In this document: piece by piece, positions 1 to 64,000 of the stretch | Layout: every line of letters starts with the position of its first letter | How positions within the stretch are numbered: the first letter of the stretch is position 1 | Assembly: GCA_001772625.1 (NCBI GenBank) | Contig: MEVA01000016.1 | Coordinates: 67,159-131,158, forward strand | From: a candidate division WWE3 bacterium RIFCSPHIGHO2_01_FULL_42_13 | GTDB lineage: Bacteria; Patescibacteriota; WWE3; UBA101185; UBA10185 | Length of the DNA: 64,000 nt | Direction of reading: 5' to 3' | Notes under the pieces: model-generated | Told to the model about the DNA's origin: nothing | The model's database searches: none | Seen by the model: the letters and a program-made list of their open reading frames with translations, nothing else | Program-made: the position numbers and the translations under genes

Positions 1-782
1 TTTGTATCTGCAATGCGCGAAACAACTGACTTGGAAAAATCCCCTAACCACGGGTTTTTAACCGGTGGGATAAAGAAATACCAAGGACGAGAGCTAAAGT
101 AAACGAAGTCTTCAAGGGGACGTGCGGTGTAACCAGACGTGCCTTTGGGAACAGAGCTATCTAAATAATTTAGTTTTACAAAAGGCCATAAAAACAAAAG
201 GCTTGAGGCAAGTGTAATAAACAAAACTACCACATAACTTTTTAGGTTTTTAAGGTCGAAAAGCGCAAAAAGCCCAAATAAAATTAAAAGAAAAAATCCA
301 ATGTAGTTAGAAATTAATATCGCCAGCAAAAGAGCCGCGGACAACGCGGCATAGGCTTTTGTGCTCCAACCAATCTCCTTGTATCTCAAAACTAGATGTA
401 TAAAAAGAGGGACTAACCAAATTTGCATAAGTTCCTCATGAACGCCTGTTTGAATCCAAATGTATGAAGAAAAAGAAAATATCAGAGCATATGTCAAACC
501 GAACTTATATCGTTTGAACAGCAAATGACTTAAGGCAACATTAGCCAGCATGGTTGCTAAAAGAAAAAGGTTAAAAAAGCTCGTTCCAAAGAAAAATGTA
601 AGAGTTGATAGGAAAAGCCAAAGTATCGGCTGATTTGTCGACAATGGGTGGGCCAGATGGAAAAAAACGTTTTGGTAGAAACCAGACCCAGCAAGATGTG
701 GTAACAAAGAAAATAAACCATCAGTTACTTGAGGCCAGATTAAAAGGGAAAGCTGATCTCCTAAGCCGCCAATAATAAGCAT
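1..782 (-). CDS. Partial CDS (N-terminal part; continues beyond the window start): hypothetical polytopic membrane protein
   Basis: A minus-strand ATG at 782..780 sits 22 nt downstream of the stop of the 125-aa ORF and has GGAG 9 nt upstream. Hand translation (MLIIGGLGDQLSLLIWPQVTDGLFSLLPHLAGSGFYQNVFFHLAHPL...) stays open to position 1 and is hydrophobic. It is absent from the ORF track because the stop lies outside the window. Confidence 0.3.
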   Translation of the reverse strand, partial: MLIIGGLGDQLSLLIWPQVTDGLFSLLPHLAGSGFYQNVFFHLAHPLSTNQPILWLFLSTLTFFFGTSFFNLFLLATMLANVALSHLLFKRYKFGLTYALIFSFSSYIWIQTGVHEELMQIWLVPLFIHLVLRYKEIGWSTKAYAALSAALLLAILISNYIGFFLLILFGLFALFDLKNLKSYVVVLFITLASSLLFLWPFVKLNYLDSSVPKGTSGYTARPLEDFVYFSSRPWYFFIPPVKNPWLGDFSKSVVSRIADT

Positions 783-803
783 AAGTTTACTCCAAAACCA
801 ACA

Positions 804-1181
804 TTATTCCCTTTTAAATAAGAGAATTTTCGTTTCAACAACCAAACCAGCCAGTATGTATATAAACGCATAGTCCGCCGTTTTATCTGCTTGCAAAGTC
901 GCCCCAATGCCGGAAAGCAAAGCAGTTGCAATTAACAGAGCCGCGCTGAAGATATAAATAACTCTTGGCTCAAATTCCCTGATGTAGACGACAAAAAGAT
1001 AATAGAAAAGCAGAATAATATACACCAAACCGTTTTGACCTTTTAGGAGAAGGATGTCAGCTATTAATAGAATATAAAACGCGGCCTCAAAATATAACGC
1101 CCACTTTTTTATTTGCCCCCTTAAGTTCTTAAATGTATTCCACAACGCTGTCATTTTTTGTCGCTCCTTTTTCTTCTCCAC
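804..1181 (-). CDS. Small (125 aa) multi-TM membrane protein, hypothetical; possibly GtrA-like accessory protein
   Basis: Track ORF. About four hydrophobic segments. It sits immediately downstream of the 1229-aa GT-C-like gene, in the same position as the 114-aa TM ORF after the paralog. It overlaps the upstream gene by 31 nt. Confidence 0.4.
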   Translation of the reverse strand: MEKKKERQKMTALWNTFKNLRGQIKKWALYFEAAFYILLIADILLLKGQNGLVYIILLFYYLFVVYIREFEPRVIYIFSAALLIATALLSGIGATLQADKTADYAFIYILAGLVVETKILLFKRE

Positions 1182-4100
1182 ACTACTGCGGTGCTAACTA
1201 CTACAAAGACGCCTGCTGAAACTAAACTTCCAATATAAAACATGTTTTGAGGGAAAAATTCTATTGTCAACTCGTATGTATCTCCATATCCAGACGGATC
1301 AATGTACCACGCATTTCCAAAGTAATTGGCTTTGTAGTGATCTCCTCCAGCTATCTGTTGTAACCCAAACGTCTCAAAAATCCCTCCAGGGACGTCACCA
1401 AACTCCGTCACACTGCCGTCTAGATACGTACCTGCCAGATCCCCTCCAGCAAAACTTCCCCCCTTATATAACTTCCAACCGCTATCAAATGTTTGATTAA
1501 GAATTAGGTAGAAAGGTTGGTTCGAATTGGTTACCTGCACCTTGTACTTTGTCGGATTGACTCTGTAAAAACGAATATCGGGGGCACTACCCGAATAAGC
1601 CGGTTTCCCGCTTTCCAGCACTAAGTTGGGGGTGGCATTGGCAGTCAAAAGTAAACTCTCTAAGCCCATTTCTACGCCAGCCGCAACAGGACCATACGAA
1701 AATACATAAAAATGCAGACGTTTGGAATTAGGGGTGCTTTTGATCTGCGCGTTAAACTCGCTGAAACATTTTTCTACATCAAAATATACACAAAGCTCCG
1801 AATTCGATCCGACTAACAGATTCCCTTGGTTCCCAACACCAAGCTCATTAGGCCCCTTTAACCCATTTATGTATCTTAGAGTGTAGTTGCCATCAACTCC
1901 CTCTTCAAACACAGCAACCCCAAGAAATCCACTATCCGCGTTATATCTAAAAGAAAAGTCATATCCATCAAGACCTTGTGCGTCCTCCACCACAAACCGC
2001 TTAATATTATTGACTGGAAAAGTTCTAAGGGTGGGACGTAGATCAGGAACTTTAAGCAGTAAGTTATCTTCTTGAGTTAAGCTTATTTCCTCAACAGGAA
2101 TCTCATCCGTCAGGTTTTTCTTTTCATCTAGATCGAGGGAAACAAAGTATTCCCCGGTCTCAAAGTATTGATTCTTTTCAATCTTGTTCAGCGGGCCGCT
2201 ATATAAATTTGTGCCGTGGACGTTTCTTATTGTTAAAATCACGGAATCGCTTGGCTGATCTAACAAGGAATAATCGTTAAACACAAAACTCAACTGATAA
2301 TTACCAGGCCTCTCCACAACCACTTCATAACAAAAGTCCAGACAAGTAGTGTCCGTACGATTTGTATTAACCCTAACGTACCTATCATAAATCTCGTATA
2401 AGTAGTCGATTGTGCTTTGCGGAACACGATCAATCCTGCTTAACATAAACAGCGATCTTTGATGATACCCTAAAATTTTTCTTATAATATCTGGGGAATA
2501 CCAAAAGTCCGGGTTTTGGTTAAGTAGATCATCCTCAAGTCTGCTTACAATTTCCTCATGTCCAGCAACAAAGGCATCAAGTAAGTTGTTCGCGACATAG
2601 TCAGGTAGATATTCGTAACTTGACAACTCAACTGCCTTTTTAGATGTGTACCAAAGTAAGGTATCTAAGTAATCATCTGAGTCTTTAGCGTATTTTTTGA
2701 GGTCTGTCTTTTCCCTCAATCGAACTAAGGGATATGCTATGGAATTTGGCGCCACATTAGCCTCAGGCAATACCCACCCAGGTGACCAGTATAAATCACT
2801 TAACATTTTCTTCTCCTCATCATCAGTTTTGGGCGGGACAGTAATAACTATCTGTTCATTACTGCCTGTTTCATAATCCTCATCTCCGACAAAGACTTGC
2901 GTCTCCCCGTAATTGACGGCATTGATAGCGTACAAGGGTACCGCGCTAATACTTTTTATGTCTACAACACTAGTTGTTGCATATACGGCCGGGTAGAAGT
3001 TATCTTTATTAATCTTATACAAGTCCCACTCCCCAAAATTTCTCTCCTTCTCGATAGAAAAATGGCCGAGCGCGTCTTTTATAAAAGCGGGTGAATCTGT
3101 GTCACCAAAGAAATCATATCTAAAGTCATTTCTCTGTAGAATATAGCCTATGTTAAAAAACCCCGCGATCTTATTAAGATCATAATTACCTTTGTTATAA
3201 AGAATTTCGATCAGTCCTTGGTAAATACTAGCTGGATCATCGGTTAAGGTAAATCCTTCCCCATATGTATTAAATAAACTGCCCCTACTAGATACCAGGT
3301 TTAAAACATCTGAAGATCCCCCATAACCCCAGGAGTAGACATTAGCGTTCATGTCAGGCAAAACCATTACGTTAAAAAGATATTTTTGGGATTCTAAGAA
3401 TTTACCCGTATCAAATACATAGTCAGGAAACGTCTGGTGGTAGCCTAGGTCAAACTTTCCATGATATCCGATGTCTGAATCTCTACTCGGAAACATGGTA
3501 CCAAACACAAAAAGGTTATTAACCCAGATATAAATACTTGAAATAACTAAAAAAACCACCAAATAGTAAAAGGGTTGGTGTGCTTTCTTAATAAGTTTCT
3601 GCTTTTCAAACAAAATCCCCAAACCACGAGCAAAACCTATCCCTCCTAAAACAGCAAGTCCCAAAGTAGCAAAAATCCCGAATTTCTGCCAAGGCGCCCT
3701 ATGTACCCAAAAACCGGGAAGCTTGTTAAAAGCAAATTTGAAGATTTCCTCAAAAGGGGGGTGGGTTCCTTTAGAAAAGTACAACGATATAAGAGTTACG
3801 CCACCAATGGCCAGTAAGGTTTTCTTGTTTATGTGATCTTTAAATGCTAAGGATAAGACAAACGCCACAGGCAAAAGAAAACTCAATAACGTAAAAATAG
3901 AGTTCTGGTCAAGTTTAATAAACTCTGGAAAATAGGCAGCCCCACTCCATCCGTCATACCATATAATATCGCCAAGTTGTCTGAAAACATTCTTGAAACT
4001 GGTAAAGGTGCTCGTCCATGCCAGAAGGGACTCTACATTATATATCTCTTTCCCCGCTGCCGAATCAGTAAGCCCACTACTAAGCATAAGGTTACCAAGC

Positions 4101-4840
4101 GGCACCATCCAATAAAGCCCGCTCAAAACCGCGATTGTAGCTACCAGAAAAATCTTTTTTGTCTTGGACCAAATCACCCGAAAATCTCTTTTTACAATGT
4201 CAAACAAAAAATAATAAAAAACCAGGAATACTGACATTAAGAGCAATGCGTAAGCTATGGGCGGCTGTATTCCTAATGAGGAGCCAACAATAAATATCAA
4301 AGACATTAGAAATACATCAACTCTGCTTAACCTGTTTTTATCAAGAATTGTTATCATAATGCCAATGAATATGGGAAGAGCAAACATTATCGTCACAGCC
4401 ATCTGAAGACGGACCCATAAAAACATATTATAAAAATTAATCATGTAGATAAGAATTGCGAACAGTTTGGCGTAAAAACCCCATTTATCGTTTTTCTCGT
4501 CATCTAAAATTCTATTCATCAGAAAAAGCATCGAAAATCCCGTGAGCGCAAACCAGAAAATAAAAGTTAGTTTTTCTACAGTAATTAGGGAAATATCAAG
4601 CCTAGAAAATAAAAATGCCACAAGGACAAAAGGCAGCGAGCCCAAATTATTTGATCTGTCAACACCAAATTGTATTTCCGGGTACCAAGTAGATAAACGC
4701 TCCACCAATCTATCCTCAGGATATAGAGGAAAATCCACATCAGTTCCGGTTATAAGTTCTCCCTTAAACCATAGAAGGGGTACAAGTCCTAGCAGCAGTA
4801 CAAATAGAATTATTAAATTTTGCTTTCCTTGTTTTGCCAT
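1151..4840 (-). CDS. Giant (1229 aa) GT-C-superfamily-like membrane protein (AftD/YfhO-like architecture): N-terminal polytopic domain of about 450 aa, large extracytoplasmic domain, C-terminal TM anchor
   Basis: Track ORF. The N-terminal multi-TM region carries conserved blocks shared with the paralog (LWFKGELITGTDVDFP, LIYMINFYNMFLWVRLQ, FSKGTHPPF, NLPGFWVHRAPWQKFG). The long hydrophilic middle part contains DIGYHGKFDLGYH and HILQRNDFRYDFFGD. The C-terminus (FYIGSLVSAGVFVVVSTAVVWRRKRSDKK) is hydrophobic. I could not confirm the family by search. Confidence 0.55.
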   Translation of the reverse strand: MAKQGKQNLIILFVLLLGLVPLLWFKGELITGTDVDFPLYPEDRLVERLSTWYPEIQFGVDRSNNLGSLPFVLVAFLFSRLDISLITVEKLTFIFWFALTGFSMLFLMNRILDDEKNDKWGFYAKLFAILIYMINFYNMFLWVRLQMAVTIMFALPIFIGIMITILDKNRLSRVDVFLMSLIFIVGSSLGIQPPIAYALLLMSVFLVFYYFLFDIVKRDFRVIWSKTKKIFLVATIAVLSGLYWMVPLGNLMLSSGLTDSAAGKEIYNVESLLAWTSTFTSFKNVFRQLGDIIWYDGWSGAAYFPEFIKLDQNSIFTLLSFLLPVAFVLSLAFKDHINKKTLLAIGGVTLISLYFSKGTHPPFEEIFKFAFNKLPGFWVHRAPWQKFGIFATLGLAVLGGIGFARGLGILFEKQKLIKKAHQPFYYLVVFLVISSIYIWVNNLFVFGTMFPSRDSDIGYHGKFDLGYHQTFPDYVFDTGKFLESQKYLFNVMVLPDMNANVYSWGYGGSSDVLNLVSSRGSLFNTYGEGFTLTDDPASIYQGLIEILYNKGNYDLNKIAGFFNIGYILQRNDFRYDFFGDTDSPAFIKDALGHFSIEKERNFGEWDLYKINKDNFYPAVYATTSVVDIKSISAVPLYAINAVNYGETQVFVGDEDYETGSNEQIVITVPPKTDDEEKKMLSDLYWSPGWVLPEANVAPNSIAYPLVRLREKTDLKKYAKDSDDYLDTLLWYTSKKAVELSSYEYLPDYVANNLLDAFVAGHEEIVSRLEDDLLNQNPDFWYSPDIIRKILGYHQRSLFMLSRIDRVPQSTIDYLYEIYDRYVRVNTNRTDTTCLDFCYEVVVERPGNYQLSFVFNDYSLLDQPSDSVILTIRNVHGTNLYSGPLNKIEKNQYFETGEYFVSLDLDEKKNLTDEIPVEEISLTQEDNLLLKVPDLRPTLRTFPVNNIKRFVVEDAQGLDGYDFSFRYNADSGFLGVAVFEEGVDGNYTLRYINGLKGPNELGVGNQGNLLVGSNSELCVYFDVEKCFSEFNAQIKSTPNSKRLHFYVFSYGPVAAGVEMGLESLLLTANATPNLVLESGKPAYSGSAPDIRFYRVNPTKYKVQVTNSNQPFYLILNQTFDSGWKLYKGGSFAGGDLAGTYLDGSVTEFGDVPGGIFETFGLQQIAGGDHYKANYFGNAWYIDPSGYGDTYELTIEFFPQNMFYIGSLVSAGVFVVVSTAVVWRRKRSDKK

Positions 4841-5157
4841 AAAACTTTCAAGTATTGCATAATCAATCCAAGCAGTAGTAGTAAGAATACATAATCAGCA
4901 AGCACTAACGCCGAAGCATTTAGCTTCAGCAGTATAAGGACCGGAATAGCTGGGATTGCGATAATACTATCACGTAGGGCTTTAAAGTGACCCTGCTTGT
5001 ATGCCAACATATCCAGTATATAGAAAATTAGAACCGTAACATACAAAACGTCCATTTGCTTAGGAATAATAAACAAATGGGCAAGAAAAAGGGTAAGAAA
5101 TAAAACCCTAACAAAAAGGCTTGATTCTGCTAATCCGTTAAGTAAATTATTTCTCAT
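4813..5157 (-). CDS. Small (114 aa) multi-TM membrane protein, hypothetical
   Basis: Track ORF, hydrophobic. It sits between the two giant paralogs and has a 4-nt overlap with the upstream gene stop. Confidence 0.4.
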   Translation of the reverse strand: MRNNLLNGLAESSLFVRVLFLTLFLAHLFIIPKQMDVLYVTVLIFYILDMLAYKQGHFKALRDSIIAIPAIPVLILLKLNASALVLADYVFLLLLLGLIMQYLKVLWQNKESKI

Positions 5158-8100
5158 AAGCGCCTTTTTAAATATTCGAACACTGCTGTGGTGGAGATAG
5201 TTAGAAGGGTGATGGCAGTGACCACAGCAAAAATATAAAAGACTCTCTGAGAGGCAAATTCTATAATCAGAAAGTCAGCACCTTTAACATCCAGGGGATC
5301 TAAATACCAAGTGTTACTAAAAAAGTTTGATTTAAAATGTTTATCATTAGCGATCTCTTTCATTTTAAGCGTCTCGAAAGCACTTAAAATCCCCGTACTT
5401 CTTTCCCCTTCCCCGGCATAAAGCTTCCAGTGCGGACTGAAGGTTTGATTGAAAACCAGGGCAAATTTTCCGTCTCCATAGAAACGACCCAATTTGACTA
5501 GATATTTTGTGGGGGCAAGTTGTTTAAATACAACTTCTGGCAAACCCCCCGAAGGTTGCGGCATATTAAGTGATTTTAAAATAATGTTTGGGTTAAGTTG
5601 TCTTAACAGATTCATAGAAACAACGTCCACTTCTCCACCTCTAAAGGGATAGAGGTATATATCCAAAGATTCAACACCGTTTGACACCAAAACATCTGCC
5701 TCAAATATCTTTTCCTCCACGGTAGGTTCTAAAACACTTGATAACAAAACCCGCCCAGCACCATCTGTAGATTTCTGTACAAATAAGATGCCCATTCTGT
5801 CATTCGAGGTATATTTAAGCTCCGCCAGGTACTTACTTTGAAAATCAAGTGCATTATAAGAATACTTGATCATACTATTTAGATTCAAAGGACCTATCAG
5901 TTCCTCACTACGCTCAACTCCCACTCCCCTGGTAAACTCTTCGGGATTTACTACCTCGCGACTCTTGAGCGACACTGGCTCGTCCCGCATACCACTCAAG
6001 CTGAAAGTAACATTCCCAGAATCTAGATTATAGATATTTTTGGATGTCTCACTACCGCCATCAACATAAATATCGTACAAGTCTGACGGAAGTTCTCTTT
6101 GGTTAGATTCCACTATGAACATCTCGTATGAGCCAGGGATTTTAATATTAAAGTTGTAACAGTAATTTTTGCACCCTACTTCCTCCTGAATCTCTAAACT
6201 CTGAAATATCTCCAGTTGTTTGTTTAATTCACTTGTGATTTGCGGGGATAGGTCTAGTCCTTGGGTTTTTTCTAAAACCAACTTTATATTTTGAACGCCT
6301 AGAAAAGCGTACTTGGATACCTCCGAAGCATCTGCCCAGTTCGAAAACGCCTCACTATAATCTACAATTCCATTTAGATAATCCTTGTATAGCGTAGCTT
6401 TCTTACTGACTGGTAGATTATCGTACTTAAGTATCTCCGAGATTCTCTTAGAAGCAAGCCAAAGCTGTAATCCAGCCTTTGCAGCATTATCTCTCATTCC
6501 CAATAACTGCATTTTTTCCTTGAGTCTGACCAAATTATATAAAATGCTGTTGGGTTGAACATTAACCTCCGGTAGATAGGGCGTTTCTGCCAAGGTAGGT
6601 TCTCCCACAAACCCTCCAGGGGAAGAAAGATAAGTCTCACTGAAAGTCACAATGCCCCCCGCATCTTCAAGTAAAACAGTATTCGATCTGTCGTTTAAAA
6701 TTGCGGGTAGAAGAATGTTTTCCTTCATTGCAGTCACATCGACAAAATTATTTGCTGTGTATATAAACTGATTACTTCTCTCTTCACCAATACTATAAAA
6801 GTCCCATCGGCCAAAACTCGTTACAGGACCTAGCCCTAGTGTTGAGAGTTTTTCTTTAATAAACCCCGGTGAATCGTGATCACCGTAAAAATCGTATCTA
6901 AAATCATTTCTCTGCAGGATATGGTCTATGTTGTAGAAGTCAAAGACTTTTAACAGACCGTCGTGGTTGCCACTATATAGTGCCGAAACTATCGCACTGT
7001 AAATGTTGGTTATATACCCATCCAAAGCAAACCCCTCTCCATACGGAGAGTATAGTGTGGAACGGCCAAGAAACAGCCATGTTATATCTGTCGAGCTCCC
7101 ATACCCCCAGTCGTAAACACTTGTATGCTCTTCGGGAAGGAGAAGGATATTATAGTGCTCTTTGTTTAGCCCCTTTATATAATCTCGCGCCTCATACAAG
7201 TAGTCCGGGAAAGTGAGATGAAAGCCTAAATCAAATTTTCCATGATAACCAATATCCGACTCTTTGCCGGGAAACATAATACCAAACACAAAAAGATTAT
7301 TTAACAGTAGATAAAGCCCGATAAGCGTAGGTGCTATTATAAGTTTGGTAACTTTTAATTTTGCGTGTAAAAAGTTAACGGTGAAAAAAGTGCCAAAACC
7401 ACCTAAGACGGCATATGCCATTGTTGTAACTAAGCCAAACTTCTGCCATGGGGCCCTATGTATCCAAAAACCCGGCAAGTTATTAAAACTCCACTCAAAT
7501 ACACTATTAAACGGCGGGTGTGTTCCTTTTGAGAAGAATATAGTCATTAATGCAATAAGCCCAAAAGCAAGAATGGGCTTTTTATTCTCTTTGTTAACAT
7601 AAAGGGCCAGGAAGACTACAAGAAGAGCAAGAAAGCTTAAAATCAGAAACGCTGGGTTCTGATAAAAGTCTACGAACTCGGGGAAATAAAACTGGCCTCC
7701 CCAGCTGTCAAGCCAAACTACATCTCCAAACATTCTGAATATATTTAAATTGCTTGCCGTTTTGCTAGTCCACTCCAAAAGCTCTTTAACATTGTATGCT
7801 TCAACGCCAGCTTCACCACCTTGAATAAGACCAGACCTAAATATGTAATTTCCTAACGGAAAAATCCAATATGCTCCGCTGGCCGCAACCACAAAAGATA
7901 GGCAGACCAGTTTCTTTAGTTTGTGAAGGATAATCTTTTTATTTCTAAAAAGGTCAAACGACAAGTAAAACCCAATGTAAACACACATGCTCATCAGAAT
8001 CACATACATAACTGGGGGCTGCTTACCCAAGGGCCCACCAAGGATTGTCGCTACGGACAGAATCAAGAGATCTTTAGTTTTCAGGGAGTTTTTGTCAAGT

Positions 8101-8585
8101 ACCGAATGCAAAACCCCAAAAAGGACTGGGACGAACACAAGCGATGTTACAGAAACCTGTAGCCTAACCCACAAAAACATATTGTAAAAGTTCACCATGT
8201 AAATTAGAATCCCAAAGACTTTAATTAGAAATCTCTCCTTTTCTTCTCTCTCTGTAAAAACTTTTTCTAAAAGGTACGATATTGAAAATCCAGTTAAAGT
8301 AAACCAAATAACGAAAGTTAGTTTTTCTACCGTCACCACATCTTTAATAAACAGATTTAAAAGTCCTGAAGTTCCCACATAGGGAAGAGAGCTTATGTTT
8401 ATTGATCTTTCAGCGCCAGCTAGCTCTAAATCTTCCCACGCATAAAACCTCTCTTCAACACGTTCCCAAGGGAATGGGGGAAAGTTAACATCAGTTCCAG
8501 TAATTATCTGATTACCTCTAAACCACAGTAGGGGTATCAAACCCAAAATCAAAATGTATATTGTTATTGCGGCTTTATATTTCAT
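5154..8585 (-). CDS. Giant (1143 aa) GT-C-superfamily-like membrane protein, paralog of 1151..4840
   Basis: Track ORF. It is collinear with the 1229-aa protein: LWFRGNQIITGTDVNFP, LIYMVNFYNMFLWVRLQ, FSKGTHPPF, NLPGFWIHRAPWQKFG, DIGYHGKFDLGFH, HILQRNDFRYDFYGD, and a C-terminal TM (FAVVTAITLLTISTTAVFEYLKRRL). Nucleotide blocks encoding the conserved motifs are about 80% identical between the copies (e.g. around 3421-3500 versus 7201-7290). Confidence 0.55.
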   Translation of the reverse strand: MKYKAAITIYILILGLIPLLWFRGNQIITGTDVNFPPFPWERVEERFYAWEDLELAGAERSINISSLPYVGTSGLLNLFIKDVVTVEKLTFVIWFTLTGFSISYLLEKVFTEREEKERFLIKVFGILIYMVNFYNMFLWVRLQVSVTSLVFVPVLFGVLHSVLDKNSLKTKDLLILSVATILGGPLGKQPPVMYVILMSMCVYIGFYLSFDLFRNKKIILHKLKKLVCLSFVVAASGAYWIFPLGNYIFRSGLIQGGEAGVEAYNVKELLEWTSKTASNLNIFRMFGDVVWLDSWGGQFYFPEFVDFYQNPAFLILSFLALLVVFLALYVNKENKKPILAFGLIALMTIFFSKGTHPPFNSVFEWSFNNLPGFWIHRAPWQKFGLVTTMAYAVLGGFGTFFTVNFLHAKLKVTKLIIAPTLIGLYLLLNNLFVFGIMFPGKESDIGYHGKFDLGFHLTFPDYLYEARDYIKGLNKEHYNILLLPEEHTSVYDWGYGSSTDITWLFLGRSTLYSPYGEGFALDGYITNIYSAIVSALYSGNHDGLLKVFDFYNIDHILQRNDFRYDFYGDHDSPGFIKEKLSTLGLGPVTSFGRWDFYSIGEERSNQFIYTANNFVDVTAMKENILLPAILNDRSNTVLLEDAGGIVTFSETYLSSPGGFVGEPTLAETPYLPEVNVQPNSILYNLVRLKEKMQLLGMRDNAAKAGLQLWLASKRISEILKYDNLPVSKKATLYKDYLNGIVDYSEAFSNWADASEVSKYAFLGVQNIKLVLEKTQGLDLSPQITSELNKQLEIFQSLEIQEEVGCKNYCYNFNIKIPGSYEMFIVESNQRELPSDLYDIYVDGGSETSKNIYNLDSGNVTFSLSGMRDEPVSLKSREVVNPEEFTRGVGVERSEELIGPLNLNSMIKYSYNALDFQSKYLAELKYTSNDRMGILFVQKSTDGAGRVLLSSVLEPTVEEKIFEADVLVSNGVESLDIYLYPFRGGEVDVVSMNLLRQLNPNIILKSLNMPQPSGGLPEVVFKQLAPTKYLVKLGRFYGDGKFALVFNQTFSPHWKLYAGEGERSTGILSAFETLKMKEIANDKHFKSNFFSNTWYLDPLDVKGADFLIIEFASQRVFYIFAVVTAITLLTISTTAVFEYLKRRL

Positions 8586-9732
8586 TTATTATTTTTAATT
8601 CTTCCTCACCGACCAAACGCCAATCATACTGACGAGCAAAGTTCATACCTTTCTCTGAAAGAGTCTTGTGCAATTCCTTATCTTCAACAACCCTTATAAT
8701 CTCGTCTGCCATCCTTGTGTGGTCAAACAGCGGCACACGAATAATCATAGCTCCTAAATACGAAAACGCCGGGAGCTTGTAGGCAACTACGGGTGTGCCC
8801 AATGCCACGGCCTCAAGAACGGAAATCCCCCATCCCTCCTCGTGGCTTGCCGATATAAAAACCGCACTAGACTTAATTAATCTATATAAGTTTCTGGGCT
8901 GCAGCGGGCCTAACAGAATAATGTTATTGGTTAAGCCAACCTGCTTTATTTTACCTTTTAGCTGATTCGTAACCTCCACTGTACCACCCCCAGCAACAGC
9001 AACACACCAACTGGGGTGTTTTGCTACCACGCTAACCCAAATTTGAACAAGGTCAAAAATTCCTTTGGTTTCACGTAACCCTCCGGCAAAAGATGCCTCA
9101 AACCAATCTTTTTTAGGCACCGCAGCTTCAATCGCACTCATATTTATACCGTTTTTTACAAAATAATGCTTCCTAGGGCTTATTACACCAACAATACTCT
9201 GGCCCTCCGGCGTATCATAAACAAGCAGAGCATCTGAGAAGTAATGAACCACTCTAAAACCAACCCTTTGAAAAAGAAAGGATAGGAAATTAAATAAAAA
9301 GTTCCCGCTTCTTTTAAAAGGGCTCTTCGTTCTGTGATGGACCATGGAAACATATTTGGCGCCATAGATAATCTTGTAAAAAACCGCGGGGATCACGTCG
9401 CAAAAATAATCTGATGTTGAATAGACTACATCAGCACGAGGAAGTTTTCTAAAAACTACTAAATATAGTGAGTGTAAAGTAGAAATAAAATAAGAAACTA
9501 ACCTATCTAAATTTGAACTTTCTCTCTTCTTCCAAATGTGTGAAGCTACAACAAATTCTCCGTTAAACTTAAGCCCATTATTTCTATAGTTACCCAACCC
9601 CCCTAAGGTCGTCACGCAGTAGATTTTGCAACTTTTTCCTAAAATCCTCGCAGTCTCTATATGTCTGGCCGCGCCTCCACTTTGCACATCGCTTAAACCC
9701 GATCCATTATTTATATACAGAATGTTTTTCAT
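8575..9732 (-). CDS. Glycosyltransferase family 4 (GT-B fold)
   Basis: Track ORF 385 aa. The C-terminal EGWGISVLEAVALGTPVV motif is typical of GT4/GT1 retaining glycosyltransferases. Confidence 0.8.
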   Translation of the reverse strand: MKNILYINNGSGLSDVQSGGAARHIETARILGKSCKIYCVTTLGGLGNYRNNGLKFNGEFVVASHIWKKRESSNLDRLVSYFISTLHSLYLVVFRKLPRADVVYSTSDYFCDVIPAVFYKIIYGAKYVSMVHHRTKSPFKRSGNFLFNFLSFLFQRVGFRVVHYFSDALLVYDTPEGQSIVGVISPRKHYFVKNGINMSAIEAAVPKKDWFEASFAGGLRETKGIFDLVQIWVSVVAKHPSWCVAVAGGGTVEVTNQLKGKIKQVGLTNNIILLGPLQPRNLYRLIKSSAVFISASHEEGWGISVLEAVALGTPVVAYKLPAFSYLGAMIIRVPLFDHTRMADEIIRVVEDKELHKTLSEKGMNFARQYDWRLVGEEELKIINEI

Positions 9733-10523
9733 TTTCTCTCAGACACAGCAATTATATTGCTGGCTCCTTGTTTCACGTTAGAAAGCTTAGTGTCTTCCAG
9801 TTCTATTTGCTGCTCATCAAAAATAGGCAAAAACATATTCACCACAGTTTTTATAACTTTCTTAAAGTGTCCAGTGTAATAAATTTTTTTAGGATTCCAA
9901 TTACTTAACTTCTTAGCTAGAATTCCCTCGTCGTAGCGGCGTAAGTGCCCAATCCGCTTGTCATGAAAAATATTCAGGGGAATTAATAACTTATTAACAT
10001 ATTTGAGCGACAGCGGGACAGCTATAAAAGCGCCTGCGTTGTCTTTACACACTCTTTCCATCTCTTTTATTGCCTTTTCATCGCTGGGCAAGTGTTCCAA
10101 AACCGCGTTCGAGATGTAGTAATCAAAGCTCTTATCGTTAAAGGGAAGCTTTTGAACATCACAGCACATAAGCGCAACCCTGTCCGAAAGACCAAACTCT
10201 TCCACTATCCTCTTTAACCTTATTAAAGATCTAAGCGTCAAGTCCACACAAACAACATTGACCCCAAGCTTTGCCAGTTCTATCGTCATATATCCGGATC
10301 CTCCGCCTGCATCTAAAACCAACTTCCCATCTAAATTCGAAAAGTTCTCTGTAAATCTTTTAACATAGCTCTGCTGCCAGGGGGATAATTTATAGCTTTC
10401 GGTTTCTGTTATTTTTTCTTTTGAAAAATAATCTACCTGATGCTGCAAATGTTTTGAAAGTTGATCCTCTAAAAAAACAGGAATGCCATTAATGACCTCC
10501 TTTGGATTATGTTTAAGCACCAT
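9729..10523 (-). CDS. Class I SAM-dependent methyltransferase
   Basis: 264 aa. Motif I LVLDAGGGSGYMTIELA, downstream acidic residue (VCVDL) and a Methyltransf_11-like motif II. ATGA overlap with the upstream gene. Confidence 0.8.
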   Translation of the reverse strand: MVLKHNPKEVINGIPVFLEDQLSKHLQHQVDYFSKEKITETESYKLSPWQQSYVKRFTENFSNLDGKLVLDAGGGSGYMTIELAKLGVNVVCVDLTLRSLIRLKRIVEEFGLSDRVALMCCDVQKLPFNDKSFDYYISNAVLEHLPSDEKAIKEMERVCKDNAGAFIAVPLSLKYVNKLLIPLNIFHDKRIGHLRRYDEGILAKKLSNWNPKKIYYTGHFKKVIKTVVNMFLPIFDEQQIELEDTKLSNVKQGASNIIAVSERK

Positions 10524-11146
10524 TATTTCCTTGCTACAGCAACGTTATAAGCCAGAAGCGCTTCAGGCGAGAACGTTTCCATAAACCTTTCGTACAAATA
10601 AAAGATGGGGAGGAGCTTCTCTGGGTAAAAGTGGCATTCAAAAAACTTAAACTCTACGTCATCAAACACACCTCTGATAATCTTTTTAAAATACTTCTGG
10701 GTAAAATGTTGATGGCCCAACATCAAAACCATGTGCGGGTAAAAAAGCGGATTAAACCTATTTCCTTCAACTACAATAACACTACCTCCTGGTTTCACAA
10801 CGCGCTTTGCTTCTTTTAGACCAAGTAGATGCATTTCGTAAGACTGGTTCTTTTCGTCAACATGATGTAACACATCATGCATGTATACATAGTCAAAAGT
10901 ATTGTCTTTAAATGGAAGTTTTAATACGCCATTTTTATCTTCAATAAACTTAAGACCTTTAACATTAGTAATTTCAGGATTTGTGTAAACATCAACGCCA
11001 TAAGTGACTAGCTTAAACTTTTTTATAAAAACCTCGGCGTCTTTGCCATCACCACACCCAATATCTAGTATTTTTCTCCCTTTCTCGAAGTCAAAATTAA
11101 GCTTGTTAAAAAAGTCTGTTCTGTACTGATCAAACATTTTATTCAT
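10523..11146 (-). CDS. Class I SAM-dependent methyltransferase
   Basis: 207 aa. Motif I ILDIGCGDGKDAEVF and downstream GVDV. Confidence 0.75.
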   Translation of the reverse strand: MNKMFDQYRTDFFNKLNFDFEKGRKILDIGCGDGKDAEVFIKKFKLVTYGVDVYTNPEITNVKGLKFIEDKNGVLKLPFKDNTFDYVYMHDVLHHVDEKNQSYEMHLLGLKEAKRVVKPGGSVIVVEGNRFNPLFYPHMVLMLGHQHFTQKYFKKIIRGVFDDVEFKFFECHFYPEKLLPIFYLYERFMETFSPEALLAYNVAVARK

Positions 11147-11732
11147 AAACCACTTTAATGCACTTTTCTACTAAATTTGTTACGTTGTGTGAACTGGGCA
11201 GGGGCACAAGATTAGTATTACGAAGCAGGTTAGCATAGATTCCACGCAGTTTCATGTGAAATTCCTTATCATGCACATAACCCGTTTCTCTTACCAGTAC
11301 TTCTTGAGAAGAAGCCATTAGTAAAAATCCGAAATCTGATCTTGGTATCATTTTCAAATAAATCCGAGCAGTTCTTTCGCTTAAAAACCCATGCAACACA
11401 TATCCTACAGTCCTATCGTAAAAGTAACGATCGCACACTACTACATAACGCATTAAACTCAGTAACCTCAAGTACAAGTAGTTCGCCCAAACATCAATAA
11501 TTGTGGTTACTACCAATAACTGCTCCCACAGGGCTCTTTTCTTATAATCTAGTTTTACATTATACCCCCTGCTATCGGTTTTTCTTACTGCTTTAAAAAG
11601 GGGTTCTAAAAGAAAATACCTGCTGATATGTATATATATTACTTTCCTTTTTTTACTTAAAAGCTCTTTATATAACCTTCCCGCTAGAGTTGTTTTCCCC
11701 GAACCGTCAGGGCCGCTAATCGAAATTATCAC
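11139..11732 (-). CDS. P-loop kinase of the thymidylate-kinase family (substrate unknown)
   Basis: 197 aa. Walker A ISGPDGSGKTTL. A DRY-type motif VVCDRYFYDRTVGYV resembles the TMK DRY/AYQ region. Confidence 0.5.
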   Translation of the reverse strand: MIISISGPDGSGKTTLAGRLYKELLSKKRKVIYIHISRYFLLEPLFKAVRKTDSRGYNVKLDYKKRALWEQLLVVTTIIDVWANYLYLRLLSLMRYVVVCDRYFYDRTVGYVLHGFLSERTARIYLKMIPRSDFGFLLMASSQEVLVRETGYVHDKEFHMKLRGIYANLLRNTNLVPLPSSHNVTNLVEKCIKVVYE

Positions 11733-12802
11733 AGTAAACTCCTGTATAAACTGTAAACCTCTTTGCTGATCCCAGCTATATTGTGGGCGTTTCTTACAAA
11801 TTTTGCCGCATCGGCTGTATCCAAATTCCTCTTTTCTTCTAAGGTTTTAATAGCTAAATTTAGTTGCTTCGGCGACGATGCTTCATAGATTAAACAATGT
11901 TTCGCGATATCTTCAAGAGCATAGATGTTTGAAAGTATGCAAGGCGACCCATATGCAACAGCCTCCAAAGTGGTAAGCGGAACACCTAACGTACCTTGCC
12001 GGCTGGTATTAGCTTGAACATAGATAGTTTCAGGTCCAAATATCTTTGCGACATCAAAATTACCAACTTTAACCTCTATATCAGCTTTACCTACTAACTT
12101 CCGTACTTTTTCCAGGTTAGAAGAGAAAGAAACATCTCTTACCTCCTTCCCGTAAGTATATATATAGAATTTGAGTGTGCTTCCCGCTTCAAGTCTCATT
12201 TTGGCAGCGGATATAAAGACATCAACCCCTTTTCTTTTTTCCAAAGACCCTAGAAATACAACCTTTTTAGGCATTTTTGGTATAACTTCCCCTTCTTCAA
12301 CCTTGTTAAAATCTACTCCTAAGGGAATGTACAAAACATTTTTGAAATTAAGCCTTGAGTACGTATTTCTATCAGTTGCGACAAGCTTATCTAGTAAGAA
12401 ATTCCCAAAATTAAGTTTAGGTGACCCTAAAAAAGTCTCATTTATTGTGACCAAGGAGTGGACACTTCTAGCTTTCAAAGACTTACCGAGTACGCCTGTG
12501 AGACCCCCAAGGAGCGGCAACGAAGAAAAATCGTGGACAATATCATACCTTCCTTTTATGAAACTTAAGGCTTTTTTGTAAGCTAAAAGCCGGAACTCAA
12601 ACAAACCGCCGGCTTTTAGGTAGTGAAATTTCAAATTACCATAATCTTGTACGGCCTTCCCATCCTCTGTTATATAACTTAGTACATCTATCGCCACCCC
12701 ATCCATGCCGGATAAGCCTTGTAGTAGCGCGTAAATGGCCTTATTCCCAGACATCTCAATGTACGGATAACATAAATTGGAACAAATTACTAAAACTTTC
12801 AT
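11729..12802 (-). CDS. Glycosyltransferase family 4
   Basis: 357 aa. GT-B-like, with C-terminal TLEAVAYGSPCILSN resembling the EX7E region. Confidence 0.7.
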   Translation of the reverse strand: MKVLVICSNLCYPYIEMSGNKAIYALLQGLSGMDGVAIDVLSYITEDGKAVQDYGNLKFHYLKAGGLFEFRLLAYKKALSFIKGRYDIVHDFSSLPLLGGLTGVLGKSLKARSVHSLVTINETFLGSPKLNFGNFLLDKLVATDRNTYSRLNFKNVLYIPLGVDFNKVEEGEVIPKMPKKVVFLGSLEKRKGVDVFISAAKMRLEAGSTLKFYIYTYGKEVRDVSFSSNLEKVRKLVGKADIEVKVGNFDVAKIFGPETIYVQANTSRQGTLGVPLTTLEAVAYGSPCILSNIYALEDIAKHCLIYEASSPKQLNLAIKTLEEKRNLDTADAAKFVRNAHNIAGISKEVYSLYRSLL

Positions 12803-13785
12803 AAAGATGAGAAACTAAACCAGTGATCGTAATAGGGCAGTCGATCATTGTTAATAAAATACCTTAAAAAAGCAAAATGGTAGTATGCAAAATCGTAAAG
12901 CGGAAGCTTTCCTTGATTAATCAGAATTTCAAAAAGCTGTCTCCAAACTTCTGTGTAGCTTATGAATGCAGGCATCTCCGTATTAATACCTATCTTTCCG
13001 ATGGTTGAGACGAGATTATTAAAAGTTTTCTCCCAGCCAAACTTTCTGACCTGCTCTCTAACTATATTTAAATTAAGGTTCTTGCTCTCAAGTATGCTCT
13101 TAACTGCAAAGTAGTCTAAAAGTGTTACGTAGTATCGTTCATACATAAGCTGCTTCGCATTAAGTAATAAATCTGCTTCCAAAGATGGGCACAAACATCT
13201 AGTGCCGTTTATTTCTCTGTCTTTAGGGTTTCTCCAAACAAAATCAAGATCAATATGCTCTAACCCCTGCCAATAAAACTTTCTGTGCAAGTCAATATTC
13301 AGAAGCCCCTCTTTTCTACAATTCCTCTGATGCAAGCCTTGTTTTCTTGGATGTGAAAATATCTTACAACCAGCCTCTCTTAAAAGAGTTTGGGCGTTGT
13401 GAAAGTCTTCGTAGTGAACTAGAACATCCACATCAAAGGTTACGTAATCTAAAAACTTAAAAGTTTTTACAACCAAATAATTAACCCCCCGCCCACGCAA
13501 ATTCTTTTCCAGAAAGTCTATCGTGTCGGTAAATTTTCTAATCTCCAACGCACCAGCATCTAATATCTTTTTAAGGTCGGATTCTTTTTTACTATCAAGT
13601 TCTACCAACTTTTCCTGTAAATACCGGCTGGTGGTATATAAAACTCTATTTTGTGATAAATACTTTAAAAAGGCCACCCACTCTTCAGAACTTAGACTAT
13701 TTATCCATTTAGAATAGTCAAAGTCTTCCTGTCCGAGTGTAGAATTAAAAACTTTATTTGCGTTTCGTACTAAAGATTCTTTCAT
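12799..13785 (-). CDS. Hypothetical protein, possibly nucleotidyltransferase-fold (NTP_transf_5-like)
   Basis: 328 aa. FDVDVLVHYEDF resembles a GS...D.D nucleotidyltransferase core. Assignment is weak. Confidence 0.3.
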   Translation of the reverse strand: MKESLVRNANKVFNSTLGQEDFDYSKWINSLSSEEWVAFLKYLSQNRVLYTTSRYLQEKLVELDSKKESDLKKILDAGALEIRKFTDTIDFLEKNLRGRGVNYLVVKTFKFLDYVTFDVDVLVHYEDFHNAQTLLREAGCKIFSHPRKQGLHQRNCRKEGLLNIDLHRKFYWQGLEHIDLDFVWRNPKDREINGTRCLCPSLEADLLLNAKQLMYERYYVTLLDYFAVKSILESKNLNLNIVREQVRKFGWEKTFNNLVSTIGKIGINTEMPAFISYTEVWRQLFEILINQGKLPLYDFAYYHFAFLRYFINNDRLPYYDHWFSFSSL

Positions 13786-14617
13786 AAACCAATCCTATAA
13801 GAACTGCCGCACTTTCAACAAACTTCAAGAAAATAAAACCTAGTGTTAAAAGGGGGTGGCTTAGCAAGCGTTTCCAGTTCCTTATGTAGGCAGTACGGAA
13901 AAAGGGTATCTGCCTTCTCACATTTTCATTCCCAACCTGTAAGTACTTATTTAGCTTTCTTCCATAATAAAACTTTCCTATAAAAGCATCCTTTACACTG
14001 TAATTATCAAGATTATGATGCATGACCGACCTATTCCTCACTAAAATATATCCCTCTTTTCTAAGTCTGTAAGCAATATCCCAGTCCTCACCCGCAACTA
14101 AATTTGTATTGAAACCACCTACCTTCTTAAAGGCACTTCTTCTTATAAACCAAGGGGACTCTAAGTCGTCATCTCCGTCATAGCAGATTCTTTCCAGGTT
14201 TTTGGCTTTTACCCAAAAGCCACTTCCTTTATGCCGCAGGGGTATCATAACCCCGTCTGCCCCACCTTGGCACAACTCAACACACTCCTTAATTACATTC
14301 TTTTCTAACTCACAATCTGAATCCAGAATTAAAACATACTCTCCTCGGGAGTTGCTAACCCCAAAATTCTTTTGGTCGGATCTTTCCGGCCCTTTATTTA
14401 ACACTTGTGTATTAAATTCCTGGGCAATTTGCCTAGTACCATCACTTGAATCATTATCAACAATCAATACCTCAAGTTTTTCATAAGACTGGGCAAAAAC
14501 TTTTTCTAATACTACTCTTAAATGTTTTGCAGAATTTTTAGTGGGTATTATTACCGAAACTAAACTATCTAGTTTCATAGTTTCCTTATAGGAGCCCTTT
14601 GGACTTGTACCAATCAA
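13754..14617 (-). CDS. Glycosyltransferase family 2
   Basis: 287 aa. VSVIIPTKNSAKHL...LEVLIVDNDSSDGT with DxD-type motifs (DSDCE). Confidence 0.8.
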   Translation of the reverse strand: MIGTSPKGSYKETMKLDSLVSVIIPTKNSAKHLRVVLEKVFAQSYEKLEVLIVDNDSSDGTRQIAQEFNTQVLNKGPERSDQKNFGVSNSRGEYVLILDSDCELEKNVIKECVELCQGGADGVMIPLRHKGSGFWVKAKNLERICYDGDDDLESPWFIRRSAFKKVGGFNTNLVAGEDWDIAYRLRKEGYILVRNRSVMHHNLDNYSVKDAFIGKFYYGRKLNKYLQVGNENVRRQIPFFRTAYIRNWKRLLSHPLLTLGFIFLKFVESAAVLIGLVYERIFSTKRK

Positions 14618-15608
14618 TAGATTTTTGTATTCCGTCTTTTAATGAAACTGTGGGCTTGTAGTGAAGTAATCTTTTGGCCTTTTCACACTCATACACATTT
14701 ACATCCTTAGACATCCATTCTGAGGCCGTTCTGGAAAATGGAGGGAAGATACCTACTATCTTGCTGAGAAACTCTGTAACTACGCCTATGTAGTACCCCA
14801 CCTTAGGATGAAGCTTTAGGCGCGGCCTAGCTACCCTTAGCTCATCTGCCATCGTATTTAAAACATCCTTAATTTTATATGGCTGACCATCAGTTATATT
14901 AAATGTTTCGCCAACTGCATTTCCATCTTTCTCAGCGAGTAACAATGCCTGAACAACGTTATCTACGTACGCGAATTCCATTTTTGCTTCCCCGCTATCA
15001 AAAATTGGAAAAATCCCTAACTTTACAAACTTAAACATAATTAATCTAACTAAACACCTAGGCCCGTAAACTAAACATGGTCTTACAACTATTACTGGAA
15101 TTTTGTGTTTATAGTGGTAGTGTAAAGCAATTCTTTCGCCCTCTCTTTTGGTTTGACCGTATTTTAACCCATCGTATTGATATTCATCCTCACTTAGCGG
15201 GTGGCCGTCCGGACTTACTCCCAAAACAGAAACTGTGCTTACATGCACAAATTTCTTGACACCAACCGCCTTAGCAGCCTCCAGTATATTTTCGGTTCCT
15301 TTAACATTGACGTCATAGTATTTTTCATCCGTCACAGCCATGGGTCTGGAGATACCAGCTAGATGAAAAACGGTATCACACCCTTTTATGGCTTCTTTTA
15401 GGCTTTCTGCATCTCGTAAGTCACCATAAATAATCTCGGCACCCAACTCCTCTAACAACCGCTCGTTTTCTTTCTCTATGGGCTCAAGAGGCTCTTTCAA
15501 TGCTAATACTTTGACCTGTCTTTCCTGCTCTAGAAGCCTTTCAGTCAGGTGGCTACCAATAAATCCCGTACCTCCGGTCACCAAAATCTTTTCCATTATT
15601 GTTTCCAT
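14586..15608 (-). CDS. NAD-dependent epimerase/dehydratase (extended SDR, nucleotide-sugar modifying)
   Basis: 340 aa. VTGGTGFIGSHL Rossmann motif, STVSVLG, and catalytic YGQTK (YxxxK). Confidence 0.85.
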   Translation of the reverse strand: METIMEKILVTGGTGFIGSHLTERLLEQERQVKVLALKEPLEPIEKENERLLEELGAEIIYGDLRDAESLKEAIKGCDTVFHLAGISRPMAVTDEKYYDVNVKGTENILEAAKAVGVKKFVHVSTVSVLGVSPDGHPLSEDEYQYDGLKYGQTKREGERIALHYHYKHKIPVIVVRPCLVYGPRCLVRLIMFKFVKLGIFPIFDSGEAKMEFAYVDNVVQALLLAEKDGNAVGETFNITDGQPYKIKDVLNTMADELRVARPRLKLHPKVGYYIGVVTEFLSKIVGIFPPFSRTASEWMSKDVNVYECEKAKRLLHYKPTVSLKDGIQKSIDWYKSKGLL

Positions 15609-16633
15609 TCCTTTCTGCTTAATTCAGCGTTATTAAAAACCGAAACTAATGTCCCCAAGCTGTATTCCCACAACGTAACAAGACAAGCCAGAGGATGAAA
15701 AAACCACGCCGAATCTTTTTTTTTCATGTACCCCCGAATGGTTTGTATCACAAGCGGAAAAAAAGTCAGGCAGTAAAATACAAAAATTACAACTGCCTTA
15801 AAACTTCTGGATGACACATCAACTAAACGCCACTCATATTCCCTATTATCAACATTACGATGAAATAAGTAATCTCTAACTCTTCTTCTTTGCTTCCTCG
15901 CAAACTTTCCAATATCACGCTCACAGTAAGTGTGTATGATTCCATTCTTTACTTTAATAAATACTGCCGCACCACTTTTTTTTATATAAGAAGCCAAAAT
16001 ATCTATATCAAACAAGTAACTCCCTCTTAGATTTTCCTTCAAAAATTGTGTTCTAAAAACGGTACCGTTAGCACCAATTGTGGGAAGGTTCGTGGAGTTA
16101 AACTTTACTAGCAAATAACTTCCTTTATCTTGTTCGTCTCTTGCGACTTCCGTCCACTTTCCCGTAAGAAGGTTTACACGATCATAATTACCTAAAAAAT
16201 GAACAAACGGGTCATTCATTCCAATCAAAGCACAGTATCTTGTTATAAAACCATCTTTCTTTCTCCAAGTATATTTCCAGGGTTCACTACCTACAGCCGC
16301 GGGCTCTTTCATAAGTGGCCCAACCATTTCCTGCAACCAGGTATTGGTGGGCAAGATGTTATCGGAATCAACAAGGGCGATTAATTCCCCACCTGCCGCC
16401 CCCACACCTACGGCTTTGCCTGCTTCAGCTGTTTTTAGATCGTTTTTTACTATTTTTGCCCCAAATTTTGCTGCAATTGCTAAAGTGTCGTCGATAGAGC
16501 CCCCATCGGCAACAATTATCTCAACTTTCTCTTTTGGATAGTCTTGGGAATCAATTGACTCTAAACAAAACCGCAATACACTTGCGGCGTTAAGTGTAGG
16601 CACAACTATTGAAACTTTAGGTAAATTAATCAC
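15596..16633 (-). CDS. Glycosyltransferase family 2
   Basis: 345 aa. VSIVVPTLNAASVL...VEIIVADGGSIDDT. GTG start. Confidence 0.75.
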   Translation of the reverse strand: MINLPKVSIVVPTLNAASVLRFCLESIDSQDYPKEKVEIIVADGGSIDDTLAIAAKFGAKIVKNDLKTAEAGKAVGVGAAGGELIALVDSDNILPTNTWLQEMVGPLMKEPAAVGSEPWKYTWRKKDGFITRYCALIGMNDPFVHFLGNYDRVNLLTGKWTEVARDEQDKGSYLLVKFNSTNLPTIGANGTVFRTQFLKENLRGSYLFDIDILASYIKKSGAAVFIKVKNGIIHTYCERDIGKFARKQRRRVRDYLFHRNVDNREYEWRLVDVSSRSFKAVVIFVFYCLTFFPLVIQTIRGYMKKKDSAWFFHPLACLVTLWEYSLGTLVSVFNNAELSRKEWKQ

Positions 16634-16692
16634 GTTATTATTCTATCTTTTAGGCAGAGGGAAGGCTAGGAAGATATACCTAAATCTTGTTA

Positions 16693-16721
16693 AGCATGTT
16701 ACATTCTAGCCTGTTCTGGCA
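16693..16721 (-). promoter_or_regulatory. Weak sigma70-like promoter candidate for the minus-strand operon starting at 16633 (-10 TAGAAT, -35 TTTAAA, 17-nt spacer)
   Basis: The reverse complement of 16693..16698 is TAGAAT. The -35 is weak (TTTAAA). Confidence 0.25.
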
Positions 16722-16745
16722 GTAATTTAAACAAGTTAAAGAAGT

Positions 16746-16774
16746 TTGACTAAAAAGACAATGGCCTGTAGAAT
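16746..16774 (+). promoter_or_regulatory. Sigma70-like promoter: -35 TTGACT (16746..16751), 17-nt spacer, -10 TAGAAT (16769..16774)
   Basis: Read directly. It lies about 65 nt upstream of the GTG start at 16839, which is preceded by AAAGGAGAGG. Confidence 0.45.
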
Positions 16775-16838
16775 TCGATGGCTTATAGTAGTTTCGGCCT
16801 AATTTGCACGCAAACTAAACAAATCAAAAGGAGAGGTT

Positions 16839-17549
16839 GTGAGCGAAATTCTGGAGTTACCGGGCAGTAGTCTTATTGCCCGGCAGTTTAAAGAAATGCT
16901 GGAAAAGATCGTTTTGCCTACAATCGGGCGGAATAGCTTATCCAGCATTTGGGCGGAGCTGTACCAGCATGGAACCCATCCCCTCATATACCAAGTGGGT
17001 GGGAACTGGGAAGTTTGGGGGAACAAGGACAACAATGGGAATTCCCAGCTCCTGGCCCACATGATCCTCGTAGCTTCGGGCTGCGCAGTCGTCTCTAAAG
17101 AGATGGGGATTGATGCTAGGGATGTTACCCTCGCGGGGATGGTTCACGACGGTCATAAGAGGATGGATATCGAGGTTGGATCTGATGAAGGTCACACCGC
17201 CTCTTATAAGCGTCTGATCGATCTCTTTGGTGCACAAGTAGCCCAGATTGCTGAATATAGCGGCCACACCAGCATGCATAATGTGGTTGCCGAACTAGCC
17301 ATGCCTGGGCGGGATTGGGGAAAACTTCTCTTCTTCCTGATCGACGGTATTGCTGTGCACGATGGCTTCCAACCAGTCTCAGCCAAATGCGACTATCTGG
17401 ACTCGGTCGCCGCGGAAGGCAAAAAATACCAGTACAACTCGGATGGAATTAAAGAGTGGGGCCACCCGTTCTTTACATTCCAACGCTACTTGTCTGAAAC
17501 CATTCAGGCAATGGTTGCCCACAAGCTTGGGGTTTTTACTGCCGACTAA
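16839..17549 (+). CDS. Hypothetical protein with HD-domain-like metal-binding motifs (possible phosphohydrolase); compositionally foreign
   Basis: 236 aa. GTG start with strong SD (GGAGAGG). Spacing pattern H...HD...H...D (LLAHMIL, MVHDGHKR, HTSMH, AVHDG). GC is about 50% versus about 39% in flanking genes, and CTG/GCC-rich codon usage is unlike the neighbours. Confidence 0.45.
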   Translation: MSEILELPGSSLIARQFKEMLEKIVLPTIGRNSLSSIWAELYQHGTHPLIYQVGGNWEVWGNKDNNGNSQLLAHMILVASGCAVVSKEMGIDARDVTLAGMVHDGHKRMDIEVGSDEGHTASYKRLIDLFGAQVAQIAEYSGHTSMHNVVAELAMPGRDWGKLLFFLIDGIAVHDGFQPVSAKCDYLDSVAAEGKKYQYNSDGIKEWGHPFFTFQRYLSETIQAMVAHKLGVFTAD

Positions 17550-17615
17550 TCTTGCAAACTATATCGACATTCTGCTGGTAGAAGAGCTTGCAAAATAATA
17601 TCAGTACGGTTTACA

Positions 17616-17650
17616 AAAATGGGATCACCTAGTGATCCCATTTTCTTTTC
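17616..17650. terminator. Bidirectional rho-independent terminator: perfect 13-bp stem (AAAATGGGATCAC/GTGATCCCATTTT), 3-nt loop, T-tract
   Basis: Stem 17616..17628 and 17632..17644, loop CTA, followed by TTTTCTTTTCC. It lies between convergent genes 16839..17549 (+) and 17678..19915 (-). Confidence 0.6.
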
Positions 17651-17677
17651 CACTAACATTGCAGTGTAAGAAAAGTC

Positions 17678-19915
17678 CTATGCAGAAATCTCCATCTCAC
17701 CAAACATACGTTTGAAAATATTATCCCAGGTCATGTTATGCGAGAAGTTGTAAACGTTTTGCTCAATCTTTTTTCTTTCCTCACCGTCTCCCAGCAACTC
17801 GCTAACATTCATAACAAAAGAGTCTACATTGTATTCGACAACCCTACCTAAGTTTTGTTTCTTAATATCTTCCGATAATGGAATCACCGAAGTAGTAATT
17901 ATGGGCAATCCGCAGGACATATAATCTTTTGGCTTCGTGACATCTGAAAATCTCTTGTAGGTAGTTTTTGTATCCTCGTACGTAGCTAAACCAAGAGTGC
18001 TTTCTTTCAATAAACTAAGCCACCTCTCCCTATCCTCGGTGGTATCAATAAAGCCCATGAAATCAACGTTTTTGCTAACCCCAAGCTTATCGGCCATACT
18101 CTCCAGCTTCCCTTTAAGCTCCCCATCCCCGATTATTCTTAGCCTCAAGTCTGGAAACTTTTTTAAAAGCGCGGGCATTGATTCAATAATTAATTCCAAT
18201 CCAAACTCGGGCGTTAGTCCCCCGCTGTAAACTAAAATGTTATCTTTTCTTTCAATTTTCACCTCTCCTGCCTGCTTAACAACCCCTATAGGCACAGTGA
18301 TTTGATGCTTTTCTTTGGCCTTTTCACCAAGTTCCTGAATTCTTTGTCTGGCCATTCTATCCGAAACATTCAACGTGTAATCACTACCGAAAAAGGCTGC
18401 TCTGTCCATCCACACATAAACTTTGTTTAGAAGTCCTACCTTAAATCTATTTTCCATAACATAGTCGATAGTAAAGAAAGCAACTTTGCGAACCTTACCC
18501 AACTTCTTGAGTAGCAAGCCAAAGATAGCGTTAAACGAGTCTACCCCAATGTATAAATCAAACTTTTCTTTTGATGTTAAGAAATACCAAATGTTATAAA
18601 AGGCGTCCCTGAAGTAAAACAAGAACTCATTCCTAGGCAGTACCGGAGATTTCTTTTCTTTAACAAGCTTGCCCCTCTTAAATATGTTGAGATAAGAAAT
18701 AGCCTCACCTTTTGTGTAGAAAAATTTATGCGCAACGTAATAAAGCGTATCAATACCCTTTTTATTTAAGAAGTCACGAAGCTCCTGACCACTTCCCTTA
18801 AAGTGTTCATGCGTTACCACAGCAATTTTTTGACCTAAGATACTGTTCATTTTCTTGCTTTTTGTTTCCATCTCCCATCTGTCGCAAATTTCTTCGATTA
18901 TCTCATTTATACCATACGTGTACTTCCAATCCGGATAGTGCTTCTTAAATTTAGAGACATCCGATACATACCAGATATGATCGCCGGACCTGTTTTCATC
19001 CGAATATGAAATGTTACCTTTTTTGCCCAAATAAGTTTCTATTTTTTCAATAGCCTCCATCATTGAAACGTTTGAGTGCCTAGAGCCTCCAACGTTATAA
19101 ACCTCGCCCGGCCTAGGATTTTTATAAAACTCATGAAACATAGTTATTAGATCGTACGAGTGAATGTTGTCTCTCACCTGCTTACCCTTATAACCATAAA
19201 TGGTGTAGGGCCTGCCTTCGGCAATACATTTGGCTAAATAGGCCAAAAACCCATGTAATTCGGCACCGGAATGGCCCGGACCTGTTAAACATCCTCCCCT
19301 AAATACACCTGTTCTTAAGCCAAAATACTTACCGTATTCCTGCACCATCACATCAGCCGCTACTTTAGACACACCAAAAATACTATGCTTTGAGTCATCA
19401 AGGGACATCGTCTCATCAATACCTTCTTTATACTGATGGCTTGGATCAATCTCATAACGCTTGTCTAGTTCTATTAACGGGAGAAGGTTTGGTCTGTCAC
19501 CATAGACTTTATTTGTTGAAGTAAAAATAAAAACCGCTTCCGGAGAATATTTTCTGTATGCCTCAAGAATATTTAACGTGCCGGTAGCGTTTACGGAAAA
19601 GTCTGTTAGAGGTTCTCTGGCAGCCCAATCGTGAGATGGTTGCGCTGCTGTGTGGATGATTAAATCGAATACGTGGTTAGAAAAAATCTCATCAATTGCT
19701 TTTTCGTCCCGTATATCCACATCATAATGCTTGTAGTTTTTGTGTTTTTCTTCAAGCAACGCACGGCTCCAAGCTGTACTTGCTTCATCGCCAAAAAAAT
19801 ATCTTCTCATGTCGTTGTCTATTCCAACAACATCAAAACCCCGCTCCAAGAAATATCTTGAGGCTTCAGAGCCTATTAGACCTGCTGATCCGGTTATTAA
19901 TACGATTTTTGCCAT
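17678..19915 (-). CDS. Bifunctional fusion: N-terminal extended-SDR nucleotide-sugar epimerase/dehydratase-like domain + C-terminal GT4 glycosyltransferase domain
   Basis: 745 aa, a single ORF. N-terminus has GSAGLIGSE Rossmann, STNKVYGD, and FGVSK in place of the canonical YxxxK. C-terminal about 390 aa has GT-B features ([16 protein letters not shown]..., [12 protein letters not shown]). Confidence 0.7.
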
Positions 19916-20010
19916 AGGTTTTGTCTAAGAAATTCTAGTCAATTATAGAATATATCATTTATAACCCTTGAGGGTAATAAAGTGGTCGGGGATTTGAAAA
20001 TGGTTCACCT

Positions 20011-20688
20011 CTAATCCTTCCGCGCCGTAACTATCCAATATTGAGCTAGCTCACTAAGTGGAAAGGGAATTTTCTCCCTTAATCTAACACGCTCTATAAA
20101 AGGATGGCGGACTCCGAACCAAAAGGGCCGTACAGTTACATCATTGAAGCCAGTTTTACTAAAAAGGTCAGAAAGCATTTTTCTATCGTACTCCCTTACA
20201 TGAATGACTGGTCCTAATTTTGGGTCGGTACCTAAATCGAGGGGGTACTCTACCTTCTTTCCAATTAATCTTCTGACAAAGTTTGTGAGTCTATTCCTAT
20301 TGGGAGTTAGATGAAAAGTCTTACCTCCAGGCTTTAGCGCTCTATATACTTCTTGAACAAATAAGGAATCATCGTCCACATGCTCAATAACATCGAAGGA
20401 GGTGATGAGATCAAACTTGGCATCGACAGTGTTTATTTTATCTTCTGAGCTTAAAAAGAATGTAAACCTGTCTCTAAATTGCTTTAGGGTACGGTTTTCG
20501 ATGTCAGTGCCATAAACCTTGTTTTTCCTCACATTTAGTAGAACGGTCATCGAACCGGTTCCGCACCCGACATCCAAAACCTCTAGACCGGTCGTACCTT
20601 CCACTCTTTGTGTAATAGCTTCTTTGTAATCAAGGGCGCAAGTATCATCAGTATGCATATACGTGAAATTATAACAGTCTGGGGGCAA
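20011..20688 (-). CDS. Class I SAM-dependent methyltransferase
   Basis: 225 aa. VLDVGCGTGSMTVLL motif I, and FDLITSFDVIEHV. Confidence 0.8.
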   Translation of the reverse strand: MPPDCYNFTYMHTDDTCALDYKEAITQRVEGTTGLEVLDVGCGTGSMTVLLNVRKNKVYGTDIENRTLKQFRDRFTFFLSSEDKINTVDAKFDLITSFDVIEHVDDDSLFVQEVYRALKPGGKTFHLTPNRNRLTNFVRRLIGKKVEYPLDLGTDPKLGPVIHVREYDRKMLSDLFSKTGFNDVTVRPFWFGVRHPFIERVRLREKIPFPLSELAQYWIVTARKD

Positions 20689-20691
20689 TAG

Positions 20692-21417
20692 CTAGCCTGC
20701 CTTCTTCTGACACACTATCTCCCATTTGTAGTAACCTACAATAGGAACTCTTACCTTACGTGCCAACCTAAATAGAGGATTTTTGGAAGCTTGTCCACTT
20801 AACCTAAGCACGCGAGAAAAAATTTCTATAATGGGATAGGAAGAAACACTTTTAGTCGTTTCTAAAACTGTAAATCCATTTTTAACCAAGAGACCTAACA
20901 ACTGATTATCATCGGTGTACTCTCTAAGATGCGTTGGGTCCAATACCCATTTCCCCTTGCTTCTGTAAAAATACCAACCGTACCACTTCTTAAATGTGGT
21001 GGAGAGGTAGGCAACACCGCCGTTTTTCAAAACACGATGTATGGCCTTAATCATTTTCACATCATCAACATGTTCTGCTACGTTTACAGAAACCAGAAGG
21101 TCGATACTTTCCGAGCTGACAGTCTTTAAACTTTCGGCATCATCCACAAAACACTTAAACTTGTCGTCTACCCTTTTCGCTCTTTGTATTCTCTCCTTTG
21201 ATAAATCAACAGCATGCACGTCTTTATCTTTCATGTAACCGTTTGTTTTCATGGCATAAAGCAACGCACCATCTCCACAGCCTACATCCAAAAAACTCTG
21301 CCACGGTACAGATTTAATATATTTATCTAGGAGCGGGCGAACTTCTCCCGTGTAAAAATTCACATGATATTTTGAATATTTCTCGAATTGTTTCATTAAT
21401 ACCAAAACCAATCGCAA
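20692..21417 (-). CDS. Class I SAM-dependent methyltransferase
   Basis: 241 aa. FLDVGCGDGALLYAM, and IDLLVSVNVAEHV. Confidence 0.8.
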   Translation of the reverse strand: MRLVLVLMKQFEKYSKYHVNFYTGEVRPLLDKYIKSVPWQSFLDVGCGDGALLYAMKTNGYMKDKDVHAVDLSKERIQRAKRVDDKFKCFVDDAESLKTVSSESIDLLVSVNVAEHVDDVKMIKAIHRVLKNGGVAYLSTTFKKWYGWYFYRSKGKWVLDPTHLREYTDDNQLLGLLVKNGFTVLETTKSVSSYPIIEIFSRVLRLSGQASKNPLFRLARKVRVPIVGYYKWEIVCQKKAG

Positions 21418-21480
21418 CTGCAGGCTATATTACTACTAAATTTGGTGCTAGTCTTCTTTCTAGTATAGGCGTGTATTGCT

Positions 21481-22212
21481 ATGTTTAAAAAATACTTTAA
21501 ATATCTGTGGGCTTACAACAAGCGGCTTCGGCAGAAATACATCTTTGACGTTGCAGTAATGCTTAAAGGCTCGGTGAATAGATTCTTAGATTTAGGCTGT
21601 GATGACGGAAGTTTTACTATGCAAATAGGTGCCGTGTGCCATCCAAAAGAGGTTTATGGCATTGAAATAAAGGGTCCTCGAGCCGCCTTAGCCGAGCAGA
21701 AAGGCATGCAGGTAAAAAATAGCGATCTTAACGAAAAGTTTCCTTTTGAAAGTAGTAATTTCGACCTTATTATCTCCGATCAAGTTATTGAGCACCTAGT
21801 AAACTTAGATAACTTTGTTTCGGAAATAAAAAGGGTACTCAAACCTGGTGGCTACACAGTTATCTGCACAGAAAACCTAGCCAGCCCACATAATATATTC
21901 GCACTTATGCTTGGCATGCAGCCTTTCACCGGTCCTAACTTAAGTAGTAAGTATCAAGTAGGGTACAGGCCCTTGGGCTTGAAACACGGAGAAAAAAACA
22001 TTTATGACACCCCGCTTGATGAAATTGAAGACCACAAAAAGGTTATGACCTACAAAGCTCTTCTTGCTTTATTTAAAGCACACGGCCTTGAGATTATTTC
22101 GGGAGAGGGGTTTGGATACTTACCATTTCCGGGCTTGATGGGGAAGATACTTGGAAAGTTAGACAAAAATCACAGTCAGTTTATTGCCGTACTGGCAAGG
22201 AAACCTACCTGA
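21481..22212 (+). CDS. Class I SAM-dependent methyltransferase (Methyltransf_11-like)
   Basis: 243 aa. FLDLGCDDGSFTMQIG, FDLIISDQVIEHL, and VLKPGGYTVI. Confidence 0.8.
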   Translation: MFKKYFKYLWAYNKRLRQKYIFDVAVMLKGSVNRFLDLGCDDGSFTMQIGAVCHPKEVYGIEIKGPRAALAEQKGMQVKNSDLNEKFPFESSNFDLIISDQVIEHLVNLDNFVSEIKRVLKPGGYTVICTENLASPHNIFALMLGMQPFTGPNLSSKYQVGYRPLGLKHGEKNIYDTPLDEIEDHKKVMTYKALLALFKAHGLEIISGEGFGYLPFPGLMGKILGKLDKNHSQFIAVLARKPT

Positions 22213-22217
22213 AGCAC

Positions 22218-23939
22218 TTACAATTTAATCTCAGCCTTAGCTTTAACTTCCGCTTCGGCACTTTCCTTAATATTTTGAGCAGCAATTTCGTCTTCCTTCT
22301 TTGGCAAAATGTGGGTGAACAAACTTTTCACAGCACTCACCCAAAACTTTGGGGACATGTAGTTAACTTTTGTTTGTGAAACGTCGAAATCTAACAAATG
22401 CCCAACGATCTTCCAAGCCGAATAAACCAAAAACTTTGCGTCGTCGTAGTTTCTAACACTTAGAAGTTTTCTGAGCATGTATTGAGGCGTAAAGAATGAA
22501 GAGTATAGTTCCTGGGTCAGCTCCATTAACTTCTCGCGTTCAAATGGAATTTTCATAACCGGCCCCCTCATATCAAAAGCGTTGTAATCGTCATCTGCAA
22601 CCATAAGCCAATCATTTTCTAGACATTCCTTGTACAGAGGCGTTCCGGGGTAAGGAATAACAATTGTTGCCTGCATGGTATCTACATAGCCTTTTTTAAA
22701 GAGCCTTTTGGCGATTGCGATGGTGTTTTTAGCCATTTCTTCTGTTTCCCAAGGATATCCAAGCATAATGGTTAAATGAGGCTCTAGACCCGCCTTTTTG
22801 GCCATTTTTACCCCCTCTTCTATCTGGTGGACCTTAATGCCTTTATCAAGTTTATCCAGTGTTTCCTGGTTTCCGGACTCCATTCCATACAAAATAAATC
22901 TAAAGTTGGCTTTACCCATAAGATCGTAATATTCCTGGGTTAAAGCATTAAGCCTCATGTTACAACCCATCACCACTTTTTTGTTGTACCCTGAGTCAAT
23001 TAAAAGCTGGCAGAATTTTTTCAAAGGGGGGCCAATAAACAAAGTTCCAGCGTCGTCGAAAATTTCTTTTACTCCGTAGTTATCTACAACGTGTTTTACT
23101 TCAGCAAAAAGTCTTTCGGGTGAAAATCTTCTGTAAGTTCCAATTGGGTTTATAGTGTGATCCCAAACACAAAATGTGCATCTGTTCCACCAGCAATCTT
23201 TTCCTGAATACATGTAAGTGGCCGGGGTATATTTGTAGTTTCCGTTGGCGTAAGCGTAAAGTTTCCATTTGGTTAAGTCTCTGTCTACAAATGGAAGTTC
23301 GTCCAAATTGTGTTTTTGCACTAGTGGGCCGGAAACCCAAAAAGCGTCTTTTTCGCCGGTTAAAATGTTATCTTCATATTTTATAAAATCTCCAAGCTTA
23401 ACTCTTTTATCTCCCGCTCTTCCCCAAATTCCACCCACCAGTTGCTCACCTTTGGTAATTGAATCGGCAAGTTCGGTAAGCATAAAATCGTAATCTCCTC
23501 CGGTCATTGCGTAATCAAGAGGAGAATTCATCATGCTTTCTTTTGGCGCAAAAGTTATTTGGTCTCCAACCCAAACCAAAAGCATTTCAGGAAATTTTTC
23601 CTTAAGATCTTTAATTACCTTCCAGTGGTACTTAACAACCGGGGACTTTGTTTCCACCATTAACATGTCGGGCTTTTCTTTTCTTAGCTGCTCGATCCAC
23701 TCATCGTAAGTCCACTCTTCCGCGATCCCATCAAGCCAAACAACATCGTAACCTTTAGCCTGAGCTTGAGATGCGGCATAAGCCGGAACCATTGGGTAAA
23801 TGTAAGTTTTGGCGTTAAAAAATTGAAACTGTCTGTTTTGAGATAAAAGAGGAACCCCCTTATTTGTCTGCATTGGGGGATACCCTACGGCAATTTTAAA
23901 TTTCTTTGTTTTAGTTTCTGTTTGTGCTTTTTTGGGCAT
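22218..23939 (-). CDS. B12-binding-domain radical SAM protein (class B rSAM, probable methyltransferase or other radical modifier)
   Basis: 573 aa. N-terminal Rossmann-like B12-binding-type region. A cysteine triad DCWWNRCTFC (CX4CX2C) sits in a MiaB/Elp3-like core. The C-terminal extension resembles the DUF4070 tail of class B rSAMs. Confidence 0.55.
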   Translation of the reverse strand: MPKKAQTETKTKKFKIAVGYPPMQTNKGVPLLSQNRQFQFFNAKTYIYPMVPAYAASQAQAKGYDVVWLDGIAEEWTYDEWIEQLRKEKPDMLMVETKSPVVKYHWKVIKDLKEKFPEMLLVWVGDQITFAPKESMMNSPLDYAMTGGDYDFMLTELADSITKGEQLVGGIWGRAGDKRVKLGDFIKYEDNILTGEKDAFWVSGPLVQKHNLDELPFVDRDLTKWKLYAYANGNYKYTPATYMYSGKDCWWNRCTFCVWDHTINPIGTYRRFSPERLFAEVKHVVDNYGVKEIFDDAGTLFIGPPLKKFCQLLIDSGYNKKVVMGCNMRLNALTQEYYDLMGKANFRFILYGMESGNQETLDKLDKGIKVHQIEEGVKMAKKAGLEPHLTIMLGYPWETEEMAKNTIAIAKRLFKKGYVDTMQATIVIPYPGTPLYKECLENDWLMVADDDYNAFDMRGPVMKIPFEREKLMELTQELYSSFFTPQYMLRKLLSVRNYDDAKFLVYSAWKIVGHLLDFDVSQTKVNYMSPKFWVSAVKSLFTHILPKKEDEIAAQNIKESAEAEVKAKAEIKL

Positions 23940-24007
23940 GGCTACGCTTTTTCTTAAGCAAATATAGACTACCGTATATATGAGAATGCGTCAAATTGGG
24001 TATGTGG

Positions 24008-25291
24008 TTAGTATCCAAGCTCGCCCAAAATTAACGGGTCAGTGCCAAGGATAGCTAAGTTTAACGGGTTGTCTCCATCTCCTATCAGTACTCCTAGTAC
24101 AATTACTTCGTCCTCTCCTATAACATGGTTTGCGAAAGAATATATTCTGTAAGACGGGTCTCTAACCCCCGAATATCTCGTAGCATCAAGTAACAGCAAT
24201 TCTTCAAGCTTCCCAGTTTCGATATTAAACCTGCTAAGGTTTTCGTACCTTGCGGTAACTTCGACTACACGTCCAATATTGTTACAGGAATAAAATCCGC
24301 TGGCTACACTTCTGCTAGTTACAAAGTAGATATCGCCATTGAAAATTTCTGCACGTACGGAAAAGTCGTCAGTTTCTACACTAACTAACTCCCTTTCGCT
24401 CTCCAAGTTATCGGGGCTTACAATAAAAAATTCGGAGGTACCTTCTTCAATAGCTCTTTGAACAATTAGGCTATCTTTATACCAGCCCTCAACATAAGAT
24501 CCTAAAACGTAACCACCATAAGGTAGTTCAATTACTTTATTTTCTTTAAGATCATAAATCATATACCCTATCCCCTCCCAAAACCCTTTCGATAGCAAAA
24601 TTTTACTGCCGTCGCCTGAAAATTCCGGACTGTGGTATGCCCAAACGCCCCCTATCCCCTCCTCTTTCATCCCTGTATCGAAAATTTCTTTAATGGTGCC
24701 CGTCTTTAAGTCGTAGATATTTAAACCTGTGCTAGTGGTGATTGCCAATAGATTCCCGTCTGGGGAAAATCCAACATCAACCAGACTTAGAGTGTAGCCC
24801 ACATCACCGCTGCTTATTTCCTTCATTGTATGCACGGATGTTAAAGTTCCAGTTGTGAAGTCGTACACGAAAGCGGTATCTGTTTTTTGCTCCTCGTCAC
24901 CCTCGGCCGTTTCTACATAGATAAAAGCTATTTTATTTTCATTTTTGGACAAAGAATAAGAAGCAACCTCTCCTCCAAGTTTGTTGATCAAGCTGTCAAA
25001 AGTTTTCCGCCCGAAAAGTAATTTAAACTTTTCCCTTTGCGCATCAGATTTAACAACTAATGTTCTCGAAACATTAAGCTTAGTTTTATTTCTGTATGGA
25101 AATATCACGGAACAGATATTGCTTATGGTGTCTTCTGTTAAAGTTGTGTTGCTGAGTGAATAATATGAGTAATACAAGTAAGCACCGTAGGCAACAGCTC
25201 CTAACAAAAAGATAATAACGATGATGCCAACAACAAAAGCTTTGTTTCTACCTATACTTTTTGGTGCCTTTTCAAAAGCTTCCACTTCCAC
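24008..25291 (-). CDS. N-terminally membrane-anchored protein with TolB/PD40-like beta-propeller repeats, hypothetical
   Basis: 427 aa. TM helix at residues about 20-42. Repeated SPDG.../GDG... blades (FSPDGNLLAITT, SPEFSGDGSKILL). Confidence 0.35.
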   Translation of the reverse strand: MEVEAFEKAPKSIGRNKAFVVGIIVIIFLLGAVAYGAYLYYSYYSLSNTTLTEDTISNICSVIFPYRNKTKLNVSRTLVVKSDAQREKFKLLFGRKTFDSLINKLGGEVASYSLSKNENKIAFIYVETAEGDEEQKTDTAFVYDFTTGTLTSVHTMKEISSGDVGYTLSLVDVGFSPDGNLLAITTSTGLNIYDLKTGTIKEIFDTGMKEEGIGGVWAYHSPEFSGDGSKILLSKGFWEGIGYMIYDLKENKVIELPYGGYVLGSYVEGWYKDSLIVQRAIEEGTSEFFIVSPDNLESERELVSVETDDFSVRAEIFNGDIYFVTSRSVASGFYSCNNIGRVVEVTARYENLSRFNIETGKLEELLLLDATRYSGVRDPSYRIYSFANHVIGEDEVIVLGVLIGDGDNPLNLAILGTDPLILGELGY

Positions 25292-25303
25292 TGGAAAATT
25301 CTA

Positions 25304-26278
25304 TCACGAAAACTGTCTGAAGACTTCATATTTCTGTGATTGCTTAATTAAATCCTCGAGATGATACACGCAAACCCCCATGGACGGACTTTTTATGGCA
25401 TTTTCCAAGGATTGTTTAAATTCTTCTGTGCTAATTTCCCCACCTTCATTTACTGATTGGATTAAAGGCAAAAACGCCTTTCCCAGCTGCCAGTAATACT
25501 CAACCATCTCCCCTATCCAACTTACATCTTTACCTAACATTTTGTGAAAAAGCCCCGGGCTAAAAATATCTATCAAAGGTATAAGCTTACTAAAATCCTG
25601 CGCGACAACTCTTTGAATTCCCGCTCCATAATCTTTATCTTTCCACGGCACGATGAACATTCCCAGTTTTATTTCTTTTCCAGAAGCGGCAATTAACGCT
25701 TTAGCTTCCTCAACAAAAGAAACAACTTGCCCCGCCTTAAACTCCAACCATTCGTGGTAATAACTACCGTCAATATGAAGCGCGATGTTTTGTAATGCTG
25801 TGCCCTCGCCTCCAACTCCCGCAATTGGTTCGCCAATATATTCTTCAAACATCTTAAGACACCTTTCGCAGTAACACGTGTCTAAAATATCCGGGTTAGC
25901 ACTTTCCCAAGATGTCGGGTATCTCATATGGTTTAGCCAAACTCCTTGAACATCGTTCTCCAAAACTCTTTTTATTTCTTCCAAGCGGTTCTTTCTTACT
26001 CCCGGGTGGGTTGGGCATATACCGATTAGCGGATCGCTGATTGTATCTTTATCGTTAGAATCAACCGCTTTTGCGTCAGGGTACTTTTCAAGTAGGTCTT
26101 TCCCGGCAAAAACAATGACACTTGCGTAAATTTCAACTTGTCCAAGTTTTTCTTTTATTTGCGAGGTTGTTTGCGGCGAAATATTTTCGGAACTTACTAG
26201 GACTGAATTTAAATTTAATTGAGAGGCCCCCTCTAAAACAGAATCTTCAACATTTAGTAAAAATCCGGATTTATGCAT
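25304..26278 (-). CDS. Hypothetical protein (324 aa), unknown function; possibly TIM-barrel hydrolase-like
   Basis: Track ORF only. No signal peptide and no recognisable catalytic motif. Confidence 0.3.
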   Translation of the reverse strand: MHKSGFLLNVEDSVLEGASQLNLNSVLVSSENISPQTTSQIKEKLGQVEIYASVIVFAGKDLLEKYPDAKAVDSNDKDTISDPLIGICPTHPGVRKNRLEEIKRVLENDVQGVWLNHMRYPTSWESANPDILDTCYCERCLKMFEEYIGEPIAGVGGEGTALQNIALHIDGSYYHEWLEFKAGQVVSFVEEAKALIAASGKEIKLGMFIVPWKDKDYGAGIQRVVAQDFSKLIPLIDIFSPGLFHKMLGKDVSWIGEMVEYYWQLGKAFLPLIQSVNEGGEISTEEFKQSLENAIKSPSMGVCVYHLEDLIKQSQKYEVFRQFS

Positions 26279-26554
26279 CTATTTCTCCGGTTGCTTCTCC
26301 GGCCAAATTTGATTACCTTGCAAGTCTTCAACAATAATTGCCGTAGTTGGACAGGATTTGGCCGCCTCAATAATATCTACCGCCTCATCCCACGTGCCTT
26401 CCTTAACATACGCAATGCCGTCATCATCTAAATCAAAGGTGCCTGGCGCTCTGATAATACAGGTAGCCGCGCTTATACAAAGTGAATTTATAACTTTTAT
26501 TTTAAGTTTAGAGTTAGGGTTTATTGCGAACTGATTTTGACCGTTTTTGTCCAT
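26279..26554 (-). CDS. Small single-cluster ferredoxin
   Basis: 91 aa. CISAATC...(about 40 aa)...CP cysteine pattern, typical of mono-cluster [3Fe-4S]/[4Fe-4S] ferredoxins. Confidence 0.6.
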   Translation of the reverse strand: MDKNGQNQFAINPNSKLKIKVINSLCISAATCIIRAPGTFDLDDDGIAYVKEGTWDEAVDIIEAAKSCPTTAIIVEDLQGNQIWPEKQPEK

Positions 26555-26565
26555 ATGTTTTCTAG

Positions 26566-28398
26566 TTAACCGCCTAAATAATTTCCAGTATTTATGTCTA
26601 CCGACCTTAATTGTAACTTAGGGCGCTTAAGTAGACCAATAATAAAATTTATTCCGTACACGATATGGGTTAGGATTATTCCTACAAAAACTAAAAGCCC
26701 GGAAATTGGATTTAAGTCTTCAATTGCGACACCTGCGGCTCTTCGCAAGATAAGGAAAAGATAAATTCCCACAACCGTAAAGTATAAATACCACAGCACC
26801 GGAAAGAAACTCGAAACAATTGGGCCTAATACTAACCCTAAAACGAAAAGTGTGGGCATAAAGTAAAATAGCAATCTTGAAGTTTCGGGAAAAAGTCTTG
26901 CAAACTGTCCCCTGTGCTGCCCGTACCGCGAAATTTGTTTTAAGTAGGGCAAGAATATTTTTCTTCTGTGATGGTAAACAATTGGTTTTGGGTCATAAGG
27001 AAAAGGACGCCTAAATTTTTCCACCAAATCTAAACAAAGTTTAGTGTCTTCGCCTGGCCAAAACTCTGTAGTAAAACCACCAACACTTAAGAAGGCATCT
27101 CTTCTTACAAATAAGTTTACGGTCGGGTAATCACTTATAAACTGATGCTTTGTTGGTTTATGCCTAAAAATTGTATTTCCACTCACAAGGCTTGACTCAA
27201 GAAGCTTTCCGGCAATTCTTTCAAGAAAACTGGCTTTCGGAGGTGTTACCGCAGGCGCTCCTAAAGCGTAAGTGTTTGAATTCTTAAAAACTTCGGCGGC
27301 CAATTTTAGCCAATCTTTTTTTGGAAATGCGTCGTCATCCAGAAAGGCGAGAATATTTCCAGTTGCCACACCCGCTCCAATGTTTCTTTTTTCGCCGGGA
27401 CCTTTGTTACCAACAGCTATAAACCTAAATTTATCGCCCAAGTTTAGTTTTTTCTCTTCCACTTCATTAATCTCATCTACCAAAACTATTACTTCAAAAT
27501 ACGGATAGTCGAGTTTAGACAAATGGGCAAGACATTCTCTTAAATCTTTATTTAAACGTCTTGCCGTTACAATTACACTAAATTCGGGCTGTTCAATTTT
27601 TTCAAGTCTAATTTGAGATGCCAAAAACTGAGCGATTTCATGCTGTATCCATTTATGCTCATTGCCATCGTCGTAATATTTCAAAATCTTCAGACGATAA
27701 AAAACAGCTAAGGTGTCGTTCATCATTCGTTGTATGAAAGAGTCCAGGAACAAAAATTTGGAAAAGGTTGTGTGGTCAAAGTTTAGGCTCAGCTCAATTG
27801 GCGCTTCGTATATTCTTCTAAAGCCAAGCCTGTGGGCTACAGCCAACATTTCTATATCAAAAGCAAACTCTTTTATTAAAAGTCTTGGCAAAACCGCATC
27901 CAAAACTTCGCGCTTAAATACCTTAAGACCTGCCTGTGTGTCTGTGAGTTTAAGATTAAATAAAAGCCGCGCAAGGGTGTAATACCCCCAACTGTAAAGT
28001 TTTCGCATAAATGGGTAATTTACTTTCGAAGCCGGATGGCGCTTACTTGCCACAACCACATCGGCCTTGTGCAAAAGCACGTGCTCTAGAAGAGTTGCAA
28101 TACTTTCTAGATTTATATCCACACCTGCGTCAATAAACGCAACATAATCACCACTGGCTTGAGTCATCCCATACTTAACAGCAAACCCCTTACCTTGATT
28201 TTGTTCGTAACCTACAACTTCAACATTATCCTTTTTTACTTTGGAAGCTTCTTCAAAAGTTTTGTCTAAAAGCCCGTCAACTACAACTATGATCTCAAAA
28301 TCCCACTTGGTTTTGGATAAAGCTTTGTGAACTTCTTCAATATTCTTTTTTATGGTCTTTTCCTGCTTATAGGCGGGAATTATTACCGATACTAACAT
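26566..28398 (-). CDS. Two-domain GT2 glycosyltransferase with C-terminal TM segments
   Basis: 610 aa. First GT2 domain VSVIIPAYKQ...IIVVVDGLLDKT...DAGVD. Second GT2 domain FSVIVTARRL...VIVLVDEINE...LDDDAF. Hydrophobic C-terminus. Confidence 0.75.
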   Translation of the reverse strand: MLVSVIIPAYKQEKTIKKNIEEVHKALSKTKWDFEIIVVVDGLLDKTFEEASKVKKDNVEVVGYEQNQGKGFAVKYGMTQASGDYVAFIDAGVDINLESIATLLEHVLLHKADVVVASKRHPASKVNYPFMRKLYSWGYYTLARLLFNLKLTDTQAGLKVFKREVLDAVLPRLLIKEFAFDIEMLAVAHRLGFRRIYEAPIELSLNFDHTTFSKFLFLDSFIQRMMNDTLAVFYRLKILKYYDDGNEHKWIQHEIAQFLASQIRLEKIEQPEFSVIVTARRLNKDLRECLAHLSKLDYPYFEVIVLVDEINEVEEKKLNLGDKFRFIAVGNKGPGEKRNIGAGVATGNILAFLDDDAFPKKDWLKLAAEVFKNSNTYALGAPAVTPPKASFLERIAGKLLESSLVSGNTIFRHKPTKHQFISDYPTVNLFVRRDAFLSVGGFTTEFWPGEDTKLCLDLVEKFRRPFPYDPKPIVYHHRRKIFLPYLKQISRYGQHRGQFARLFPETSRLLFYFMPTLFVLGLVLGPIVSSFFPVLWYLYFTVVGIYLFLILRRAAGVAIEDLNPISGLLVFVGIILTHIVYGINFIIGLLKRPKLQLRSVDINTGNYLGG

Positions 28399-28467
28399 TA
28401 TGGATATAGTACAACATATTCCAACTATGAGCGGGGCAGGAGTTTCAAAGTTGGCAGTTACTTAAAA

Positions 28468-29997
28468 TCAATACTCACCTAACCTATAAAGGTATATTTT
28501 GGGGTCTACAAAGATGCTGCCTGGGAAATTTATGGTCTTTTCCTCTATCAGTGTGTCGCAACACGCATACTCCTCGTTAACTTTCTGGCTATCGTAAGAA
28601 AAGTTATATAAATAATCGCGGGGGACATTCCTATAGTTTAGTTTCCACGCGTTTGTGCCTTTAATATACTTCTCCTCTATTCCTTCTGTTTTTGAGATTT
28701 CCTCCGACCTATTCCAAACATATTTATTTACTAAAACAAAATCGTTTGATAGTTGGTATGAGAAAAACATAAGAAATAAAACAAATCCCGAAAGAATTAC
28801 TTTAGAGTACTTACTTTCTTGAAAATAATCTTTTAGCAAAAATAACAAAATGGTTGGAATTAGAATATGAAGGTATCGATCATAGAAAGCTTTTGTAGCA
28901 ATAAGCATACCCGTATAAACTACAGCCAAAACTAAGTAGAGATTTATGGCCTTTCTTTTAAAGACAATGACGTAAGACACAAATATAGGAAAAAGAATTT
29001 TGGAAACTAAGTCCCAGTAGCGATACAAATCATAATTTCCCTTAAAGTAATACTTGGTCCCACTTATACCTCTTGGATAAAACCCCGTGCGCTCAAAAGT
29101 ATTCTCAAAATATGGGAACTCGCCCCAAGAAACTTCATGCGGGTTAAAATTACTAATCATTAAAAAGTATAGCCCTACCGCAAGAGCTAAAAATAACAAC
29201 ACATGCTTTTTTTTACTTAATATCTCTTTTATGTTAACAGAACTTAAAAATACGGGTAGCAAAAAGGCCGTAAGTACAATAAAAGTGCCTATAAACACAG
29301 CGGCAACATAATCTTTATCCAAAAGGTTTTTCCACTGCAGCGGAACCTCAATAATCCTTGGGGTTAGGGGAAATATTTTTTCGTAATAAAAGTAGAGAGC
29401 ACCAAACGTAATAAGACTTACTGCAGCTGGCTTCCAATTTTGTTTGTACGAGTAAAATAATCCAAGGCCTAACGGAATAAAAAGAGAGACCTGCCTTACA
29501 TTCAAACCGGCAAAGACAACAAGGGCCATAAGAGCCAGGTATTTATAATTTTTAGTTTCATCAAACAATAAGATGCACCAAAGGCTTAGTAAAAAGAAAA
29601 ACATAAAATATACCTCTGTCATAAATCCAAAGGTTAAATACATATTTAAAGGATTGAAAAAATAAATGAGCCCCACTAACACGGAGGTCGAGAATTGCTT
29701 TTTCATTCTATACAAAATAAACGCTGACAACAGGTAAAAGTTAGCGACAGAAAAAAGCAAAGTTAAAATGGGCAGTTTTTCTAGAGAGAATATTCTTGCA
29801 AAGCCTGCAGCAATCAAACCTTGGGTGTAAAACGTGGGGCCAGTGTAGGGGTGCAGAGTAAAATCCCCCTTCATAAACCTTGAAACCATTTCATAGTAAA
29901 CCCAATCATCATTTTGATAAAAATCTATTTTGTTTGAAAGCGTAAACACAAGCATAAAAAGAGCCAGTGTTATAAGCAAAAGCCATAATTTCTTCAT
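28468..29997 (-). CDS. Polytopic membrane protein, GT-C-fold glycosyltransferase-like (ArnT/PMT-type)
   Basis: 509 aa, about 11-13 TM segments. Extracytoplasmic first loop with acidic motif (YQNDDWVYYE). Confidence 0.45.
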   Translation of the reverse strand: MKKLWLLLITLALFMLVFTLSNKIDFYQNDDWVYYEMVSRFMKGDFTLHPYTGPTFYTQGLIAAGFARIFSLEKLPILTLLFSVANFYLLSAFILYRMKKQFSTSVLVGLIYFFNPLNMYLTFGFMTEVYFMFFFLLSLWCILLFDETKNYKYLALMALVVFAGLNVRQVSLFIPLGLGLFYSYKQNWKPAAVSLITFGALYFYYEKIFPLTPRIIEVPLQWKNLLDKDYVAAVFIGTFIVLTAFLLPVFLSSVNIKEILSKKKHVLLFLALAVGLYFLMISNFNPHEVSWGEFPYFENTFERTGFYPRGISGTKYYFKGNYDLYRYWDLVSKILFPIFVSYVIVFKRKAINLYLVLAVVYTGMLIATKAFYDRYLHILIPTILLFLLKDYFQESKYSKVILSGFVLFLMFFSYQLSNDFVLVNKYVWNRSEEISKTEGIEEKYIKGTNAWKLNYRNVPRDYLYNFSYDSQKVNEEYACCDTLIEEKTINFPGSIFVDPKIYLYRLGEY

Positions 29998-30037
29998 ACT
30001 ATAATGATATACTTTCTCAGGAAGCTACGAAAGAGAA

Positions 30038-30787
30038 ATGAACTATAAAGAGTATGAAAACATGGAAAAATTCGAGAAGAGCTACTGGTGGCATAGAGGC
30101 CGCCTTTATTTGCTGGAAAAATTAATTAATTCCCACTTCCAAAAAAAGAGAGGTGACGCCCAGCTACTTGAGGTTGGGTCTGGAACTGGCGAGACCGTTA
30201 AGTTTCTATCTAATTTCGGAAAAGTTACTGGGATCGACGTTTCAGAAAGGGCCGTTGAGTTTTGTAGAAGTAAAGGATTAGAAAATATAATTCTGGGAGA
30301 TATAAATGAGCTTGACCTTTCGGAACACAAAAATACGTATGACGCTGTTTTTGCCCTTGATACCATGGAGCACATACAAGATGACGTAGGGGCAATGAAA
30401 AGGATAAACGAGATGTTAAAAGAGGAGGGACTTCTCTTTCTTACCGTTCCCGCACACAAATTCTTATGGAGTGAGCATGATGAGGCGCTTCATCACAAAA
30501 GAAGGTATCACTCTCTTGAACTTTTACAGAAACTTAGAGACGCGGGGTTTGAGCCAATAAAAAAATCGTACTTTGTTTTTACGGCATTTTTTCCCATCTT
30601 GTTTTTTAGAACCTGGAATACCGTGTTTGGTAGAAGCGCCTACCCAAAAACTTCGTATGTAATGCTACCAAAAATCCTCAATGACTTTGCAACAAACGTT
30701 TTGAAATTAGAGGCAAAGATCATTCAAAAGATAAATTTTCCTATAGGGACAACGATTGTAGCGGTTGCAAAAAAGCCTAAGATTTAA
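30038..30787 (+). CDS. Class I SAM-dependent methyltransferase
   Basis: 249 aa. LLEVGSGTGETVKFL, FALDTMEHI, and LKEEGLLFLTVP. Confidence 0.8.
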   Translation: MNYKEYENMEKFEKSYWWHRGRLYLLEKLINSHFQKKRGDAQLLEVGSGTGETVKFLSNFGKVTGIDVSERAVEFCRSKGLENIILGDINELDLSEHKNTYDAVFALDTMEHIQDDVGAMKRINEMLKEEGLLFLTVPAHKFLWSEHDEALHHKRRYHSLELLQKLRDAGFEPIKKSYFVFTAFFPILFFRTWNTVFGRSAYPKTSYVMLPKILNDFATNVLKLEAKIIQKINFPIGTTIVAVAKKPKI

Positions 30788-32033
30788 TACTTTTTATAAA
30801 ATAGATCCCAACACCTAAAAGAAGGGCAAACGAAATTGCCAAATTCACATTCACTACACTTACCAAACTTTCATGATGAAGGGAAATTAAAATGACTTGC
30901 AATGTAATTGCAGGGAGAAGTAAAAGGACAACCTTGGTTTTTTCTACAGCCAAAAAGAACAGTATCATAAAGTTTATTAACACATACATGCCAACAAAAA
31001 TCGAAAACCTTGGTAAAAGTTCTGCAGAAGCAAGGTAGGAGGCACCAAACATTACCCGTGTAATAAAATTTGGCATTAAAGTAAAAACGACAACGCCCAC
31101 AATTACCACCATAATTTGTAAGATTAACAGGGGCCTAAATTTTTCTAAAACATCTTCGCCATTACCATAAGCTGAAGAGATCGTAGGAAACATAACAACT
31201 CCTACTGTGCTCGCCCCAAACAACAAAACTTTCCCGGTTGTAACTAAGCCCGCGTATAACCCAGCCGATGTTTCGTCAAAGAAATGTTTCACTAGCACAA
31301 TATCAATATTATTCAAAAGAGTTAATCCAATCTGTACAAAAAGAACGGAACCAGCAAAGGCAAGTACATTTTTATAGTAATGTTTTAAACTTACATCATC
31401 CGACTTTAAAAAGTGCTTACTCAACATCCATGTTCCAATTAAATAGGACCCAGCAAAAGACAAACCCATTCCCACAAAGGCCCCTGCCAGCTTAAACCCC
31501 GCCATGACAATTAAAACTGGGATGATAAGCCTTAGAAACTGGGTCGATACCGAAAAGGCAGCATAGGCTTTAAACTTTAATAAACCCTGCAAATAAGCGA
31601 TGGGAAGTATTACCAAAAAAGAAAGTCCGAGAAAAGCCCCAAAGTAAATAAGTAGGTTGGGGTCGGAAATACTTAAAAAACTCGCGAGTTGCTGACGGAA
31701 AAGAAATATCAGTGTAAACAAAAGAGACCCAACACCCAAAACTACGGTTGAAAGTTCCAGAAAAATACGGGTAAGTGTTCCGTATTTATTTTGTGTAGAA
31801 AGATTAGAAACAAGTTTAATTAATGAAGTTGTGAATGAGGTTGCCAGCACTCCTAAAATAACATAAACGGATAGAAGCGCTGTAAAAGTTCCAAAATCTG
31901 AAACCGAAAGCCATCGCCCAAGAAAGATTTGCAGAAGATAAGCAAAAACGCTTCCAATAAAAGAACCGGCCGTAACTATAACGACTCTGGAAAACGCGGG
32001 ATTTTTGATTAAGTTTCTTGCACGGGTAATCAT
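30777..32033 (-). CDS. Wzx-like polysaccharide flippase (MOP/PST family)
   Basis: 418 aa, about 12 TM segments, PST-family-like N-terminus. Assigned from architecture and context. Confidence 0.5.
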   Translation of the reverse strand: MITRARNLIKNPAFSRVVIVTAGSFIGSVFAYLLQIFLGRWLSVSDFGTFTALLSVYVILGVLATSFTTSLIKLVSNLSTQNKYGTLTRIFLELSTVVLGVGSLLFTLIFLFRQQLASFLSISDPNLLIYFGAFLGLSFLVILPIAYLQGLLKFKAYAAFSVSTQFLRLIIPVLIVMAGFKLAGAFVGMGLSFAGSYLIGTWMLSKHFLKSDDVSLKHYYKNVLAFAGSVLFVQIGLTLLNNIDIVLVKHFFDETSAGLYAGLVTTGKVLLFGASTVGVVMFPTISSAYGNGEDVLEKFRPLLILQIMVVIVGVVVFTLMPNFITRVMFGASYLASAELLPRFSIFVGMYVLINFMILFFLAVEKTKVVLLLLPAITLQVILISLHHESLVSVVNVNLAISFALLLGVGIYFIKSIKS

Positions 32034-32034
32034 A

Positions 32035-33726
32035 TTACTTACTTATATCCCGGGCAGTGTTTTCGTACACATTATAAATTGGAACACCTCGAAGTTTTAC
32101 CTGTCCAATAAACCTAAACGGGTCTTCAGGTTCGGATTCGTCAAACCATACAGGGTAAATAAAAAACTGGGCTTTTCTTGAATCGAAATCAATGCTGGAA
32201 ATTGTGGCCCAGGCACCCATTCGCCTTACAAAGGGGTGCAGTTGTGTGTAATACTTCTCCGGAAAAGCCACAACCAGGCGGTTTTGCAACACATCGGCCG
32301 TATCATATATATCTTCGCCCGGCCCAAAATCCTGCAAACTAAGTTCGTACTTTTTAGCTTCCAGATATTTTATTAATTCGAAATGGCCAATTACCCATTT
32401 TGGTTCAAGCATCCAGATTCCGTTTTTCAGTCCACCAGTTAACGGACTGTAATACGAAAAATAATCCGGATGGAGAACTGCCAAAGTTGTAAAGGCAGGT
32501 ATTAATAATACTATTCCAAACAGCGCGAAGGCGTTAGAAACTTTTGAAAACCTTCCCACAAGTAGATGTAACATTCGTTCAAAAAACAGTGACGCAACTA
32601 AACTTAATGCAATTAAGGAAGGTAAAATATATCTATCAAGTTTTTTTGATGGAATTGAAAGTTCAATAATATAAAATAATGCGTATAAAAGCGTAAAGGT
32701 CGCAAACTTTTTCTGCCTTTTATCAAGTTTTGGAAAAACCACTAACGAACCTAAAAGGCCAATAATTAAATACAAAGACGATCTTAAAACCAAAACTGCC
32801 CAATAAAACACCGGCCCCGGATCCTCCACCCATTTTCCAAAGAAAAGCTGAATATGATCGCCCTCAATTCCAACATCTACTATCCCTTTTTGAAGCACGG
32901 TGAGGGCTTGAGGCGCGTTTGTCCACATGGCAGGCCAAAAGGCCACAAAGGCAACAATAAAAGTTGCGAGCCATAGTAAGTACCTAGAAAATGCCCATTT
33001 TAAAGCCTTCGCAAAGCTCCCTGTTTCCCACAGGCGGTATCCAAACAGCAACAAAGCGGCAAAAGGCACAATAAAAAGCGCCGAGGTTTTAGTAAGCATC
33101 GCCAATGCCCCAAGAGCAGAAGATATAAATAGCCATTTTTTTCGCTCTTCTGTGGAAACATACATGTAGAGAGTTAAAAACGAGGCAAGCATGAAAGTCG
33201 CCTGCAAACCCTCAAGGTGGACAACCCGGGTTAAAGCAACGTACAAAGGCTCAAGCGCAAAAAGTGCGACGGCAATTGAGGCGTACTTTATATTAAGGAC
33301 TTTTCGTAAAATGTAGAAAATAAAAGAGATTAAAATCCCAAGAGCTAAAACGATAAATAGCTTTTGGGTAAAGTGGAGCTGAAACAAAGCGTTTATATCA
33401 TTATCTTGCGGGTTCGTTCCCGTAAAAACTCGGTACGCAAGGTTATGAAACTTCACAGCAATTGCCCCAAGCCACATTAAAGTTACTCCTGGGTGATACA
33501 TTTGAATAGTCTTTGCAAAATCTAATGTGAAAACGCCCGTTCCAAAATCGTAAATTCTCTGCTTCCACTTCCACTCGTCAGTTGTGAACATGTCGTAGCC
33601 CAGGCTTGGCAACCGCGTCAGTACAAACAGTACAAAAACGTATATTTCGTATTTAATTTTCCTGATTTTGTTCAAAAACATAGATAAAAACGTACGGGCC
33701 CCTTCTACCCTGCGTGCTAACCTCAA
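32035..33726 (-). CDS. GT-C membrane glycosyltransferase, ArnT/PMT (GT39/GT83)-like
   Basis: 563 aa polytopic protein. First loop FTTDEWKW. Blocks (YHPGVTLMW, ALEPLYVALTRVVHLEG, LAMLTKTSA) shared with 35133..36689. The annotated start overlaps the upstream gene by 74 nt, so the true start is probably the internal Met (MFLNK, about 33681). Confidence 0.55.
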   Translation of the reverse strand: MRLARRVEGARTFLSMFLNKIRKIKYEIYVFVLFVLTRLPSLGYDMFTTDEWKWKQRIYDFGTGVFTLDFAKTIQMYHPGVTLMWLGAIAVKFHNLAYRVFTGTNPQDNDINALFQLHFTQKLFIVLALGILISFIFYILRKVLNIKYASIAVALFALEPLYVALTRVVHLEGLQATFMLASFLTLYMYVSTEERKKWLFISSALGALAMLTKTSALFIVPFAALLLFGYRLWETGSFAKALKWAFSRYLLWLATFIVAFVAFWPAMWTNAPQALTVLQKGIVDVGIEGDHIQLFFGKWVEDPGPVFYWAVLVLRSSLYLIIGLLGSLVVFPKLDKRQKKFATFTLLYALFYIIELSIPSKKLDRYILPSLIALSLVASLFFERMLHLLVGRFSKVSNAFALFGIVLLIPAFTTLAVLHPDYFSYYSPLTGGLKNGIWMLEPKWVIGHFELIKYLEAKKYELSLQDFGPGEDIYDTADVLQNRLVVAFPEKYYTQLHPFVRRMGAWATISSIDFDSRKAQFFIYPVWFDESEPEDPFRFIGQVKLRGVPIYNVYENTARDISK

Positions 33727-35158
33727 AAACCTGGTCTAAGCCTTCTGTTGCAGCCAACTCCTTACCTATCTCTCCTGTATCCAAACCTAATACAACATAA
33801 CCTTTGCCAAAAGATAAATCTGCACCAACTACACCCTTCTCTACCTCGTTTCGTGAAAACTTTTCCATGACCGGCAGAAAACTACTAGTGTTATAAACAA
33901 TCCTATCGTTTGGATTTACATTCTCAAGCATCCATTCGTACGTAATTTCTCTAGTATCCTTTCTTACCAAAAGCAAAACGGTTTGTATCGAAATCCAAAG
34001 TGGAACCAAGAAAAGTAAAATTGGGATTAAATACCGCCATTTACTTTTTATCATTTCCATAAGATGTACTATTACAAAACCGCAAGCAAGAGCCACAAAT
34101 GGATACGCCGAGGTGTAATAGTGTGCACGTGTTTTATCAAAACCTGAAATATAAAAAAACAAAAACAACGATGGAATTAAAATTAACCAAATTTCTTTTG
34201 TTCTTTTGACAAAAATCGCATAAAAAATCGTTAGCATGTACAAAAGTATGAAAATATATCCAAAATCACGGGCAAACTCAGAAGTTAGAGCCTGAAAAAA
34301 CTGCACAATTTGCTGCCCAAACCCTACTTTTCCAACATTTGTAAACTGCCATAAGGCACCTTTTGGCCCGTCAGTACGGATAAAAGTATCGAAATCAAGA
34401 ACTGAGTAAGGAGTTCCTAAAATGAAACCTAACCCTGCTACCAAGCCTGAAAGTACCAGAGCTTTGACTCCGTGCCAATCTAAAAGTTTTTCATTTGGAG
34501 ATTTCCAGGTTCGCAAGAAGTGGGCGGCAGGAATCATAGCGGCCATTAAGCCTCCGTTATATTTTGTTGAGGCTGCAAAACCAATAAACAATCCCGCCCA
34601 TAAATAGTTTTTTAAATCTTTTTCCTGAAATATCTTTATTGAAAAGTAAAAGGCCCACGCAACCCAAAAAGCAGTCGGGATATCTATAAGTGCGAAGGGT
34701 GAAGTTTGAACATGGAACGGTGTAATCATTAGAGCAAAAGCTGCAGCCAGCCCCACACTTCGGTTAAACAGCTTTTTGCCAGCCAGATAAACTGGAATTG
34801 CCGTTAAAGTCCCCATAAACACATTGAGTAGTCTGGAGAGAAAATAAAAGATTAACGGGTCTCTCCACATTAGCGGGAAGTATGCACTTAAAGATTCCTG
34901 CAAACCAAAAACCTGCAAGCGGATTCTAAATTTTATGTACAGAAAATGAAGGAAGTAGTTTAGGTACAGATGTAGGTGGGGCCAGTCGAAGTGGGCTGGG
35001 TTTGGGTCAAACCTAAGCCCAATCGCCGAGCGCACCACTGCGGGCTCATCGGGGTGGAAAATAAACGGGAACCCGTGCTCTACACCGGCAACTCGGAGGC
35101 CAAAACCGACCAAAAGTATTATTAGCAATATTTTATCGAACTTTAGCTTCCTTAACAT
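33653..35158 (-). CDS. GT-C membrane glycosyltransferase, ArnT/PMT-like (DE motif in first loop)
   Basis: 501 aa polytopic protein. FHPDEPAVVRSA in the first periplasmic loop, and ASTKYNG. Confidence 0.55.
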   Translation of the reverse strand: MLRKLKFDKILLIILLVGFGLRVAGVEHGFPFIFHPDEPAVVRSAIGLRFDPNPAHFDWPHLHLYLNYFLHFLYIKFRIRLQVFGLQESLSAYFPLMWRDPLIFYFLSRLLNVFMGTLTAIPVYLAGKKLFNRSVGLAAAFALMITPFHVQTSPFALIDIPTAFWVAWAFYFSIKIFQEKDLKNYLWAGLFIGFAASTKYNGGLMAAMIPAAHFLRTWKSPNEKLLDWHGVKALVLSGLVAGLGFILGTPYSVLDFDTFIRTDGPKGALWQFTNVGKVGFGQQIVQFFQALTSEFARDFGYIFILLYMLTIFYAIFVKRTKEIWLILIPSLFLFFYISGFDKTRAHYYTSAYPFVALACGFVIVHLMEMIKSKWRYLIPILLFLVPLWISIQTVLLLVRKDTREITYEWMLENVNPNDRIVYNTSSFLPVMEKFSRNEVEKGVVGADLSFGKGYVVLGLDTGEIGKELAATEGLDQVFEVSTQGRRGPYVFIYVFEQNQEN

Positions 35159-36689
35159 AAACCTTCCAATATTCTAAACCATTTATCCACATAGTATGGT
35201 CGAGAATAAAATTATAGTTTGAGTCCAAAACTTTCTGAGGAATTTCTTCGTTAACCCCGAGTACCAACAAGTCGTAATTTCTGGTTCCATCAACTCTAAT
35301 ATCAAAAACTCTCGAAGCTTTATAAATTGCTTCCATTGGTTTTACATCTATAAATCCTAGTGTCGGATAGTAACCATATTTTTCTAGAATTTGATCTCTT
35401 AGTGCCACTATTCCCACACCAAAAGGTTTCTGCGCCAAAATATTCTCATGAACATATTGAGGTGAACCAAAAAGAGGGTTGGTATAAGTAAAGTGGTATG
35501 GATACAGACTGAAAAATGGATGCAAAACGAAGGCGGCAAAAAATATCGATTGAACACCAACTAAAGCTTTGACCGCTAATGCCCCAAATTTCGTCTGTAA
35601 GTATTCCTTAAGCTGATAAAAACCTATCACTGCTAAAAGCGCAAAATATGGATACATGGGCAGTAGGTATCGGTCAATTTTTTTACTAGAAATTGTCATC
35701 ACTACCAAATACCCCACGAAAAATATTGTCAAGAAGGCACTTAGGGATGGGGCTTTGAAATCCGGTTTTTTGACTCTAAGTAGGCTTAAAACAAGCATAA
35801 GAAGCAAAAAAGGCGAGGTTTTAAGCAAAAATACCAATGGGTAAAAGCTCACTCCCCCATCGCGGGTGTCTTCACCAAAGATAATTTGATTGTGCCCGCT
35901 TCTAATCCCAACCCGCTCTATACCGTCATAAATTCCCAGTAAAACATCTTTTGTATCAACCCAAAGAGCTGGCAAGAAAATTACAAACGCGAGAACAGCC
36001 GGAATAAAAATAGAGAGTTTAAATTTTACTGCCTCTTTCCAACCTTTTTGCAGAAATACATAAAGCCCACCAACACCAACCGCAAAAAGGAGTCCCCCTA
36101 CTGCAACGCTTTTCGTAAGAAAGGCCAGCGCCAAAAATATTCCGTCTAAAATTCCCATATACCAATTGAACTTCTTAAGGTGTAGGTAAGTAAGGAGCAA
36201 ACCAATAAAAAGAAGTAACGTTAGCAAAATATCCAAATGAAGTACCCGTGAATTTGCAAGAAAGAAAGGCTCCATCGAAAAAATAAAAGACGTTAGCCAC
36301 GCTTTATTAAACCCAACAATTTTTGTCAAAAGAAATATCCCCAAAAGTGAGAGGATGAGCTGAACAAAAATAAGCGCGATTTTAGCTACATAGTCAAAAA
36401 CTAAGAATGTACCTTGATTGTATTTAATGTCACCATTAAGCTGCTTCACCAGCTCAACGGTTGGTCCAACGATCCACATTAGCGTTGTACCAGGCTGGTA
36501 GTGCTGGTAGGTCCTTTCCAACTGCCCGAATTTTAAGCCCACCATAAACTGCTCGGATCGCCAGTGCCAGTTTACGGCGTCTGGATTAACCACGTCATCA
36601 TAGGTTCCTGGCACCCTTGTAGCCAAAAAAACCAACACAAACAGCGCGATGAGTAAATACTCTTTGTTAATTTTCTTTATTAAATACAT
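35133..36689 (-). CDS. GT-C membrane glycosyltransferase, ArnT/PMT-like, paralog of 32035..33726
   Basis: 518 aa polytopic protein with YQPGTTLMW, SMEPFFLANSRVLHLD and LAFLTKSVA. Confidence 0.55.
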   Translation of the reverse strand: MYLIKKINKEYLLIALFVLVFLATRVPGTYDDVVNPDAVNWHWRSEQFMVGLKFGQLERTYQHYQPGTTLMWIVGPTVELVKQLNGDIKYNQGTFLVFDYVAKIALIFVQLILSLLGIFLLTKIVGFNKAWLTSFIFSMEPFFLANSRVLHLDILLTLLLFIGLLLTYLHLKKFNWYMGILDGIFLALAFLTKSVAVGGLLFAVGVGGLYVFLQKGWKEAVKFKLSIFIPAVLAFVIFLPALWVDTKDVLLGIYDGIERVGIRSGHNQIIFGEDTRDGGVSFYPLVFLLKTSPFLLLMLVLSLLRVKKPDFKAPSLSAFLTIFFVGYLVVMTISSKKIDRYLLPMYPYFALLAVIGFYQLKEYLQTKFGALAVKALVGVQSIFFAAFVLHPFFSLYPYHFTYTNPLFGSPQYVHENILAQKPFGVGIVALRDQILEKYGYYPTLGFIDVKPMEAIYKASRVFDIRVDGTRNYDLLVLGVNEEIPQKVLDSNYNFILDHTMWINGLEYWKVYVKEAKVR

Positions 36690-37623
36690 ATAGAATTCCG
36701 CCGAACAAGCTTACGAAAAGTCGCAGCAAGTGATAAATGATGGAGGCACTTAGAGCCAGTTCCACCGGAACACCCGAACTTGAAAAAAATTGTATAAAAA
36801 GTGCATCTTGAACTCCTAAACCATTTAACGATGGGATGAAAAAAGTGGCGAGTGCTATTACTGGAAAAACGAACAAAGAATATGTGATAGGAAAAGTGAT
36901 GCCCATGGAAACAAAAACAAAATATTGCGTAAAAATGCTAAGAAGCTGAATTACAAAGGACGTCAGGAAAGCGCTCAACAAAACACCCCTCCTGTCTTTG
37001 TAGACAAGTAGGGAGTTATAAATTTTCCCTAATATCCCAATTTTCTTGGAAAGGATTTTTAAAAGCAGGAAGGCAACCGCAACTCCAATCCAAAATCCAA
37101 AAAACACAAGAAATTTAAAAAAGGTTAGATACAAACTGTTGTCGGAAATGATCTCGGGCAACTGCTCAATCCAAAAGTCTAAGGTTCTTGCTAAACCAAA
37201 GTACGAAATTAGAACAAGCGCCATAACACCTGTAAACCTCTCCATAAAGGTTGCGGCAAAGGCATCGGTCTTACTCCCAATCTTCTTACCTAAAGCAAGA
37301 ACTTTGTAAACATCACCCCCAACGCTTGTGGGCATAAAGTTATTGAAAAAGGCACCTACAAAATAAAGGTGGGTCAAATACTTAACGGTAACTTTTTCCG
37401 AACTTTTATGTATAAGTAGGGACTTCCATCTGAAGGCACCAATCAACCAGTTTAGAATTATGAATAGGATTGGCAGGGGCAGATATCTTATATCAACTAG
37501 TTTAAAGTTGCTCAAAACATCAGCGAAATCAATGCGTGAAAAGATAACTCCAAATAAAACCGCGCTGATTAAAACCTTAAGAATTATCTGCCATTTTTTC
37601 TTATCCATTATTTTCTGCTCCAA
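36667..37623 (-). CDS. Flippase-like membrane protein (lysylphosphatidylglycerol-synthase TM-domain family)
   Basis: 318 aa, 8 TM segments. N-terminal KVLISAVLFGVIFSRIDFADV...LIGAFRWKSLL is typical of this family. Confidence 0.5.
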   Translation of the reverse strand: MEQKIMDKKKWQIILKVLISAVLFGVIFSRIDFADVLSNFKLVDIRYLPLPILFIILNWLIGAFRWKSLLIHKSSEKVTVKYLTHLYFVGAFFNNFMPTSVGGDVYKVLALGKKIGSKTDAFAATFMERFTGVMALVLISYFGLARTLDFWIEQLPEIISDNSLYLTFFKFLVFFGFWIGVAVAFLLLKILSKKIGILGKIYNSLLVYKDRRGVLLSAFLTSFVIQLLSIFTQYFVFVSMGITFPITYSLFVFPVIALATFFIPSLNGLGVQDALFIQFFSSSGVPVELALSASIIYHLLRLFVSLFGGILYVFNKEN

Positions 37624-39079
37624 GAGAAATAGTTTTCAACTTTCTAAGTCCTGCCTGCACATCTTCCTTTGTCACAAATTTGAGCAAAAACACTAAAGCA
37701 ATGTAAATCCCACTACCCAAAAGGTAGGTTAGGATTTTCGTCATATTAAAATCCGTATAAACCTGCAAACTTATTACTAGCCCAACAATTATAAGGATGG
37801 CATGTTTCAATCGCAGAAAAGAAAATCCAAGCTTCCTCCAGGAGAAAAAGGCCAGTACGACAAGGTTTGTAAGCACCCCAAAAACCATAGCGTACGCCAT
37901 GGTCACTAAACCTCCCCATACACTATTAAAAGCGAAGTAAAATCCAACAGTTAAAACAAGCATAAACAAAAATCCCACAATCATTTCCTTTACCATTTTC
38001 GCTGGAACTAGAATGCTGGACATAACAATATTTACCACCGAGTAAAATATAAAGGCAAAAACTAAGGGCAGTACAAATGGAAACGATCCGTCATACTTTT
38101 CGCTTCCAATAAGAAGATGGAAAACATCTCGAACCCAGAAAACCGCGGTAACTGCTGCAAACACTATAAAAACAAAAACCTTATCAAAGTTTCCAATGAA
38201 TAAACTTTTAAACTCCTCAATGTTTTCAACAAATTTTTTCGACAGAACCGGAAGATTTATATCGGTTACTGAATCTGAAACAGCCATTAATTTTGTAGCG
38301 TAAAGCAAAGCAAACCCAAACAGACCTATTTCCTCCGGTGAATAACTAACACCCAACAAAAGCGGGCCTGACTTCTGCCAGTATGTAACAATTATTTTCA
38401 CAACATAAATTGCAAGGCTGATAGACAGAATATCCCTTAGCAGTCGCCTAAAATCAGCCTTTTGCGGCCAAGCGAAGCTGCCCTTGAGCGGGCCCAAAGC
38501 CATTACTCCCAGGGAAAGCGAGGCAAGAATGTTAAAAAGTATTAAAGAGTAAAAAAATCCGTCAACTCTGTACAAATAAATTAAAGGTATATAAATAAAC
38601 AAACCGGCAATCGCAATAATTACTTGGTAAGTAAAAAGTTGTTTGAACCTTTGAGTTCCTGAAATAACAGAATTAAAAATACTTTGTACGCCTTGGATTA
38701 ACAATACAAAAGCAAAAAGTTTAAGGGGAACTATTAGCGCGGGATTTCCATATTGTATTACGGAGATATACCTGGAAATAAAAAACAATATTACGGCCAG
38801 GGGAATTGTTACGAAGTATCTAATGACAACCGAGGTTAAAAAAATCTCAAATATCTCTTTATTGTTTTTTGCTGAAGAAATTTCCCTAGTACTGCCGGAG
38901 GCTAAGCCTAAGTGTTGATAAATACCAAAAGCTCCCCCAATTGAAGTTGCCAAGGTTATCAACCCATACTCACCCACACTCAAAATCCTTACAATAACTA
39001 TGCTTTGAACAATTCCTACCGCCATGGCTAAACCACGCGAAATAAAGCTTATTGCCTGCCATTTCAACAAACTTTTCAT
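37601..39079 (-). CDS. Wzx-like oligosaccharide flippase (MOP superfamily)
   Basis: 492 aa, about 14 TM segments. N-terminus SFISRGLAMAVGIVQSIVIVRILSVGEYGL is typical of polysaccharide biosynthesis/Wzx proteins. Confidence 0.6.
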   Translation of the reverse strand: MKSLLKWQAISFISRGLAMAVGIVQSIVIVRILSVGEYGLITLATSIGGAFGIYQHLGLASGSTREISSAKNNKEIFEIFLTSVVIRYFVTIPLAVILFFISRYISVIQYGNPALIVPLKLFAFVLLIQGVQSIFNSVISGTQRFKQLFTYQVIIAIAGLFIYIPLIYLYRVDGFFYSLILFNILASLSLGVMALGPLKGSFAWPQKADFRRLLRDILSISLAIYVVKIIVTYWQKSGPLLLGVSYSPEEIGLFGFALLYATKLMAVSDSVTDINLPVLSKKFVENIEEFKSLFIGNFDKVFVFIVFAAVTAVFWVRDVFHLLIGSEKYDGSFPFVLPLVFAFIFYSVVNIVMSSILVPAKMVKEMIVGFLFMLVLTVGFYFAFNSVWGGLVTMAYAMVFGVLTNLVVLAFFSWRKLGFSFLRLKHAILIIVGLVISLQVYTDFNMTKILTYLLGSGIYIALVFLLKFVTKEDVQAGLRKLKTISLGAENNG

Positions 39080-41205
39080 TTAACTTCCACATTTCCTAAG
39101 TAGATACTGCGCGTGCGAATATCATTAGAAATACCCACAAATGCCTTGTATGTCCCTGGCTCTACAAATTCCGGAAACCTAACCTCGTTTATTTCTGCAA
39201 AGTATCTGCCGGTAGACCACGTTTTAGGTTCTGATAGGGCAAAGGACGGTAGGTTGGGTAGTTGATAAACTTCACCGGTTTCAGCGTTTACGAAAGTAGT
39301 AAAAACTACATAATCATCCAAAGGCTTATCCACCTTTCTGATAAATGTAAATTGTGTGTTATAAGTTTGGCCGCGGACAATTTCAGATGGAATTGAGTAA
39401 TCAACAACATACAATCCCTCAAAAATCTCCAAGTTAACTTTCTCGTCAAAAACAAACGATTCCTGAATCGGCAAGGCGTCAGATTTATCATGCAGGCCAA
39501 CCCTTTCAAAAATAAACAGATTTCCGCAAGCTGTGTGCAAACGGTAATTTTCATCTTTTAAGACATTTCCAACAACCTTATTTATCACATCCTGTTCCAA
39601 ATCCAAAAGCTCAACAACTTTTAGCGAAAATACGTCCACAATCACATAATCAGCTGAATTATAAAGGGCTGGGAATATGGCGTAGGTTTCTCTCATAGAA
39701 AGGTATGCTCCTAAATAATCAGGTCCAGAAATTGAAGCGTTTTCTGGTACAAAATCTATAACCGCCCTAGCGCATTCTCTATCTCTTCTTTCAAATTCCG
39801 CAAGTCTAAACCGCTCACCAATTTCCAAATCTCTCTCTAGTACTTCTTTGCTATCCTCAAATATTGTTCGGGCAAAAGCGAGTCGGTTTAGTCTTTTCTC
39901 AACCGCCTGATTAAACCAAAGGTATATTGGGTTCCCATACGAATAAGAGAGCACTAAGTTTGAGACAACAAGTACAACGCACAGAACACCGGCGATATAA
40001 ACCCTTTTTAACTTTGAGTACGACGAAATAAGACTAGCCACATAATTTATTCCGTAAAGAGATGCTAAAAACAAAATCGGAATAATCATTGAGATTCGGT
40101 GATTAAATATTTCAGAGGTTCCGACATTTCCGCCAGTTATCGCATAGTTTATAACAAGCTCAGGAATCGCAATAACAAAAAGTGGCGGGTACAGAAGCGG
40201 CGCGTATAGCAGAGGGTCAAAGGTCATTCTCATATTTTCAGGCTTATCACCATTAAAAAGTACCCGTGCCGCTTTGCTGGGGTTTGTGATCAGACTCGTT
40301 GCAATCTCAGTATAAGAATTTCCAAGCTCTTCATACCTTCTCAAAAAGTAATTTTCGTCCCCAACGTCTTGGTCTGTATCTGCTTTGATTCCTAAATCCT
40401 GAGCAAACCTTTCATACCCTGCTATTCTCGCGGATGAGTAAGTGGGAATGATCACAAAAAAGGCTAGGACAAACCACAAAAGACTAACTACCATCATTTG
40501 CAGGCCTAACTTAGCAATTTTTGTGGAAATAAAAGATTTTATATCTTTAAATACACCGTTTCTGAAAAACAAAATAAAAAGTCCTAACATAAAAATGAAC
40601 AAAGGAAGCTCTTCTTTTCCTGACATAGTAATTACTAGCAAAATCCAAAACCAGAACATTCTTTTTTTAGAGAAATTTTGCTCATGGTGCATCTTTTCAA
40701 ATAGATAAAATGCGCCAAGGAAAAAAGGTATGGCTAGTGTAACGCCGTGAAATGCCGTCCAAGCAAGCACAAACCCCATGGCCGGATATAGCAGATAAGC
40801 CAAGCCCATCAACAACGCCAGTACTTTATTCTTCATTTCAAGTTCCGCGATTGCGTAAATTAACAGTGAGGAAAAGGTGACTATCACAAGTTGAAAGAAT
40901 ATCAAAGTTAGAGGAGACTTAAAAATAAGGAAAAACGGGAGGGCTAAAAGAATTATCGGATCCACGTGGCTCATGCCCCATCTAGGCAAATTAGTTCCAA
41001 AGTAATCAGTAAGGTACATGAACCTGCCCTGGGTAGTATTCCAAATCATTTGTGTCATATTTCCCAGGTCAAATTTCCCTAAATCAAAGTTGTTGTAGCG
41101 GAAAAGATTTATTTTCGCGGCCAGAATAAAAACACCTAAAGAATAAGCAATCAAAAATAAAAAAGGCCAATTTTTTAACATGGAGTCTTTTAATTTTATA
41201 AACAT
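39076..41205 (-). CDS. Large polytopic membrane protein, DUF2079-like (GT-C-related)
   Basis: 709 aa. FDLGNMTQMIWNTTQG near the N-terminus and a C-terminal soluble domain. Confidence 0.45.
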   Translation of the reverse strand: MFIKLKDSMLKNWPFLFLIAYSLGVFILAAKINLFRYNNFDLGKFDLGNMTQMIWNTTQGRFMYLTDYFGTNLPRWGMSHVDPIILLALPFFLIFKSPLTLIFFQLVIVTFSSLLIYAIAELEMKNKVLALLMGLAYLLYPAMGFVLAWTAFHGVTLAIPFFLGAFYLFEKMHHEQNFSKKRMFWFWILLVITMSGKEELPLFIFMLGLFILFFRNGVFKDIKSFISTKIAKLGLQMMVVSLLWFVLAFFVIIPTYSSARIAGYERFAQDLGIKADTDQDVGDENYFLRRYEELGNSYTEIATSLITNPSKAARVLFNGDKPENMRMTFDPLLYAPLLYPPLFVIAIPELVINYAITGGNVGTSEIFNHRISMIIPILFLASLYGINYVASLISSYSKLKRVYIAGVLCVVLVVSNLVLSYSYGNPIYLWFNQAVEKRLNRLAFARTIFEDSKEVLERDLEIGERFRLAEFERRDRECARAVIDFVPENASISGPDYLGAYLSMRETYAIFPALYNSADYVIVDVFSLKVVELLDLEQDVINKVVGNVLKDENYRLHTACGNLFIFERVGLHDKSDALPIQESFVFDEKVNLEIFEGLYVVDYSIPSEIVRGQTYNTQFTFIRKVDKPLDDYVVFTTFVNAETGEVYQLPNLPSFALSEPKTWSTGRYFAEINEVRFPEFVEPGTYKAFVGISNDIRTRSIYLGNVEVK

Positions 41206-41208
41206 ACT

Positions 41209-42405
41209 TTAGCTCTTACGAATTACTACCTTATCATAAACTTGATCAACCTTCTTGGCCATCAAATGCCACGAATAATTGCTTCTAACAAAGCCTAAAT
41301 CGGCGGAAATGCCGCTATCTAGCACCTCCTGAACTTGCTTAGCAATACTTTCCGCGGAAACTTCACGCAGATAAACCAAGCCCTCAATTTTCTGTGAAGT
41401 TTCAAAACCTGATGCGAGAGCTGGAACTCCACATGCCAAACTTTGCAATACCACTTTTGGTAAACCCTCCCAGTCAGAGGGCAGTACAAAGATATCCGCG
41501 ATTTGAAATACAATCGGAACCTGTGGGTAAGGTGTATAACCAACCCTAACTATTCTATGATCTAAATTATACTTCGAGGTAACATCTAATATTTTACTTT
41601 CGTATTCTTCGTCACCGTGAGGCCCCACCAAAAGAAGCTTGTAATTAGACGGCAAAAATCTTAACGATTCTATAAGAAGGTGAATATTCTTTCTTTCGAC
41701 AATCGCACCATTATTTAAAATTACTTTATCGTGCGGGGCAAGACCCAGCTCTCCTCGCGTCTTTACTAACTCTTCAGGCCCAATAGGTGTAAATAACTCG
41801 GTGTTTACGCCTGTTTCTACAACAAAACACTTTGAGGGATCGGTGTTGTAGTGCTTTATTGCTTCATTTTTAGTTTCCGGGCTTACAAAAATACAAGCGT
41901 CCGCGCTGCCGATAGCCCATCTATCGGACATTTGCGCAAGTGGCCAACTTAGATATCTTGAAATAGCTTTGATATTTTTATCCTGACCCTCTAATTTTTC
42001 CCACCTGCCTTTTACCGTGTTATGAAAATGGGCTATCAGGGGAACTTTGAGTTCCTTTGCTCCTGGAAGAAATTTTTTTAGGAAAAACCTATATGCATAA
42101 ATCCAAATTGCGAAGTGACCGTGCGAGTGAATCACATCAGGTCTATTTTTTAATCGCCAGAATAAGTAATAGAAAAACACAATCAGTGAAGTGGTTATAC
42201 TTAGAGTTCCCCGTAAGGGCTCACGAAGAAACGGGTGAAGTTTAGCTCCTTTTAAAGTCTCGATTGGTCCGGCAAATGGCCATCTACCGCAAAACACATC
42301 TATTTCATGCCCAAGCTTTACCTGGGCCGAAGTCATTTCATATGGAGCTGGAGCTAGGCCGTCCCATGGCGGAGGCCAGTCGTAAACAATTCTTAGAATT
42401 TTCAC
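41209..42405 (-). CDS. Glycosyltransferase family 4
   Basis: 398 aa. EGLPKVVLQSLACGVPALAS motif. Confidence 0.75.
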   Translation of the reverse strand: MKILRIVYDWPPPWDGLAPAPYEMTSAQVKLGHEIDVFCGRWPFAGPIETLKGAKLHPFLREPLRGTLSITTSLIVFFYYLFWRLKNRPDVIHSHGHFAIWIYAYRFFLKKFLPGAKELKVPLIAHFHNTVKGRWEKLEGQDKNIKAISRYLSWPLAQMSDRWAIGSADACIFVSPETKNEAIKHYNTDPSKCFVVETGVNTELFTPIGPEELVKTRGELGLAPHDKVILNNGAIVERKNIHLLIESLRFLPSNYKLLLVGPHGDEEYESKILDVTSKYNLDHRIVRVGYTPYPQVPIVFQIADIFVLPSDWEGLPKVVLQSLACGVPALASGFETSQKIEGLVYLREVSAESIAKQVQEVLDSGISADLGFVRSNYSWHLMAKKVDQVYDKVVIRKS

Positions 42406-43583
42406 AAGATAACCTCATTAAAAACTTTTTCGTACTTATCAAGCATAACATCAAGGGTGAATTCTTTTTTTGCCTTTTCGAACGCTTTTTTTCCCATCAC
42501 GTTTCGCAACTCTTCGTCTTCGGAGAGTTTAAGTATTGCGTTTTTAAGTTGGTCTACATTTCCAGATTCATAAATAATTCCCGTTACTCCATCTTCAATC
42601 CCTTCCGGAATTCCACCCATGTTTGATCCAATAACAGGAACTTGCGCAAGCATTGCTTCAACAATGCTCATTGGAAATCCCTCAACACGACGAGAAGGCA
42701 AAACGAAAATATCCGACTCTCCCAAAAGTTTCATAGATTCTTTGTGGGGAATACGGCCAAAAATATGAATCTTATCCAAAAGCTTCTTTTCTGAAACCAT
42801 CTCTTTCAACCCCATCAAGTGAGGGCCGTCTCCAACTATGGTAAGTTCGACTTTCTTGTCCCGAATCTGCCCCATCGCGACAACTAAATCAGCAAGACCC
42901 TTTGACCTGTGGATAAGTCCGACATAAAAAAGCCTAACGACCCCATCTTCTTTTTTGGTTCGTGCAATATCTTCATCAATTCCATTGTAAATAACCACAA
43001 CCTTACTTTCGTCAACAAAAGTTTCGTCAATTAAAGCCTGTCTCACAAACTTAGAAACCGCAATAACTTTATCCGAATGCAAAACAAATTCACGCTGACG
43101 GTTAAAGAAGTTAAGTAGAAAGTATGCTGTGTTGGGAATTAATTTTATGTAATCTTTTGGCGAACTTAAACTTTGCAAAAGCGTTTTGTACTCACCCGTT
43201 GTTGTTCCATGAGAAATAGAAACAACCGGAACACCCAACTCATTTTTCTTCATCACCAAACCTAACGCCGCGGAACTTTGTCCGAGAATCAAATCAAATT
43301 TTTCTTCTTTATAGGATTGTTTGAAAGCTTCTACTGAACGGTTGATCCAGTTATTCTTATCCAAATAACCAAAGCCTCCCAAGCTTCTGTAACTACAATC
43401 AATAAACTTATAGGAAACACCGTTTAATTCTTGGGAATCGGTGTTTAACTCCTGTTTGGGGGCGAAAATAGTGATTTTGTGCCCTCTTTTGGCTAAACCC
43501 TCACATAAGGCCTTATTTTGAGTCTCTAAACCCCCAAAACCCTCGTGCAAAGTTGTTTTCTTTATAAAAACGGCCACGTTCAT
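42402..43583 (-). CDS. Glycosyltransferase family 4
   Basis: 393 aa. EGFPMSIVEAMLAQVPVIGSNMGGIPE motif. Confidence 0.8.
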   Translation of the reverse strand: MNVAVFIKKTTLHEGFGGLETQNKALCEGLAKRGHKITIFAPKQELNTDSQELNGVSYKFIDCSYRSLGGFGYLDKNNWINRSVEAFKQSYKEEKFDLILGQSSAALGLVMKKNELGVPVVSISHGTTTGEYKTLLQSLSSPKDYIKLIPNTAYFLLNFFNRQREFVLHSDKVIAVSKFVRQALIDETFVDESKVVVIYNGIDEDIARTKKEDGVVRLFYVGLIHRSKGLADLVVAMGQIRDKKVELTIVGDGPHLMGLKEMVSEKKLLDKIHIFGRIPHKESMKLLGESDIFVLPSRRVEGFPMSIVEAMLAQVPVIGSNMGGIPEGIEDGVTGIIYESGNVDQLKNAILKLSEDEELRNVMGKKAFEKAKKEFTLDVMLDKYEKVFNEVIL

Positions 43584-43611
43584 GGGTTAATTGTACTATG
43601 TTAAAAGCCCC

Positions 43612-43640
43612 TAGGCATTTTTGAAGAAATGTCCTATAAT
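43612..43640 (+). promoter_or_regulatory. Sigma70-like promoter candidate: -35 TAGGCA (43612..43617), 17-nt spacer, perfect -10 TATAAT (43635..43640)
   Basis: Read directly. It is about 42 nt upstream of the ATG at 43683, which has AAGGAGGG with a 7-nt spacer. Confidence 0.35.
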
Positions 43641-43682
43641 GCGGTCAGAAACACGGCACAATAATCGCCTAAGGAGGGTGAC

Positions 43683-44285
43683 ATGTACCGACGTATAAAA
43701 AGGGGTCTGGATCTCTTAGTGGCGATCCTGCTGTATGCTCTTTGGACACCTCTAAGCATTGTTCTGCTGAGGATTCCGATCAGACTTGGATCGTACGGAC
43801 ACTCCCTGCTGAAGCAAGAGCGTGTGGGTTTGAACGGTCAGAAATTCACGATCTTCAAACTCCGGACAATGTATTCCAATGCCAACGAGATAGGGAGGGC
43901 AAACGGAATACGTTCCCACGCAAAGCCCAAAGGTGATGATCCGAGAGTCACTCCGTTAGGTAAATTCCTGCGGAAAACCAGCATCGATGAGTTTCCCCAA
44001 CTGTTAAATATCATCAGGGGGGAAATGAGTTTTATCGGCCCACGTCCACCGCAACCGCACGAAATGAAAGAGTGGCGAGCCATGTATGGAAATCTTGCCA
44101 CAAAAAGGCTTGAGGTCCTTCCTGGTCTAACGGGTTGGGCGCAGGTCAACGGCAGGGACGCTCTTACACCAAAGCAACGATTGGAGCACGACGCATACTA
44201 TGTCGAAAACCAATCCTTCTGGTTGGACTTGATGATTCTTATCAAGACTATTCCAACGTTGTTCAAGTGGGAGAGTGCAAACTAA
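43683..44285 (+). CDS. Polyprenyl-phosphate sugar-1-phosphate transferase (PglC/WbaP C-terminal-domain type initiating phosphoglycosyltransferase); compositionally foreign
   Basis: 200 aa. Single N-terminal re-entrant helix, then KFTIFKLRTM, DEFPQLLNIIRGEMSFIGPRP and PGLTGWAQV, the hallmark bacterial sugar transferase motifs. GC is about 47-50% with CTG-rich codons. Confidence 0.8.
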   Translation: MYRRIKRGLDLLVAILLYALWTPLSIVLLRIPIRLGSYGHSLLKQERVGLNGQKFTIFKLRTMYSNANEIGRANGIRSHAKPKGDDPRVTPLGKFLRKTSIDEFPQLLNIIRGEMSFIGPRPPQPHEMKEWRAMYGNLATKRLEVLPGLTGWAQVNGRDALTPKQRLEHDAYYVENQSFWLDLMILIKTIPTLFKWESAN

Positions 44286-44323
44286 AAAGGCTCAATGGGA
44301 AACCAACGAGCCTTTAGTTTTTG
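44286..44323. terminator. Terminator-like hairpin (8-bp stem AAAGGCTC/GAGCCTTT, 14-nt loop) followed by a T-tract, between convergent genes
   Basis: Stem 44286..44293 and 44308..44315, then AGTTTTTG. The loop is long, so confidence is moderate. Confidence 0.4.
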
Positions 44324-44331
44324 TGCTGAAA

Positions 44332-45498
44332 TTAAACGAGTAGACTTTCTATCTCACTAACACTTTCTTCCAAGTCAAACATCCCAACAGCCTTATTATA
44401 TGCAGCACTTGATAATGAATTTCGTAAATCCGTATCACTCAATAATTTTTTAATTGCCTCGGCTAACTTTACAGAATCTTTCTGGGGAACAATCAGCGCA
44501 TTACTTGAATTCAAGAAATCAGAAATACTTCCCGCGTCAGTTGTCACAATTGGAACCTTAAGCATTGCCGCCTCTATCAAAGAGTTTGGAACTCCATCGG
44601 CATCTCCACCTTGGGCATTAATGCTTGGCTGAACATACACATCGGCAGCGTGCAGGTACGGCAAGATCTCATTAAATGGCGTTTCCCCAAGCAGCACAAA
44701 ACTTTTCTCCAGCCCCTTCGATTTAATCAAGCTTTTTAGTTCGCCAAGTAAGGGACCACCGGCCGCAACATAAATTAAATGCGAGACCTCTTTCTTTAAA
44801 ATTTCTGAGGCCTCAATTAAATACTTGATTCCCTTCTTCTCTTCCAACCTTCCAATAGTAAAAATAAACGGCTGGTCAGGCTTTTTAAAACTCGTTCCGT
44901 TTGGTAAAGCTAAAGATTTAGGATCAACACCGTGATAAATAAGTTTTAATTTTGAATGCAGCGAGGGGTCAACTTTGGACTTAACAGACTCCAACGCATT
45001 TTTGTTACAAAAAGTTATGGATTTGGCGAGTTTTGCTTTTTTGATAATTAGATCGGGGTATTCCAAAACGTCCCGCGCGTGCCCAGAAATTACTAATGGT
45101 ACGTCAAGAAGAATTGATGCTACAAGAGCAACTGTAGAAGGTTTTGAAAGAAAATGGGAATAAATAACCTCGGGTTTGTATTGGCGGAAAATTCTTGCGT
45201 ACCCAAACCCCTTTATAAACTCATATGGTCTTAGAACTCCAACTGTTTTCCAGGCCTTAAAAACGTTCGCAGCTTTAGTCAAGAGAAGCGTCAGCCCTAT
45301 TGCGCCATCAAGAAGGTTTGCCTGCTTGTACTTAACGTGCCCTTCTAAAGTCTTCTGCGCAAAATCCAGACCCTTGTTCGGGGCAACGACCGTCAAATCA
45401 ATATTTGGGGACTTTGCCAAGCCCGCAATTTCCCGTTCAATAAACGTTTCTGAAAGCACAGGAAATGTAGGGATAAAAGCCAAAACTCGCTTTTTCAT
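44332..45498 (-). CDS. Glycosyltransferase family 4
   Basis: 388 aa. GT-B architecture with C-terminal GDADGVPNSLIEAAMLKVPIVTTD. Confidence 0.75.
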   Translation of the reverse strand: MKKRVLAFIPTFPVLSETFIEREIAGLAKSPNIDLTVVAPNKGLDFAQKTLEGHVKYKQANLLDGAIGLTLLLTKAANVFKAWKTVGVLRPYEFIKGFGYARIFRQYKPEVIYSHFLSKPSTVALVASILLDVPLVISGHARDVLEYPDLIIKKAKLAKSITFCNKNALESVKSKVDPSLHSKLKLIYHGVDPKSLALPNGTSFKKPDQPFIFTIGRLEEKKGIKYLIEASEILKKEVSHLIYVAAGGPLLGELKSLIKSKGLEKSFVLLGETPFNEILPYLHAADVYVQPSINAQGGDADGVPNSLIEAAMLKVPIVTTDAGSISDFLNSSNALIVPQKDSVKLAEAIKKLLSDTDLRNSLSSAAYNKAVGMFDLEESVSEIESLLV

Positions 45499-45511
45499 AG
45501 TTGAATTATAC

Positions 45512-46870
45512 CTACTTTGGCAAAAGGGCGGATTTTACGTCTGTGCCGTGGTAAGCATTGGTTCTTTTCCCAACTGCATGATACTTAAAGCCCGCGCCTT
45601 CAACTTCCGCTTGATCCAGTAGGTTACGGCCATCAAAAATCGTTGGGTTTTTTAGAAGCTTTTTCACCTTCTGCAAATCCAATTCCCTAAATTCTTTCCA
45701 TTCGGTCAAAACTAAAAGCGCGTCGGCATCTTTCATGGCGTCATAGGCATCTTTTGCGTAGTGAATTCCAACATCACCAAGATAACTTCTGGCATTTTCA
45801 TTGGCTTCAGGATCGAAAACGCGCAAACTTGCACCTCTACCTCTTAGCAAATGGATTATCTTAATTGCAACTGACTCGCGAATGTCGTCCGTGTTTTCTT
45901 TAAACGCCAAACCTAAAACTGCAAAAGTTTTCCCACCTAAAGCTTCGCCCTTAAATTCCTGATAGATTTTGCTTGTGAAGGAGTGCTTCTGCAGGTCGTT
46001 CACGCGCATGACACCTCGAATGAGTGAGAAGTCGTAAGCAAAGTCTAAAGATGTACGACTCAAAGCTGCCACATCCTTAGGAAAACAGCTCCCACCATAA
46101 CCTATGCCCGCCACTAAAAACCTTGTTCCAATACGCTTATCAAGTCCCATTCCCCTTGCAACTTCCTGAACGTTGGCACCGGCCTTTTCGCACAGCTGGC
46201 CAATTTCGTTAATAAAAGAAATCTTTGTGGCAAGAAACGCATTCGCCGCGTATTTAGTCATTTCAGCCGATCTTAAATCAGTTTCCACAATCGGTGACTC
46301 TAAATGCCCGTACAACTTTCTTATAACTTTTTTCGCGCGTTCGGTTTGAGCTCCAATCACAGTTCTGTCTGTATTTTGCATATCTTCAATTGAATACCCC
46401 TCTCTTAAAAACTCAGGGTTAGAAACAACATCAAACTTCACGCCTTTTGGGGCGACACTTTGAATAACTTCCTTTACCCTTTCATTGGTACGAACAGGAA
46501 CCGTACTTTTTGTAACAACAACTGTGTATCTCCCCTTTTGAAGGTTCTTGCCTATTTCTCCCGCAACACCAAGGACATAGCTTAAATCAGCCTGACCAGA
46601 ATCTCCTTGTGGCGTACCGACGCAAATAAAGACTATATCGGCATCCTTCATCCCCTCTTTAAGCTTGGTGGTAAATTTTAATCTTCCGGCTTTAATATTT
46701 TCCAAAACAAGTTCTTCAAGTCCCGGCTCAAAAATCGGCATTTCGCCTGATTCGATTTTTTTAATTTTCTTTTCATCAATATCAACTCCAACCACTTCAT
46801 TACCCCAATCGGCAAAAACTGCCGCGCCCACCAAACCTACATAACCTGTTCCAATTACACACAACTTCAT
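45512..46870 (-). CDS. ugd: UDP-glucose 6-dehydrogenase family (nucleotide-sugar dehydrogenase)
   Basis: 452 aa. N-terminal GTGYVGL Rossmann, catalytic GGSCFPKD motif, and C-terminal UDP-binding domain. Confidence 0.9.
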   Translation of the reverse strand: MKLCVIGTGYVGLVGAAVFADWGNEVVGVDIDEKKIKKIESGEMPIFEPGLEELVLENIKAGRLKFTTKLKEGMKDADIVFICVGTPQGDSGQADLSYVLGVAGEIGKNLQKGRYTVVVTKSTVPVRTNERVKEVIQSVAPKGVKFDVVSNPEFLREGYSIEDMQNTDRTVIGAQTERAKKVIRKLYGHLESPIVETDLRSAEMTKYAANAFLATKISFINEIGQLCEKAGANVQEVARGMGLDKRIGTRFLVAGIGYGGSCFPKDVAALSRTSLDFAYDFSLIRGVMRVNDLQKHSFTSKIYQEFKGEALGGKTFAVLGLAFKENTDDIRESVAIKIIHLLRGRGASLRVFDPEANENARSYLGDVGIHYAKDAYDAMKDADALLVLTEWKEFRELDLQKVKKLLKNPTIFDGRNLLDQAEVEGAGFKYHAVGKRTNAYHGTDVKSALLPK

Positions 46871-46881
46871 AAAACACCTTT

Positions 46882-47673
46882 CTAAAATAAATTACTTTGT
46901 TTTCTTGAGTACTTACCTTGAATATCGTTAAACTTTATTTTTAATAAATCCATAAAATTGGCGAGAGAATCTCTAACTGCATGTACTCTTTTCGTTTGAA
47001 CATATGTCCAATGAATTGGCACTTCCTTAATAGTGTAACCCCGTCTTCTGGCTACCAGCAAAACCTCCACATCAAACGCCGTAACCCTTGGAACCCTAGT
47101 CTCCGGAGTATCGGGACCAAAAAGAATCAAGTTTTCAAAAATATCGCGAGCAACTTCTCCTTTGAAAACCTTAAACCCACACTGTGTATCCCTTATGCCC
47201 GGAACCGCCAGGGCCTGCACCATCAAATTAAATGTGCGTCCCATTATATGCCTTAGGTAAGGCTCGTTGCTGCGAACCGCCCCCACACCTTCACGAGATC
47301 CCACTACCACGTCAAAATCGTGATCTTTTACCCAAACCATAAGCCGTTTCAATTCTTCGATGGGAGTGGCCGTATCGGCATCGGACATCAAAACATATTT
47401 TCCCAAAGCCATAAGCATTCCAGTTCTTACCGCAAAACCTTTTCCCTTGTGAGGATTTTTCTTTAAGATTATTTCCGGCTGATCCTGCGCAAATTTTTCT
47501 ACCACCTCTGAAGTTCCATCGGCGCTCCCATCATCTACAACAATTACTTCAAACGATATTGCAAACGTTTTCATAAAACCTATCACTTGAGTTAATGTAC
47601 TTGTAATTCCGGCCTCTTCGTTATAGGCGGGTATCACAACTGAATATTCAATCATATGTTTTTCTTTCGCCAA
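46882..47673 (-). CDS. GT2 polyprenyl-phosphate glycosyltransferase (DPM1/ALG5/GtrB-like lipid-linked sugar synthase)
   Basis: 263 aa. YSVVIPAYNEE...FEVIVVDDGSADGT...DAD is typical of Dol-P/Und-P sugar synthases. Confidence 0.7.
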   Translation of the reverse strand: MAKEKHMIEYSVVIPAYNEEAGITSTLTQVIGFMKTFAISFEVIVVDDGSADGTSEVVEKFAQDQPEIILKKNPHKGKGFAVRTGMLMALGKYVLMSDADTATPIEELKRLMVWVKDHDFDVVVGSREGVGAVRSNEPYLRHIMGRTFNLMVQALAVPGIRDTQCGFKVFKGEVARDIFENLILFGPDTPETRVPRVTAFDVEVLLVARRRGYTIKEVPIHWTYVQTKRVHAVRDSLANFMDLLKIKFNDIQGKYSRKQSNLF

Positions 47674-48773
47674 ACTACTTTACTATAAAATATAAAGTTC
47701 CAGAGTGTTCCTATCACGACACCAATGAAAAGAGCTGCATTTGCTACAAGGGCAGTATCGGAAAACATTCTAACAGCCACGCCAATCAACCAACTCCTAA
47801 AGACAATAGGAATGTAAGAAATCAGAACATAGAGAGGAAAGGCCTTAAATTTTTCATTAACCGATTTTAATTTTTTGTCCTTAAACGACCAAGTATTGTT
47901 TAAAACAAAAGTAGTGATCATGGCAATGAAACCTGAAGCAGCGCTGGAATAATCCGAAGGTAAAATACTAATACGGAGTAAATTAAATATCAAACCATCA
48001 ACACCGAGGCCTATAAACCCTACCGTTATAAATTTAAGAAACCGCTGGCTCTCCCTTACGCGAATGAGCAAAACCACTCGCAAAGACTCCATAAAATTGT
48101 TTTGCTCCATTTTGGACTTTCCACCGTCGCGCAAACCAAACTTAACTGGAATTTCTTTCATCTTTGCCCCAAGCTTGTGAATTTTATAAAGTAGGTCAAA
48201 TTTATATGCAAACCCATTGGACATTAGAGTGCCCAAATCTATTCTGTCCAAAACGCCTTTAACTCTCGTTGCCCTGTAACCGTTGGAGAACTCTGTTTGG
48301 GAAAAAAGTCCCAAAACTATACGAGTAAATATATTCCCGCCCCAACTCAAGAATTTTCTGTAAAATGCCCACTCCCTTGGAATTCCATCCTTATCTAAGT
48401 ATCTGGAACCGATTACAAAGTCGTAACCAGCTTCAATTTCCTTAACAAACCTTGAGATGTCTTTTGGATCGTGTTGCAAGTCCGCGTCCATTTCCATAAC
48501 AACGTCTGCGCCCATCACATTTATTGCATGTTTAAACCCGTCAACGTACGCCGCCCCAAGTCCCGTTTTTTTAGTTCGCGTCAAAATGTTTACGAAAGGG
48601 TAGTTGGCTTTCAACTTTTCCAGAATGTCGCCCGTCCCATCAGGCGAACTATCGTCAACAAACAAAGCCCGCATTTCATGCGGAATATTTTTAAACTCTT
48701 CTGCCAGCAGAGGCACAAGCCTGTTGACATTTTCTGCCTCGTTGTAAGTAGGTATTATAACTATGATTTTCAT
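47652..48773 (-). CDS. GT2 polyprenyl-phosphate mannosyl/glycosyl-transferase fused to a C-terminal GtrA-like membrane domain
   Basis: 373 aa. IVIIPTYNEAENV...LFVDDSSPDGT...DADLQHDP (Ppm1/DPM1-like). The C-terminal about 130 aa have 4 TM segments with FITVGFIGLGVDG and NNTWSFKD (GtrA signature). Confidence 0.8.
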   Translation of the reverse strand: MKIIVIIPTYNEAENVNRLVPLLAEEFKNIPHEMRALFVDDSSPDGTGDILEKLKANYPFVNILTRTKKTGLGAAYVDGFKHAINVMGADVVMEMDADLQHDPKDISRFVKEIEAGYDFVIGSRYLDKDGIPREWAFYRKFLSWGGNIFTRIVLGLFSQTEFSNGYRATRVKGVLDRIDLGTLMSNGFAYKFDLLYKIHKLGAKMKEIPVKFGLRDGGKSKMEQNNFMESLRVVLLIRVRESQRFLKFITVGFIGLGVDGLIFNLLRISILPSDYSSAASGFIAMITTFVLNNTWSFKDKKLKSVNEKFKAFPLYVLISYIPIVFRSWLIGVAVRMFSDTALVANAALFIGVVIGTLWNFIFYSKVVWRKKNI

Positions 48774-49021
48774 AATGTTATGGAAGTTAAGAGTAGCAGG
48801 AAGATTAAACTGCCAACCAGAATATACTCCAAGGCAATCAATCTGGACAGGCGCCCCCTAACAGCATGGTGAATTATGCCCCAGCCAATATAGTAGATGC
48901 AACCCATTCCTGCAACTACAGCTTGAGCCGTGGAGTTAAATCTAAAATACACAAAAAAGAAGGCTGAAACCAAAATCCCAAAAAGAAGAATTGCAAAATG
49001 TAATAAGTACTTGTCTTTCAT
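48770..49021 (-). CDS. Small membrane protein (about 84 aa from MKDKY start; track gives 93 aa from 49051), hypothetical
   Basis: Two or three TM segments. The internal Met at 49021 avoids a 34-nt overlap with the upstream CAP-domain gene. Confidence 0.35.
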   Translation of the reverse strand: MKDKYLLHFAILLFGILVSAFFFVYFRFNSTAQAVVAGMGCIYYIGWGIIHHAVRGRLSRLIALEYILVGSLIFLLLLTSITL

Positions 49022-49920
49022 AAGATTTTGCCCGGCGATAAAACAAACCACACACCAACCAAAGCGATTACCAGCAAGAGTACATGCGAAAAAGCGTGCC
49101 CGGTAATTTTTGGTATGGCTTTTCTTTCCGAATACCAGATATCCAGTACCAGTAGCAGCAAAAGGAATCCGCCAATTAACATAGAAATAGTTTTCGAAGC
49201 CAAAGCCACATCAACCGCGGGAAGTATTTGTGGTGCAGGCTCAACAACTACATTTTGTTCCGGTGCCTCAACCGCATTTTCTTCCTCAAGCTCCAGAACC
49301 GTGGCAAGTTGTGTTGGCAGTCTGGACTTACCAAACATTTGAACAACCAAAGTAGTTTCGTACCCATCAAGTACTCCGTTAACCACCGCAAAACCTATTT
49401 CGTCATAATGATCATTCAGAAGATTTTCCCGATGTGATGGGGATTCAAACCACGCATCTACAACCTGATTTGAATTATTGAAGTTTTTAGCCAGATTTTC
49501 GCCCGCGTAACTGTAATCGTAACCCTCAGCCAAAATAAAATCCCATGGGGTTGTTCCATCGGGAGCAACGTGAGCCCAATAATCATTAGCAAACATGTGT
49601 TCGGCCTTCTTTTCCGCAGCTAACGAAAGCTCATTATTAACATGCAAGAGCGGTAGGTTGTGCTCCTGCCTGACTCTATTTGTGTCGTCCAGTAAATCAC
49701 TAAAAGTTATATTTGAGGTATAACCAAGCACTCCTGGCGCGATTAGTGGAATAGTACGAAAAAGCCCGATTACAAGCACCATCGCAAGCGAATAGCTAAG
49801 TAAAGCGGCATGCGAAAGTAACTTTGCCCGTTTTTTAGTTTCCGGATGGGGTAGAAAATGGTGCAAAAACTGATACTTTTGTATCGCGTGTGTGTCTGTG
49901 TGCGGGTTGTAACTAAGCAT
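49018..49920 (-). CDS. CAP/SCP/PR-1 domain protein with N-terminal and C-terminal TM anchors
   Basis: 300 aa. Central HNLPLLHVNNELSLAAEKKAEHMFANDYWAHVAPDG...YAGENLAKNF matches the CAP-domain HNxxR/GHYTQ-like core. Hydrophobic segments at both ends. Confidence 0.6.
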   Translation of the reverse strand: MLSYNPHTDTHAIQKYQFLHHFLPHPETKKRAKLLSHAALLSYSLAMVLVIGLFRTIPLIAPGVLGYTSNITFSDLLDDTNRVRQEHNLPLLHVNNELSLAAEKKAEHMFANDYWAHVAPDGTTPWDFILAEGYDYSYAGENLAKNFNNSNQVVDAWFESPSHRENLLNDHYDEIGFAVVNGVLDGYETTLVVQMFGKSRLPTQLATVLELEEENAVEAPEQNVVVEPAPQILPAVDVALASKTISMLIGGFLLLLLVLDIWYSERKAIPKITGHAFSHVLLLVIALVGVWFVLSPGKIL

Positions 49921-49939
49921 TACAGATAATTATACATAC

Positions 49940-49983
49940 AAAACTCCCCGGGCGTCCCCGGGGAGTTTTAGGGTCATGACCCT
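49940..49983 (-). terminator. Terminator downstream of hup: perfect 13-bp stem (AAAACTCCCCGGG/CCCGGGGAGTTTT), 4-nt loop, adjacent 14-nt palindrome AGGGTCATGACCCT
   Basis: Stem 49940..49952 and 49957..49969, then the second palindrome at 49970..49983. It lies between the hup stop (50001) and the start of the next minus-strand gene (49920). Confidence 0.5.
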
Positions 49984-50000
49984 ACGAAAAACACTTTACG

Positions 50001-50276
50001 TTATTGTCTAACGGCGTCTTTCAGGCTTTTTCCAGCTCTGAAAGCAGGTGTTTTACCAGCAGGAATGTGCAAAGGAGCACCTGTCTGAGGGTTTCTTCCC
50101 ATTCTTGCGGCTCTTGTTCTTACCTCATATGTACCGAAACCGGTCCAGGTTACCTTTTCTCCTCTTGCTAGAGCTGCTGTAATAGCATCTCCAACTCCAT
50201 CAACAGCTCTTTGAGCGTCGGCCTTTGTAAGACCAACTTTGTCAGAAAGCATATTTACTAAGTCTTGTTTTGTCAT
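50001..50276 (-). CDS. hup: HU family DNA-binding protein
   Basis: 91 aa. MTKQDLV...GFGTYEVRTRAARMGRNPQTG...IPAGKTPAFRAGK is the canonical HU/IHF fold. Confidence 0.9.
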   Translation of the reverse strand: MTKQDLVNMLSDKVGLTKADAQRAVDGVGDAITAALARGEKVTWTGFGTYEVRTRAARMGRNPQTGAPLHIPAGKTPAFRAGKSLKDAVRQ

Positions 50277-50326
50277 CTGCTATACACCCCCTTTCGAATA
50301 CTGCCTGGCGGCAAATATTTTCCAAA

Positions 50327-51112
50327 CTAAATAACCTCTTTATCAAATCTTCGTATTTCTTTTTTTGTTGTATCAACTATGATACTCCTAAAGGCTCGTC
50401 TACCGTTTAGCTCCCACTCAAACTTTTCTTTTTGAGAGTAAACCACACGGTCTATGATAATTTCCTTTTTAACACCTAAAACCGAGTCTATGTTTCCGCA
50501 CATCCCTACATCTGTTACATACATTGTTCCTTTTGGTAAAACCCTGTTGTCGCAGGTTGGAACGTGGCTGTGGGTACCAAGAACCGCATCAACTCTTCCA
50601 TCAAGAAAAAACCCCATCGCATGCTTGTCGCTTGTATAGTCTGCGTGAAAGTCCACAACCGAGACTGCTACATCCTGATCAGCGGTCTTTTCCAGTATTT
50701 CTTCCACTTTTAAGTAGGGGTTGGTTAAATTCAATTCAGAATATTTATGACTGTTTATGCTCATAACGTTTATTATTAAAACTTTTCCGACTTTTGTTTC
50801 CAAAACCCTGTAACCGTCCCCTGGCAGGTCATCCTTTATATTCGCGGGCCTTATTACAGGAAGGTTTCCTATTTCTTTATCAAAACCCTTGTGCCAAAAC
50901 AGGTGGTCGCCGCCGGTAAAAAACTCTATTCCAAGCTCCTGCATCTCTTCTATCGTCCCGGCCGTTGCACCTCTTCCATGAGCTAAGTTTTCCGCGTTAG
51001 ACAAAACCAGATCCGGTTTCTCATTTTCTAAAACCTCAGGCAAAACTTCCTTCACTACACTCCTTCCGGGCCTAGCAACAATTTCCCCAATGAACAATAT
51101 CTTCATGGACAA
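50327..51112 (-). CDS. ymdB: YmdB-like 2',3'-cyclic-nucleotide phosphodiesterase (TIGR00282 metallophosphoesterase)
   Basis: 261 aa. MKILFIGEIVARPGR, GGDHLF and GTHSHVPT metallophosphatase motifs. It is immediately downstream of rny, as in Bacillus. Confidence 0.75.
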   Translation of the reverse strand: MSMKILFIGEIVARPGRSVVKEVLPEVLENEKPDLVLSNAENLAHGRGATAGTIEEMQELGIEFFTGGDHLFWHKGFDKEIGNLPVIRPANIKDDLPGDGYRVLETKVGKVLIINVMSINSHKYSELNLTNPYLKVEEILEKTADQDVAVSVVDFHADYTSDKHAMGFFLDGRVDAVLGTHSHVPTCDNRVLPKGTMYVTDVGMCGNIDSVLGVKKEIIIDRVVYSQKEKFEWELNGRRAFRSIIVDTTKKEIRRFDKEVI

Positions 51113-51241
51113 ATCCGGAATCTAACTATTAAAGCTGGCAACAGAAGTATAAATATGGCTACTAGTAGGTAATACATAACGAAACCTCAGCGTATTCATT
51201 GTTACCACGCCAAAAATAAAAATGCAACTCTTTTCTGCCCG

Positions 51242-52807
51242 TCATTTGGCGGTTTCTGTAACGCGTGTTTCGCGAATAACCGTAACTTTCACTATTCCCG
51301 GATAGTTTTGCTCAAGCTCAATCTTTCGGGCTATTTCGCGTGCCAGAAGCGCCGTTGAGGCATCGTCGACCCTTTCGGGCTTTACAAACACCCTAACTTC
51401 CCTACCCGCCTCAAGGGCATAAACTTTCTCTACACCGTCAAAGGAATAGGCCGCTTCCTCAAGATCCTTTAGCCTTTTTACATAGGCTTCGTAGTCTTCT
51501 GAACGCGCGCTAGGCCTTGCCCCGCTTATATGATCCGCAATATGAACAACACCCGATTCAATGCTGCTAAAAGGCTTGTCCTCGTGGTGTTCCGCGACAC
51601 AATCTATAACTTCTTTTCTAATTTTATGTTTAGTAAGAAAATCAACTCCTAAAGCCACGTGGGTTCCTTCGCCCTCTAAAACTTTACCGATATCATGAAA
51701 CAGGCAACCAAGCTTAACAATTTCAACATCGGCTCCAATTTCACTGGCAATAGACATGCCGATTTTTGTAACCTCAAGCGTGTGTTCAATCATGTTCTGA
51801 CCGTAGGAAAATCTGTACTTGAACTTTCCGAGTGTTTTTACAACATCCTCCGGTAAGTTATAAACACCAAGTCTGTGGCAAAGGTTGTCACCCTCTTTGT
51901 AAATTATCTTGTCCACCTCGCTTTGAGTTTTGGCGATGATTTCTTCAATCTTTGCCGGCTGGATTCTACCGTCGGCTATTAATCTCTCCATCGAAATTTT
52001 AGCTATTTCACGCCTAATAGGATCAAATGAGGAAATAAGAATTTCACCGGGTGTTGCATCCAACTCAAGCTCAACTCCTGTTAGCTCTTCGAATTTTCTT
52101 ATGTTACGGCCTTCCTTACCAATGATTCGGCCCTTCATATCATCATCGGCAAGTTTAACTTTTGACGAAGAGTGCTCCACAACATAGTCTGTAGCACCTT
52201 GTCTCATCGCGGTAACTATTATTTCCTTAGCTTTTTCATCAACATCCTTTTTTACCTCTTCTTCCATTTCGCGAATCTTTTTGCCTTTTTCTTGCTGCAA
52301 CTCTCTCTCAAAGCTTTCCAAAAGTTGGTTTCTTGCGTCCTGTTTAGACAAGCCCGCAATTTTCTCAAGCTTACTTTGCTGTTCGCTAATTAAAGTATCC
52401 AGCTCACTTTTTCTTTTTTCCAGTTGCTCTTTGCCCAACGCAAGTGAGCTTTGCTCAGCGTTAACTTGCTTCTCTTTTACTTCCAGCTCGGCTTTTTTGG
52501 ATGAAAACGTCTTTTCGGTTTCTAGGGCTTCTCTTTTTATTTCATCAACTTCTTTTTGAGCTTCCTGCTTTGCCTTAAGAGCTTCGTTTTTAGCCTCCAA
52601 AATTATTTCGTTAGCTTTAGCTTTAGCTTCCACAACAACTGCTTCACGCGAAATGTCTGCATTTACTACAGCAGTAGGTTCTAAACCCCTGTCCGCCTGC
52701 GGGGCAGTTTCCGGAGAACCTTTTCTTTTACTAACAAAATAAAACGCTCCAAATGAACCAACTGACGCCACCAAAGCAATTAACAAAGTCGAGATTATAT
52801 CTGACAT
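51242..52807 (-). CDS. rny: Ribonuclease Y
   Basis: 521 aa. N-terminal TM, long coiled coil, KH domain (GRIIGKEGRNIRKFEELTGVEL) and HD domain (LFHDIGKV). AGGAGG SD upstream. Confidence 0.9.
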   Translation of the reverse strand: MSDIISTLLIALVASVGSFGAFYFVSKRKGSPETAPQADRGLEPTAVVNADISREAVVVEAKAKANEIILEAKNEALKAKQEAQKEVDEIKREALETEKTFSSKKAELEVKEKQVNAEQSSLALGKEQLEKRKSELDTLISEQQSKLEKIAGLSKQDARNQLLESFERELQQEKGKKIREMEEEVKKDVDEKAKEIIVTAMRQGATDYVVEHSSSKVKLADDDMKGRIIGKEGRNIRKFEELTGVELELDATPGEILISSFDPIRREIAKISMERLIADGRIQPAKIEEIIAKTQSEVDKIIYKEGDNLCHRLGVYNLPEDVVKTLGKFKYRFSYGQNMIEHTLEVTKIGMSIASEIGADVEIVKLGCLFHDIGKVLEGEGTHVALGVDFLTKHKIRKEVIDCVAEHHEDKPFSSIESGVVHIADHISGARPSARSEDYEAYVKRLKDLEEAAYSFDGVEKVYALEAGREVRVFVKPERVDDASTALLAREIARKIELEQNYPGIVKVTVIRETRVTETAK

Positions 52808-52966
52808 TTAAATTCCTCCTAACCAAAATTAATAATGTTTACTTGTACGCCGAATTTGCCAACTAGTGGCTTATGATGATTATGAAGCTAAAGTCTTTGT
52901 GGTTTCTAAAGTAGCTAGTTTCATAGTTTTTCTCGTCATAACGGGCAATTCGACTCACTCATTGTA

Positions 52967-53617
52967 TTAAACTTCGAAATTGCTGTCAACTACCGTTCTA
53001 GCAATTCCATAGGAGTAGCCTTTTCTCAAAAGAAACTGTAGGGACTTCTGCTTTTCCTTCAAATCGCGTACTTTAGCACCTCTTAACCTTTTTTCTAAAG
53101 CGCTTTTTGCGCCCTCTAGCTCAGTTTCTTGAGGGTAATTGCTTAAATATTTATCTATAACGGAAGCCTCCACACCTTTTCGAAACAAAAATTCTTTTAT
53201 TTTCCTCGGGCCCGGGGGAGTTTTAGAACCCGACGCAGAGCTTATGTAGTTTTTCACGAACTCTTCATCATTAATAAGACCTGCCTCCTCAAGCCTTTGC
53301 AAAATTTTTGCTTCTATGTCTTGCAAAAACTTCTCTTCGATCTCAGCTTTATATAAATACTCGCGCAATCTTTTCACCACTTCATCTTTGCTTCGAATGC
53401 GATATGAAAGAAAGTCTAAAATCTTTATATAAAATTTGTTGTAATTTTCTTCCTCAACAATTTCCTGAATCCTTTCGTCACTTAGCTCAAGGCCATCTTT
53501 TAATCCAAAGCTTAGCAAAACCTCTTCTGAAACAGGAAAGGTGTACTTCCCGTCTAGAAAAATGTTGTATCTATCGGGTCTTCTTTTTTGAGGAGAAATT
53601 TTTGTTACAAAGGACAT
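52967..53617 (-). CDS. recX: Recombination regulator RecX
   Basis: 216 aa, helical-repeat RecX-like sequence. It sits directly downstream of recA with a 4-nt gap. Confidence 0.75.
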   Translation of the reverse strand: MSFVTKISPQKRRPDRYNIFLDGKYTFPVSEEVLLSFGLKDGLELSDERIQEIVEEENYNKFYIKILDFLSYRIRSKDEVVKRLREYLYKAEIEEKFLQDIEAKILQRLEEAGLINDEEFVKNYISSASGSKTPPGPRKIKEFLFRKGVEASVIDKYLSNYPQETELEGAKSALEKRLRGAKVRDLKEKQKSLQFLLRKGYSYGIARTVVDSNFEV

Positions 53618-53621
53618 CTAA

Positions 53622-54743
53622 CTATATTTTACTCGTTCCAGCGGCACTACCACTACCCACTTGTAAAGGCAGGTTTTGTTTTTCTTTAACAAGCTTTCTA
53701 ATTTTTTGCTCGATCTCATCCCGCAGTTTTTTATTTGCTTTCAAATTGGTTCTGGTAGCCTCTTTTCCCTGACCCAGCTTTTCCCCTTCATATTCATACC
53801 AAGCGCCGCTTTTTTTAATTAGACCAAGATCAACACCCACATCAATTAAACTTCCCTCTTTGCTTATACCTTCGTTAAACAAAATATCAAACTCGGCGAT
53901 CCTAAAAGGCGCTGCTACCTTGTTTTTTACAACCTTAACCCTAACTCTAATCCCATGAAAATCTGTTGCTGTACCCTCCTTCAACGATTCTATTCTTCTA
54001 ATCTCCATTCGGACCGACGCATAAAACTTTAAAGCTCTGCCACCAGGGGTTGTTTCCGGGTTTCCAAACATAACACCAATTTTCATTCTAAGCTGGTTTG
54101 TAAATATTACCGCGCACTTTGATCTATTTACCGCCCCGGCAATTCTCCTTAAAGCCTGGCTCATAAGACGCGCCTGCAAAGCTATGTGACTATCACCAAT
54201 ATCTCCTTCTATTTCAGCTCTTGGAACTAAAGCCGCAACAGAATCTATGGCGATAACATCTACAGCATTCGAACGGATGAGTGTTTCGGCAATCTCCAAG
54301 GCTTGCTCCCCGGTATCGGGCTGGGAAACCAAAAGGTTTTCAATATCAACACCGGTTTTTGCTGCATAAACAGGATCGAAAGCATGCTCGGCGTCAATCA
54401 AAGCAGCCGTTCCACCTCCCCTTTGCGCTTCCGCAATAATATGCTGAACCAAAGTCGTTTTACCAGCGGACTCCGGTCCATATAGTTCTACGATCCTTCC
54501 TCTTGGAACTCCACCAATTCCCAAAGCAATATCAAGCGCGATTGAACCAGTTGGGATAACACCGGCAACGTTAGCGGTGGTGCCCGTTCCAAGTTTCATT
54601 ATTGAACCCTCCCCGAAATTTTTTTGAATTTGGTCTAAAGCTGATTTGAGAGCAATTTCTTTGTTTTTATTTACTGGGGCTGATGTGTGTTTTTCCTTTT
54701 TAGGCTTAGGTGACTTTGGCATTAGATTTCTTTCTAATAGCAT
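53622..54743 (-). CDS. recA: Recombinase RecA
   Basis: 373 aa. [29 protein letters not shown] Walker A, and L1/L2 loops. The N-terminus is about 20-29 aa longer than E. coli RecA, and an alternative start exists at M8 (54722). Confidence 0.95.
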
Positions 54744-54769
54744 TCTAACAAGCCCATATATTTATTCAA
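54742..54769 (-). promoter_or_regulatory. Sigma70-like promoter candidate on the minus strand: -35 TTGAAT, 16-nt spacer, extended -10 TGTTAGAAT
   Basis: The reverse complement of 54742..54775 is ATAGAGTTGAATAAATATATGGGCTTGTTAGAAT. The -10 overlaps the first annotated recA ATG, which conflicts with the M1 start. Confidence 0.3.
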
Positions 54770-54876
54770 CTCTATATACTCCAAGGTGGTTAGATATGGG
54801 CACGGTAGTAAGATGGGGCTTAGGTAATTTAGGCTGTAGCGGCAGTCACTACAAAGATCTAATTTTCTGAGAGTGT

Positions 54877-55245
54877 TTAGAAAAGCTTATTAATTTCCTC
54901 TACAAGTTGTTTAGGCAAGTACTTGGCCTTAAGAAAGTATCCGTTAGCACCGAGTTTGTTTGCTTCCTCCATAATTGTATCTTCGCCCAGATTTGTTAAA
55001 ACATACACAGGTGTGGCATTAGCTTTTGAACCAACCTCCCGCAAAACCTTCAAAACCTCTATCCCTGTAAGTTTGGGGAGCATAATATCAAGCAAAATCA
55101 AATCGTATGTATTTTTAGCGGCTTTTTCTATTGCTTCCTGTCCATCAACTGCAGTTTCCAGCTCATAGCCGGCTTTAGTAAGAACTGCCTTATACAAATC
55201 CCTTATAAAAGCGTCATCTTCGATTAGTAATATTTTTTTGCTCAT
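54877..55245 (-). CDS. Single-domain response regulator (CheY-like receiver only)
   Basis: 122 aa. DD...D phosphoacceptor (LILLDIMLP), T/K conserved positions, no output domain. Confidence 0.85.
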   Translation of the reverse strand: MSKKILLIEDDAFIRDLYKAVLTKAGYELETAVDGQEAIEKAAKNTYDLILLDIMLPKLTGIEVLKVLREVGSKANATPVYVLTNLGEDTIMEEANKLGANGYFLKAKYLPKQLVEEINKLF

Positions 55246-56801
55246 ATTGGTAAGCTAAAACTAAATATGCTGCCTTTGCCCTCTTCGCTTTTTACCCAAA
55301 TCTCCCCGCCGTGCATTTTCACAATTTCCTTTGATATAAAAAGCCCCAAACCCGTGCCCTTCTCCCCAGCCCGCAAAACAGTTGTAGATACACGGTAAAA
55401 CTTCTTAAAAATGTGCGGGATTGAAGCTTGCGGAATCCCGATCCCTGTATCTTCAATGTGCGTAATAACCTTATCCCCTGAAACCTCTACCGATACAGTG
55501 ATTTTACCACCAGGTTTTGTATATCTAACCGAATTATCCAACAAATTACTCAGTACTTCAACAATTGTAGTTTTATCAACATTAATTTCTGGCATTGCGG
55601 TTTTCGGCTCAATGAGCTCCAACGTTAAATTTGCTGCCTGAGCCTCTGCCTCTATTTCGGCCATCTCACTTTTCACAATATCTATCCAGTTTTGTTTTGT
55701 TTTTTGGATAACAAGCGCACCCCTCTCAATTCTTGAAATGTTCAGAAGGTTTTCAATCAAACCATGCAATCTATCCGCGCTTAGAATTGATTTTTCCAGG
55801 TAGTCGGTATCATTTGGGTCAAGCTTATCTTTAAGGTCCTCGCCCAACAAAGACAGGTAGCCCCTCATGGCAGTTAAAGGCGTTCTCAGCTCGTGGGCGG
55901 CGATAGAAACAAAATCTAATTTCATCATCTCAAGATCAATGTCCTTTGTTATATCAATAAGAGTCGCGATGCATCCGATATTTACCTCTCTACCCTCTCT
56001 AATTGACGAACTTCTCATGCTCACATACTTCTTTCCGCCGTTTCTTCCGACAAGAGTAAGTTTATCTTTGGAGAAACCCTCGCTACCGGAAACTTCGGCT
56101 GATGTGCTGGAGTAAGTACTAACTTCCAAAGGCACAGAAACATCGAAAAGTCTTATATAGTCATCTGCCGGCCTATGTTCAACTTCATCAAATATGTAGC
56201 CGGTTAAATCCTCCATCTTTTTATTAAAAGTTATAATTTTTCCCGACCTATCCAAAGCAAAAACACCGTCGCTTGCGTTATACAAAATAGATTCTAAAAT
56301 ATCCCTTTCGGCTTCAAGTTTCATCGTTTTTTCAGCCACACTTCTTGTGGAACCGGCTCTTGTCTCTTCTATTTGTATCAAACACTTCTTTGCAGTCTCT
56401 TCAAGCTCTTCCCTACTTAAGGTTTTGAGGCGGTACACGCTAAACACCCCCTCAGGCAAATCCTGCAAGCCTTCTTGAAAAGCCTTATCAACTCCTAACC
56501 TATCTTTTACTTTTAACCCAAGCTCTTCTAAAGTCCCCTTAGCCTCAATAGGACCAACCGCTTCAATGCTGTAGTCATACAAAACGCTTATTAACTTAAC
56601 TTTGTCTTTGTATGGAAGTTCCGAGGGGTCAAAGCCCGAAAGAGTGTATCTTAGAGAAGCAAATTTGCCTTTCAAAACTTCACGGACTTTTTCTTCGCCT
56701 AAATTGTCGAGTGAAAATTTTAAATATGTATCTGCAAGGCTTGATACAAAAGGGTTCCCCTGGGAATCAGCGAGTTTTTGGGCAGGTTTCTTAAAAAACA
56801 T
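55242..56801 (-). CDS. Cytoplasmic sensor histidine kinase with PAS domain
   Basis: 519 aa. No TM segments. PAS-like region (ILYNASDGVFALDRSGKIITFN), HisKA H-box (IAAHELRTPLTAM) and HATPase_c (GTGLGLFISKEIVKMHGGEIWV). 4-nt overlap with the RR gene. Confidence 0.85.
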   Translation of the reverse strand: MFFKKPAQKLADSQGNPFVSSLADTYLKFSLDNLGEEKVREVLKGKFASLRYTLSGFDPSELPYKDKVKLISVLYDYSIEAVGPIEAKGTLEELGLKVKDRLGVDKAFQEGLQDLPEGVFSVYRLKTLSREELEETAKKCLIQIEETRAGSTRSVAEKTMKLEAERDILESILYNASDGVFALDRSGKIITFNKKMEDLTGYIFDEVEHRPADDYIRLFDVSVPLEVSTYSSTSAEVSGSEGFSKDKLTLVGRNGGKKYVSMRSSSIREGREVNIGCIATLIDITKDIDLEMMKLDFVSIAAHELRTPLTAMRGYLSLLGEDLKDKLDPNDTDYLEKSILSADRLHGLIENLLNISRIERGALVIQKTKQNWIDIVKSEMAEIEAEAQAANLTLELIEPKTAMPEINVDKTTIVEVLSNLLDNSVRYTKPGGKITVSVEVSGDKVITHIEDTGIGIPQASIPHIFKKFYRVSTTVLRAGEKGTGLGLFISKEIVKMHGGEIWVKSEEGKGSIFSFSLPI

Positions 56802-56825
56802 CGTACTTTCAGTGTAGGGTCGGGC

Positions 56826-58265
56826 TTATTGGCTGTCAATTAAATAAGTCGCCGCTTTAAGCCTGGTGAGCACTTTTTCTTTGCCAAGAATTTCAAGCGT
56901 TTCGAAAATGGGCGGGGTTGCCGTAACACCCGAAACAGCTACCCGAAGTGTCATGAAAGCTTCTTTTGGCTTATATCCTTTTTCCTGGAGCAGGAGGTGG
57001 GCTTTTTCATCAAGCTGTTTTGTCCCCCAACTCTCTAGAGGGCCAAAAAGTTCGGTAAAAGAGTTAAGTATTTCTTTTGCTGCGGACTTATCCTTGGCAA
57101 ATTCAGTAAGCTTCTGCATATCTAGTGAGGGCTCTTCGTAAAAATACGATATTAACCCTGAAACTTCATTTAAAGTCTTTAGCCTCTCCTGAATAAGTTT
57201 TAAAACCATTTGGCCCGAGTTACTTACAAAGCCCTCGGGTAAACTTACATTAAACTTTTTGCTCCATTCCAAAATTCTTTTGTGTAAATCTTCAACTGAC
57301 ATGCCTCGAATATAATAGCCATTAAACCAAAGGAGCTTTTCCCTATCAAAGGCCACTAAATCGGTTTTGTGAATTCTTTCAATTGAAAAATCTTTCACAA
57401 ATTCCTCCAGTGTGTAAATTTCCTTTTCTGTTCCTGGATTCCAGCCAAGGAGCATCAAAAAATTAAGCATAGCTTCAGGTAAATAACCTTTCTCCAAAAA
57501 TGCCGCGGCATGAACATCTCCAAACCTTTTCGACAACTTTTTATTAGCTCCTTTTTCCTTCAAATTAGGTAGATGGGCGTGAACGGGCATTTCCCATCCA
57601 AAAGCCTTGTACAAAAGGACGTGTTTTGGAACTGAGGGGAGCCATTCAATGCCTCTTAAAATGTGGGTTATGTTCATTAGGTGGTCGTCAATTACCACAG
57701 CCAGGTGGTAGGTTGGAAATCCATCTGACTTCATTAGAATTGAGTCGTCAAGGTCAGCTGTATTAAAAGTAATTTTTCCCAAAACTGCATCCTCATATAC
57801 AATCTCCTCATTTTTGGGAATTTTCTGTCGTATCACGTAGCTCTCACCCGCCAAAACTCTTTTAAAAGCTTCATCTTTATCTAAACCCCTGCACTTCCCA
57901 TCATAAAATGTTCTGGGAAGCCCCTGCGCTTGCTGTTCTTTTCTAACTTGGTCTAAACGCTCTTCAGTGCAAAAACAATAATAAGCCGAATCGTTTTTGA
58001 GCAACACTTGAGCGTACTCCTTGTATATATCAAGTCTTTCTGACTGTTTGTAAAACTCATCCCAATCCAAACCATAATCCTTTATCACGACCAAAAGTCT
58101 TTCCTCGGCTCCCTCTACTTCTCTTTTCTGGTCGGTATCTTCAATTCTCATAATAAACTGGCCGCCGTCTTTTTTGGCCAGGGCATAGTTATAAAGCAAG
58201 GTTCGTAAACCACCAATATGATATTCACCTGTAGGACTTGGAGCCATTCGCGTTCTTATCAGCAT
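56826..58265 (-). CDS. gltX: Glutamyl-tRNA synthetase
   Basis: 479 aa. HIGG (HIGH) and KLSKR (KMSKS) class I motifs. The likely real start is at M7 (MAPSPTGEYHIGG, about 58247). Confidence 0.95.
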   Translation of the reverse strand: MLIRTRMAPSPTGEYHIGGLRTLLYNYALAKKDGGQFIMRIEDTDQKREVEGAEERLLVVIKDYGLDWDEFYKQSERLDIYKEYAQVLLKNDSAYYCFCTEERLDQVRKEQQAQGLPRTFYDGKCRGLDKDEAFKRVLAGESYVIRQKIPKNEEIVYEDAVLGKITFNTADLDDSILMKSDGFPTYHLAVVIDDHLMNITHILRGIEWLPSVPKHVLLYKAFGWEMPVHAHLPNLKEKGANKKLSKRFGDVHAAAFLEKGYLPEAMLNFLMLLGWNPGTEKEIYTLEEFVKDFSIERIHKTDLVAFDREKLLWFNGYYIRGMSVEDLHKRILEWSKKFNVSLPEGFVSNSGQMVLKLIQERLKTLNEVSGLISYFYEEPSLDMQKLTEFAKDKSAAKEILNSFTELFGPLESWGTKQLDEKAHLLLQEKGYKPKEAFMTLRVAVSGVTATPPIFETLEILGKEKVLTRLKAATYLIDSQ

Positions 58266-58282
58266 GCTGAAATTTTAACACA

Positions 58283-59482
58283 GTGATCGCTATGCTAATA
58301 TTTAACTGTATGAGCCTTGTCCAAACATCATCGAAAGTCCGAAAGGGAGTAGTAATTACTGTGGCTGTTATTAGCCTCTACATTATCTTTCTCATGGTAA
58401 AAAGCCCGATTAGGCAAATGTGGTACGCGTTTTTCCCACCCGCCGATTTGCCAACCGTCGCATTTGGATATCTCGACCCACTTGAGTTTACTGAAGCACC
58501 TATTGTCTCATCAGTTCCTGAATATGTGTTAAATACCCCAACCGGAAGGCTTCCAACAGATTTAAAAACCAGCCTAGCCGTATACAAATATGTTTCACCA
58601 TCCTTTTCTTTTAGCGAAGGGAAAAGAGCTCAACAGGATGCCGCTACACTGGGTTTTAGCGACACTATGCGGGTAAGTGACTTGAGCAGCGATCTTTTCA
58701 CCTGGCAGGATGTTCAGTTTGGAGGAAACTTGAAAATTGACACAAAAACGAGAACCTTAGAGCTTGAAACCCCCTTAGCGAACCTCGGCAGTTTGTTTCC
58801 AGTCGGAAAGTTCACACAAACAAACGCAGTGGCGGCAGCAAGATCGCTACTACAAAAAGTTAATAGATTTAATGACAAACTTTACACTTCGGATATGCGA
58901 GGGTATCAGGAAGTCAGATTTGGTAAGTTTAGCGGCACACGTGTAGTAGAGGTAGATTCAATTCCAGAAACCCAAATTGCTAGGGTAGATTTCTTTAGAA
59001 AGATTCTGGATTTTCCAATTTTGGGACCAGACCCAAAACAGGGTTTGTTGCAAGTTTACTTGAGAGGGCCGGAAACTAAAGATGCGTTTCCGCAATTAAA
59101 CTTCCCGCATGTTAGGGCCTACCATTGGGAAATAAATACAGGCGACTCGGCTACATACCCACTTACTCCCATTGAAACAGTGTGGGAACAAATTTCGCAA
59201 AATAACGGCGCTATAGTTAACGTAACACCGCAGGGCGCAAGTCCGTTCGAAACACCACTGGCAACAAGAGTCGATCGAGTCCTAATCAACGAAGTTTACT
59301 TGGCTTACTACGATAATATAACCCCACAACAATTCCTACAGCCTGTTTATATCTTTGAGGGAAACTACACCACAGGGGCTGGCGCTTTTGGTAGTATCAC
59401 CATTTATTACCCGGCTGTAAGCAGTGAGTATGTACGGGCGCCAGTGAATACTCAAACGCCCGCATCGCCCGGCCAACTATAA
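58283..59482 (+). CDS. Hypothetical secreted or membrane-anchored protein
   Basis: 399 aa. N-terminal hydrophobic segment (VVITVAVISLYIIFLMV). No recognisable domain. The start may be at an internal Met (58310). Confidence 0.4.
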   Translation: MIAMLIFNCMSLVQTSSKVRKGVVITVAVISLYIIFLMVKSPIRQMWYAFFPPADLPTVAFGYLDPLEFTEAPIVSSVPEYVLNTPTGRLPTDLKTSLAVYKYVSPSFSFSEGKRAQQDAATLGFSDTMRVSDLSSDLFTWQDVQFGGNLKIDTKTRTLELETPLANLGSLFPVGKFTQTNAVAAARSLLQKVNRFNDKLYTSDMRGYQEVRFGKFSGTRVVEVDSIPETQIARVDFFRKILDFPILGPDPKQGLLQVYLRGPETKDAFPQLNFPHVRAYHWEINTGDSATYPLTPIETVWEQISQNNGAIVNVTPQGASPFETPLATRVDRVLINEVYLAYYDNITPQQFLQPVYIFEGNYTTGAGAFGSITIYYPAVSSEYVRAPVNTQTPASPGQL

Positions 59483-60486
59483 CTTGAAAGTATCCAGTTT
59501 AAAATCCTTGCCGTATCCCCAAATCTATCTTCACTTCGCATAACTATAATTACAATATCTTTCTGGCCGTCTTTATATTCATAAATCAAAACCTCGCCTG
59601 CTTCTTCAGTTTGGCCGGTTTTAATACCAACTGTCCCAGGCTGTGTCCACAAAAGTTCGTTGGTGTTTACTAAATTAGTTGAAAGGCCGGAGTCGCTGAC
59701 CAAAATGGTTTCTTTCGTTTTGACAATTTCTTTTATCATTTCATTTGAAATAGCTTGCCTTGCCAAAAGATATAAATCTGAAGCTGTTGAATGGTGGGAG
59801 TTATTTTCTCCATCTAAACCTACTGGATTTGTAAAGGCCGTATGATCTAAACCCAACCCTTTAGCTTTTTCGTTCATTTTATAAACAAAATCGCTATATG
59901 AAAGCTTGCCAGTAGCTAAAGTGCAGGCCGCGTCCGCAGATGAACTAGCCAACAAGCTCACGATAAGATTTTTCACCGTGTATGAATCTTGTGCAAGAAA
60001 TCCCGTCTTTTGGCCCTCAATCTGCGTGCAAAAGTCGGCTACAACTAAACTTTCATCCAAGTTATAAACATCCAACGCCACTAAAGCCGTCATAAGTTTT
60101 GTCGTGGAGGCGGGAGCTAGTTCCAAATCTTTGTTAATTTCGACCAAAGCTCTTCCGGTTTTAACATCAACTGCGTAAACGGAACTGGCGCTGATTTGCG
60201 GAAAGGGAATTTCGTTCACTTTTTTTGGCAAGCTTTGGACAGCGGCACCCAAAATTTCGGAAGACTGTTGGGTAAAAAGGCTTGGAAAGTCTCCAAGCCC
60301 CACCTCAACTGAATTAACATGAAAACCTGTTAGAGCAACAGCAACAATTACAAAGTACAAACTAAACCTAACTGAGTGGGATAAAACTGAACGGGCAAAA
60401 GAACCAATGTCATCAATCAACCATAAAACCTTAATAGCGGCAAAAACAAAGGCCAATTGAATTTTTTGAGAAAAAGAAACTTGCAT
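59452..60486 (-). CDS. D-alanyl-D-alanine carboxypeptidase (peptidase S11, PBP5-type), N-terminal signal/anchor
   Basis: 344 aa. STTK (SxxK), SxN region and KTG (IKTGQTEEAG) motifs. Confidence 0.8.
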   Translation of the reverse strand: MQVSFSQKIQLAFVFAAIKVLWLIDDIGSFARSVLSHSVRFSLYFVIVAVALTGFHVNSVEVGLGDFPSLFTQQSSEILGAAVQSLPKKVNEIPFPQISASSVYAVDVKTGRALVEINKDLELAPASTTKLMTALVALDVYNLDESLVVADFCTQIEGQKTGFLAQDSYTVKNLIVSLLASSSADAACTLATGKLSYSDFVYKMNEKAKGLGLDHTAFTNPVGLDGENNSHHSTASDLYLLARQAISNEMIKEIVKTKETILVSDSGLSTNLVNTNELLWTQPGTVGIKTGQTEEAGEVLIYEYKDGQKDIVIIVMRSEDRFGDTARILNWILSSYSWPGDAGV

Positions 60487-60487
60487 T

Positions 60488-60949
60488 TCACTCTACAATA
60501 TCAAACATCTGGGGATTTTCAACCACTATAAGATCACGGGCTGACATGGTTATTGAGGTGGTAAGGGATCCAGCGTTAAAAACAATCATATCTTTGCCTG
60601 AAAAGCTGCCGTCAAAGTAAGAAGGCAGGTCTATTGCTTTTCCTATAGGAGGGATGGAGCCAACTTTAAGAGTTGTTAGGGTTTCGACCTCTTCAGGTGA
60701 GGCCATGCGCAGATCATTTATACCTAAATGCGATTTTAGCTTCCTGAAACTCGCTTTTTTATCTGCAGGGACAACAACTAGTAATGGGTTCCCATCTCCG
60801 TACATTACCAAAGCCTTTGCGCCATTTGATAAGTCCGTGCCTCTAACCCTGGCCGCATCGGCACTTGTATGAACGGGTTCATGCTCTATCACTTCATACG
60901 AAATTCTTGCCTTGTCTAAAAGCTCTTTTATTTTCTCGAAGACAGTCAT
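60488..60949 (-). CDS. YbaK/ProX-like aminoacyl-tRNA deacylase domain protein
   Basis: 153 aa. Size and GxxAKALV...K motifs are consistent with YbaK-family trans-editing proteins. Moderate confidence. Confidence 0.55.
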   Translation of the reverse strand: MTVFEKIKELLDKARISYEVIEHEPVHTSADAARVRGTDLSNGAKALVMYGDGNPLLVVVPADKKASFRKLKSHLGINDLRMASPEEVETLTTLKVGSIPPIGKAIDLPSYFDGSFSGKDMIVFNAGSLTTSITMSARDLIVVENPQMFDIVE

Positions 60950-60957
60950 CAGCTCCC

Positions 60958-62355
60958 CTATTCCTCTATAGCTAAATGCAACTCCTTTAATTGTTCTGGC
61001 TCTACTTCGCTGGGTGCCTCCATAACTGCAGTTTTACCACTCGAGGTCATCGGAAAGGCTACGGACTCCTTAAGAGAAGCCTCCCCTGCCAAAACCATCA
61101 CAAGCCTATCTACCCCTAACGCTATTCCTCCGTGGGGTGGGGTGCCAAGCTCAAATGCCCTTAGCATATGACCAACACTCTCCTCAGTTTCCTCATCTGT
61201 ATAGCCCATTATCTTAAAAGTTTTTCTTAAAATCTCGGGGCTGTGGGCTCTAATACTTCCCCCGCCTACTTCATACCCGTTACAAACCAGGTCGTACTGG
61301 TCAGTCACAATTTGGTCAATATTTTCTTCTTTCAAGTGCCACTCAATGTGTTCTTTTACAGGGCTACTAAACGGGTTGTGTGTGAATGTCCAGCCACTTT
61401 TCCCATCAGCAACTTCAGCTGCGTCTGCCTTATCTACTTTTTTAAAAAATGGAAAATTTACAACCCAGGCGAAAGCCAAAACACCTGCAGCTTTTTCCTC
61501 TTCAGATCTTAAATCAAATTTGTCGGCGCCATACTTTTCCAAAGCCTCCTTATAATTTATTACCGGGAACTTTTCGTCTTTAAGTTTTCCGCCCACAGCT
61601 TTAACCGTTGTTTTAATCATCTCCTCAACTAAACCTAAGACATTCTCGCGTGTAATAAAACTCATCTCAATATCAATTTGCGTGTGTTCGTACCCTCTAT
61701 CAGCCCGTAAATCTTCGTCTCTAATAGCGCGGGCAAGTTGAAAATATCTTTCAAAACCTGCTGTCATTAAAAGCTGCTTGTATTGTTGCGGGCTTTGAGG
61801 AAGCGAGTAAAACTTTCCCGGGTGATGCCTTGATGGAACGATAAAATCCCGAGCTCCTTCTTTAGTTGCTTTGGTAAGCATGGGGGTTTCTATCTCTACA
61901 AAATCCTTTGAGTGTAAAAAATTTCTAACTTCCTGGGTAAATTTCGATCTAAGCCTGATTATCTTTTGCATTCTTTCCCTGCGAAGGTCAAGGTATCTGT
62001 ATTTTAAACGCGATTCCTCATTTATTTCTAAACCATCGCCCTCAATTGGAATTGGGAGCTCTCCTGCCTTATTAAGGATTTCGTACTCCTCAACCCCAAC
62101 TTCGATAGTGCCTGTCTGTGCATCGGGGTTGATCATGTTTTCGGGACGAGCTTTAACAGTTCCTGTGATCTCGACCACAGTTTCTGGAGTAAGTTCCCCT
62201 AACATTGAAGCACCCACGCATTGAACCTTTCCAGTTCTATCTCGCAGGTCTATAAAAGTTAACTTTCCATGGTCGCGCTTGGAATCCACCCAACCTTTGA
62301 GCGTAACTCTCTCGCCGACTTTTTGTAACGTTTCTGAAACTAAACTTCTTTCCAT
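60958..62355 (-). CDS. aspS: Aspartyl-tRNA synthetase, archaeal/eukaryotic-type (short form)
   Basis: 465 aa. N-terminal OB anticodon-binding domain. Class II motifs FRAIRDEDLRADRGYEHTQIDIEMSF, GGGSIRAHSP and GTPPHGGIALGVDRLVMVL. The length is typical of archaeal-type AspRS. Confidence 0.9.
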   Translation of the reverse strand: MERSLVSETLQKVGERVTLKGWVDSKRDHGKLTFIDLRDRTGKVQCVGASMLGELTPETVVEITGTVKARPENMINPDAQTGTIEVGVEEYEILNKAGELPIPIEGDGLEINEESRLKYRYLDLRRERMQKIIRLRSKFTQEVRNFLHSKDFVEIETPMLTKATKEGARDFIVPSRHHPGKFYSLPQSPQQYKQLLMTAGFERYFQLARAIRDEDLRADRGYEHTQIDIEMSFITRENVLGLVEEMIKTTVKAVGGKLKDEKFPVINYKEALEKYGADKFDLRSEEEKAAGVLAFAWVVNFPFFKKVDKADAAEVADGKSGWTFTHNPFSSPVKEHIEWHLKEENIDQIVTDQYDLVCNGYEVGGGSIRAHSPEILRKTFKIMGYTDEETEESVGHMLRAFELGTPPHGGIALGVDRLVMVLAGEASLKESVAFPMTSSGKTAVMEAPSEVEPEQLKELHLAIEE

Positions 62356-62367
62356 ATTTCCTTAATC

Positions 62368-63960
62368 TTACAGGCTTTTCGCCCAATCCTTCAACACCAA
62401 ATTAACATAAGTATTACCGTTGTATTCATTTCTTTCGGCTGAAAAGGCAATGTCAATTTTATCCCCAACAGAAATATTATCTTTATGCTCTGCCCCATTA
62501 AAGTAAATTGCTCTGTACTGCTTACCCGCACTTAAAATCCTAAGTGTCAGGTGCGATCGGTCTTTTCCTACTAAATCTACTCCGACCACCCCAACTACCC
62601 TACTCACAAACAAGGATGCCCTATTCCCAATTCCAAAAGGCTTTAGCTTTTCGATCTCTTCTACAAAACTTAGATCAACATCGCCAAGCTTTACCTCCAG
62701 ATCAACATCCAAAACAGGTATCAAGTGCTCGTCCAGAATATACTTTTCAGAAAGTTTCAAAAGCCGTTTTTCCATCTCTTCAAGCTTTTCTCGTTTAATC
62801 GTAAATCCCGCAGCCATAGGATGCCCACCTAAATCTTCAAACAAATCTTCGTTCTCACGCAAAAACGCAATTATATCTACACCCGTAACTGACCTTGCCG
62901 AACCCTTTCCATAATCTTTGTCCAAACTCACAACAATTGCCGGCCTGTGATACTCTTGCGAAAGTTTCGCGGCTACCAACCCAATAATTCCTTCGTGGAA
63001 AGCTTCACTGTAAGCGATAATTAACCGCGGCAAACCCTCGCGATCAAAGTTTCCGGCAAGTTCGTACATTTCCAAGGTCTTATCTTGTCTTTCTAGGTTC
63101 ATCTGATTTAAATGGCGGGCAAATTCGAAAGCCTTTTCTTCCTTTGTTTCCAAAAGAAGTTGTAGTGCCTCGTCCGCGTCACCCATTCTTCCGGTTGCGT
63201 TAATCCGCGGACCAAAAACCCAACCTAAGTCATAAGTTGTAATTTCACCCCTAACCCTACCCGCAACTTCACGGAGAACTTTAATTGCTAGCGGAGGGTT
63301 TGAGTTTAGAACTTCAAGGCCTTCCTTAACAATCGAACGGTTAAATCCTAAAACCGGCTGCAAGTCTGTAACTGTTGCCAAAGCCGCAAGTCCAAGTAGT
63401 TGCGGGTCTTTTGAACCTAATTCTTGTCCCAACGCCCAGGCAATCCCGGAACCTACCAAAACATCTGTCCAGACAATCAAATCAGCCGGCGGAAGTTGTG
63501 GCGGCTTTTGGTGGTGATCGGTAATAATTACCTTAAACCCCCTTTCCTTAGCAAATTTCACTGCGTCAACAGCCGTAATGCCGGAATCAACTGAAATTAA
63601 AAGTCCCTCCTTAAACTCGCCGAAGGCTTTTTCAACTTTCTGCACACAGGCCTCAATTGAACTTTTTGAAATTCCATATCCGTGTTCAAACCGGTTTGGA
63701 ATGTGCGAAATTATTTTTTCGTAGCCTAATTCATTGCGCAAAACTTTTGTGAGAATTGCCGTGGAAGAAACTCCATCCGTATCGTAGTCACCATGAATTA
63801 CAATTGGAAGTTTTTGGGAAATTACGTCGTTTATTATTTCCTTAGCTTCCTGCATCTCCTTTCGGAAGGCAGTGGGCAGTTCATTTAATAGCTGGAAGGT
63901 GGGTTGGGGGTTCAAAAAAAGTTCCTTTTCCGTCTCTCCAGTAATGCCCCTGTTATCCAA
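62368..63960 (-). CDS. recJ: RecJ-like single-stranded-DNA exonuclease (DHH/DHHA1 phosphoesterase)
   Basis: 530 aa. DHH motifs (IVIHGDYDTDGVSS, VIITDHHQ) and DHHA1 region (GGHPMAAGFTI). Confidence 0.8.
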   Translation of the reverse strand: MDNRGITGETEKELFLNPQPTFQLLNELPTAFRKEMQEAKEIINDVISQKLPIVIHGDYDTDGVSSTAILTKVLRNELGYEKIISHIPNRFEHGYGISKSSIEACVQKVEKAFGEFKEGLLISVDSGITAVDAVKFAKERGFKVIITDHHQKPPQLPPADLIVWTDVLVGSGIAWALGQELGSKDPQLLGLAALATVTDLQPVLGFNRSIVKEGLEVLNSNPPLAIKVLREVAGRVRGEITTYDLGWVFGPRINATGRMGDADEALQLLLETKEEKAFEFARHLNQMNLERQDKTLEMYELAGNFDREGLPRLIIAYSEAFHEGIIGLVAAKLSQEYHRPAIVVSLDKDYGKGSARSVTGVDIIAFLRENEDLFEDLGGHPMAAGFTIKREKLEEMEKRLLKLSEKYILDEHLIPVLDVDLEVKLGDVDLSFVEEIEKLKPFGIGNRASLFVSRVVGVVGVDLVGKDRSHLTLRILSAGKQYRAIYFNGAEHKDNISVGDKIDIAFSAERNEYNGNTYVNLVLKDWAKSL

Positions 63961-64000
63961 AAGTACGTTTATAAGATCCTTTTTGTCTTTAAGCGTGTTT

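Follow-up and report, generated by a model that had tools for sequence, protein, structure and literature searches.

Two neighboring genes for giant membrane proteins (big1 and big2), each coupled to a gene for a small 4-helix membrane protein (small1 and small2), probably encode anciently diverged paralogs of the AftD-type GT-C glycosyltransferases, which together with their small partners would extend a surface glycan from a polyprenyl-phosphate donor. They are found inside an approximately 48-kb single-strand glycan island in the 64,000-nucleotide stretch of DNA analyzed here (the window), which comes from a bacterium of the WWE3 division (Table 1). Set against AftD-like enzymes already named in databases, the small partner is the less expected part of this arrangement.

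Table 1. The big/small gene pairs, their domains and conserved positions, and the flanking genes (window coordinates)
Feature	Positions	Strand	Length or residues	Remarks
Next operon gene after small1 (5' part, runs off the window)	3-782	-		Polytopic membrane protein
small1 (A2886_00840)	804-1154	-	116 aa	4-helix membrane protein; small-family HMM, hmmsearch E=1.5e-25
big1	1151-4840	-	1229 aa	ORF; paralog of big2
big1 C-terminal TM	1175-1252	-		Hydropathy
big1 extracytoplasmic region	1253-3505	-		Hydropathy
big1 D572 codon	3125-3127	-		Equivalent of big2 D561
big1 W504 codon	3329-3331	-		Equivalent of big2 W493
big1 TM GT-C domain	3506-4840	-		Hydropathy
big1 R381 codon	3698-3700	-		Equivalent of big2 R377
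big1 D34 codon	4739-4741	-		Equivalent of big2 D32
small2 (A2886_00850)	4813-5157	-	114 aa	4-helix membrane protein; small-family HMM, hmmsearch E=4.5e-22
big2 (A2886_00855)	5154-8585	-	1143 aa	AftD-like GT-C glycosyltransferase
big2 C-terminal TM	5160-5255	-		
big2 beta-sandwich region	5256-6164	-	aa 808-1110	
big2 DUF5667-like helical bundle	6189-6542	-	aa 682-799	DUF5667 match, E=4e-4
big2 soluble GT-C alpha/beta domain	6621-7286	-	aa 434-655	
big2 soluble-domain motifs	6903-7109	-		DWGYGSSTD (W493-G494-Y495...D500) and ILQRNDFRYDF (R-N-D561)
big2 TM GT-C domain	7287-8585	-	aa 1-433	
big2 R377 codon	7455-7457	-		EL5 motif FWIHRAPWQKF; R in 161/162 (99%)
big2 D32 codon	8490-8492	-		EL1 aspartate, motif GTDVN; D in 154/162 (95%)
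GT4 glycosyltransferase	8575-9732	-		Immediately upstream of big2; Pfam Glycos_transf_1, E=3e-22

The two minus-strand giants have the sizes given in the preliminary description and, as it also stated, each is followed by a small transmembrane ORF: small2 comes after big2 and small1 after big1, in both cases with the start codon of the small gene overlapping the stop codon of the large one in an ATGA. The genes are packed as in an operon, with overlaps of 11 nt between the GT4 gene and big2, 4 nt between big2 and small2, 28 nt between the 3' end of small2 and the start of big1, and 4 nt between big1 and small1. The extent of small1 had to be revised: it was first listed as 804-1181 (125 residues from a GTG), but its most likely start is the ATG at 1152-1154, giving 116 residues, because this codon forms the ATGA overlap with the big1 stop and has an AAGGAG 11 nt upstream. 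The shorter form is further favored because it is identical to the public gene call.

Hydropathy profiles and an AlphaFold2 (AF2) model bear out the layout previously proposed for both giants, namely an N-terminal polytopic domain (433-445 residues), an extracytoplasmic domain of about 680-750 residues and one C-terminal TM, the last of which is likewise single in 160 of 173 collected proteins. The predicted topology of 11 TMs plus one puts the soluble domain, like the loops EL1, EL4 and EL5, on the outside, and leaves the KRRL and RRKRSDKK tails inside. In the model of big2 (pLDDT 87.5, pTM 0.81), the helical bundle and beta-sandwiches are visible, and a Foldseek search with it against the PDB recovered three AftD structures at the top (6W98, 6WBX and 6WBY; E=2e-12 to 9e-11), the best being the Mycobacterium abscessus AftD 6W98 with a match spanning the whole protein (E=2.2e-12). 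These were followed by STT3 (8age_A, E=1.8e-5; 6ftg_5, E=1.2e-4) and AftA (8if8_C, E=1.6e-3), while the C-terminal part matches CBM4/Cry-type beta-sandwiches. The modeled structure thus supports a GT-C rather than a transporter fold for the N-terminal domain, in line with the earlier assignment. It is exceedingly improbable that this domain is a transporter or permease with an external module for binding or for catalysis other than glycosyl transfer: the peptide transporter 7q0l did emerge in a PDB profile search, but as a very weak, non-significant match (E=7.6), whereas no transporter figures among the fold matches at E<=0.001 and those over the full length are to GT-C enzymes. With AftD on top, the fold search effectively refutes the transporter reading.

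Sequence comparisons lead to the same superfamily by a less direct path. Neither giant has a match above threshold in Pfam or NCBIfam, a direct sequence search of the PDB returned only noise, and the Pfam family GT-C_AftD (PF11847, formerly DUF3367; gathering score 26 bits) matched big1 below that score (10.2 bits, E=0.17) and big2 not at all. However, it is matched by 19 of 33 close relatives at E<=0.01 (best E=4.7e-12), being by far their commonest family, and its gathering score is passed by 4 of 8 sampled broader relatives. A family HMM reaches P0040, a protein with a PF11847 plus F5/8 type C architecture (E=1e-20), and P0043, named by JGI as an "arabinofuranan 3-O-arabinosyltransferase" (E=3e-15). 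Profile-profile alignment with hhalign links the family to P0040 over 534 columns (98.7% probability, E=2.7e-16), and P0040 in turn matches AftD 6W98 at E=1e-50. Hence, the Pfam GT-C search that had been suggested gave only sub-threshold results for the single proteins, but the family profile links significantly to AftD-type proteins, and sequence and model together support placing big1 and big2 in the AftD-type GT-C superfamily.

Of the earlier "AftD/YfhO-type" designation only the AftD half stands. YfhO-type proteins have the same gross layout, in which a polytopic N-terminal part precedes a large outside domain and a C-terminal TM, and weak matches to DUF6541 occur in 2 of 33 relatives (best E=7.8e-4). 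It is nonetheless very unlikely that the giants belong to another GT-C lineage, such as the YfhO (PF09586), DUF6541 or DUF2079 types, and resemble AftD through shared GT-C ancestry only. YfhO, PMT_2 and DUF2079 are unmatched by either giant at E<=1, although the same library finds the latter two in neighboring genes; none of the 33 relatives matches PF09586 at E<=0.01; PF11847 predominates among these relatives; and AftD leads the structural matches, with no YfhO-type entry among those listed. The label of an undescribed family is also overstated: an exhaustive profile search yielded 13,353 cluster representatives, half of the sampled broader relatives pass PF11847 as noted above, and one patescibacterial relative already bears the NCBI name "alpha-(1->3)-arabinofuranosyltransferase family protein". 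We found no experimentally characterized member of the clade in the literature.

The mycobacterial enzyme has 11 TMs, an outside domain and a single TM re-entry, after which comes an essential TM13-16 bundle that binds ACP; its essential residues are K39, D41, E251, K361 and D474. AftD of Mycobacteriales shares with the giants the GT-C fold, the 11 TMs, the large extracytoplasmic domain with CBM-like beta-sandwich modules, the single TM re-entry and a significant profile-level sequence relationship. It differs in several respects. Its structure-based identity to the big2 model is only about 9%; big1 and big2 have no F5/8 type C domains (no PF00754 or PF22633 match), with a DUF5667-like helical bundle instead; and they end after the single C-terminal TM without the TM13-16 bundle, each being followed by its own 4-TM gene, in which no likeness to the bundle could be detected. 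The host is a CPR bacterium without arabinogalactan, and the window shows neither DPA-pathway genes nor, among its annotated ORFs, arabinose-donor genes of the UbiA/DprE type. Directly upstream in the loci L014 and L015 stands a separate gene for an F5/8 type C protein.

Motifs common to the family and AftD are the EL1 T-(K/D)-x-D region, the EL4 arginine, the EL5 basic residue (K361/R377) and, in the soluble GT-C domain, WG...acid and RND. Among 162 family sequences, W493 is conserved in 100% and D561 in 99%, both being present in big1 and big2, while the residue before W493 varies between D, N and K; an N-x-x-R-x-x-G motif is conserved in EL4 and G-x-H...R377 in EL5. AftD residues were mapped by a two-step alignment via P0040, in which loops are uncertain by 1-2 residues. 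Thus aligned, D32 of EL1, a candidate catalytic or metal-binding acid, falls on K39 rather than D41, but within 2 residues of the latter. D41 itself aligns with a variable second EL1 position (N34 in big2, D36 in big1; N, D and G alternate across the family), again within the 1-2 residue error for loops. K361 aligns with the 99%-conserved R377, and E251 with a non-conserved column. D474/E475 align, to within 1-2 residues, with T499/D500, where D is found in 70 of 162 sequences, and AftD has WG...D474/E475 and RND at the positions aligned with the W493 and D561 motifs. The near-invariant D32, R377, W493 and D561 therefore appear to sit at or near functional positions of AftD.

The same alignments bear on whether one or both paralogs might have lost activity after duplication and now act as a GT-C-derived scaffold or as a glycan-binding or chain-length factor. 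Old duplicates often sub- or neo-functionalize, big2 has N34 where big1 has D36, and the E251 equivalent is not conserved; yet asparagine is a normal family state at that position, given the family-wide alternation, and both proteins retain all 33 columns conserved at >=85% in the 162 sequences, including D32/D34, R377/R381, W493/W504 and D561/D572. We accordingly regard such a loss as very improbable.

That big1 and big2 are collinear paralogs, as the preliminary description held, is evident from their alignment over about 1220 residues with 34% identity (E=0). Its figure of about 80% nucleotide identity for the conserved blocks compares with a measured 77-85% for the quoted motifs, against 50% overall. 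A pairwise comparison of the genes found 67% of the 4-fold degenerate sites to differ, which is near saturation, and both paralogs have nearer relatives in other genomes than in each other. Judged from these saturated synonymous sites and closer relatives elsewhere, the duplication is old, with the motifs held under constraint as had been proposed. The C-terminal modules of the two proteins are strongly different. Since the conserved catalytic-region residues are all kept while these modules have diverged, the two enzymes probably differ in the residue that each adds or in the acceptor position on which it acts.

The surrounding island carries genes for a Bac_transf-type phosphoglycosyl transferase, GT2 and GT4 enzymes, a UDP-glucose dehydrogenase and epimerases, along with 6 methyltransferases, a radical SAM enzyme, 2 Wzx flippases and a GT2-GtrA/DPMS-like fusion (47652-48773); its other GT-C-type genes comprise three of the PMT_2 and one of the DUF2079 family. 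In the loci L001 and L002, a GT4 gene is likewise directly upstream of the big gene, and the product of 3-782, which has no Pfam family, is syntenic with proteins of about 500 residues encoded after the small ORF (39-41% identity; E=1e-45 and 4e-68).

This inventory could also serve an oligosaccharyltransferase- or ligase-like activity, in which an oligosaccharide, built in advance by the island phosphoglycosyl transferase together with its GT2/GT4 enzymes and then flipped by Wzx, would be moved en bloc by big1 and big2 from its undecaprenyl-pyrophosphate carrier onto protein or a wall polymer. The Bac_transf initiator and the two Wzx-type flippases fit such a scheme, as does the lack of any Wzy_C-type ligase detected within the window. 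STT3 is the next-best GT-C fold; STT3/PglB/AglB, like AftA/Emb, have a GT-C membrane core whose last TM leads into a soluble domain; and the DWGYG about 60 residues past the last N-terminal TM loosely resembles the WWDYG of oligosaccharyltransferases. We nevertheless consider this scheme unlikely. The AftD match (E=2e-12) is far better and covers the whole protein, whereas those to STT3 and AftA are much weaker and partial (TM-score on query 0.26-0.28); Pfam, PDB sequence and profile searches gave no sequence-level link to STT3/AftA-type enzymes, the profile links being to AftD-type proteins only. Instead of WWDxG the family has x-W-G-Y-G with its variable residue before W493, and the CBM-like modules suggest a glycan rather than a peptide acceptor.

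Under the favored AftD-type reading, the 11 N-terminal TM helices, with their conserved outward-facing loops EL1, EL4 and EL5, would carry the lipid-donor site, and the soluble alpha/beta domain, bearing the WGY...D and RND motifs, would close the active site from outside. Beyond it come the helical bundle, the CBM-like beta-sandwich modules and the C-terminal TM anchor. On the external side of the membrane, a sugar would be taken from a polyprenyl-phosphate-linked donor, for which the DPMS-like GT2-GtrA fusion is a plausible source, and joined to a growing surface glycan, which the C-terminal modules would hold. That acceptor may be assembled by the phosphoglycosyl transferase, the GT2/GT4 enzymes and the methyltransferases of the island, whose Wzx flippases would afterwards export it.

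The small proteins show weak mutual similarity (22% over 45 residues, E=0.001), but unite as one family when relatives are added. In small1 (AF2 model, pLDDT 82), the family-invariant A89 and Y95 belong to ADKTADYAF, a motif situated where helix 4 has its outer end. GtrA and ArnE/F proteins are likewise small (about 110-130 residues), have 4 TMs and accompany GT-C enzymes, as with Rv3789 beside AftA. The small ORFs resemble these in size, four TMs and a GT-C neighbor in a glycan cluster; however, a Pfam search with 21 family members gave no match to GtrA or any other family at E<=1, hhalign against two GtrA domains returned probabilities of 0.4% and 0.07%, and the conserved motif G-x-E-V-W-A-E-R-T-A-x-Y is specific to the small-ORF family. 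The PDB offered no fold match, and similarity to the TM13-16 bundle at the C-termini of AftD-like proteins was not detectable. In all 10 of the examined instances, an AftD-like gene stands immediately upstream of the small one; about 60% of related big genes have no small partner. The small ORFs thus form a conserved orphan family tied to AftD-like genes and are not generic TM peptides.

Judged from this gene adjacency, each small protein most likely serves its enzyme as a dedicated membrane subunit, which could stabilize or regulate that enzyme, as the TM13-16 bundle does in AftD, or alternatively handle the lipid-linked donor. More speculatively, and with rather less than even confidence, it might be an indispensable partner in a two-component GT-C enzyme and a separately encoded counterpart of TM13-16, either diverged beyond recognition or recruited independently, with its extracytoplasmic E-V-W-A-E-R-T-A-x-Y motif acting in donor handling or active-site gating. 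If true, this two-subunit arrangement would constitute an unrecognized split architecture of AftD-type enzymes, widespread in CPR bacteria, and such split enzymes would build an unknown methylated surface glycan.

On the minus strand of the window, the ORF finder delineates four tightly packed genes between 804 and 8585, corresponding to the module of two giant membrane proteins, each followed by a small TM ORF, which the preliminary description had proposed. We term them big2, small2, big1 and small1. Each big gene overlaps its small partner by 4 nt in an ATGA-type junction, while small2 and big1 overlap by 28 nt and the upstream GT4 gene and big2 by 11 nt; judged from these junctions, GT4-big2-small2-big1-small1 looks like a single operon. 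The size range of 114-125 aa earlier given for the small ORFs holds at its lower end only: for small1, a GTG start at 1181 would yield 125 aa, but the ATG, yielding 116 aa, is preferred because it forms the ATGA overlap with the big1 stop, is preceded by AAGGAG 11 nt upstream and coincides with the public call. Exact public matches in this region are A2886_00840, A2886_00850 and A2886_00855, the NCBI records of the three neighbours of big1. The big1 protein itself was found in Logan assemblies alone (P0001); the A2886_00845 product expected for it was not seen, and may lack annotation or carry a flag in the public record.

Features of the window and of comparison loci (L0xx, other genomes), with conserved residues of the big proteins (big2/big1 numbering; 162 family sequences)
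Feature	Location	Strand	Remark
big2	5154-8585	minus	1143 aa, ORF call
small2	4813-5157	minus	114 aa, ORF call
big1	1151-4840	minus	1229 aa, ORF call
small1	804-1154	minus	116 aa, ATG at 1152-1154
D/S-W-G-Y-G-G of big2	7095-7112	minus	big2 aa 492-497; big1 aa 503-508
~470-515-aa membrane family	3-782	minus	truncated at window edge
~470-515-aa membrane family	L001 13948-17003; L002 9095-11993; L016 2018-5010
236-aa ORF	16839-17549	plus	no Pfam match
B12-binding radical SAM enzyme	22218-23939	minus	recurs in glycan islands
B12-binding radical SAM enzyme	L003 6339-7979; L016 5658-7148
Three unassigned proteins	24008-26278; 28468-29997	minus	427, 324 and 509 aa
GT2 fused to GtrA/DPMS transmembrane domain	47652-48773	minus	type making polyprenyl-phosphate sugars
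F5/8 type C (discoidin) protein	L014 905-2956; L015 903-2969		683-688 aa
Members of ~1960 aa	L010 3779-9661; L030 4278-10166		~19 predicted TMs
D32/D34	EL1		95% conserved
N281, R284, G287 (big2)	EL4		85-94% conserved
G354, H356, P358 (big2)	EL5		83-99% conserved
R377/R381	EL5		99% conserved
P460 (big2)	soluble domain		100% conserved
W493/W504	soluble domain		100% conserved
D561/D572	soluble domain		99% conserved

Pfam and NCBIfam scans of all four proteins returned sub-threshold matches at most: the AftD family PF11847 (GT-C_AftD) reached E=0.17 with big1 and did not match big2, NCBIfam gave nothing for either, and a direct phmmer search of the PDB with big1 recovered a spurious GFP match alone (E=0.6). 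However, 19 of 33 close relatives individually match PF11847 (best E=4.7e-12). A family profile reaches P0040, a protein with the full AftD architecture including PF11847 and F5/8 type C domains (E=1e-20), as well as a JGI 'arabinofuranan 3-O-arabinosyltransferase' (E=3e-15). Profile-profile comparison of the family with P0040 using hhalign yielded a probability of 98.7% (E=2.7e-16, 534 columns), and P0040 in turn matches the solved M. abscessus AftD with E=1e-50. An AlphaFold2 model of big2, built from 38 sequences, was confident (pLDDT 87.5, pTM 0.81). A Foldseek search of the PDB with this model ranks the three AftD structures first (E=2.2e-12 to 9e-11), with alignments extending over the whole protein, followed by yeast and canine STT3 and AftA. 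The C-terminal part of the model matches CBM4- and Cry-toxin-type beta-sandwiches.

The earlier reading of these proteins as GT-C enzymes of the AftD kind is thus essentially right; of the AftD/YfhO-type resemblance then drawn, the YfhO half falls, membership of YfhO, like that of PMT_2 and DUF2079, being ruled out by the Pfam scan. The less supported alternative that they are transporters is ruled out by the fold search of the big2 model. Membership of another GT-C lineage is likewise less supported. Profiles and model together point to big1 and big2 being remote AftD relatives, i.e. a distant branch, with an architecture of its own, of an already known kind of enzyme and not a new enzyme class; sequence alone assigns no chemistry.

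Combining model helices with hydropathy and charge, and assigning helix 61-79, which is weakly hydrophobic, to extracytoplasmic loop (EL) 1 as a juxtamembrane element, we find TM1-11 in the N-terminal domain of big2, with outside loops EL1 (22-82), EL4 (251-310, TM7/TM8) and EL5 (353-378, TM9/TM10), then an outside domain of 677 residues, one TM and, in the cytoplasm, a basic tail. This agrees with the polytopic N-terminus, 600-700 aa outside domain and C-terminal anchor recognised at the outset, and layout and loop naming are those described for AftD as far as TM12. All 33 columns with at least 85% conservation are retained in both paralogs, and the alternative that one copy has lost catalysis is less supported. 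Residues were mapped to AftD in two steps via P0040; AftD PDB numbering is native plus 3, an offset that holds for all five published residues. The residues essential in AftD include K39, D41, E251, K361 and D474. T38-K39-L40-D41 of AftD aligns with T31-D32-V33-N34 of big2 (T-D-V-D in big1), in an EL1 register uncertain by up to 2 residues; R267 aligns with R284, K361 with R377, W-G...D474-E475 with W493-G494...T499-D500, and R-N-D with R-N-D561, the last also in the PDB profile search. E251 maps to a column that is not conserved in the family. The alignments suggest that the active-site framework is largely, not wholly, common to AftD and this family. About 60 residues past the last N-terminal TM, the D/S-W-G-Y-G-G motif loosely resembles the oligosaccharyltransferase WWDYG in sequence and position; since the residue preceding the W varies across the family, this may be coincidental.

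The outside domain of AftD has F5/8 type C modules, which big1 and big2 lack; unlike in AftD, their soluble GT-C domain is followed by a bundle of five helices and, after it, by beta-sandwiches. In big2 this bundle has a sub-threshold Pfam match to DUF5667 (E=4e-4), whose threshold is passed by one relative; another shows sub-threshold DUF5667 and CBM_4_9 matches. Further, AftD continues into a four-helix bundle (TM13-16) that is essential and binds acyl carrier protein (ACP), whereas the big proteins stop after the single C-terminal TM. By hydropathy, exactly one such TM is present in 160 of 173 collected family proteins; 4-5 are found solely in the AftD-like P0040 and P0043, and none of the 171 proteins of non-AftD architecture has a fused multi-TM C-terminus. 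At two loci (L014, L015) the gene directly upstream overlaps the AftD-like gene and codes for an F5/8 type C protein; the domain type fused into the enzyme in mycobacterial AftD is there carried by a separate neighbouring gene. Among the more unusual members, those of ~1960 aa look like double-length or fused enzymes, while P0081 (1932 aa) and P0098 (1705 aa) have 13 TMs following a soluble domain.

The small proteins have four hydrophobic helices each by hydropathy, and small1 and small2 are marginally similar to each other; taken with their relatives, they make up a single family whose members are 109-132 aa long. A89 and Y95 (small1 numbering) are invariant, and the majority motif G-(I/V)-E-V-W-A-E-R-T-A-x-Y-x-(F/Y)-Q-x-L-x-L-G spans the H3-H4 loop and the first part of helix 4; this motif is predicted to face outside, the topology being predicted as N-in from the basic N- and C-termini. 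An AlphaFold2 model is four-helical (pLDDT 82). The family has no match in Pfam, its profile none among PDB sequences at E<=10, and the model none significant in the PDB by Foldseek (best E=3, AftD not listed). GtrA was ruled out, Pfam and hhalign detecting no relation to GtrA domains. Taken together, big and small proteins follow the order of AftD (11 TMs, outside domain, one TM, then four helices, here in a separate gene), a suggestive parallel. The idea of a split AftD, with the small ORF equivalent to TM13-16, finds no support in the PDB profile search, in Foldseek or in hhalign (probability 0.2% or less against the C-termini of P0040 and P0043), and is kept as no more than a topological analogy; the outward-facing motif speaks against an ACP-binding role. 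Ten instances of the small gene were examined, and every one abuts or overlaps an AftD-like big gene at its 3' end: two in the window, five at L001, L002, L005, L012 and L013, and three (L014, L015, L016) fetched from the small protein, with the upstream genes then confirmed as big-family members. The reverse is not true, the small gene being present at about 8 of 20 independent ends of big genes. We consider this conserved orphan 4-TM partner the most interesting point of the locus and a candidate accessory subunit for GT-C enzymes.

The two big proteins are indeed paralogs, collinear across ~1220 residues with 34% identity. Blocks previously put at ~80% nucleotide identity measure 77-85% in the codon alignment, against 50% overall, but just 44-55% at third codon positions; hence their similarity reflects amino-acid constraint, and recent duplication or gene conversion is ruled out as its cause. 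At 4-fold degenerate sites 67% differ, which is near saturation. A neighbour-joining tree built on the N-terminal domain places big1 with P0002, and big2 with P0007, P0036, P0009, P0010 and P0012, all from other genomes, so that the duplication predates those lineages; the old duplication with constrained motifs envisaged earlier is thereby upheld. Family genes commonly occur in more than one copy, with tandem arrays of 2 or 3 copies at L007, L011, L013 and L027, and two copies a few kb apart at L001 and at L015. The L013 contig (CAZXEC010000001.1), from a MAG labelled 'uncultured Gammaproteobacteria', has three tandem family genes and a small partner, an arrangement typical of CPR loci, and its label may be wrong.

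An exhaustive profile search recovered 13,353 cluster representatives at E<=1e-3 and 4,555 at E<=1e-30, with more than 150 full-length matches below 1e-150; the 34-40 matches of a word-indexed search badly underestimated the family. Scans of GTDB and metagenomes with a single narrow peptide pattern returned loci labelled Saccharibacteria, Roizmanbacteria, Berkelbacteria, Daviesbacteria, Patescibacteria, Omnitrophota and the one 'Gammaproteobacteria' MAG. The PF11847 threshold is passed by 4 of 8 broader relatives, and one Patescibacteria relative bears the NCBI name 'alpha-(1->3)-arabinofuranosyltransferase family protein'. The family, put forward as undescribed, is therefore uncharacterised yet not unrecognised. 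The homologue survey in the AftD structure paper covers Actinobacteria alone, and among the papers listed by our literature search none connects AftD with CPR/Patescibacteria.

The module lies in what is, from position 1 to ~48,800, almost wholly one minus-strand glycan island. This encodes GT4 and GT2 transferases, epimerases/dehydratases, a UDP-glucose dehydrogenase, six class-I methyltransferases and a B12-binding radical SAM enzyme, two Wzx-type flippases, three PMT_2 GT-C proteins, one DUF2079, one LPG_synthase_TM and a Bac_transf phosphoglycosyl transferase. The GT2-GtrA/DPMS fusion is a plausible donor source for the island's six GT-C-type proteins, and the radical SAM enzyme beside many class-I methyltransferases suggests heavily methylated, possibly C-methylated sugars. 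The gene order methyltransferases, GT4, big, small and ~500-aa Pfam-less membrane proteins recurs at L001 and L002, where the first of the latter is the orthologue (39-41% identical) of the gene truncated at the window edge. This polytopic orphan family of ~470-515 aa, often in two tandem copies after the big-small pair, may represent a further membrane glycan enzyme that has so far escaped recognition. The 236-aa ORF is flanked by a GT2 gene on one side and an epimerase-GT4 fusion gene on the other, within the island's sole raised-GC stretch (0.43 for 16001-18000). Among the unassigned proteins, that of 427 aa has one N-terminal TM and that of 509 aa ~8 TMs. Scans of the window for tRNAs and Rfam families found nothing.

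The GT-C fold, the AftD-like topology and the conserved outward-facing acidic and basic residues form the observed part of a mechanism in which the big enzymes would act outside the membrane, taking a sugar from a polyprenyl-phosphate donor and attaching it to a surface glycan; en bloc, oligosaccharyltransferase-like transfer is less supported than this. The divergent C-terminal modules may give big1 and big2 different acceptor specificities, and the small protein would be a dedicated membrane subunit. CPR/Patescibacteria are ultrasmall episymbionts whose surface chemistry is, to our knowledge, essentially undescribed; in this window, glycan synthesis takes up ~48 kb with at least six GT-C-type enzymes. 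AftD kinship gives two genes that are among the largest here a testable mechanism, with a polyprenyl-phosphate sugar donor and CBM-like acceptor modules, and makes the EL1 Asp and EL5 Arg mutational targets. It also shows that the AftD lineage extends well past Actinobacteria, and the small partner may shed light on why AftD requires an additional helical bundle of its own.

Follow-up and report, generated by a model that had tools for sequence, protein, structure and literature searches.

The methyltransferase region and its locus

The region that carries six class I SAM methyltransferase (MTase) genes and one radical SAM gene is, with reasonable probability, the decoration-rich middle of an envelope-glycan locus, in which the MTases would methylate different positions, chiefly sugar hydroxyls, and the radical SAM protein would perform a core step. 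The surface glycan is probably heavily methylated. The host is a candidate division WWE3 (Patescibacteria, CPR) bacterium from groundwater. Based on Pfam scans and gene spacing in the window (the whole stretch of 64,000 nucleotides that was analyzed), the locus extends over ∼48 kb (1151..48773, minus strand); the minus strand carries long runs of overlapping genes, and housekeeping genes were found from ∼49 kb on. The locus encodes two giant membrane proteins (1151-4840 and 5154-8585), a phosphoglycosyl transferase (43683-44285, plus strand), a UDP-glucose dehydrogenase, two Wzx-type flippases, an LPG_synthase_TM protein, three PMT_2 GT-C proteins and a DUF2079 protein, together with GT4 and GT2 glycosyltransferase (GT) genes. 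According to the Pfam matches, the MTase genes are surrounded by GT2/GT4 glycosyltransferases, SDR epimerases, Wzx flippases and GT-C membrane proteins.

The first-pass annotation had placed six class I SAM MTases in a glycan locus, and all six open reading frames were recovered there with Pfam matches above cut-off. Methyltransf_11/23/25 were matched by every protein well over the gathering scores (E = 1e-14 to 1e-19), and Methyltransf_11 scores of 53-71 bits (Pfam cut-off 21.2) assign them to class I. The class was also checked by the glycine-rich motif I (E/D-x-G-x-G-x-G) and the acidic residue ending strand beta-2: LDAGGGSG, LDIGCGDG, LDVGCGTG, LDVGCGDG and LEVGSGTG were read from the sequence of five MTases, and the acidic residue was present in all six. 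TM-like segments were predicted in none of them. Pairwise identity among the six was 23-33% over partial alignments; thus, in line with the first-pass annotation, they are not recent duplicates. Nor did profile searches place any of them in a housekeeping family, since no cut-off of the NCBIfam equivalogs UbiG, UbiE/MenG, BioC, CmoM/CmoB, RlmA, PrmA and PrmC was reached and the best matches (UbiG, UbiE, BioC, CmoM) scored 38-58 bits against cut-offs of 103-366 (103-420 over all families compared). The TylC3-type C-MTase, with its zinc-binding N-terminal domain and C-methyltransferase C-terminal domain, was not represented either, Methyltransf_13 and Methyltransf_14 being absent from all six window MTases in Pfam. 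The density of MTases is above chance: they account for six of 20 genes in this region and for none of the 32 genes in the rest of the window (Fisher p = 0.002, a post hoc test), and the number expected in 21 kb from the mean rate of 42 homologous loci was 1.4 (Poisson P(≥6) = 0.003, likewise post hoc).

Besides sugars, members of the Methyltransf_11/23 families methylate lipids, proteins, RNA and small molecules. The MTases of the window are likely to act on glycan, given that four of them are packed tightly with same-strand GT genes and that GT2-MTase fusions occur in relatives. By origin they form three groups, namely the conserved MT2-MT1 pair, the WWE3-wide MT6 and the lineage-specific MT3, MT4 and MT5. 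Co-transcription with the GT genes, with operons deduced from gene spacing alone, is suggested for MT1, MT2, MT3 and MT4 by tight packing on the same strand, whereas MT5 and MT6 each stand alone on the other strand and therefore cannot share a transcript with them. For the methylated lipid carrier that had also been suggested, nothing was found in support.

The MT2-MT1 pair and its cassette

MT1 (9729..10523, minus strand; 264 aa; Methyltransf_11, E = 1.5e-19) belongs to a family of ∼290 aa proteins with a fused Trm112-like N-terminus, whose homologues are 41-55% identical across Patescibacteria. The window MT1 is without the first ∼25 residues, and the zinc ribbon at the N-terminus of the family is partly missing from it. 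The best fold matches of its AlphaFold model (pLDDT 96.7) were RebM and AtmM (PDB 3bus, 6uv6), sugar 4'-O-MTases of indolocarbazole glycosides, with TM-scores of 0.62-0.67, E of about 1e-15 and identity of 17-20%; AtmM was also a sequence-level PDB match. In this comparison, which covered MT1 alone, TleD, MitM and SpnF were almost equal to AtmM and RebM (E = 1e-14 vs 1e-15). The Trm112-like ribbon remnant of MT1 has no counterpart in RebM and AtmM.

MT2 (10523..11146, minus strand; 207 aa; Methyltransf_11, E = 4.4e-14) is the conserved partner of MT1, and the two genes overlap by 1 bp. Overlaps of 1-8 bp join the pair to its neighbours in a 12-gene run with five GT genes, among them a GT4 gene (8575-9732) that overlaps MT1 by 4 bp. 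MT2 orthologues with 50-60% identity were found directly upstream of MT1-like genes in loci L089, L090 and L091, and another (58% identity) was found in L094. The cassette of the pair further includes a GT2 (15596..16633, minus strand; 345 aa; Glycos_transf_2) and an epimerase-GT4 fusion (17678..19915, minus strand; 745 aa; Epimerase and Glycos_transf_1), the N-terminal half of which is a CDP-tyvelose-2-epimerase-like SDR and the C-terminal half a GT4. In L089 and L091 the epimerase and the GT4 are separate adjacent genes, 69-74% and 33-67% identical to the respective halves. Copies of the cassette GT2 (52-62% identical) adjoin the MT2-MT1 pair in L089 and L090, and this GT2 was detected at ≥45% identity in 15 of the 42 related WWE3/Microgenomates loci that hold the radical SAM gene and served as the comparison set. 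Three further sources, one genome each from WWE3 and Moranbacteria and a contig of Patescibacteria type, combine MT2-MT1 with the same epimerase, GT4 and GT2. Thus, a cassette of tyvelose-2-epimerase-like SDR, GT4, GT2, MT2 and MT1 occurs across Patescibacteria, and giant membrane proteins usually come after it.

The epimerase half resembles the CDP-tyvelose 2-epimerase TyvE (PDB 1orr, 9rl0) at 135-136 bits, with GalE or RmlB-type enzymes next at about 76 bits. Unlike TyvE, it shares one polypeptide with a GT4. One enzyme of this type, TaTyvE, catalyses the interconversion of CDP-glucose and CDP-mannose (PMC13098431). Genes for a CDP-sugar pyrophosphorylase were not recognised anywhere in the window. 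The MT2-MT1 cassette suggests a hexose that carries two methyl groups and may have the manno configuration.

MT3, MT4, MT5 and MT6

MT3 (20011..20688, minus strand; 225 aa; Methyltransf_23, E = 2.1e-19) and MT4 (20692..21417, minus strand; 241 aa, or 234 aa from an alternative start; Methyltransf_11, E = 3.9e-17) are separated by 3 bp and form a same-strand unit in the order MT4-MT3-epimerase/GT4. Both are lineage-specific: the best relatives of MT3 elsewhere were only 40-47% identical, and those of MT4 in the fetched loci did not exceed 34%, the best being half of a tandem double MTase in L044. MT5 (21481..22212, plus strand; 243 aa; Methyltransf_11, E = 8.5e-17) is flanked by MT4 and the radical SAM gene and is encoded on the other strand, with relatives of 34-40% identity in six related loci. 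Its motif I is a variant, LDLGCDDG (GCDDG), common to two homologous loci. Given this atypical motif and the partial zinc ribbon of MT1, not all six MTases need be active. MT3, MT4 and MT5 lie downstream of the radical SAM gene, where the locus is variable, and such lineage-specific additions resemble the turnover typical of surface-antigen loci.

MT6 (30038..30787, plus strand; 249 aa; Methyltransf_11, E = 1.1e-15) is also on the opposite strand, with a polytopic membrane protein on one side and a Wzx flippase on the other. Orthologues with ∼50% identity were found in many WWE3 genomes, and MT6 is convergent with a polytopic membrane protein in both other genomes examined (L092, L093). The orthologue lies inside a glycan locus in L092.

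The radical SAM protein and the conserved core

The radical SAM gene (22218..23939, minus strand) encodes a protein of 573 aa that matched PF04055 at 63 bits. Its class B architecture (N-terminal Rossmann domain and radical SAM barrel) agrees with the first-pass class B description; the B12-binding Pfam match was 26.8 bits and hence below the cut-off of 32.1. The Cys motif C249-x4-C254-x2-C257 is invariant in 14 homologues, with a spacing of CX4CX2C vs the canonical CX3CX2C. The best NCBIfam profile was HpnJ (TIGR03471, E = 1e-42; 146.6 bits), followed by BchE (90.9 bits); both align over residues 44-490, that is, for HpnJ, nearly the full length, and both scores are far below the cut-offs. 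The protein was accordingly rejected as an HpnJ equivalog (cut-off 577.6). The best methylase family was PhpK at 62 bits. HpnJ, BchE and OxsB are non-methylases of the class B radical SAM family (PMC9204698). For the AlphaFold model, the best PDB neighbours, all of class B layout, were AprD4, MgmA, TsrM, OxsB, CysS and TokK. The top neighbour is AprD4 (PDB 6fd2; Foldseek E = 4e-16, TM-score 0.57-0.70, identity 15%), a radical SAM 1,2-diol dehydratase whose substrate is an aminoglycoside sugar and not a cobalamin-dependent methylase, which was also one of two sequence-level PDB matches. The NCBIfam AprD4 model scored 40.6 bits against a cut-off of 500, and no AprD3-like reductase partner was identified.

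This is the most conserved gene of the glycan locus; species genomes gave 526 matching stretches, the best 80 of which were 61-84% identical to it. Upstream of it lies a ferredoxin gene (26279..26554, minus strand; 91 aa; Fer4_13/15 domains on the identical gene in L001), which was likewise upstream in 32 of the 42 related loci (median identity 58%) and whose product is likely to be the electron donor of the radical SAM protein. The adjoining double GT2 glycosyltransferase (26566..28398, minus strand; 610 aa; two Glycos_transf_2 domains) has three C-terminal hydrophobic helices, with TM-like segments at residues 506, 527 and 557, and was present in 31 of the related loci (median identity 52%); Wzx was kept in 32. 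Thus, radical SAM protein, ferredoxin and double GT2 constitute the conserved core of the locus in WWE3/Microgenomates, apart from the variable methylation set. Two unannotated minus-strand genes, u324 (25304-26278) and u427 (24008-25291; an N-terminal TM segment and a beta-rich-looking sequence), separate the ferredoxin from the radical SAM gene, and neither had a Pfam or NCBIfam match. Genes like u324 were found in six of the 42 loci, with genes of similar size and position in L007 and L008; u427 gave no tblastn match in the 42.

Methyltransferases in related loci

A glycan this rich in methylation had been expected to be unusual for this type of organism. The related loci indicate otherwise: MTases lie no more than 10 kb from the radical SAM gene in 34 of the 42, with three or four of them in 10 loci (range 0-4), and a Moranbacteria locus has four MTases within 6 kb. 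Six MTases are therefore at the high end of the range and not an anomaly, multi-MTase clusters being common in relatives. No MTase orthologue above 41% identity was found in the 42 loci. Fusions were observed in related loci, joining GT2 to MTase (L036), hexapeptide transferase to MTase and GDP-mannose dehydratase to sugar C-MTase, and TylC3-type C-MTase domains were present in L036, L039, L042 and L046.

Alternative interpretations

It is unlikely that each of the seven enzymes is a methylase and that the B12-radical SAM protein attaches a C-methyl group to an unactivated carbon, yielding an exceptional O-, N- and C-methylated glycan. Class B architecture and the cobalamin-dependent methylases among the fold neighbours (MgmA, TsrM, CysS, TokK) would fit that role, as would a published sequence similarity network that groups the sugar/phosphonate C-methylases MoeK5 and Fom3 with HpnJ (PMC9204698). 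C-methylation of sugars does occur in relatives, though via class I TylC3-type enzymes. However, two non-methylase profiles outscore PhpK, a dehydratase tops the structural matches, the B12-binding match is under its cut-off, and the gene tracks the conserved core, not the MTases; the seventh methylation step initially assigned to this protein was accordingly not upheld.

We consider it very doubtful that some or all of the MTases are mere residents of the locus acting on membrane lipids, proteins or small molecules. Their family assignment is generic, with sub-threshold likeness to UbiG, UbiE, BioC and lipid MTases; in L093 the MT6 orthologue is surrounded by housekeeping genes and not part of a glycan locus, MT5 and MT6 are encoded on the other strand, and of 80 MT3-like metagenome contigs, many of them short, just 29 had a neighbour resembling a glycan gene of the window. 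Against this, MT1 and MT2 overlap GT genes, their pair keeps its epimerase, GT4 and GT2 neighbours across phylum-level lineages, relatives have the GT2-MTase fusions, and, to our knowledge, Patescibacteria are usually without quinone and de novo lipid synthesis. Terminal methyl caps are known in O-antigen and S-layer glycan synthesis, and at least one MTase might be a WbdD-like chain terminator that caps the non-reducing end with methyl or methyl-phosphate and thereby fixes chain length, instead of decorating each repeat unit. The phosphate could come from a P-loop (Walker A), small-nucleotide-kinase-like protein (11139..11732, minus strand; 197 aa), whose gene overlaps MT2 by 8 bp and which gave only weak thymidylate-kinase, APS-kinase and AAA matches. 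This is highly improbable, since the P-loop gene is absent from related loci, including every one with the MT2-MT1 pair, the window holds two Wzx flippases instead of a Wzm/Wzt ABC transporter, and the WbdD kinase has a protein-kinase fold, not a P-loop.

Implications for the envelope glycan

For the favoured reading, a decoration set around a separate core step, each MTase would transfer the methyl group of SAM to a different position, chiefly a sugar hydroxyl, on lipid-linked oligosaccharide or nucleotide-sugar intermediates at the cytoplasmic side. Methylation would precede flipping by Wzx, with assembly outside by GT-C enzymes, and the radical SAM protein would carry out one radical step on a core sugar, which may be ring contraction or rearrangement (as HpnJ), dehydration (as AprD4) or C-methylation. 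Multi-MTase tailoring sets are known from mycobacteria, in glycopeptidolipid loci (rhamnose O-MTases) and in the two-MTase cluster for methylmannose polysaccharide, and from spinosyn (SpnH/SpnI/SpnK), and in such systems each MTase serves one sugar position. These sets share with the WWE3 locus several mutually divergent class I MTases among GT genes, whereas the WWE3 locus belongs to an uncultivated CPR host and has Wzx flippases and many GT-C membrane enzymes.

HpnJ converts hopanoid glucosamine to a cyclitol ether by ring contraction. The substrate of HpnJ, like that of the archaeal calditol synthase Cds, is a hexose that a glycosyltransferase has attached to a lipid (PMC13459092). The WWE3 radical SAM gene shares its run with the membrane-anchored double GT2, the ferredoxin and the two unannotated genes lying between them; no hopanoid genes were seen in the Pfam scans of the window. 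It is conceivable, if quite unlikely, that the double GT2, the ferredoxin and the HpnJ-like radical SAM protein together remodel a hexose anchored in the membrane, the resulting head group being carbocyclic (cyclitol) or rearranged in another way; the proposal concerns a family of about 500 members in WWE3/Microgenomates species genomes. If true, a chemistry that has been proposed for hopanoids (HpnJ) and for the Sulfolobus calditol synthase would operate on the envelope glycoconjugate of ultra-small bacteria lacking hopanoid synthesis, and the variable MTases would decorate the remaining polymer.

The glycan locus and its methyltransferases

In Pfam scans, positions 1151-48773 emerged as a single, very large envelope-glycan locus, encoded almost entirely on the minus strand, in a member of WWE3, a candidate phylum of the Patescibacteria/CPR group. 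The locus encodes a UDP-glucose dehydrogenase, GT4 and GT2 glycosyltransferases (GTs), SDR epimerases or dehydratases, two Wzx-type flippases, an LPG_synthase_TM protein, three PMT_2 GT-C proteins, a DUF2079 protein, a small phosphoglycosyl transferase (43683-44285, plus strand; GC-rich, 0.49) and two giant membrane proteins without a Pfam family (1151-4840 and 5154-8585, both minus strand). From ∼49 kb onward the window carries housekeeping genes, among them those for RNase Y, RecA and GltX. The same locus was also detected on metagenome contigs from several samples.

The six class I SAM methyltransferase genes proposed by the first-pass annotation were all recovered, namely MT1 (9729-10523), MT2 (10523-11146), MT3 (20011-20688) and MT4 (20692-21417) on the minus strand, and MT5 (21481-22212) and MT6 (30038-30787) on the plus strand. 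Each product matched Methyltransf_11/23/25 far above the Pfam gathering score, and motif I and the acidic residue of beta-2 were recognisable in all six; MT5 carries a motif I variant, GCDDG, common to two homologues. Pairwise BLASTP identity was just 23-33%, mostly across the Rossmann core, so recent duplication was rejected, in agreement with the earlier annotation. Recent foreign origin was also rejected, as the GC content of these genes (0.36-0.41) is near that of the window (0.40). Resemblances to UbiG, UbiE, BioC and CmoM scored 38-58 bits versus curated NCBIfam cut-offs of 103-420; none of the six proteins reached a cut-off, and membership in the ubiquinone, biotin, tRNA or rRNA methyltransferase families, which would have spoken against the original proposal, was therefore rejected. 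The claimed density exceeds chance: methyltransferases make up 6 of the 20 genes in the region versus none of the window's other 32 (Fisher p = 0.002), and six occur in 21 kb versus 1.4 expected from the mean rate of homologous loci (Poisson P = 0.003), both tests being post hoc.

MT1 and MT2 belong to a series of twelve genes on the minus strand that extends from 16633 to 1151. Of its 11 junctions, 8 are overlaps of 1-11 bp, two are overlaps of 28-32 bp and the remaining one is a gap of 7 bp; the series has three GT4 or GT2 genes to either side of the pair. MT4 and MT3 are separated by 3 bp, and 95 bp downstream of this pair follows the gene in which an epimerase and a GT4 are fused. MT5 and MT6 are single genes on the opposite strand and cannot share a transcript with the GT genes; the neighbours of MT5 are MT4 and the radical SAM gene, those of MT6 a polytopic membrane protein gene and Wzx. 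Scans for consensus promoters and terminators yielded counts that did not exceed those of shuffled sequence, and operons were therefore inferred solely from gene spacing.

A methyltransferase cassette shared across Patescibacteria

The MT1 family (∼290 aa, with a fused Trm112-like N-terminus) is widespread in Patescibacteria. The N-terminus of MT1 itself is ∼25 residues shorter and is missing the cysteine pair that is nearly invariant in the family's Trm112-like zinc ribbon; this truncation is real and not an ORF-calling artefact, because a stop codon lies directly upstream. An MT2-like gene followed by an MT1-like gene was found in two genomes, one of WWE3 (L089) and one of Moranbacteria (L090), and on a 1.2-Mb Patescibacteria-type contig (L091), with identities to the window proteins of 48-53% (MT1) and 50-60% (MT2). 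In L089 and L091 the overlap between the two genes is 4 bp; in L090 the MT1-like gene lies 12 bp downstream. In all three, an epimerase and a GT4 gene precede the pair, together with a GT2 gene in L089 and L090; these are homologous to the window genes at 17678-19915 and 15596-16633. The pair is followed by genes for proteins of 881-1201 aa without a Pfam family. In the window, the cassette is interrupted by six inserted genes.

The epimerase and GT4 are fused at 17678-19915 (minus strand) into a single 745-aa ORF, and are separate adjacent genes in L089 and L091. The epimerase half, an SDR protein, is CDP-tyvelose-2-epimerase-like (135-136 bits versus 76 for the next match), and an enzyme of that family turns CDP-glucose into CDP-mannose (PMC13098431). 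These results are a hint, not a proof, that the cassette builds a methylated manno-configured residue.

Variation of the remaining methyltransferases

Orthologues of MT6 with ∼50% identity occur in many WWE3 genomes. The gene is convergent with a polytopic membrane protein gene in both other genomes examined, inside a glycan locus in one (L092) and among housekeeping genes in the other (L093). MT3, MT4 and MT5 have distant relatives only, and a metagenome scan with an MT3 alignment gave relatives of at most 47% identity and did not reveal a conserved MT4-MT3 pair.

For comparison, 42 related WWE3 and Microgenomates loci were counted, each with the full 10 kb on either side of the radical SAM gene. 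Class I methyltransferases within that span numbered none in 8 loci, one in 19, two in 5, three in 8 and four in 2; nearly all were downstream of the radical SAM gene, and none was more than 41% identical to MT3-MT6. The window, with four in the same span, therefore stands at the upper end of a continuous distribution. The suggestion that such richness is unusual for this type of organism was not borne out: glycan loci with several methyltransferases are a regular feature of Patescibacteria (34/42 related loci have at least one), and the count is no surprise for the lineage. In the related WWE3 loci L007 and L008/L025, other tailoring sets, including a sulfotransferase and a heptose-type pathway (SIS isomerase, GHMP kinase and nucleotidyltransferase), replace the variable genes of the window, which indicates that surface-glycan chemistry turns over rapidly among related genomes.

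The radical SAM protein and the conserved core

In Pfam, the radical SAM protein (22218-23939, minus strand, 573 aa) clearly has the PF04055 domain, and its B12-binding match falls below threshold. A protein from candidate division WWE3 bacterium RIFCSPHIGHO2_01_FULL_42_13 matches it at 100% identity. A PDB sequence search returned generic barrel matches only. HpnJ and BchE profiles aligned over nearly its full length, and the fold neighbours of its AlphaFold model (pLDDT 73.8) were AprD4, MgmA, TsrM, OxsB, CysS and TokK, which together support the class B architecture assigned at first pass. Its inclusion among the methylases was not supported, as the families it matches best, HpnJ and BchE, do not act as methylases (PMC9204698). 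Contraction of a lipid-linked hexose ring is the reaction proposed for HpnJ and for the archaeal calditol synthase (PMC13459092), and AprD4, the best structural neighbour, dehydrates a sugar diol. The structural neighbours also include cobalamin-dependent methylases, and a published network places MoeK5 and Fom3 in one cluster with HpnJ (PMC9204698). C-methylation by this protein is a tentative reading and the less probable one.

The cluster motif at residues 249-257 is C-x4-C-x2-C (DCWWNRCTFCVW), not the canonical CX3CX2C, and does not vary among 14 homologues (70-84% identity). The top 120 relatives in the database were 70-84% identical. Among species-representative genomes, 526 stretches matched, and the best 80 (61-84% identity) came from WWE3, Roizmanbacteria and other Microgenomates, some in records with implausible taxon titles. 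Many records titled 'uncultured Gammaproteobacteria', 'Pseudomonadales' or 'Saccharibacteria' (L042, L047, L051 and others) carry the family; these titles are probably placeholder taxonomy, because the identity (61-67%) about equals that of Roizmanbacteria records.

Upstream of the radical SAM gene, the window order was retained for the ferredoxin (26279-26554, minus strand) in 32/42 loci, the double GT2 (26566-28398, minus strand) in 31/42, Wzx in 32/42 and the three PMT_2 genes in 24-25/42. The radical SAM gene was the most conserved of the core genes (68% median identity across the 42 loci). Since this gene is kept whereas the methyltransferases vary from 0 to 4 and are at most 41% identical to MT3-MT6, the two differ in evolutionary behaviour. 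Adjacency and conservation suggest the ferredoxin (91 aa) as the obvious electron donor to the radical SAM protein.

Other unannotated genes

Two unannotated genes, u324 (25304-26278) and u427 (24008-25291), both on the minus strand, are inserted between the ferredoxin and radical SAM genes, which are close together in most relatives. For u324, a faint TIM-barrel glycosidase hint was obtained, a PDB sequence search gave noise only, and several WWE3 loci have a gene of comparable size at a comparable position; u427 has an N-terminal transmembrane segment and a beta-rich-looking sequence. A relaxed Pfam scan of the unannotated genes gave nothing significant, with Glyco_hydro_42 (E = 0.086) as a hint.

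The two giant proteins (1229 and 1143 aa) are paralogous, with a small 114-aa gene (4813-5157) between their genes. In each, 8-10 N-terminal transmembrane segments are followed by a large central region and an anchor at the C-terminus; the relaxed scan gave a faint GT-C_AftD hint (E = 0.17), and a PDB sequence search with the 5154-8585 product found no match. A clear homologue (1201 aa) follows the methyltransferase pair in L089, weaker ones occur in the related records L092 and L097, and genes of similar size without Pfam matches follow the methyltransferase genes in L090 and L091.

The 197-aa Walker A protein (11139-11732, minus strand), whose gene overlaps MT2 by 8 bp, resembles thymidylate/APS kinases, with weak kinase hints in a PDB sequence search; no counterpart was found in related loci. 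It might phosphorylate a sugar or nucleotide. A 236-aa ORF (16839-17549, plus strand) with a GC content of 0.51 versus 0.40 for the window lies on the opposite strand amid the glycan gene run. Pfam and NCBIfam gave no match for it, and none of the 42 related loci contains it; it may be a foreign insertion.

Discussion

Glycan methylation best explains the six class I methyltransferases, and on the basis of their context we favour it with moderate confidence. Related loci contain fusions of GT2 with Methyltransf_11, of hexapeptide transferase with methyltransferase, and of GDP-mannose dehydratase with TylC3-type sugar C-methyltransferase, as well as tandem double methyltransferases and free-standing TylC3-type enzymes. 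The closest folds to the MT1 model (pLDDT 96.7) were the glycoside sugar 4'-O-methyltransferases AtmM and RebM, by a narrow lead over non-sugar methyltransferases; PDB sequence searches with MT1 and MT3 gave generic Rossmann-core matches only. Hydrophobic segments are absent from all six proteins, consistent with action in the cytoplasm before flipping.

The comparison divides the locus into three parts: a conserved core (flippases, GT-C enzymes, double GT2, ferredoxin and radical SAM protein), a portable cassette (epimerase, GT4, GT2 and two methyltransferases) and fast-changing extra methyltransferases. The by-product of most interest is the core formed by the double GT2, the ferredoxin and the radical SAM protein, which is conserved and uncharacterised; within it, the radical SAM/ferredoxin pair is the most conserved and least understood step of the locus.

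A literature search on glycan methylation in WWE3 or Patescibacteria found nothing relevant, and a broader one on O-antigen methyltransferases was of no help; to our knowledge the cell-envelope glycan of WWE3 or Microgenomates has had no chemical description so far. Their surface chemistry matters because these organisms are believed to depend on other cells or to live attached to them. The three-part division predicts surface sugars that are methylated, and would hence be more hydrophobic and glycosidase-resistant, and that differ between close relatives; such differences fit the expectation for antigens under phage or host selection.

Follow-up and report, generated by a model that had tools for sequence, protein, structure and literature searches.

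A compositionally foreign gene for a divergent HD-superfamily protein in a glycan-biosynthesis locus of a candidate division WWE3 bacterium

Mosaic polysaccharide loci, such as those for O-antigen and capsule, are places where horizontally acquired single-gene cassettes occur, the usual cargo being a glycosyltransferase or a modifying enzyme. The metal-dependent phosphohydrolases with an HD domain (PF01966) form a superfamily that was reportedly described by Aravind and Koonin in 1998. Mononuclear HD enzymes carry the residues H...HD...D and dinuclear ones H...HD...H...H...D, and HD phosphatases have an arginine at a described position ahead of the motif histidines (PMC8177086). By structure, the described groups closest to the protein reported here are the YqeK/SP1746/SAG1661/BH1327 group, which includes Ap4A and nucleotide hydrolases, and the hydrolase domain of the small alarmone hydrolases, Rel and SpoT, a mononuclear Mn-dependent HD domain.

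The locus analysed here lies in a stretch of 64,000 nucleotides (the window) from a candidate division WWE3 bacterium, and its features are collected in Table 1. The protein of interest is identical to a deposited one (locus A2886_00905, candidate division WWE3) annotated as hypothetical on a 171-kb contig and named HD domain-containing protein in UniRef; the identical gene, in identical surroundings, is also present on three JGI groundwater contigs. Judged by its motif and its predicted fold, the protein is a member of the HD superfamily that falls into no curated subfamily, and its gene, seen in its genomic setting, fits the type of a single-gene cassette probably brought into a mosaic polysaccharide locus by horizontal transfer.

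Table 1. Features of the HD gene and its neighbourhood (window coordinates)
Feature	Position	Strand	Basis or remark
Family-2 glycosyltransferase (GT2), 345 aa, divergent neighbour	15596-16633	-	Pfam PF00535
Sigma-70-like promoter match, TTGACT-17 nt-TAGAAT	16746-16774	+	64 nt upstream of GTG; consensus match only
Shine-Dalgarno site, AAAGGAGAGG	16827-16836	+	read from sequence; GGAG core 5 nt before GTG
CDS of divergent HD-superfamily protein, 236 aa	16839-17549	+	GTG start, TAA stop; OGC47190.1
Hairpin, perfect 13-bp stem, 3-nt loop	17616-17644	both	arms 17616-17628 and 17632-17644, inverted-repeat search
NAD-dependent epimerase/dehydratase and family-1 glycosyltransferase (GT1) fusion, 745 aa, convergent	17678-19915	-	Pfam
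B12-binding radical-SAM enzyme	22218-23939	-	

An exhaustive HMMER search of 1.84 billion cluster representatives gave 16 matches, of which about 13 are relatives of the HD protein: nine full-length sequences of 243-259 aa (E values of 1e-31 to 1e-17), one sequence of 193 aa (2e-21), one more distant full-length sequence and two shorter ones. The family is thus extremely rare. Its nearest member is about 40% identical to the window protein, the relatives come from several other genomes and metagenome assemblies, and those with a named organism are Patescibacteria. H74 and H103 are invariant across the 13 aligned family sequences, and D104, K107 and the pair W60-G61 are nearly so, P0133 having N in place of D104. 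The closer seven sequences also keep S141, H143 and D169 without exception and share a C-terminal block Y-x-Y-N...G...FTFQ-x-YL, which reads Y-x-Y-N...FTFQRYL in the window protein. The H...HD...H...D pattern that the first-pass annotation had noticed is conserved in the family as H74, H103-D104, H143 and D169, and HD-type structures are what the predicted model resembles. An AlphaFold2 model built on the 13-sequence alignment has a mean pLDDT of 93 and a pTM of 0.90 (the single-sequence model has a pLDDT of 39) and describes a compact, largely helical protein in which residues 50-59 form a single beta-hairpin.

That annotation had itself named a spurious ORF, a chance open frame in a GC-rich spacer, as the case against its reading. 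The window protein has no match in Pfam, even at E values of up to 10, and a word-indexed protein search gave only identical copies or members already collected, both of which would suit such a frame. The full-length homologues encoded in several genomes besides this one and in metagenome assemblies, the conserved catalytic motif and the model pLDDT of 93 refute it; besides, GC at codon positions 1, 2 and 3 (58/37/58%) follows the coding-type pattern of GC1 above GC2, and the homologues align with the N-terminus (LELPG) from the GTG start onwards. We regard a spurious frame as vanishingly improbable, and ORF 16839-17549 as a genuine HD-superfamily gene.

Sub-threshold matches to the Pfam HD model (PF01966) are found in eight of the 13 family members, the best with an E value of 4e-4, and in NCBIfam the H...HD region of the RNase Y and NadD-YqeK models is matched at no more than 11-13 bits, so that no curated family in Pfam or NCBIfam claims the protein, all matches lying below the thresholds. 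Profile comparison aligns H74 and H103-D104 with the H and HD of a YfbR-like HD protein, and a sequence-profile search of the PDB yielded only one 13-bit match, to the HD-GYP structure 4mcw. When the model was compared with the PDB by Foldseek, the best 20 matches were all HD-domain hydrolase structures (probability up to 0.98), the top ones including SP1746, SAG1661, YqeK, small alarmone hydrolase, YpgQ, Rel and PgpH; by absolute measures these matches are weak, at E about 0.07, TM 0.35-0.48 and 10-17% identity. A structural search of a viral library gave the same picture. PADLOC found no match between the window protein and any defence-system component; its matches of the relatives to Cas3 models are weak and insignificant over the whole protein, and PHROGs returned only sub-threshold, generic HD-motif matches for the window protein and the 13 members. 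We take the Cas3 matches to reflect the HD motif that these proteins share. Scans of viral contigs and metagenome contigs recovered no relative of the family. The search proposed by the first-pass annotation for family and donor thus succeeded in part: the family could be placed in the HD superfamily, and the donor lineage was not found, the best relative standing at about 40% identity.

Like other members of the superfamily, the protein is predicted to have an all-helical fold with the H...HD...D residues in the expected order and within helices, and its weak HMM matches are centred on the H...HD region. Unlike them, it adds an N-terminal segment of about 65 residues, two helices and the beta-hairpin, that ends in the (nearly) invariant W-G, and it possesses a C-terminal motif of its own, RYPYN...YGVPYFTFQRYL. 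The window protein also scores below every threshold by which curated members are recognized. The arginine described for HD phosphatases ahead of the motif histidines (PMC8177086) has no counterpart at the corresponding position; a K107-R108 pair after the HD residues is found instead.

The best structural matches (8jk9, 8jkp, 2ogi, 8wmy and 2o08) belong to the YqeK group, whose members are similar in size to the HD protein, and the HD half of the NadD-YqeK fusion model PRK07152 gives a partial NCBIfam match of 11.8 bits against a cut-off of 315. The resemblance to this group amounts to TM values of 0.35-0.42 and 13-17% identity. YqeK has six ligands, H...HD...H...H...D, whereas the present family has a single conserved histidine (H143) between HD and D169; since its pattern is H...HD...H...D, with one extra histidine only, it is not a YqeK-type six-ligand enzyme. 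The genomic context likewise differs, being one of glycan genes and not nadD as for YqeK. The best target-normalised TM, 0.48, is to a small alarmone hydrolase (6yvc), which like the HD protein is single-domain and soluble; identity to the alarmone hydrolases and Rel is only 10-12%, no Rel/SpoT-type HD model matched the family in the Pfam and NCBIfam searches, and H143 and the N- and C-terminal additions appear, from the alignment, to be absent in the alarmone hydrolases.

The composition of the gene is foreign to its host, and so is its codon usage. At 51.2% GC, compared with an average of 40.1% in the window, the ORF is the GC maximum among all 711-bp windows (z = 4.3-4.4), so the sliding-window calculation agrees with the high GC originally noted, with one refinement: the interval quoted for it, 16634-17677, has 46% GC overall and only the HD coding part reaches about 51%, the raised GC being limited to the coding sequence, with spacers of 33-43% GC on either side. 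GC3 is 58%, 6 sd higher than the mean of 38.7% for the 47 other window ORFs. The codon adaptation index, scored against the window's own genes, has a z of -3.2, and the RSCU values of the HD gene correlate with those of the window's genes at r = -0.10, compared with 0.46-0.80 (mean 0.68) for 26 other window genes of similar size. The reported richness in CTG and GCC codons is also found: CTG and CTC make up 13 of the 21 Leu codons (15% in the window) and GCC 10 of the 20 Ala codons (25% in the window). The gene does stand alone on its strand, as the first reading had it, since between 1151 and 21417 no other plus-strand ORF of at least 150 aa exists. From these data we infer transfer as the cause of the foreign composition.

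The signals around the ORF suggest a self-contained expression unit. The promoter match, originally called near-consensus, is the best within 15500-19000 (3.5 kb) and one of the 11 sites with at least 10 of 12 matching positions in 128 kb (both window strands); such a site is expected by chance within 100 nt before a given start in about 1% of cases. Within the Shine-Dalgarno site, GGAGAGG (16830-16836) ends 2 nt ahead of the GTG at 16839, at which the N-termini of the homologues align, in agreement with the strong ribosome-binding site and GTG start assigned before. The perfectly paired hairpin, likewise recognized at that stage as a terminator stem, lies between the convergent HD gene and fusion gene and is accompanied by T-runs on both strands; the 136-nt spacer that holds it folds on both strands (z = -2.9 and -4.3). 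Its pairing and T-runs indicate that it is probably a bidirectional intrinsic terminator. A scan for consensus terminators did not list it, no Rfam model matched at gathering level, and a weak Rfam match to sraA (E = 0.05) that sits on the hairpin was taken as chance. We propose that the HD gene is a monocistronic cassette that would be served by its own promoter, ribosome-binding site and terminator and is opposed to a long glycan-biosynthesis operon. It resembles the cassettes of mosaic polysaccharide loci in its atypical GC and codons, its opposite orientation, its own signals and its presence in some loci and absence from others. In contrast to them, no insertion-sequence remnant, integrase or repeat marks its junctions, and an HD hydrolase is not the usual cargo. 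The window contains no tRNA gene, and no integrase or transposase was found; flanking direct or inverted repeats that might be insertion scars do not exceed chance size.

The comparison of related loci, likewise suggested by the first-pass annotation, was carried out on 80 metagenome loci with relatives of the adjacent GT2 (29-63% identity), fetched with 6-kb flanks and searched for the HD family by tblastn. None of the 80 carries an HD-family gene. Upstream sequence of at least 1.5 kb is available for 56 of these loci; in about 25 of them a B12/radical-SAM gene abuts the start of GT2 in the same orientation, and in about a dozen others such a gene is found 1-2.5 kb upstream. Where GT2 is closest to that of the window, another gene stands immediately upstream of it, namely the radical-SAM gene in L089 (62%) and L090 (58%) and a 610-aa ORF in L082 (63%), and no HD gene lies by these GT2 relatives.

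One locus, L015 (Saccharimonadales, DATIHK010000030), has a GT2 61% identical to that of the window with an HD-family gene divergently upstream, in the gene order fusion, GT2, HD-HD, radical SAM. The two HD genes (6655-7386 and 7400-8176) are tandem paralogues with 32% identity to each other; they form an island of 48-49% GC in a contig of 33% GC, with GC3 values of 51% and 47% where the neighbours average 25%. The pair, directly flanked by the radical-SAM gene and GT2, runs in the opposite orientation, and its sequence suggests a -10 box, ribosome-binding sites and a terminator hairpin of its own. Such an arrangement is what the insertion of a cassette at a conserved junction between two genes leaves behind. 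In the window as in L015, GT2 and the HD gene are divergently placed, GT2 being host-like in GC and the HD gene GC-rich.

Such a shared layout needs either two independent insertions or replacements at one spot or a force that maintains GC, and the second option leads to a different reading, in which the HD gene has long belonged to loci of this type and its high GC3 is kept by a gene-specific force, for instance selection acting on its codons or its mRNA, or a recombination hotspot with GC-biased gene conversion. The divergent pair common to the window and L015 would fit such a history, as would a GC content above that of the neighbours, GC3 included, in the window, L015, L007, L006 and L012 (one neighbour only) and a linkage to the fusion gene that spans 43-70% fusion identity. 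However, the L005 and L010 copies look native, with a GC3 of 25% against about 33-35% for the neighbours and 31% against 34%, respectively, and the copies on the short contigs L013 and L014, which have no scorable neighbours, are AT-rich (GC3 26% and 34%), so that high GC is not a requirement of the family. Moreover, its RSCU in the window is practically uncorrelated with that of the host genes and not just shifted, the related GT2 loci are devoid of the gene, and the L015 pair interrupts a junction of radical-SAM gene and GT2 that is directly adjacent in many related loci. Long residence is in our judgement unlikely. The horizontal insertion of a cassette, claimed at the outset, is supported by the foreign codons and GC together with the absence from all 80 related GT2 loci. 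The donor would be a GC-richer, unsampled lineage, probably another Patescibacterium with a similar glycan locus; no relative above about 40% identity exists among the 1.84 billion representatives searched by HMMER, and none in viral contigs.

Across loci the family keeps company with a particular set of genes. In the window, L005, L007 and L015 the HD-family gene adjoins the epimerase-GT1 fusion gene or stands one gene from it; the genes are arranged differently from locus to locus, and the fusion proteins of the other loci share 43-63% identity with that of the window. L005 (63% fusion identity) has its HD-family gene, found by tblastn only and 51% identical to P0124, immediately upstream of the fusion; L007 has the order fusion, GT1, HD, FkbM-type methyltransferase, DUF268, YfhO, GT2, AftD-like GT-C; and L004 (70% fusion identity) has no HD-family gene within 9.4 kb. 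The GT2 genes of L005 and L007 were considered as orthologues of the window GT2 and rejected, being only 19% identical to it. Two very rare families found repeatedly within one gene of each other, in four independent loci, indicate a functional link, and the HD gene is probably not random cargo.

The first-pass annotation had left room for unrelated cargo, which would mean a gene that landed by chance in a recombination-prone glycan locus, for instance a stand-alone nucleotide-signal or housekeeping hydrolase similar to small alarmone or Ap4A hydrolases, or a defence gene. The autonomy of the cassette and its orientation opposed to the operon are what one would expect of cargo, small alarmone hydrolase, YqeK and Rel are among the structural neighbours, and contexts outside glycan genes do occur: in L010 the HD gene lies among the housekeeping genes for NusB, RNase III, S16 and RsmD, and in L006 beside those for NUDIX and YfbR-like HD proteins, which suggests nucleotide metabolism. 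These observations are outweighed in our view by the four independent loci in which the gene is within one gene of the same rare fusion and by its position beside FkbM-type methyltransferase genes in two loci (L007 and L012); in addition, PADLOC and PHROGs report only the generic HD motif, and viral contigs hold no relative. Unrelated cargo is accordingly disfavoured, and we consider it improbable.

The reading that we prefer is that of a functional HD hydrolase gene acquired horizontally as a cassette and accessory to a glycan pathway, a combination that we consider reasonably probable as a whole. The product would be a soluble, catalytically active metal-dependent hydrolase from a very rare, unclassified HD subfamily. 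The family seems to travel with the same gene set, above all the epimerase-GT1 fusion, and the protein is most likely an accessory enzyme of the pathway to which the fusion gene belongs. By analogy with its structural neighbours it may cleave a phosphoester or phosphoanhydride bond of a nucleotide-type molecule, a class of substrate proposed because all these neighbours hydrolyse nucleotides (PMC8177086). Given the linkage to the fusion gene, the likeliest substrates would be an NDP or NTP by-product, an NDP-sugar, or a related nucleotide or intermediate. The first-pass annotation had suggested nucleotide-sugar or polyprenyl-pyrophosphate intermediates; the latter appear less likely, since the model is that of a compact helical protein whose neighbours are soluble nucleotide hydrolases and it has no structural match to membrane phosphatases.

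A more specific reading is put forward tentatively, as one that we hold to be possible but below even chances: the family may be an undescribed, Patescibacteria-restricted HD subfamily with a dedicated role in a surface-glycan pathway, spreading as an autonomous GC-rich cassette. Its features would be the H...HD...H...D ligands, the N-terminal hairpin module and the C-terminal FTFQRYL, and the pathway would be built on the epimerase-GT1 fusion, the radical-SAM enzyme and GT2, with hydrolysis of a nucleotide-linked sugar intermediate or by-product as a possible role. Patescibacteria, whose genomes are tiny, need their cell surface in order to attach to hosts, and to our knowledge hardly anything of their glycan pathways has been characterised. 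A rare HD hydrolase associated with one recurrent glycan gene set may provide a testable handle on a hidden step of such a pathway, and a ready-to-express cassette moving between lineages would illustrate how glycan loci are remodelled; in other respects the case is an ordinary one of mosaic polysaccharide-locus evolution and of a hypothetical protein placed in a known superfamily.

A second GC-rich gene of the window (43683-44285) was considered as a paralogue of the HD gene or a gene from the same donor and was discarded; it encodes an unrelated Bac_transf protein, and its codon usage is uncorrelated with that of the HD gene. The other neighbours in the window include several SAM methyltransferases and further glycosyltransferases. 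Homologues of the epimerase-GT1 fusion come from several groups of Patescibacteria, namely WWE3, Saccharimonadales, Beckwithbacteria, Woesebacteria and Daviesbacteria.

The window's 345-aa GT2 belongs to a widely conserved gene pair, in which a B12-binding radical-SAM gene is directly followed by a GT2 of this type. Among the metagenome loci with enough upstream sequence, which were fetched through relatives of the window GT2, the two genes are adjacent in about 25 of 56, and about 12 further metagenome loci have one intervening gene. In the window they lie apart, and the intervening stretch holds three methyltransferases, the epimerase/dehydratase-GT1 fusion gene and the HD cassette. The N-terminal epimerase/dehydratase domain of the fusion gene, named CDP-paratose 2-epimerase by JGI, is shared at 60-70% identity across many Patescibacteria. 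Its C-terminal partner varies: it is a GT1 in the window gene, and among the homologues it is also a GT2 plus a methyltransferase (proteins of about 815 aa) or a WecB/TagA/CpsF-type domain (about 650 aa).

The HD family occurs twice in tandem on the Saccharimonadales contig DATIHK010000030 (locus L015), as paralogues of 243 and 258 aa that share 32% identity. With a GC content of 48-49% on a contig of 33% GC, the pair stands out as an island of 1.5 kb, inserted at a junction with a B12/radical-SAM gene on one side and a GT2 on the other. P0133 is the most divergent member of the family; it may be catalytically inactive, because in the alignment HN replaces the HD pair and Tyr replaces H143. 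A NUDIX hydrolase is encoded beside P0133, as is a YfbR-like HD protein. Upstream of another family gene, in locus L007, lies an unusually long spacer of 562 nt, for which an Rfam search matched no family; it folds far better than shuffled controls (z = -3.9) and contains a hairpin (GGGGTTACC...GGTAACCCC) and a promoter match (TTGCAA-17-TATAAT).

At the terminator hairpin of the HD cassette, Rfam gives a sub-threshold match to sraA on the minus strand, which overlaps the hairpin. It scores 30 bits (E = 0.05), where the gathering level is 56, and we take it as chance. The window carries another compositionally foreign cassette on the plus strand, surrounded by minus-strand genes. Its ORF, which encodes a priming sugar transferase, has 48.8% GC and 55% GC3, marks the CAI minimum of the window and shows an RSCU correlation of -0.06 with host genes. 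Kinship with the HD protein was ruled out, the two proteins being unrelated, and the codon usage of the two genes is not correlated.

Coordinates of the features discussed, in the window unless a locus is named
Feature	Position	Strand	Remark
GT2	15596-16633	-	345 aa
sraA match	17609-17707	-	
Fusion gene	17678-19915	-	N-terminal epimerase/dehydratase domain
Radical-SAM gene	22218-23939		
Second cassette	43612-44325	+	
Promoter match	43612	+	TAGGCA-17-TATAAT, upstream of ORF
ORF	43683-44285	+	200 aa, Bac_transf (PF02397)
Ribosome-binding site			AAGGAGG, of this ORF
Hairpin			downstream of this ORF
P0133	L006 156-905		
Spacer	L007 5501-6062		
HD pair	L015 6655-8176		
Radical-SAM end and GT2 start	near 6000		roughly coincident; L026, L027, L030, L035, L047, L049, L073, L074, L089 and others

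Follow-up and report, generated by a model that had tools for sequence, protein, structure and literature searches.

Among known systems, those closest to the enzyme reported here are the small monotopic phosphoglycosyl transferases, exemplified by PglC of Campylobacter concisus (PDB 8e37, 8g1n), a protein of 201 aa compared with 200 aa for the product of our gene. The published fingerprint of PglC for UDP-diNAcBac includes a GLLLP motif in the mobile loop, as well as a five-residue aromatic box (Y118, Y122, W150, F154, and F197) together with a C-terminal extension (PMC10186338). The activity of phosphoglycosyl transferases (PGTs) can be followed by UMP-release assays, such as UMP-Glo and CEF-Glo (PMC11626204). 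Besides PglC, the large PGTs, represented by WbaP, WcaJ, and the EPS sugar transferases, are the known enzymes with which our gene can be compared.

The gene belongs to a metagenome bin of an uncultured groundwater bacterium of candidate division WWE3, and it was analyzed within a stretch of DNA of 64,000 nucleotides, which is called the window below. The region under study, 43584-44331, extends exactly from the start of the first minus-strand GT4 gene listed below to the stop of the second. The features of the locus are as follows:

42402-43583, minus strand: GT4_393, flanking GT4 glycosyltransferase gene, divergent from the PGT gene (Pfam Glycos_transf_1 / Glyco_transf_4)
43590-43598, minus strand: TAGTACAAT box, -10-like, conserved in position and ending 6 nt upstream of the ATG of GT4_393
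43612-43640, plus strand: predicted sigma-70-like promoter of the PGT gene, TAGGCA-17 nt-TATAAT, with 10/12 matches in a consensus scan
43671-43678, plus strand: Shine-Dalgarno AAGGAGGG, 4 nt before the ATG of the PGT gene, read from the sequence
43683-44285, plus strand: PGT gene, ORF of 200 aa, predicted small monotopic phosphoglycosyl transferase (SmPGT, PglC-like fold)
44284-44322, bidirectional: intrinsic-terminator-like hairpin (A-run, stem at 44288-44313, T-run) between the convergent PGT gene (plus) and GT4_388 (minus)
44332-45498, minus strand: GT4_388, flanking GT4 glycosyltransferase gene, convergent with the PGT gene (Pfam Glycos_transf_1)
45512-46870, minus strand: UDP-glucose/GDP-mannose dehydrogenase family gene (Pfam UDPG_MGDP_dh N-terminal, central, and C-terminal domains)

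A sequence-only reading of this DNA had described the PGT gene as one of only two plus-strand genes of the glycan locus, which was not correct, as further plus-strand ORFs are located at 16839, 21481, 30038, and 58283. The dehydrogenase gene is variable among relatives, being missing in the loci L094/L095 and found in L096-L099; in locus L001 it seemed to be split, and the cause was a run of N in the scaffold and not a frameshift. No mobility gene or insertion sequence flanks the cassette, whose neighbors are glycosyltransferases, and the repeats at its borders are only short and at chance level, with no significant flanking direct repeats. In addition, an Rfam search of 42500-45500 returned no family matches, and no tRNA was found in the whole window.

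The signals around the PGT gene are conserved among relatives. Both promoter hexamers are invariant in four lineages, though the synonymous sites of the adjacent genes have diverged by about 50% or more, and the Shine-Dalgarno AAGGAGGG is kept in L009, L010, and L091. The hairpin has a dG of -16.3 kcal/mol on the plus strand and -16.1 kcal/mol on the minus strand (z of -3.5 and -3.9, respectively), the changes in its stem are compensatory in L009 and L010, and hairpins at the same place in L092, L093, and L099 have z values of -4.4 to -5.7. The TATAAT -10, the strong Shine-Dalgarno, and the terminator hairpin proposed from the letters alone were thus all recovered as predicted elements. Together, the promoter-like site, the Shine-Dalgarno, the ORF, and the hairpin show the PGT gene to be a predicted transcription unit of its own, and the hairpin is also placed so that it could terminate the convergent minus-strand operon. 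On the opposite strand, the TAGTACAAT box stands at the same distance from GT4_393 in every locus that bears the PGT gene and in L097, and related boxes occur in L094 and L098. Because no Shine-Dalgarno lies between this box and the ATG of GT4_393, the box is a predicted promoter, from which the downstream half of the operon may be transcribed with no leader or almost none.

The assignment of the gene to the PGT family is based on several lines of evidence. Pfam Bac_transf (PF02397) matched the protein at 3.3e-58 (196.6 bits vs. a gathering cut-off of 27) over positions 1-178 of the 179 in the profile and residues 6-194 of the protein. It is the only Pfam domain in the 200 aa, and the only Bac_transf match in a six-frame scan of the window. 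The motifs recognized earlier, KLRTM (59-63), DEFPQ (102-106), GPRP (119-122), and PGLTGWAQV (147-155), are all present. The D102-E103 dyad and P120-R121-P122 are invariant in an alignment of 14 sequences and align to D93-E94 and PRP of PglC. The N-terminus has the basic residues K6/R7 and, in its hydrophobic helix, T22-P23, which aligns to the Ser-Pro of PglC. Residues 2-36 are helical in the predicted model, and the helix proline of the orthologs lies at other positions than in the window protein. The N-terminus fits the pattern expected of a re-entrant membrane helix with a Ser/Thr-Pro break. The protein has the minimal SmPGT architecture, that is, a catalytic core of about 200 aa and no fused domains. 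The AlphaFold model (pLDDT 88.8) matched chain 8e37_A of PglC in Foldseek at an E-value of 4.6e-16, with TM scores of 0.76/0.82, and the other significant matches were only PglC and WbaP chains. Consistent with this, PglC 8e37 was matched end-to-end by phmmer at 1.8e-32, with 38% identity in the structural alignment. We infer from this family membership that the gene codes for a working small monotopic phosphoglycosyl transferase, the activity being a predicted one.

The two proteins differ in the parts that form the UDP-diNAcBac fingerprint. The GLLLP loop of PglC is replaced by the longer loop 'GIRSHAKPKGDD', and the loops align as ANGIRSHAKPKGDDP in our protein vs. ANGELLPDD in PglC. Only two of the four alignable positions of the aromatic box are aromatic (W131 and Y135), the equivalents of W150 and F154 being P and L. 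The C-terminal extension bearing F197 is missing; the alignment stops 5 residues before the C-terminus of our protein, and PglC runs on for about 19 residues. Since these published fingerprints are missing, the substrate is probably not diNAcBac. A long loop, at about residues 64-85 after KLRTM, is specific to the clade and common to all the PGTs of the bearer loci. The suggestion that the identity of the first sugar had been remodeled received no support.

The best NCBIfam matches of the protein were the C-terminal catalytic domains of large PGTs, namely WbaP, WcaJ, and EPS sugar transferases (TIGR03025, TIGR03023, and TIGR03022; 3e-70 to 1e-57), and the fold matched WbaP (PDB 8t53) at an E-value of 1.7e-11. 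However, the protein covers only positions of about 255-453 of these models and scores 196-238 bits, under the whole-protein cut-offs of 296-411, and it has neither the N-terminal four-helix membrane bundle nor the nucleotide-binding domain. This is not the architecture of a large PGT of the WbaP/WcaJ type. Going by its family, the enzyme would act at the cytoplasmic face of the membrane, taking a sugar-1-phosphate from a UDP-sugar and attaching it to polyprenyl phosphate to produce a lipid-PP-sugar primer. The adjoining GT4 and GT2 transferases might lengthen this primer, a Wzx-like flippase would move the extended lipid-linked glycan across the membrane, and the PMT_2-type and DUF2079 membrane proteins of the locus may then use it.

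The base composition of the gene is clearly atypical. Its GC content is 0.488 and its GC3 is 0.552, compared with means of 0.401 and 0.388 for 49 ORFs of the window (z = 3.2 and 4.1, respectively), and the only other compositional outlier in the window is the ORF 16839-17549. The codon-usage KL distance of 0.239 is the second highest in the window, and it was reached by only 0.1% of length-matched blocks of 199 codons from other genes (p about 0.001). The codons are rich in CTG, as the sequence-only reading had stated (32% of Leu codons vs. 10% elsewhere), and also in ATC (53% vs. 16%) and GTC (57% vs. 9%). This GC-rich coding sequence marks the gene as compositionally non-native, and the earlier picture of a stand-alone initiating-transferase cassette with atypical composition was borne out by its anatomy, GC content, and codon usage. 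A strong outlier in a self-contained cassette is what would be expected if the gene had recently been acquired horizontally from a foreign donor of higher GC content, its bias being unameliorated donor composition. However, the GC plateau of 0.46-0.52 is limited to the PGT coding sequence, and the promoter region, whose elements are conserved across lineages, is genome-like at about 0.39-0.40.

The composition could also have arisen at home. The gene may be ancestral in WWE3 and have been deleted in several lineages, its GC content being a gene-specific equilibrium, and no trace of foreign origin, that is kept up by mRNA or codon selection, GC-biased gene conversion at a gene prone to recombination, or head-on orientation. 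The other plus-strand genes do show a small rise in GC3 (0.41-0.43 vs. 0.39), but this is a slight rise of C3 only, whereas C3 and G3 are both raised in the PGT gene. Strand orientation alone is therefore insufficient and was rejected as the cause. GC richness intrinsic to the PGT family was rejected by a control of 79 loci, in which PGT genes were compared with their own flanks. In the 29 low-GC genomes of this control, the difference between PGT gene and flanks had a mean of +0.006 (sd 0.031, maximum +0.058), compared with +0.088 here; PGT genes are generally not GC-richer than their flanks, which also speaks against an ancestral gene enriched in place.

A donor was sought by phylogeny and by sequence searches. 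In the NJ tree of PGT proteins, from which L099 and L100 were left out, the WWE3 PGTs form one clade whose sister is a mixed-phylum group; the bootstrap support was 142/200 for the core five and a weak 84/200 for all WWE3 PGTs. Outside the clade, identity to the nearest proteins does not exceed 51%. The few of these that have names are mostly from Firmicutes; among the cluster members, Falseniella ignava is the only near neighbor with a name, and most of the others are anonymous. A scan of genome contigs with the PGT alignment gave, among the matches listed, relatives at 36-49% identity from many phyla and no other WWE3 PGT. The clade-specific degenerate DNA pattern (YGHSLLxQ[EK]RVG) was not found in metagenome contigs, though the window matches it. 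The phylogeny that had been proposed as a check thus groups the WWE3 PGTs together, with the support given above, and no donor can be named. The lack of a close homolog outside this cluster would suit a recent import; within the sub-clade, however, the gene groups with vertically co-inherited homologs, an outcome that the earlier reading had named as counting against its proposal.

Orthologs of GT4_393 were used as markers to map the presence and absence of the cassette in relatives. As had been recommended, orthologous loci were compared, and the gene is absent in L094/L095, L096, L097, and L098 and present in all closer relatives. At the empty sites, GT4_393 and GT4_388 are separated by 16 nt in L096, 17 nt in L098, and 55 nt in L094/L095. 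In all three the GT4 pair abuts without a hairpin, and the hairpin search at the junctions of L096 and L098 was negative. L097 has a TPR gene on the opposite strand at the same junction instead. In L009, L010, L091/L092, L093, L099, and L100, the cassette stands at the same site and in the same orientation. In a single-gene NJ tree of the GT4_393 protein, the bearers cluster apart from all four empty lineages (172/200 bootstraps), and L099 and L100, which were looked up after this tree, both carry the cassette as their grouping predicted. Because empty junctions occur in distant WWE3 and the bearers cluster in this tree, gain by insertion is more parsimonious and appears likelier than loss elsewhere, as judged from a single-gene tree and not a species tree.

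These results bear directly on an ancestral origin. Four separate outgroup lineages without the gene, three of them with compact, hairpin-free junctions, and bearers that form one clade in the flank tree speak against it. In its favor, no gene of the locus has a higher GC3 than the PGT gene in any of the seven bearer lineages (excess of +0.04 to +0.18), despite saturated synonymous sites between the deep ones, and there is evidence of recombination at the gene, as described below. The third-position changes from S to W and from W to S number 55:36 in the PGT gene vs. 81:99 in the flank (Fisher p = 0.02), and this excess relative to the flank suggests decay and not equilibrium; the ratio of 55:36 agrees with the value of about 1.9:1 expected under neutral decay (p = 0.32), and marginally with equilibrium as well (p = 0.06). 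The third positions are compatible with mild ongoing GC loss. On balance, we regard an ancestral gene with several deletions as unlikely.

The age of the cassette was estimated from its relatives. In the closest pairs, window-L009 and window-L010, the dS of the PGT gene is 1.44 compared with 1.1-1.6 in the flanks, and the 4-fold identity is 0.53 compared with 0.54; within the trio of window, L009, and L010, 4-fold identities are 0.36-0.53 and thus not fully saturated. Since six other lineages carry the same cassette at this site and in this orientation, with PGT identities of 32-72%, the event appears to be old. In this comparison of sequences, the gain of the cassette is an old one, common to a whole WWE3 sub-lineage, and not a fresh import. 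The equal dS of gene and flanks and the identity of down to 32% at a shared site oppose a recent import, and unameliorated donor composition is insufficient because every one of the seven bearer lineages shows the GC3 excess. We consider recent acquisition to be very improbable. Of the horizontal acquisition proposed earlier, insertion stands as the likelier event given the empty sites, but its recency does not.

The metagenomic origin of the data raises the question of an assembly chimera or contaminating DNA in the bin. The identical PGT protein occurs on 21 contigs, and the flanks are identical in each of the 8 places shown, which come from ENA, Logan, and JGI assemblies; this arrangement also opposes a recent import. 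In addition, the same architecture is kept in diverged relatives. The probability of a chimera or contaminant is negligible.

The locus has not been inherited as one undisturbed block. Between the window and L092, the 4-fold identity is 0.31 in the PGT gene (n = 48), compared with 0.55 (n = 128) and 0.57 (n = 23) for its two immediate neighbors (Fisher p = 0.005). At the level of sequence, this demonstrates that the PGT allele was replaced in one lineage. Such a replacement, and the dS mosaic along the locus, would be expected if the site of the cassette were old but the GC-rich allele of window, L009, L010, and L092 had come later, by homologous replacement from a GC-richer, cassette-bearing relative. 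The GC3 of about 0.50-0.55 in this sub-clade, compared with 0.32-0.37 in L099 and L100, is in line with this explanation. NCBI also holds WWE3 bins with 46 or 47 in their names, a number that we take to be the GC percentage of the bin, and the name of this genome has 42. However, a GC-rich donor locus from WWE3 was not recovered, the GC3 of L093, which lies outside the sub-clade, is also 0.505, and the dS of the PGT gene matches the flanks for window-L009 and window-L010. Because of this match, any replacement of the allele would predate the split of window, L009, and L010. A later arrival of the GC-rich allele is therefore quite unlikely in our estimation.

Taken together, the account that we favor, with somewhat more confidence than doubt, is that of a working SmPGT gene that was inserted in one piece, in the ancestor of a single WWE3 sub-clade, and then inherited with its flanks. 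Promoter, ORF, and hairpin would have arrived together, at a point between two GT4 genes that was already a boundary of transcription. The cassette may since have been passed down with these flanks, and at least one allele would later have been replaced by recombination through them. A single ancient import that merely decays fits poorly, because all seven lineages have a GC3 excess although synonymous divergence among the deep ones is saturated. The excess may persist through slow decay of an import that was once much GC-richer, a bias peculiar to this gene, or later replacement by alleles of relatives with a higher GC content. A bolder proposal is that the PGT gene of this WWE3 sub-clade is a swappable "initiation module", a self-contained cassette with a conserved promoter region and a hairpin as its bounds, exchanged between lineages by homologous recombination, in which a long-loop SmPGT uses a UDP-sugar so far assigned to no SmPGT cluster and the GC content is actively maintained by GC-biased gene conversion or selection and is not a fading relic; we hold it to be speculative and rather improbable.

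Our results date and delimit a gene gain in a surface-glycan locus of an uncultured bacterium of the candidate phyla radiation. They provide matched loci with and without the initiating enzyme, which could guide experiments on the surface of episymbiotic-type bacteria. The lasting GC excess in a long-resident gene is a caution that atypical composition need not mean recent transfer. The wider impact is limited, because the enzyme family and mosaic glycan loci are already well known; the PGT itself is ordinary, and its history is of modest interest.

In O-antigen and capsule loci, cassettes of atypical GC content are known to vary in presence among relatives, to diverge in a mosaic manner, and to have alleles replaced by way of conserved flanks. 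The WWE3 PGT gene appears similar, being atypical in GC content, variably present, mosaic, and replaced through its flanks. However, here only the initiating PGT varies, and it comes with a promoter and terminator of its own and in the opposite orientation. Unlike those loci, the WWE3 cassette is flanked by no insertion sequences or mobility genes, and it has stayed in place throughout a deep sub-clade within a lineage of the candidate phyla radiation.

The plus-strand ORF at 43683-44285 codes for a small phosphoglycosyl transferase (PGT) of 200 aa, identical (100%) to 'hypothetical protein A2886_01010' from a groundwater metagenome bin (RIFCSPHIGHO2_01_FULL_42_13) of WWE3, a candidate phylum in the NCBI taxonomy. 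It matches Pfam Bac_transf over the full model (3.3e-58) and contains all of the motifs attributed to it in the sequence-only reading, including KLRTM. No second Bac_transf gene was found within the window. The window has a GC content of 40.1%, and its minus strand holds nearly all genes. The PGT had been described as one of only two plus-strand genes, which is incorrect, as the window has five sizeable ones.

The composition of the PGT was clearly deviant, in agreement with the GC-rich and CTG-rich character claimed from sequence. Its GC was 0.488 against a mean of 0.401 for 49 window ORFs (z = 3.2), and its GC3 was 0.552 against 0.388 (z = 4.1). Its codon usage ranked second in deviance within the window and was more extreme than 99.9% of blocks of matched length taken from the other genes, with CTG, ATC, and GTC strongly over-represented. 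The plateau was limited to the CDS, and the 99 nt upstream had genome-like GC. Both G3 and C3 were elevated in the PGT, while the remaining plus-strand genes showed only a slight increase in C3, so orientation was ruled out as the cause. Across 79 PGT loci of other genomes, the PGT was not systematically GC-richer than its flanks, and in 29 low-GC genomes the PGT-minus-flank difference averaged +0.006 (sd 0.031, maximum +0.058), compared with +0.088 in the window. An assembly chimera was also ruled out, because the identical protein occurs on 21 contigs and has the same neighbours at all 8 places listed (ENA, Logan, and JGI assemblies).

The protein aligned end to end with the solved Campylobacter concisus PglC (8e37; E 1.8e-32), and its AlphaFold model (pLDDT 88.8) matched PglC (TM 0.76/0.82) and the catalytic domain of WbaP, with nothing else significant. 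K6/R7, T22-P23, D102-E103, and P120-R121-P122 are the equivalents of functional residues of the family. In NCBIfam, the PGT matched the C-terminal domains of large EPS, WcaJ, and WbaP models, with all scores under their whole-protein cut-offs. The published fingerprints of UDP-diNAcBac enzymes are a GLLLP loop, an aromatic box, and a C-terminal extension (PMC10186338). In contrast to UDP-diNAcBac PglC, the window PGT has a longer loop in place of the GLLLP loop, is aromatic at just two aromatic-box positions, and lacks the C-terminal extension. By its sequence and predicted fold, it is a small monoPGT (nomenclature of PMC11626204), yet probably no orthologue of PglC in the substrate sense, because these fingerprints are absent. 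It adds a new member to a well-known enzyme family.

The claimed TATAAT -10, Shine-Dalgarno, and terminator hairpin were all located, together with a box on the opposite strand:
43612-43640, plus strand: predicted promoter-like site, TAGGCA-17-TATAAT
43671-43678, plus strand: Shine-Dalgarno AAGGAGGG, 4 nt before the PGT ATG
44288-44313, both strands: hairpin after the PGT stop, in the order A-run, hairpin, T-run
43590-43598, minus strand: TAGTACAAT box without a Shine-Dalgarno, 6 nt before the ATG of GT4_393 (the divergent GT4 gene, 42402-43583)

The hairpin folds equally on either strand (-16.3 and -16.1 kcal/mol; z -3.5 and -3.9). The PGT and the minus-strand GT4 gene 44332-45498 (GT4_388) converge on it, so it could terminate both. 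Scans at and around the cassette gave no Rfam family, no tRNA, and no meaningful flanking repeats. At 6-9 nt before the GT4_393 start, the window and the homologous loci L009, L010, L092, L093, L099, L100, L097, L094, and L098 all have a TAGTACAAT-type box and no Shine-Dalgarno. Conservation of this box across WWE3 lineages both with and without the PGT suggests a promoter inside the operon and a leaderless or near-leaderless GT4_393 transcript.

L009, L010, L091/L092, L099, L100, and L093 have the same cassette at the corresponding junction, likewise opposed to the operon direction.

PGT identity to the window and GC3 at cassette-bearing loci
Window: PGT GC3 0.55; flank GC3 about 0.38
L009: identity 72%; PGT GC3 0.53; flank GC3 about 0.39
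L010: identity 69%; PGT GC3 0.54; flank GC3 about 0.35
L091/L092: identity 54%; in L092, PGT GC3 0.505; flank GC3 about 0.38
L099: identity 49%; PGT GC3 0.32; flank GC3 about 0.245
L100 (partial): identity 48%; PGT GC3 0.37; flank GC3 0.31-0.34
L093: identity 37%; PGT GC3 0.505; flank GC3 about 0.42

The promoter hexamers, Shine-Dalgarno, and TAGTACAAT box were retained in these relatives, and the hairpin was maintained by compensatory stem changes, with z of -4.4 to -5.7 in L092, L093, and L099. The L010 orthologue starts with TTG (496-498) rather than ATG, after the same AAGGAGGG. A long loop after KLRTM is common to all bearer PGTs and missing from homologues outside the group. In an NJ tree built before L099 and L100 were found, and thus leaving both out, the six WWE3 PGTs formed one clade with modest bootstraps (142/200 for the core five, 84/200 for all six).

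As for the orthologous loci of other relatives, no PGT was found anywhere within the 14-21 kb loci L096, L098, and L094/L095, where the GT4_388 and GT4_393 orthologues are spaced by 16, 17, and 55 nt, respectively; the junction has no hairpin in L096 and L098. In L097 (WWE3 GW2011_GWC1_41_7-type), which also lacks the PGT, a TPR-repeat gene of 225 aa (7289-7966, opposite strand) sits exactly at this junction, making it look like a site of repeated insertion. A -10-like box right before the GT4_393 start also occurs in the cassette-free L094, L097, and L098, so the junction was probably a transcription boundary already before the insertion. The NJ tree for the flanking GT4 protein placed the known bearers in one group that excluded all four empty loci (172/200 bootstraps), and two additional members of that group (P0189 and P0178), checked afterwards, both had the cassette.

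At every bearer locus, the PGT exceeds all other complete genes in GC3; in L009, an incomplete ORF of 59 codons at the end of the contig reaches 0.576. Third-position changes in the window/L009/L010 trio were 55 S-to-W versus 36 W-to-S in the PGT and 81 versus 99 in the flank (Fisher p = 0.02). The PGT ratio is consistent with the roughly 1.9:1 expected for neutral decay to genome composition (p = 0.32) and only marginally off equilibrium (p = 0.06), which favours a PGT slowly losing GC from a formerly richer state. The GC offset may instead be maintained. GC-richer alleles may also have been imported later from related lineages. NCBI has WWE3 bins with 46 or 47 in their names and the window's bin has 42, numbers that we take to be GC percentages.

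The PGT dS between the window and L009 was 1.44, and that of adjacent GT4 genes 1.1-1.6. Fourfold-site identities of PGT and GT4_388 in the three pairs of the trio were 0.53/0.54, 0.45/0.41, and 0.36/0.35. Since these values match, the cassette has been inherited together with its flanks since the three lineages split. Synonymous sites were saturated among deeper bearer lineages. Between the window and L092, fourfold identity was 0.31 in the PGT (n = 48) and 0.55 (n = 128) and 0.57 (n = 23) in the genes directly on either side (Fisher p = 0.005). The PGT allele predates its own flanks, which points to allele replacement through recombination. GT4_398 (41209-42405) had a dS of only 0.6 versus L009, against 1.1-1.6 for its neighbours. 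Against L092 the pattern was reversed, with fourfold identities of 0.36 for GT4_398 and 0.34 for DUF2079 (near saturation) and a dS of 1.3 for GT4_393. Recombination between WWE3 lineages appears to be frequent at this glycan locus.

Outside the PGT's own cluster, no protein exceeded 51% identity to it when 1.84 billion cluster representatives were searched exhaustively with HMMER. Near homologues with an organism name were few among the matches listed, mostly Firmicutes (Falseniella, Streptococcus, Pelotomaculum, Desulfotomaculum, Geobacillus). The Patescibacteria PGT at L046 has just 40% identity and is part of a larger ORF. The top-scoring non-self representatives (P0292-P0302; 313-880 aa, 36-44% identity) matched in two or three stretches, and their scores were raised by the repeated match; they are not closer relatives and may contain PGT domains in tandem or fused. 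In the NJ tree, the sister of the WWE3 PGT clade was a mixed-phylum group, and no nameable donor emerged from either the search or the tree.

The earlier observation on the PGT cassette is confirmed, and its best reading is a compositionally foreign initiating-enzyme cassette inserted into an already existing operon. The horizontal acquisition proposed earlier is thus partly supported, by the foreign composition and the empty sites in relatives, but the event was not recent, as the cassette is shared by a sub-clade and co-inherited. On this reading, an old insertion defines one WWE3 sub-clade, in which the cassette was then passed on vertically and its allele exchanged at least once.

The sole other window ORF with a comparable composition deviation is 16839-17549 (plus strand; 236 aa, GC 0.51, GC3 0.58), which has a GTG start after AAAGGAGAGG and, downstream, a GGGATCAC/GTGATCCC hairpin (about 17621-17650) and a T-run. 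Its third positions (C3 0.32, G3 0.27) are unlike those of the PGT. Neither Pfam (even at E<=1) nor NCBIfam gave a match, and the ORF is an ORFan whose sole match among 5.8 billion proteins was itself (3 contigs, JGI only).

The locus around the PGT codes for several GT4 and GT2 transferases, a UDP-sugar dehydrogenase, a GT2-GtrA fusion, two Wzx-like flippases, DUF2079 and LPG_synthase_TM proteins, three PMT_2-type proteins, methyltransferases, and epimerases. The UDP-sugar dehydrogenase (45512-46870), adjoining the flanking GT4, is variable, being present in L096-L099 and absent from L094/L095 (about 8744-8776). L009 has in its place a partial ORF (4596-4772, GC 0.51) without a match to the dehydrogenase. 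Sizeable ORFs in or near the locus without a Pfam family are 58283-59482 (plus) and 28468-29997, 25304-26278, 24008-25291, and 1151-4840 (all minus); four have no family even at relaxed thresholds, and the set includes a 1229-aa protein. The window locus shows dynamics similar to those of other surface-glycan loci.
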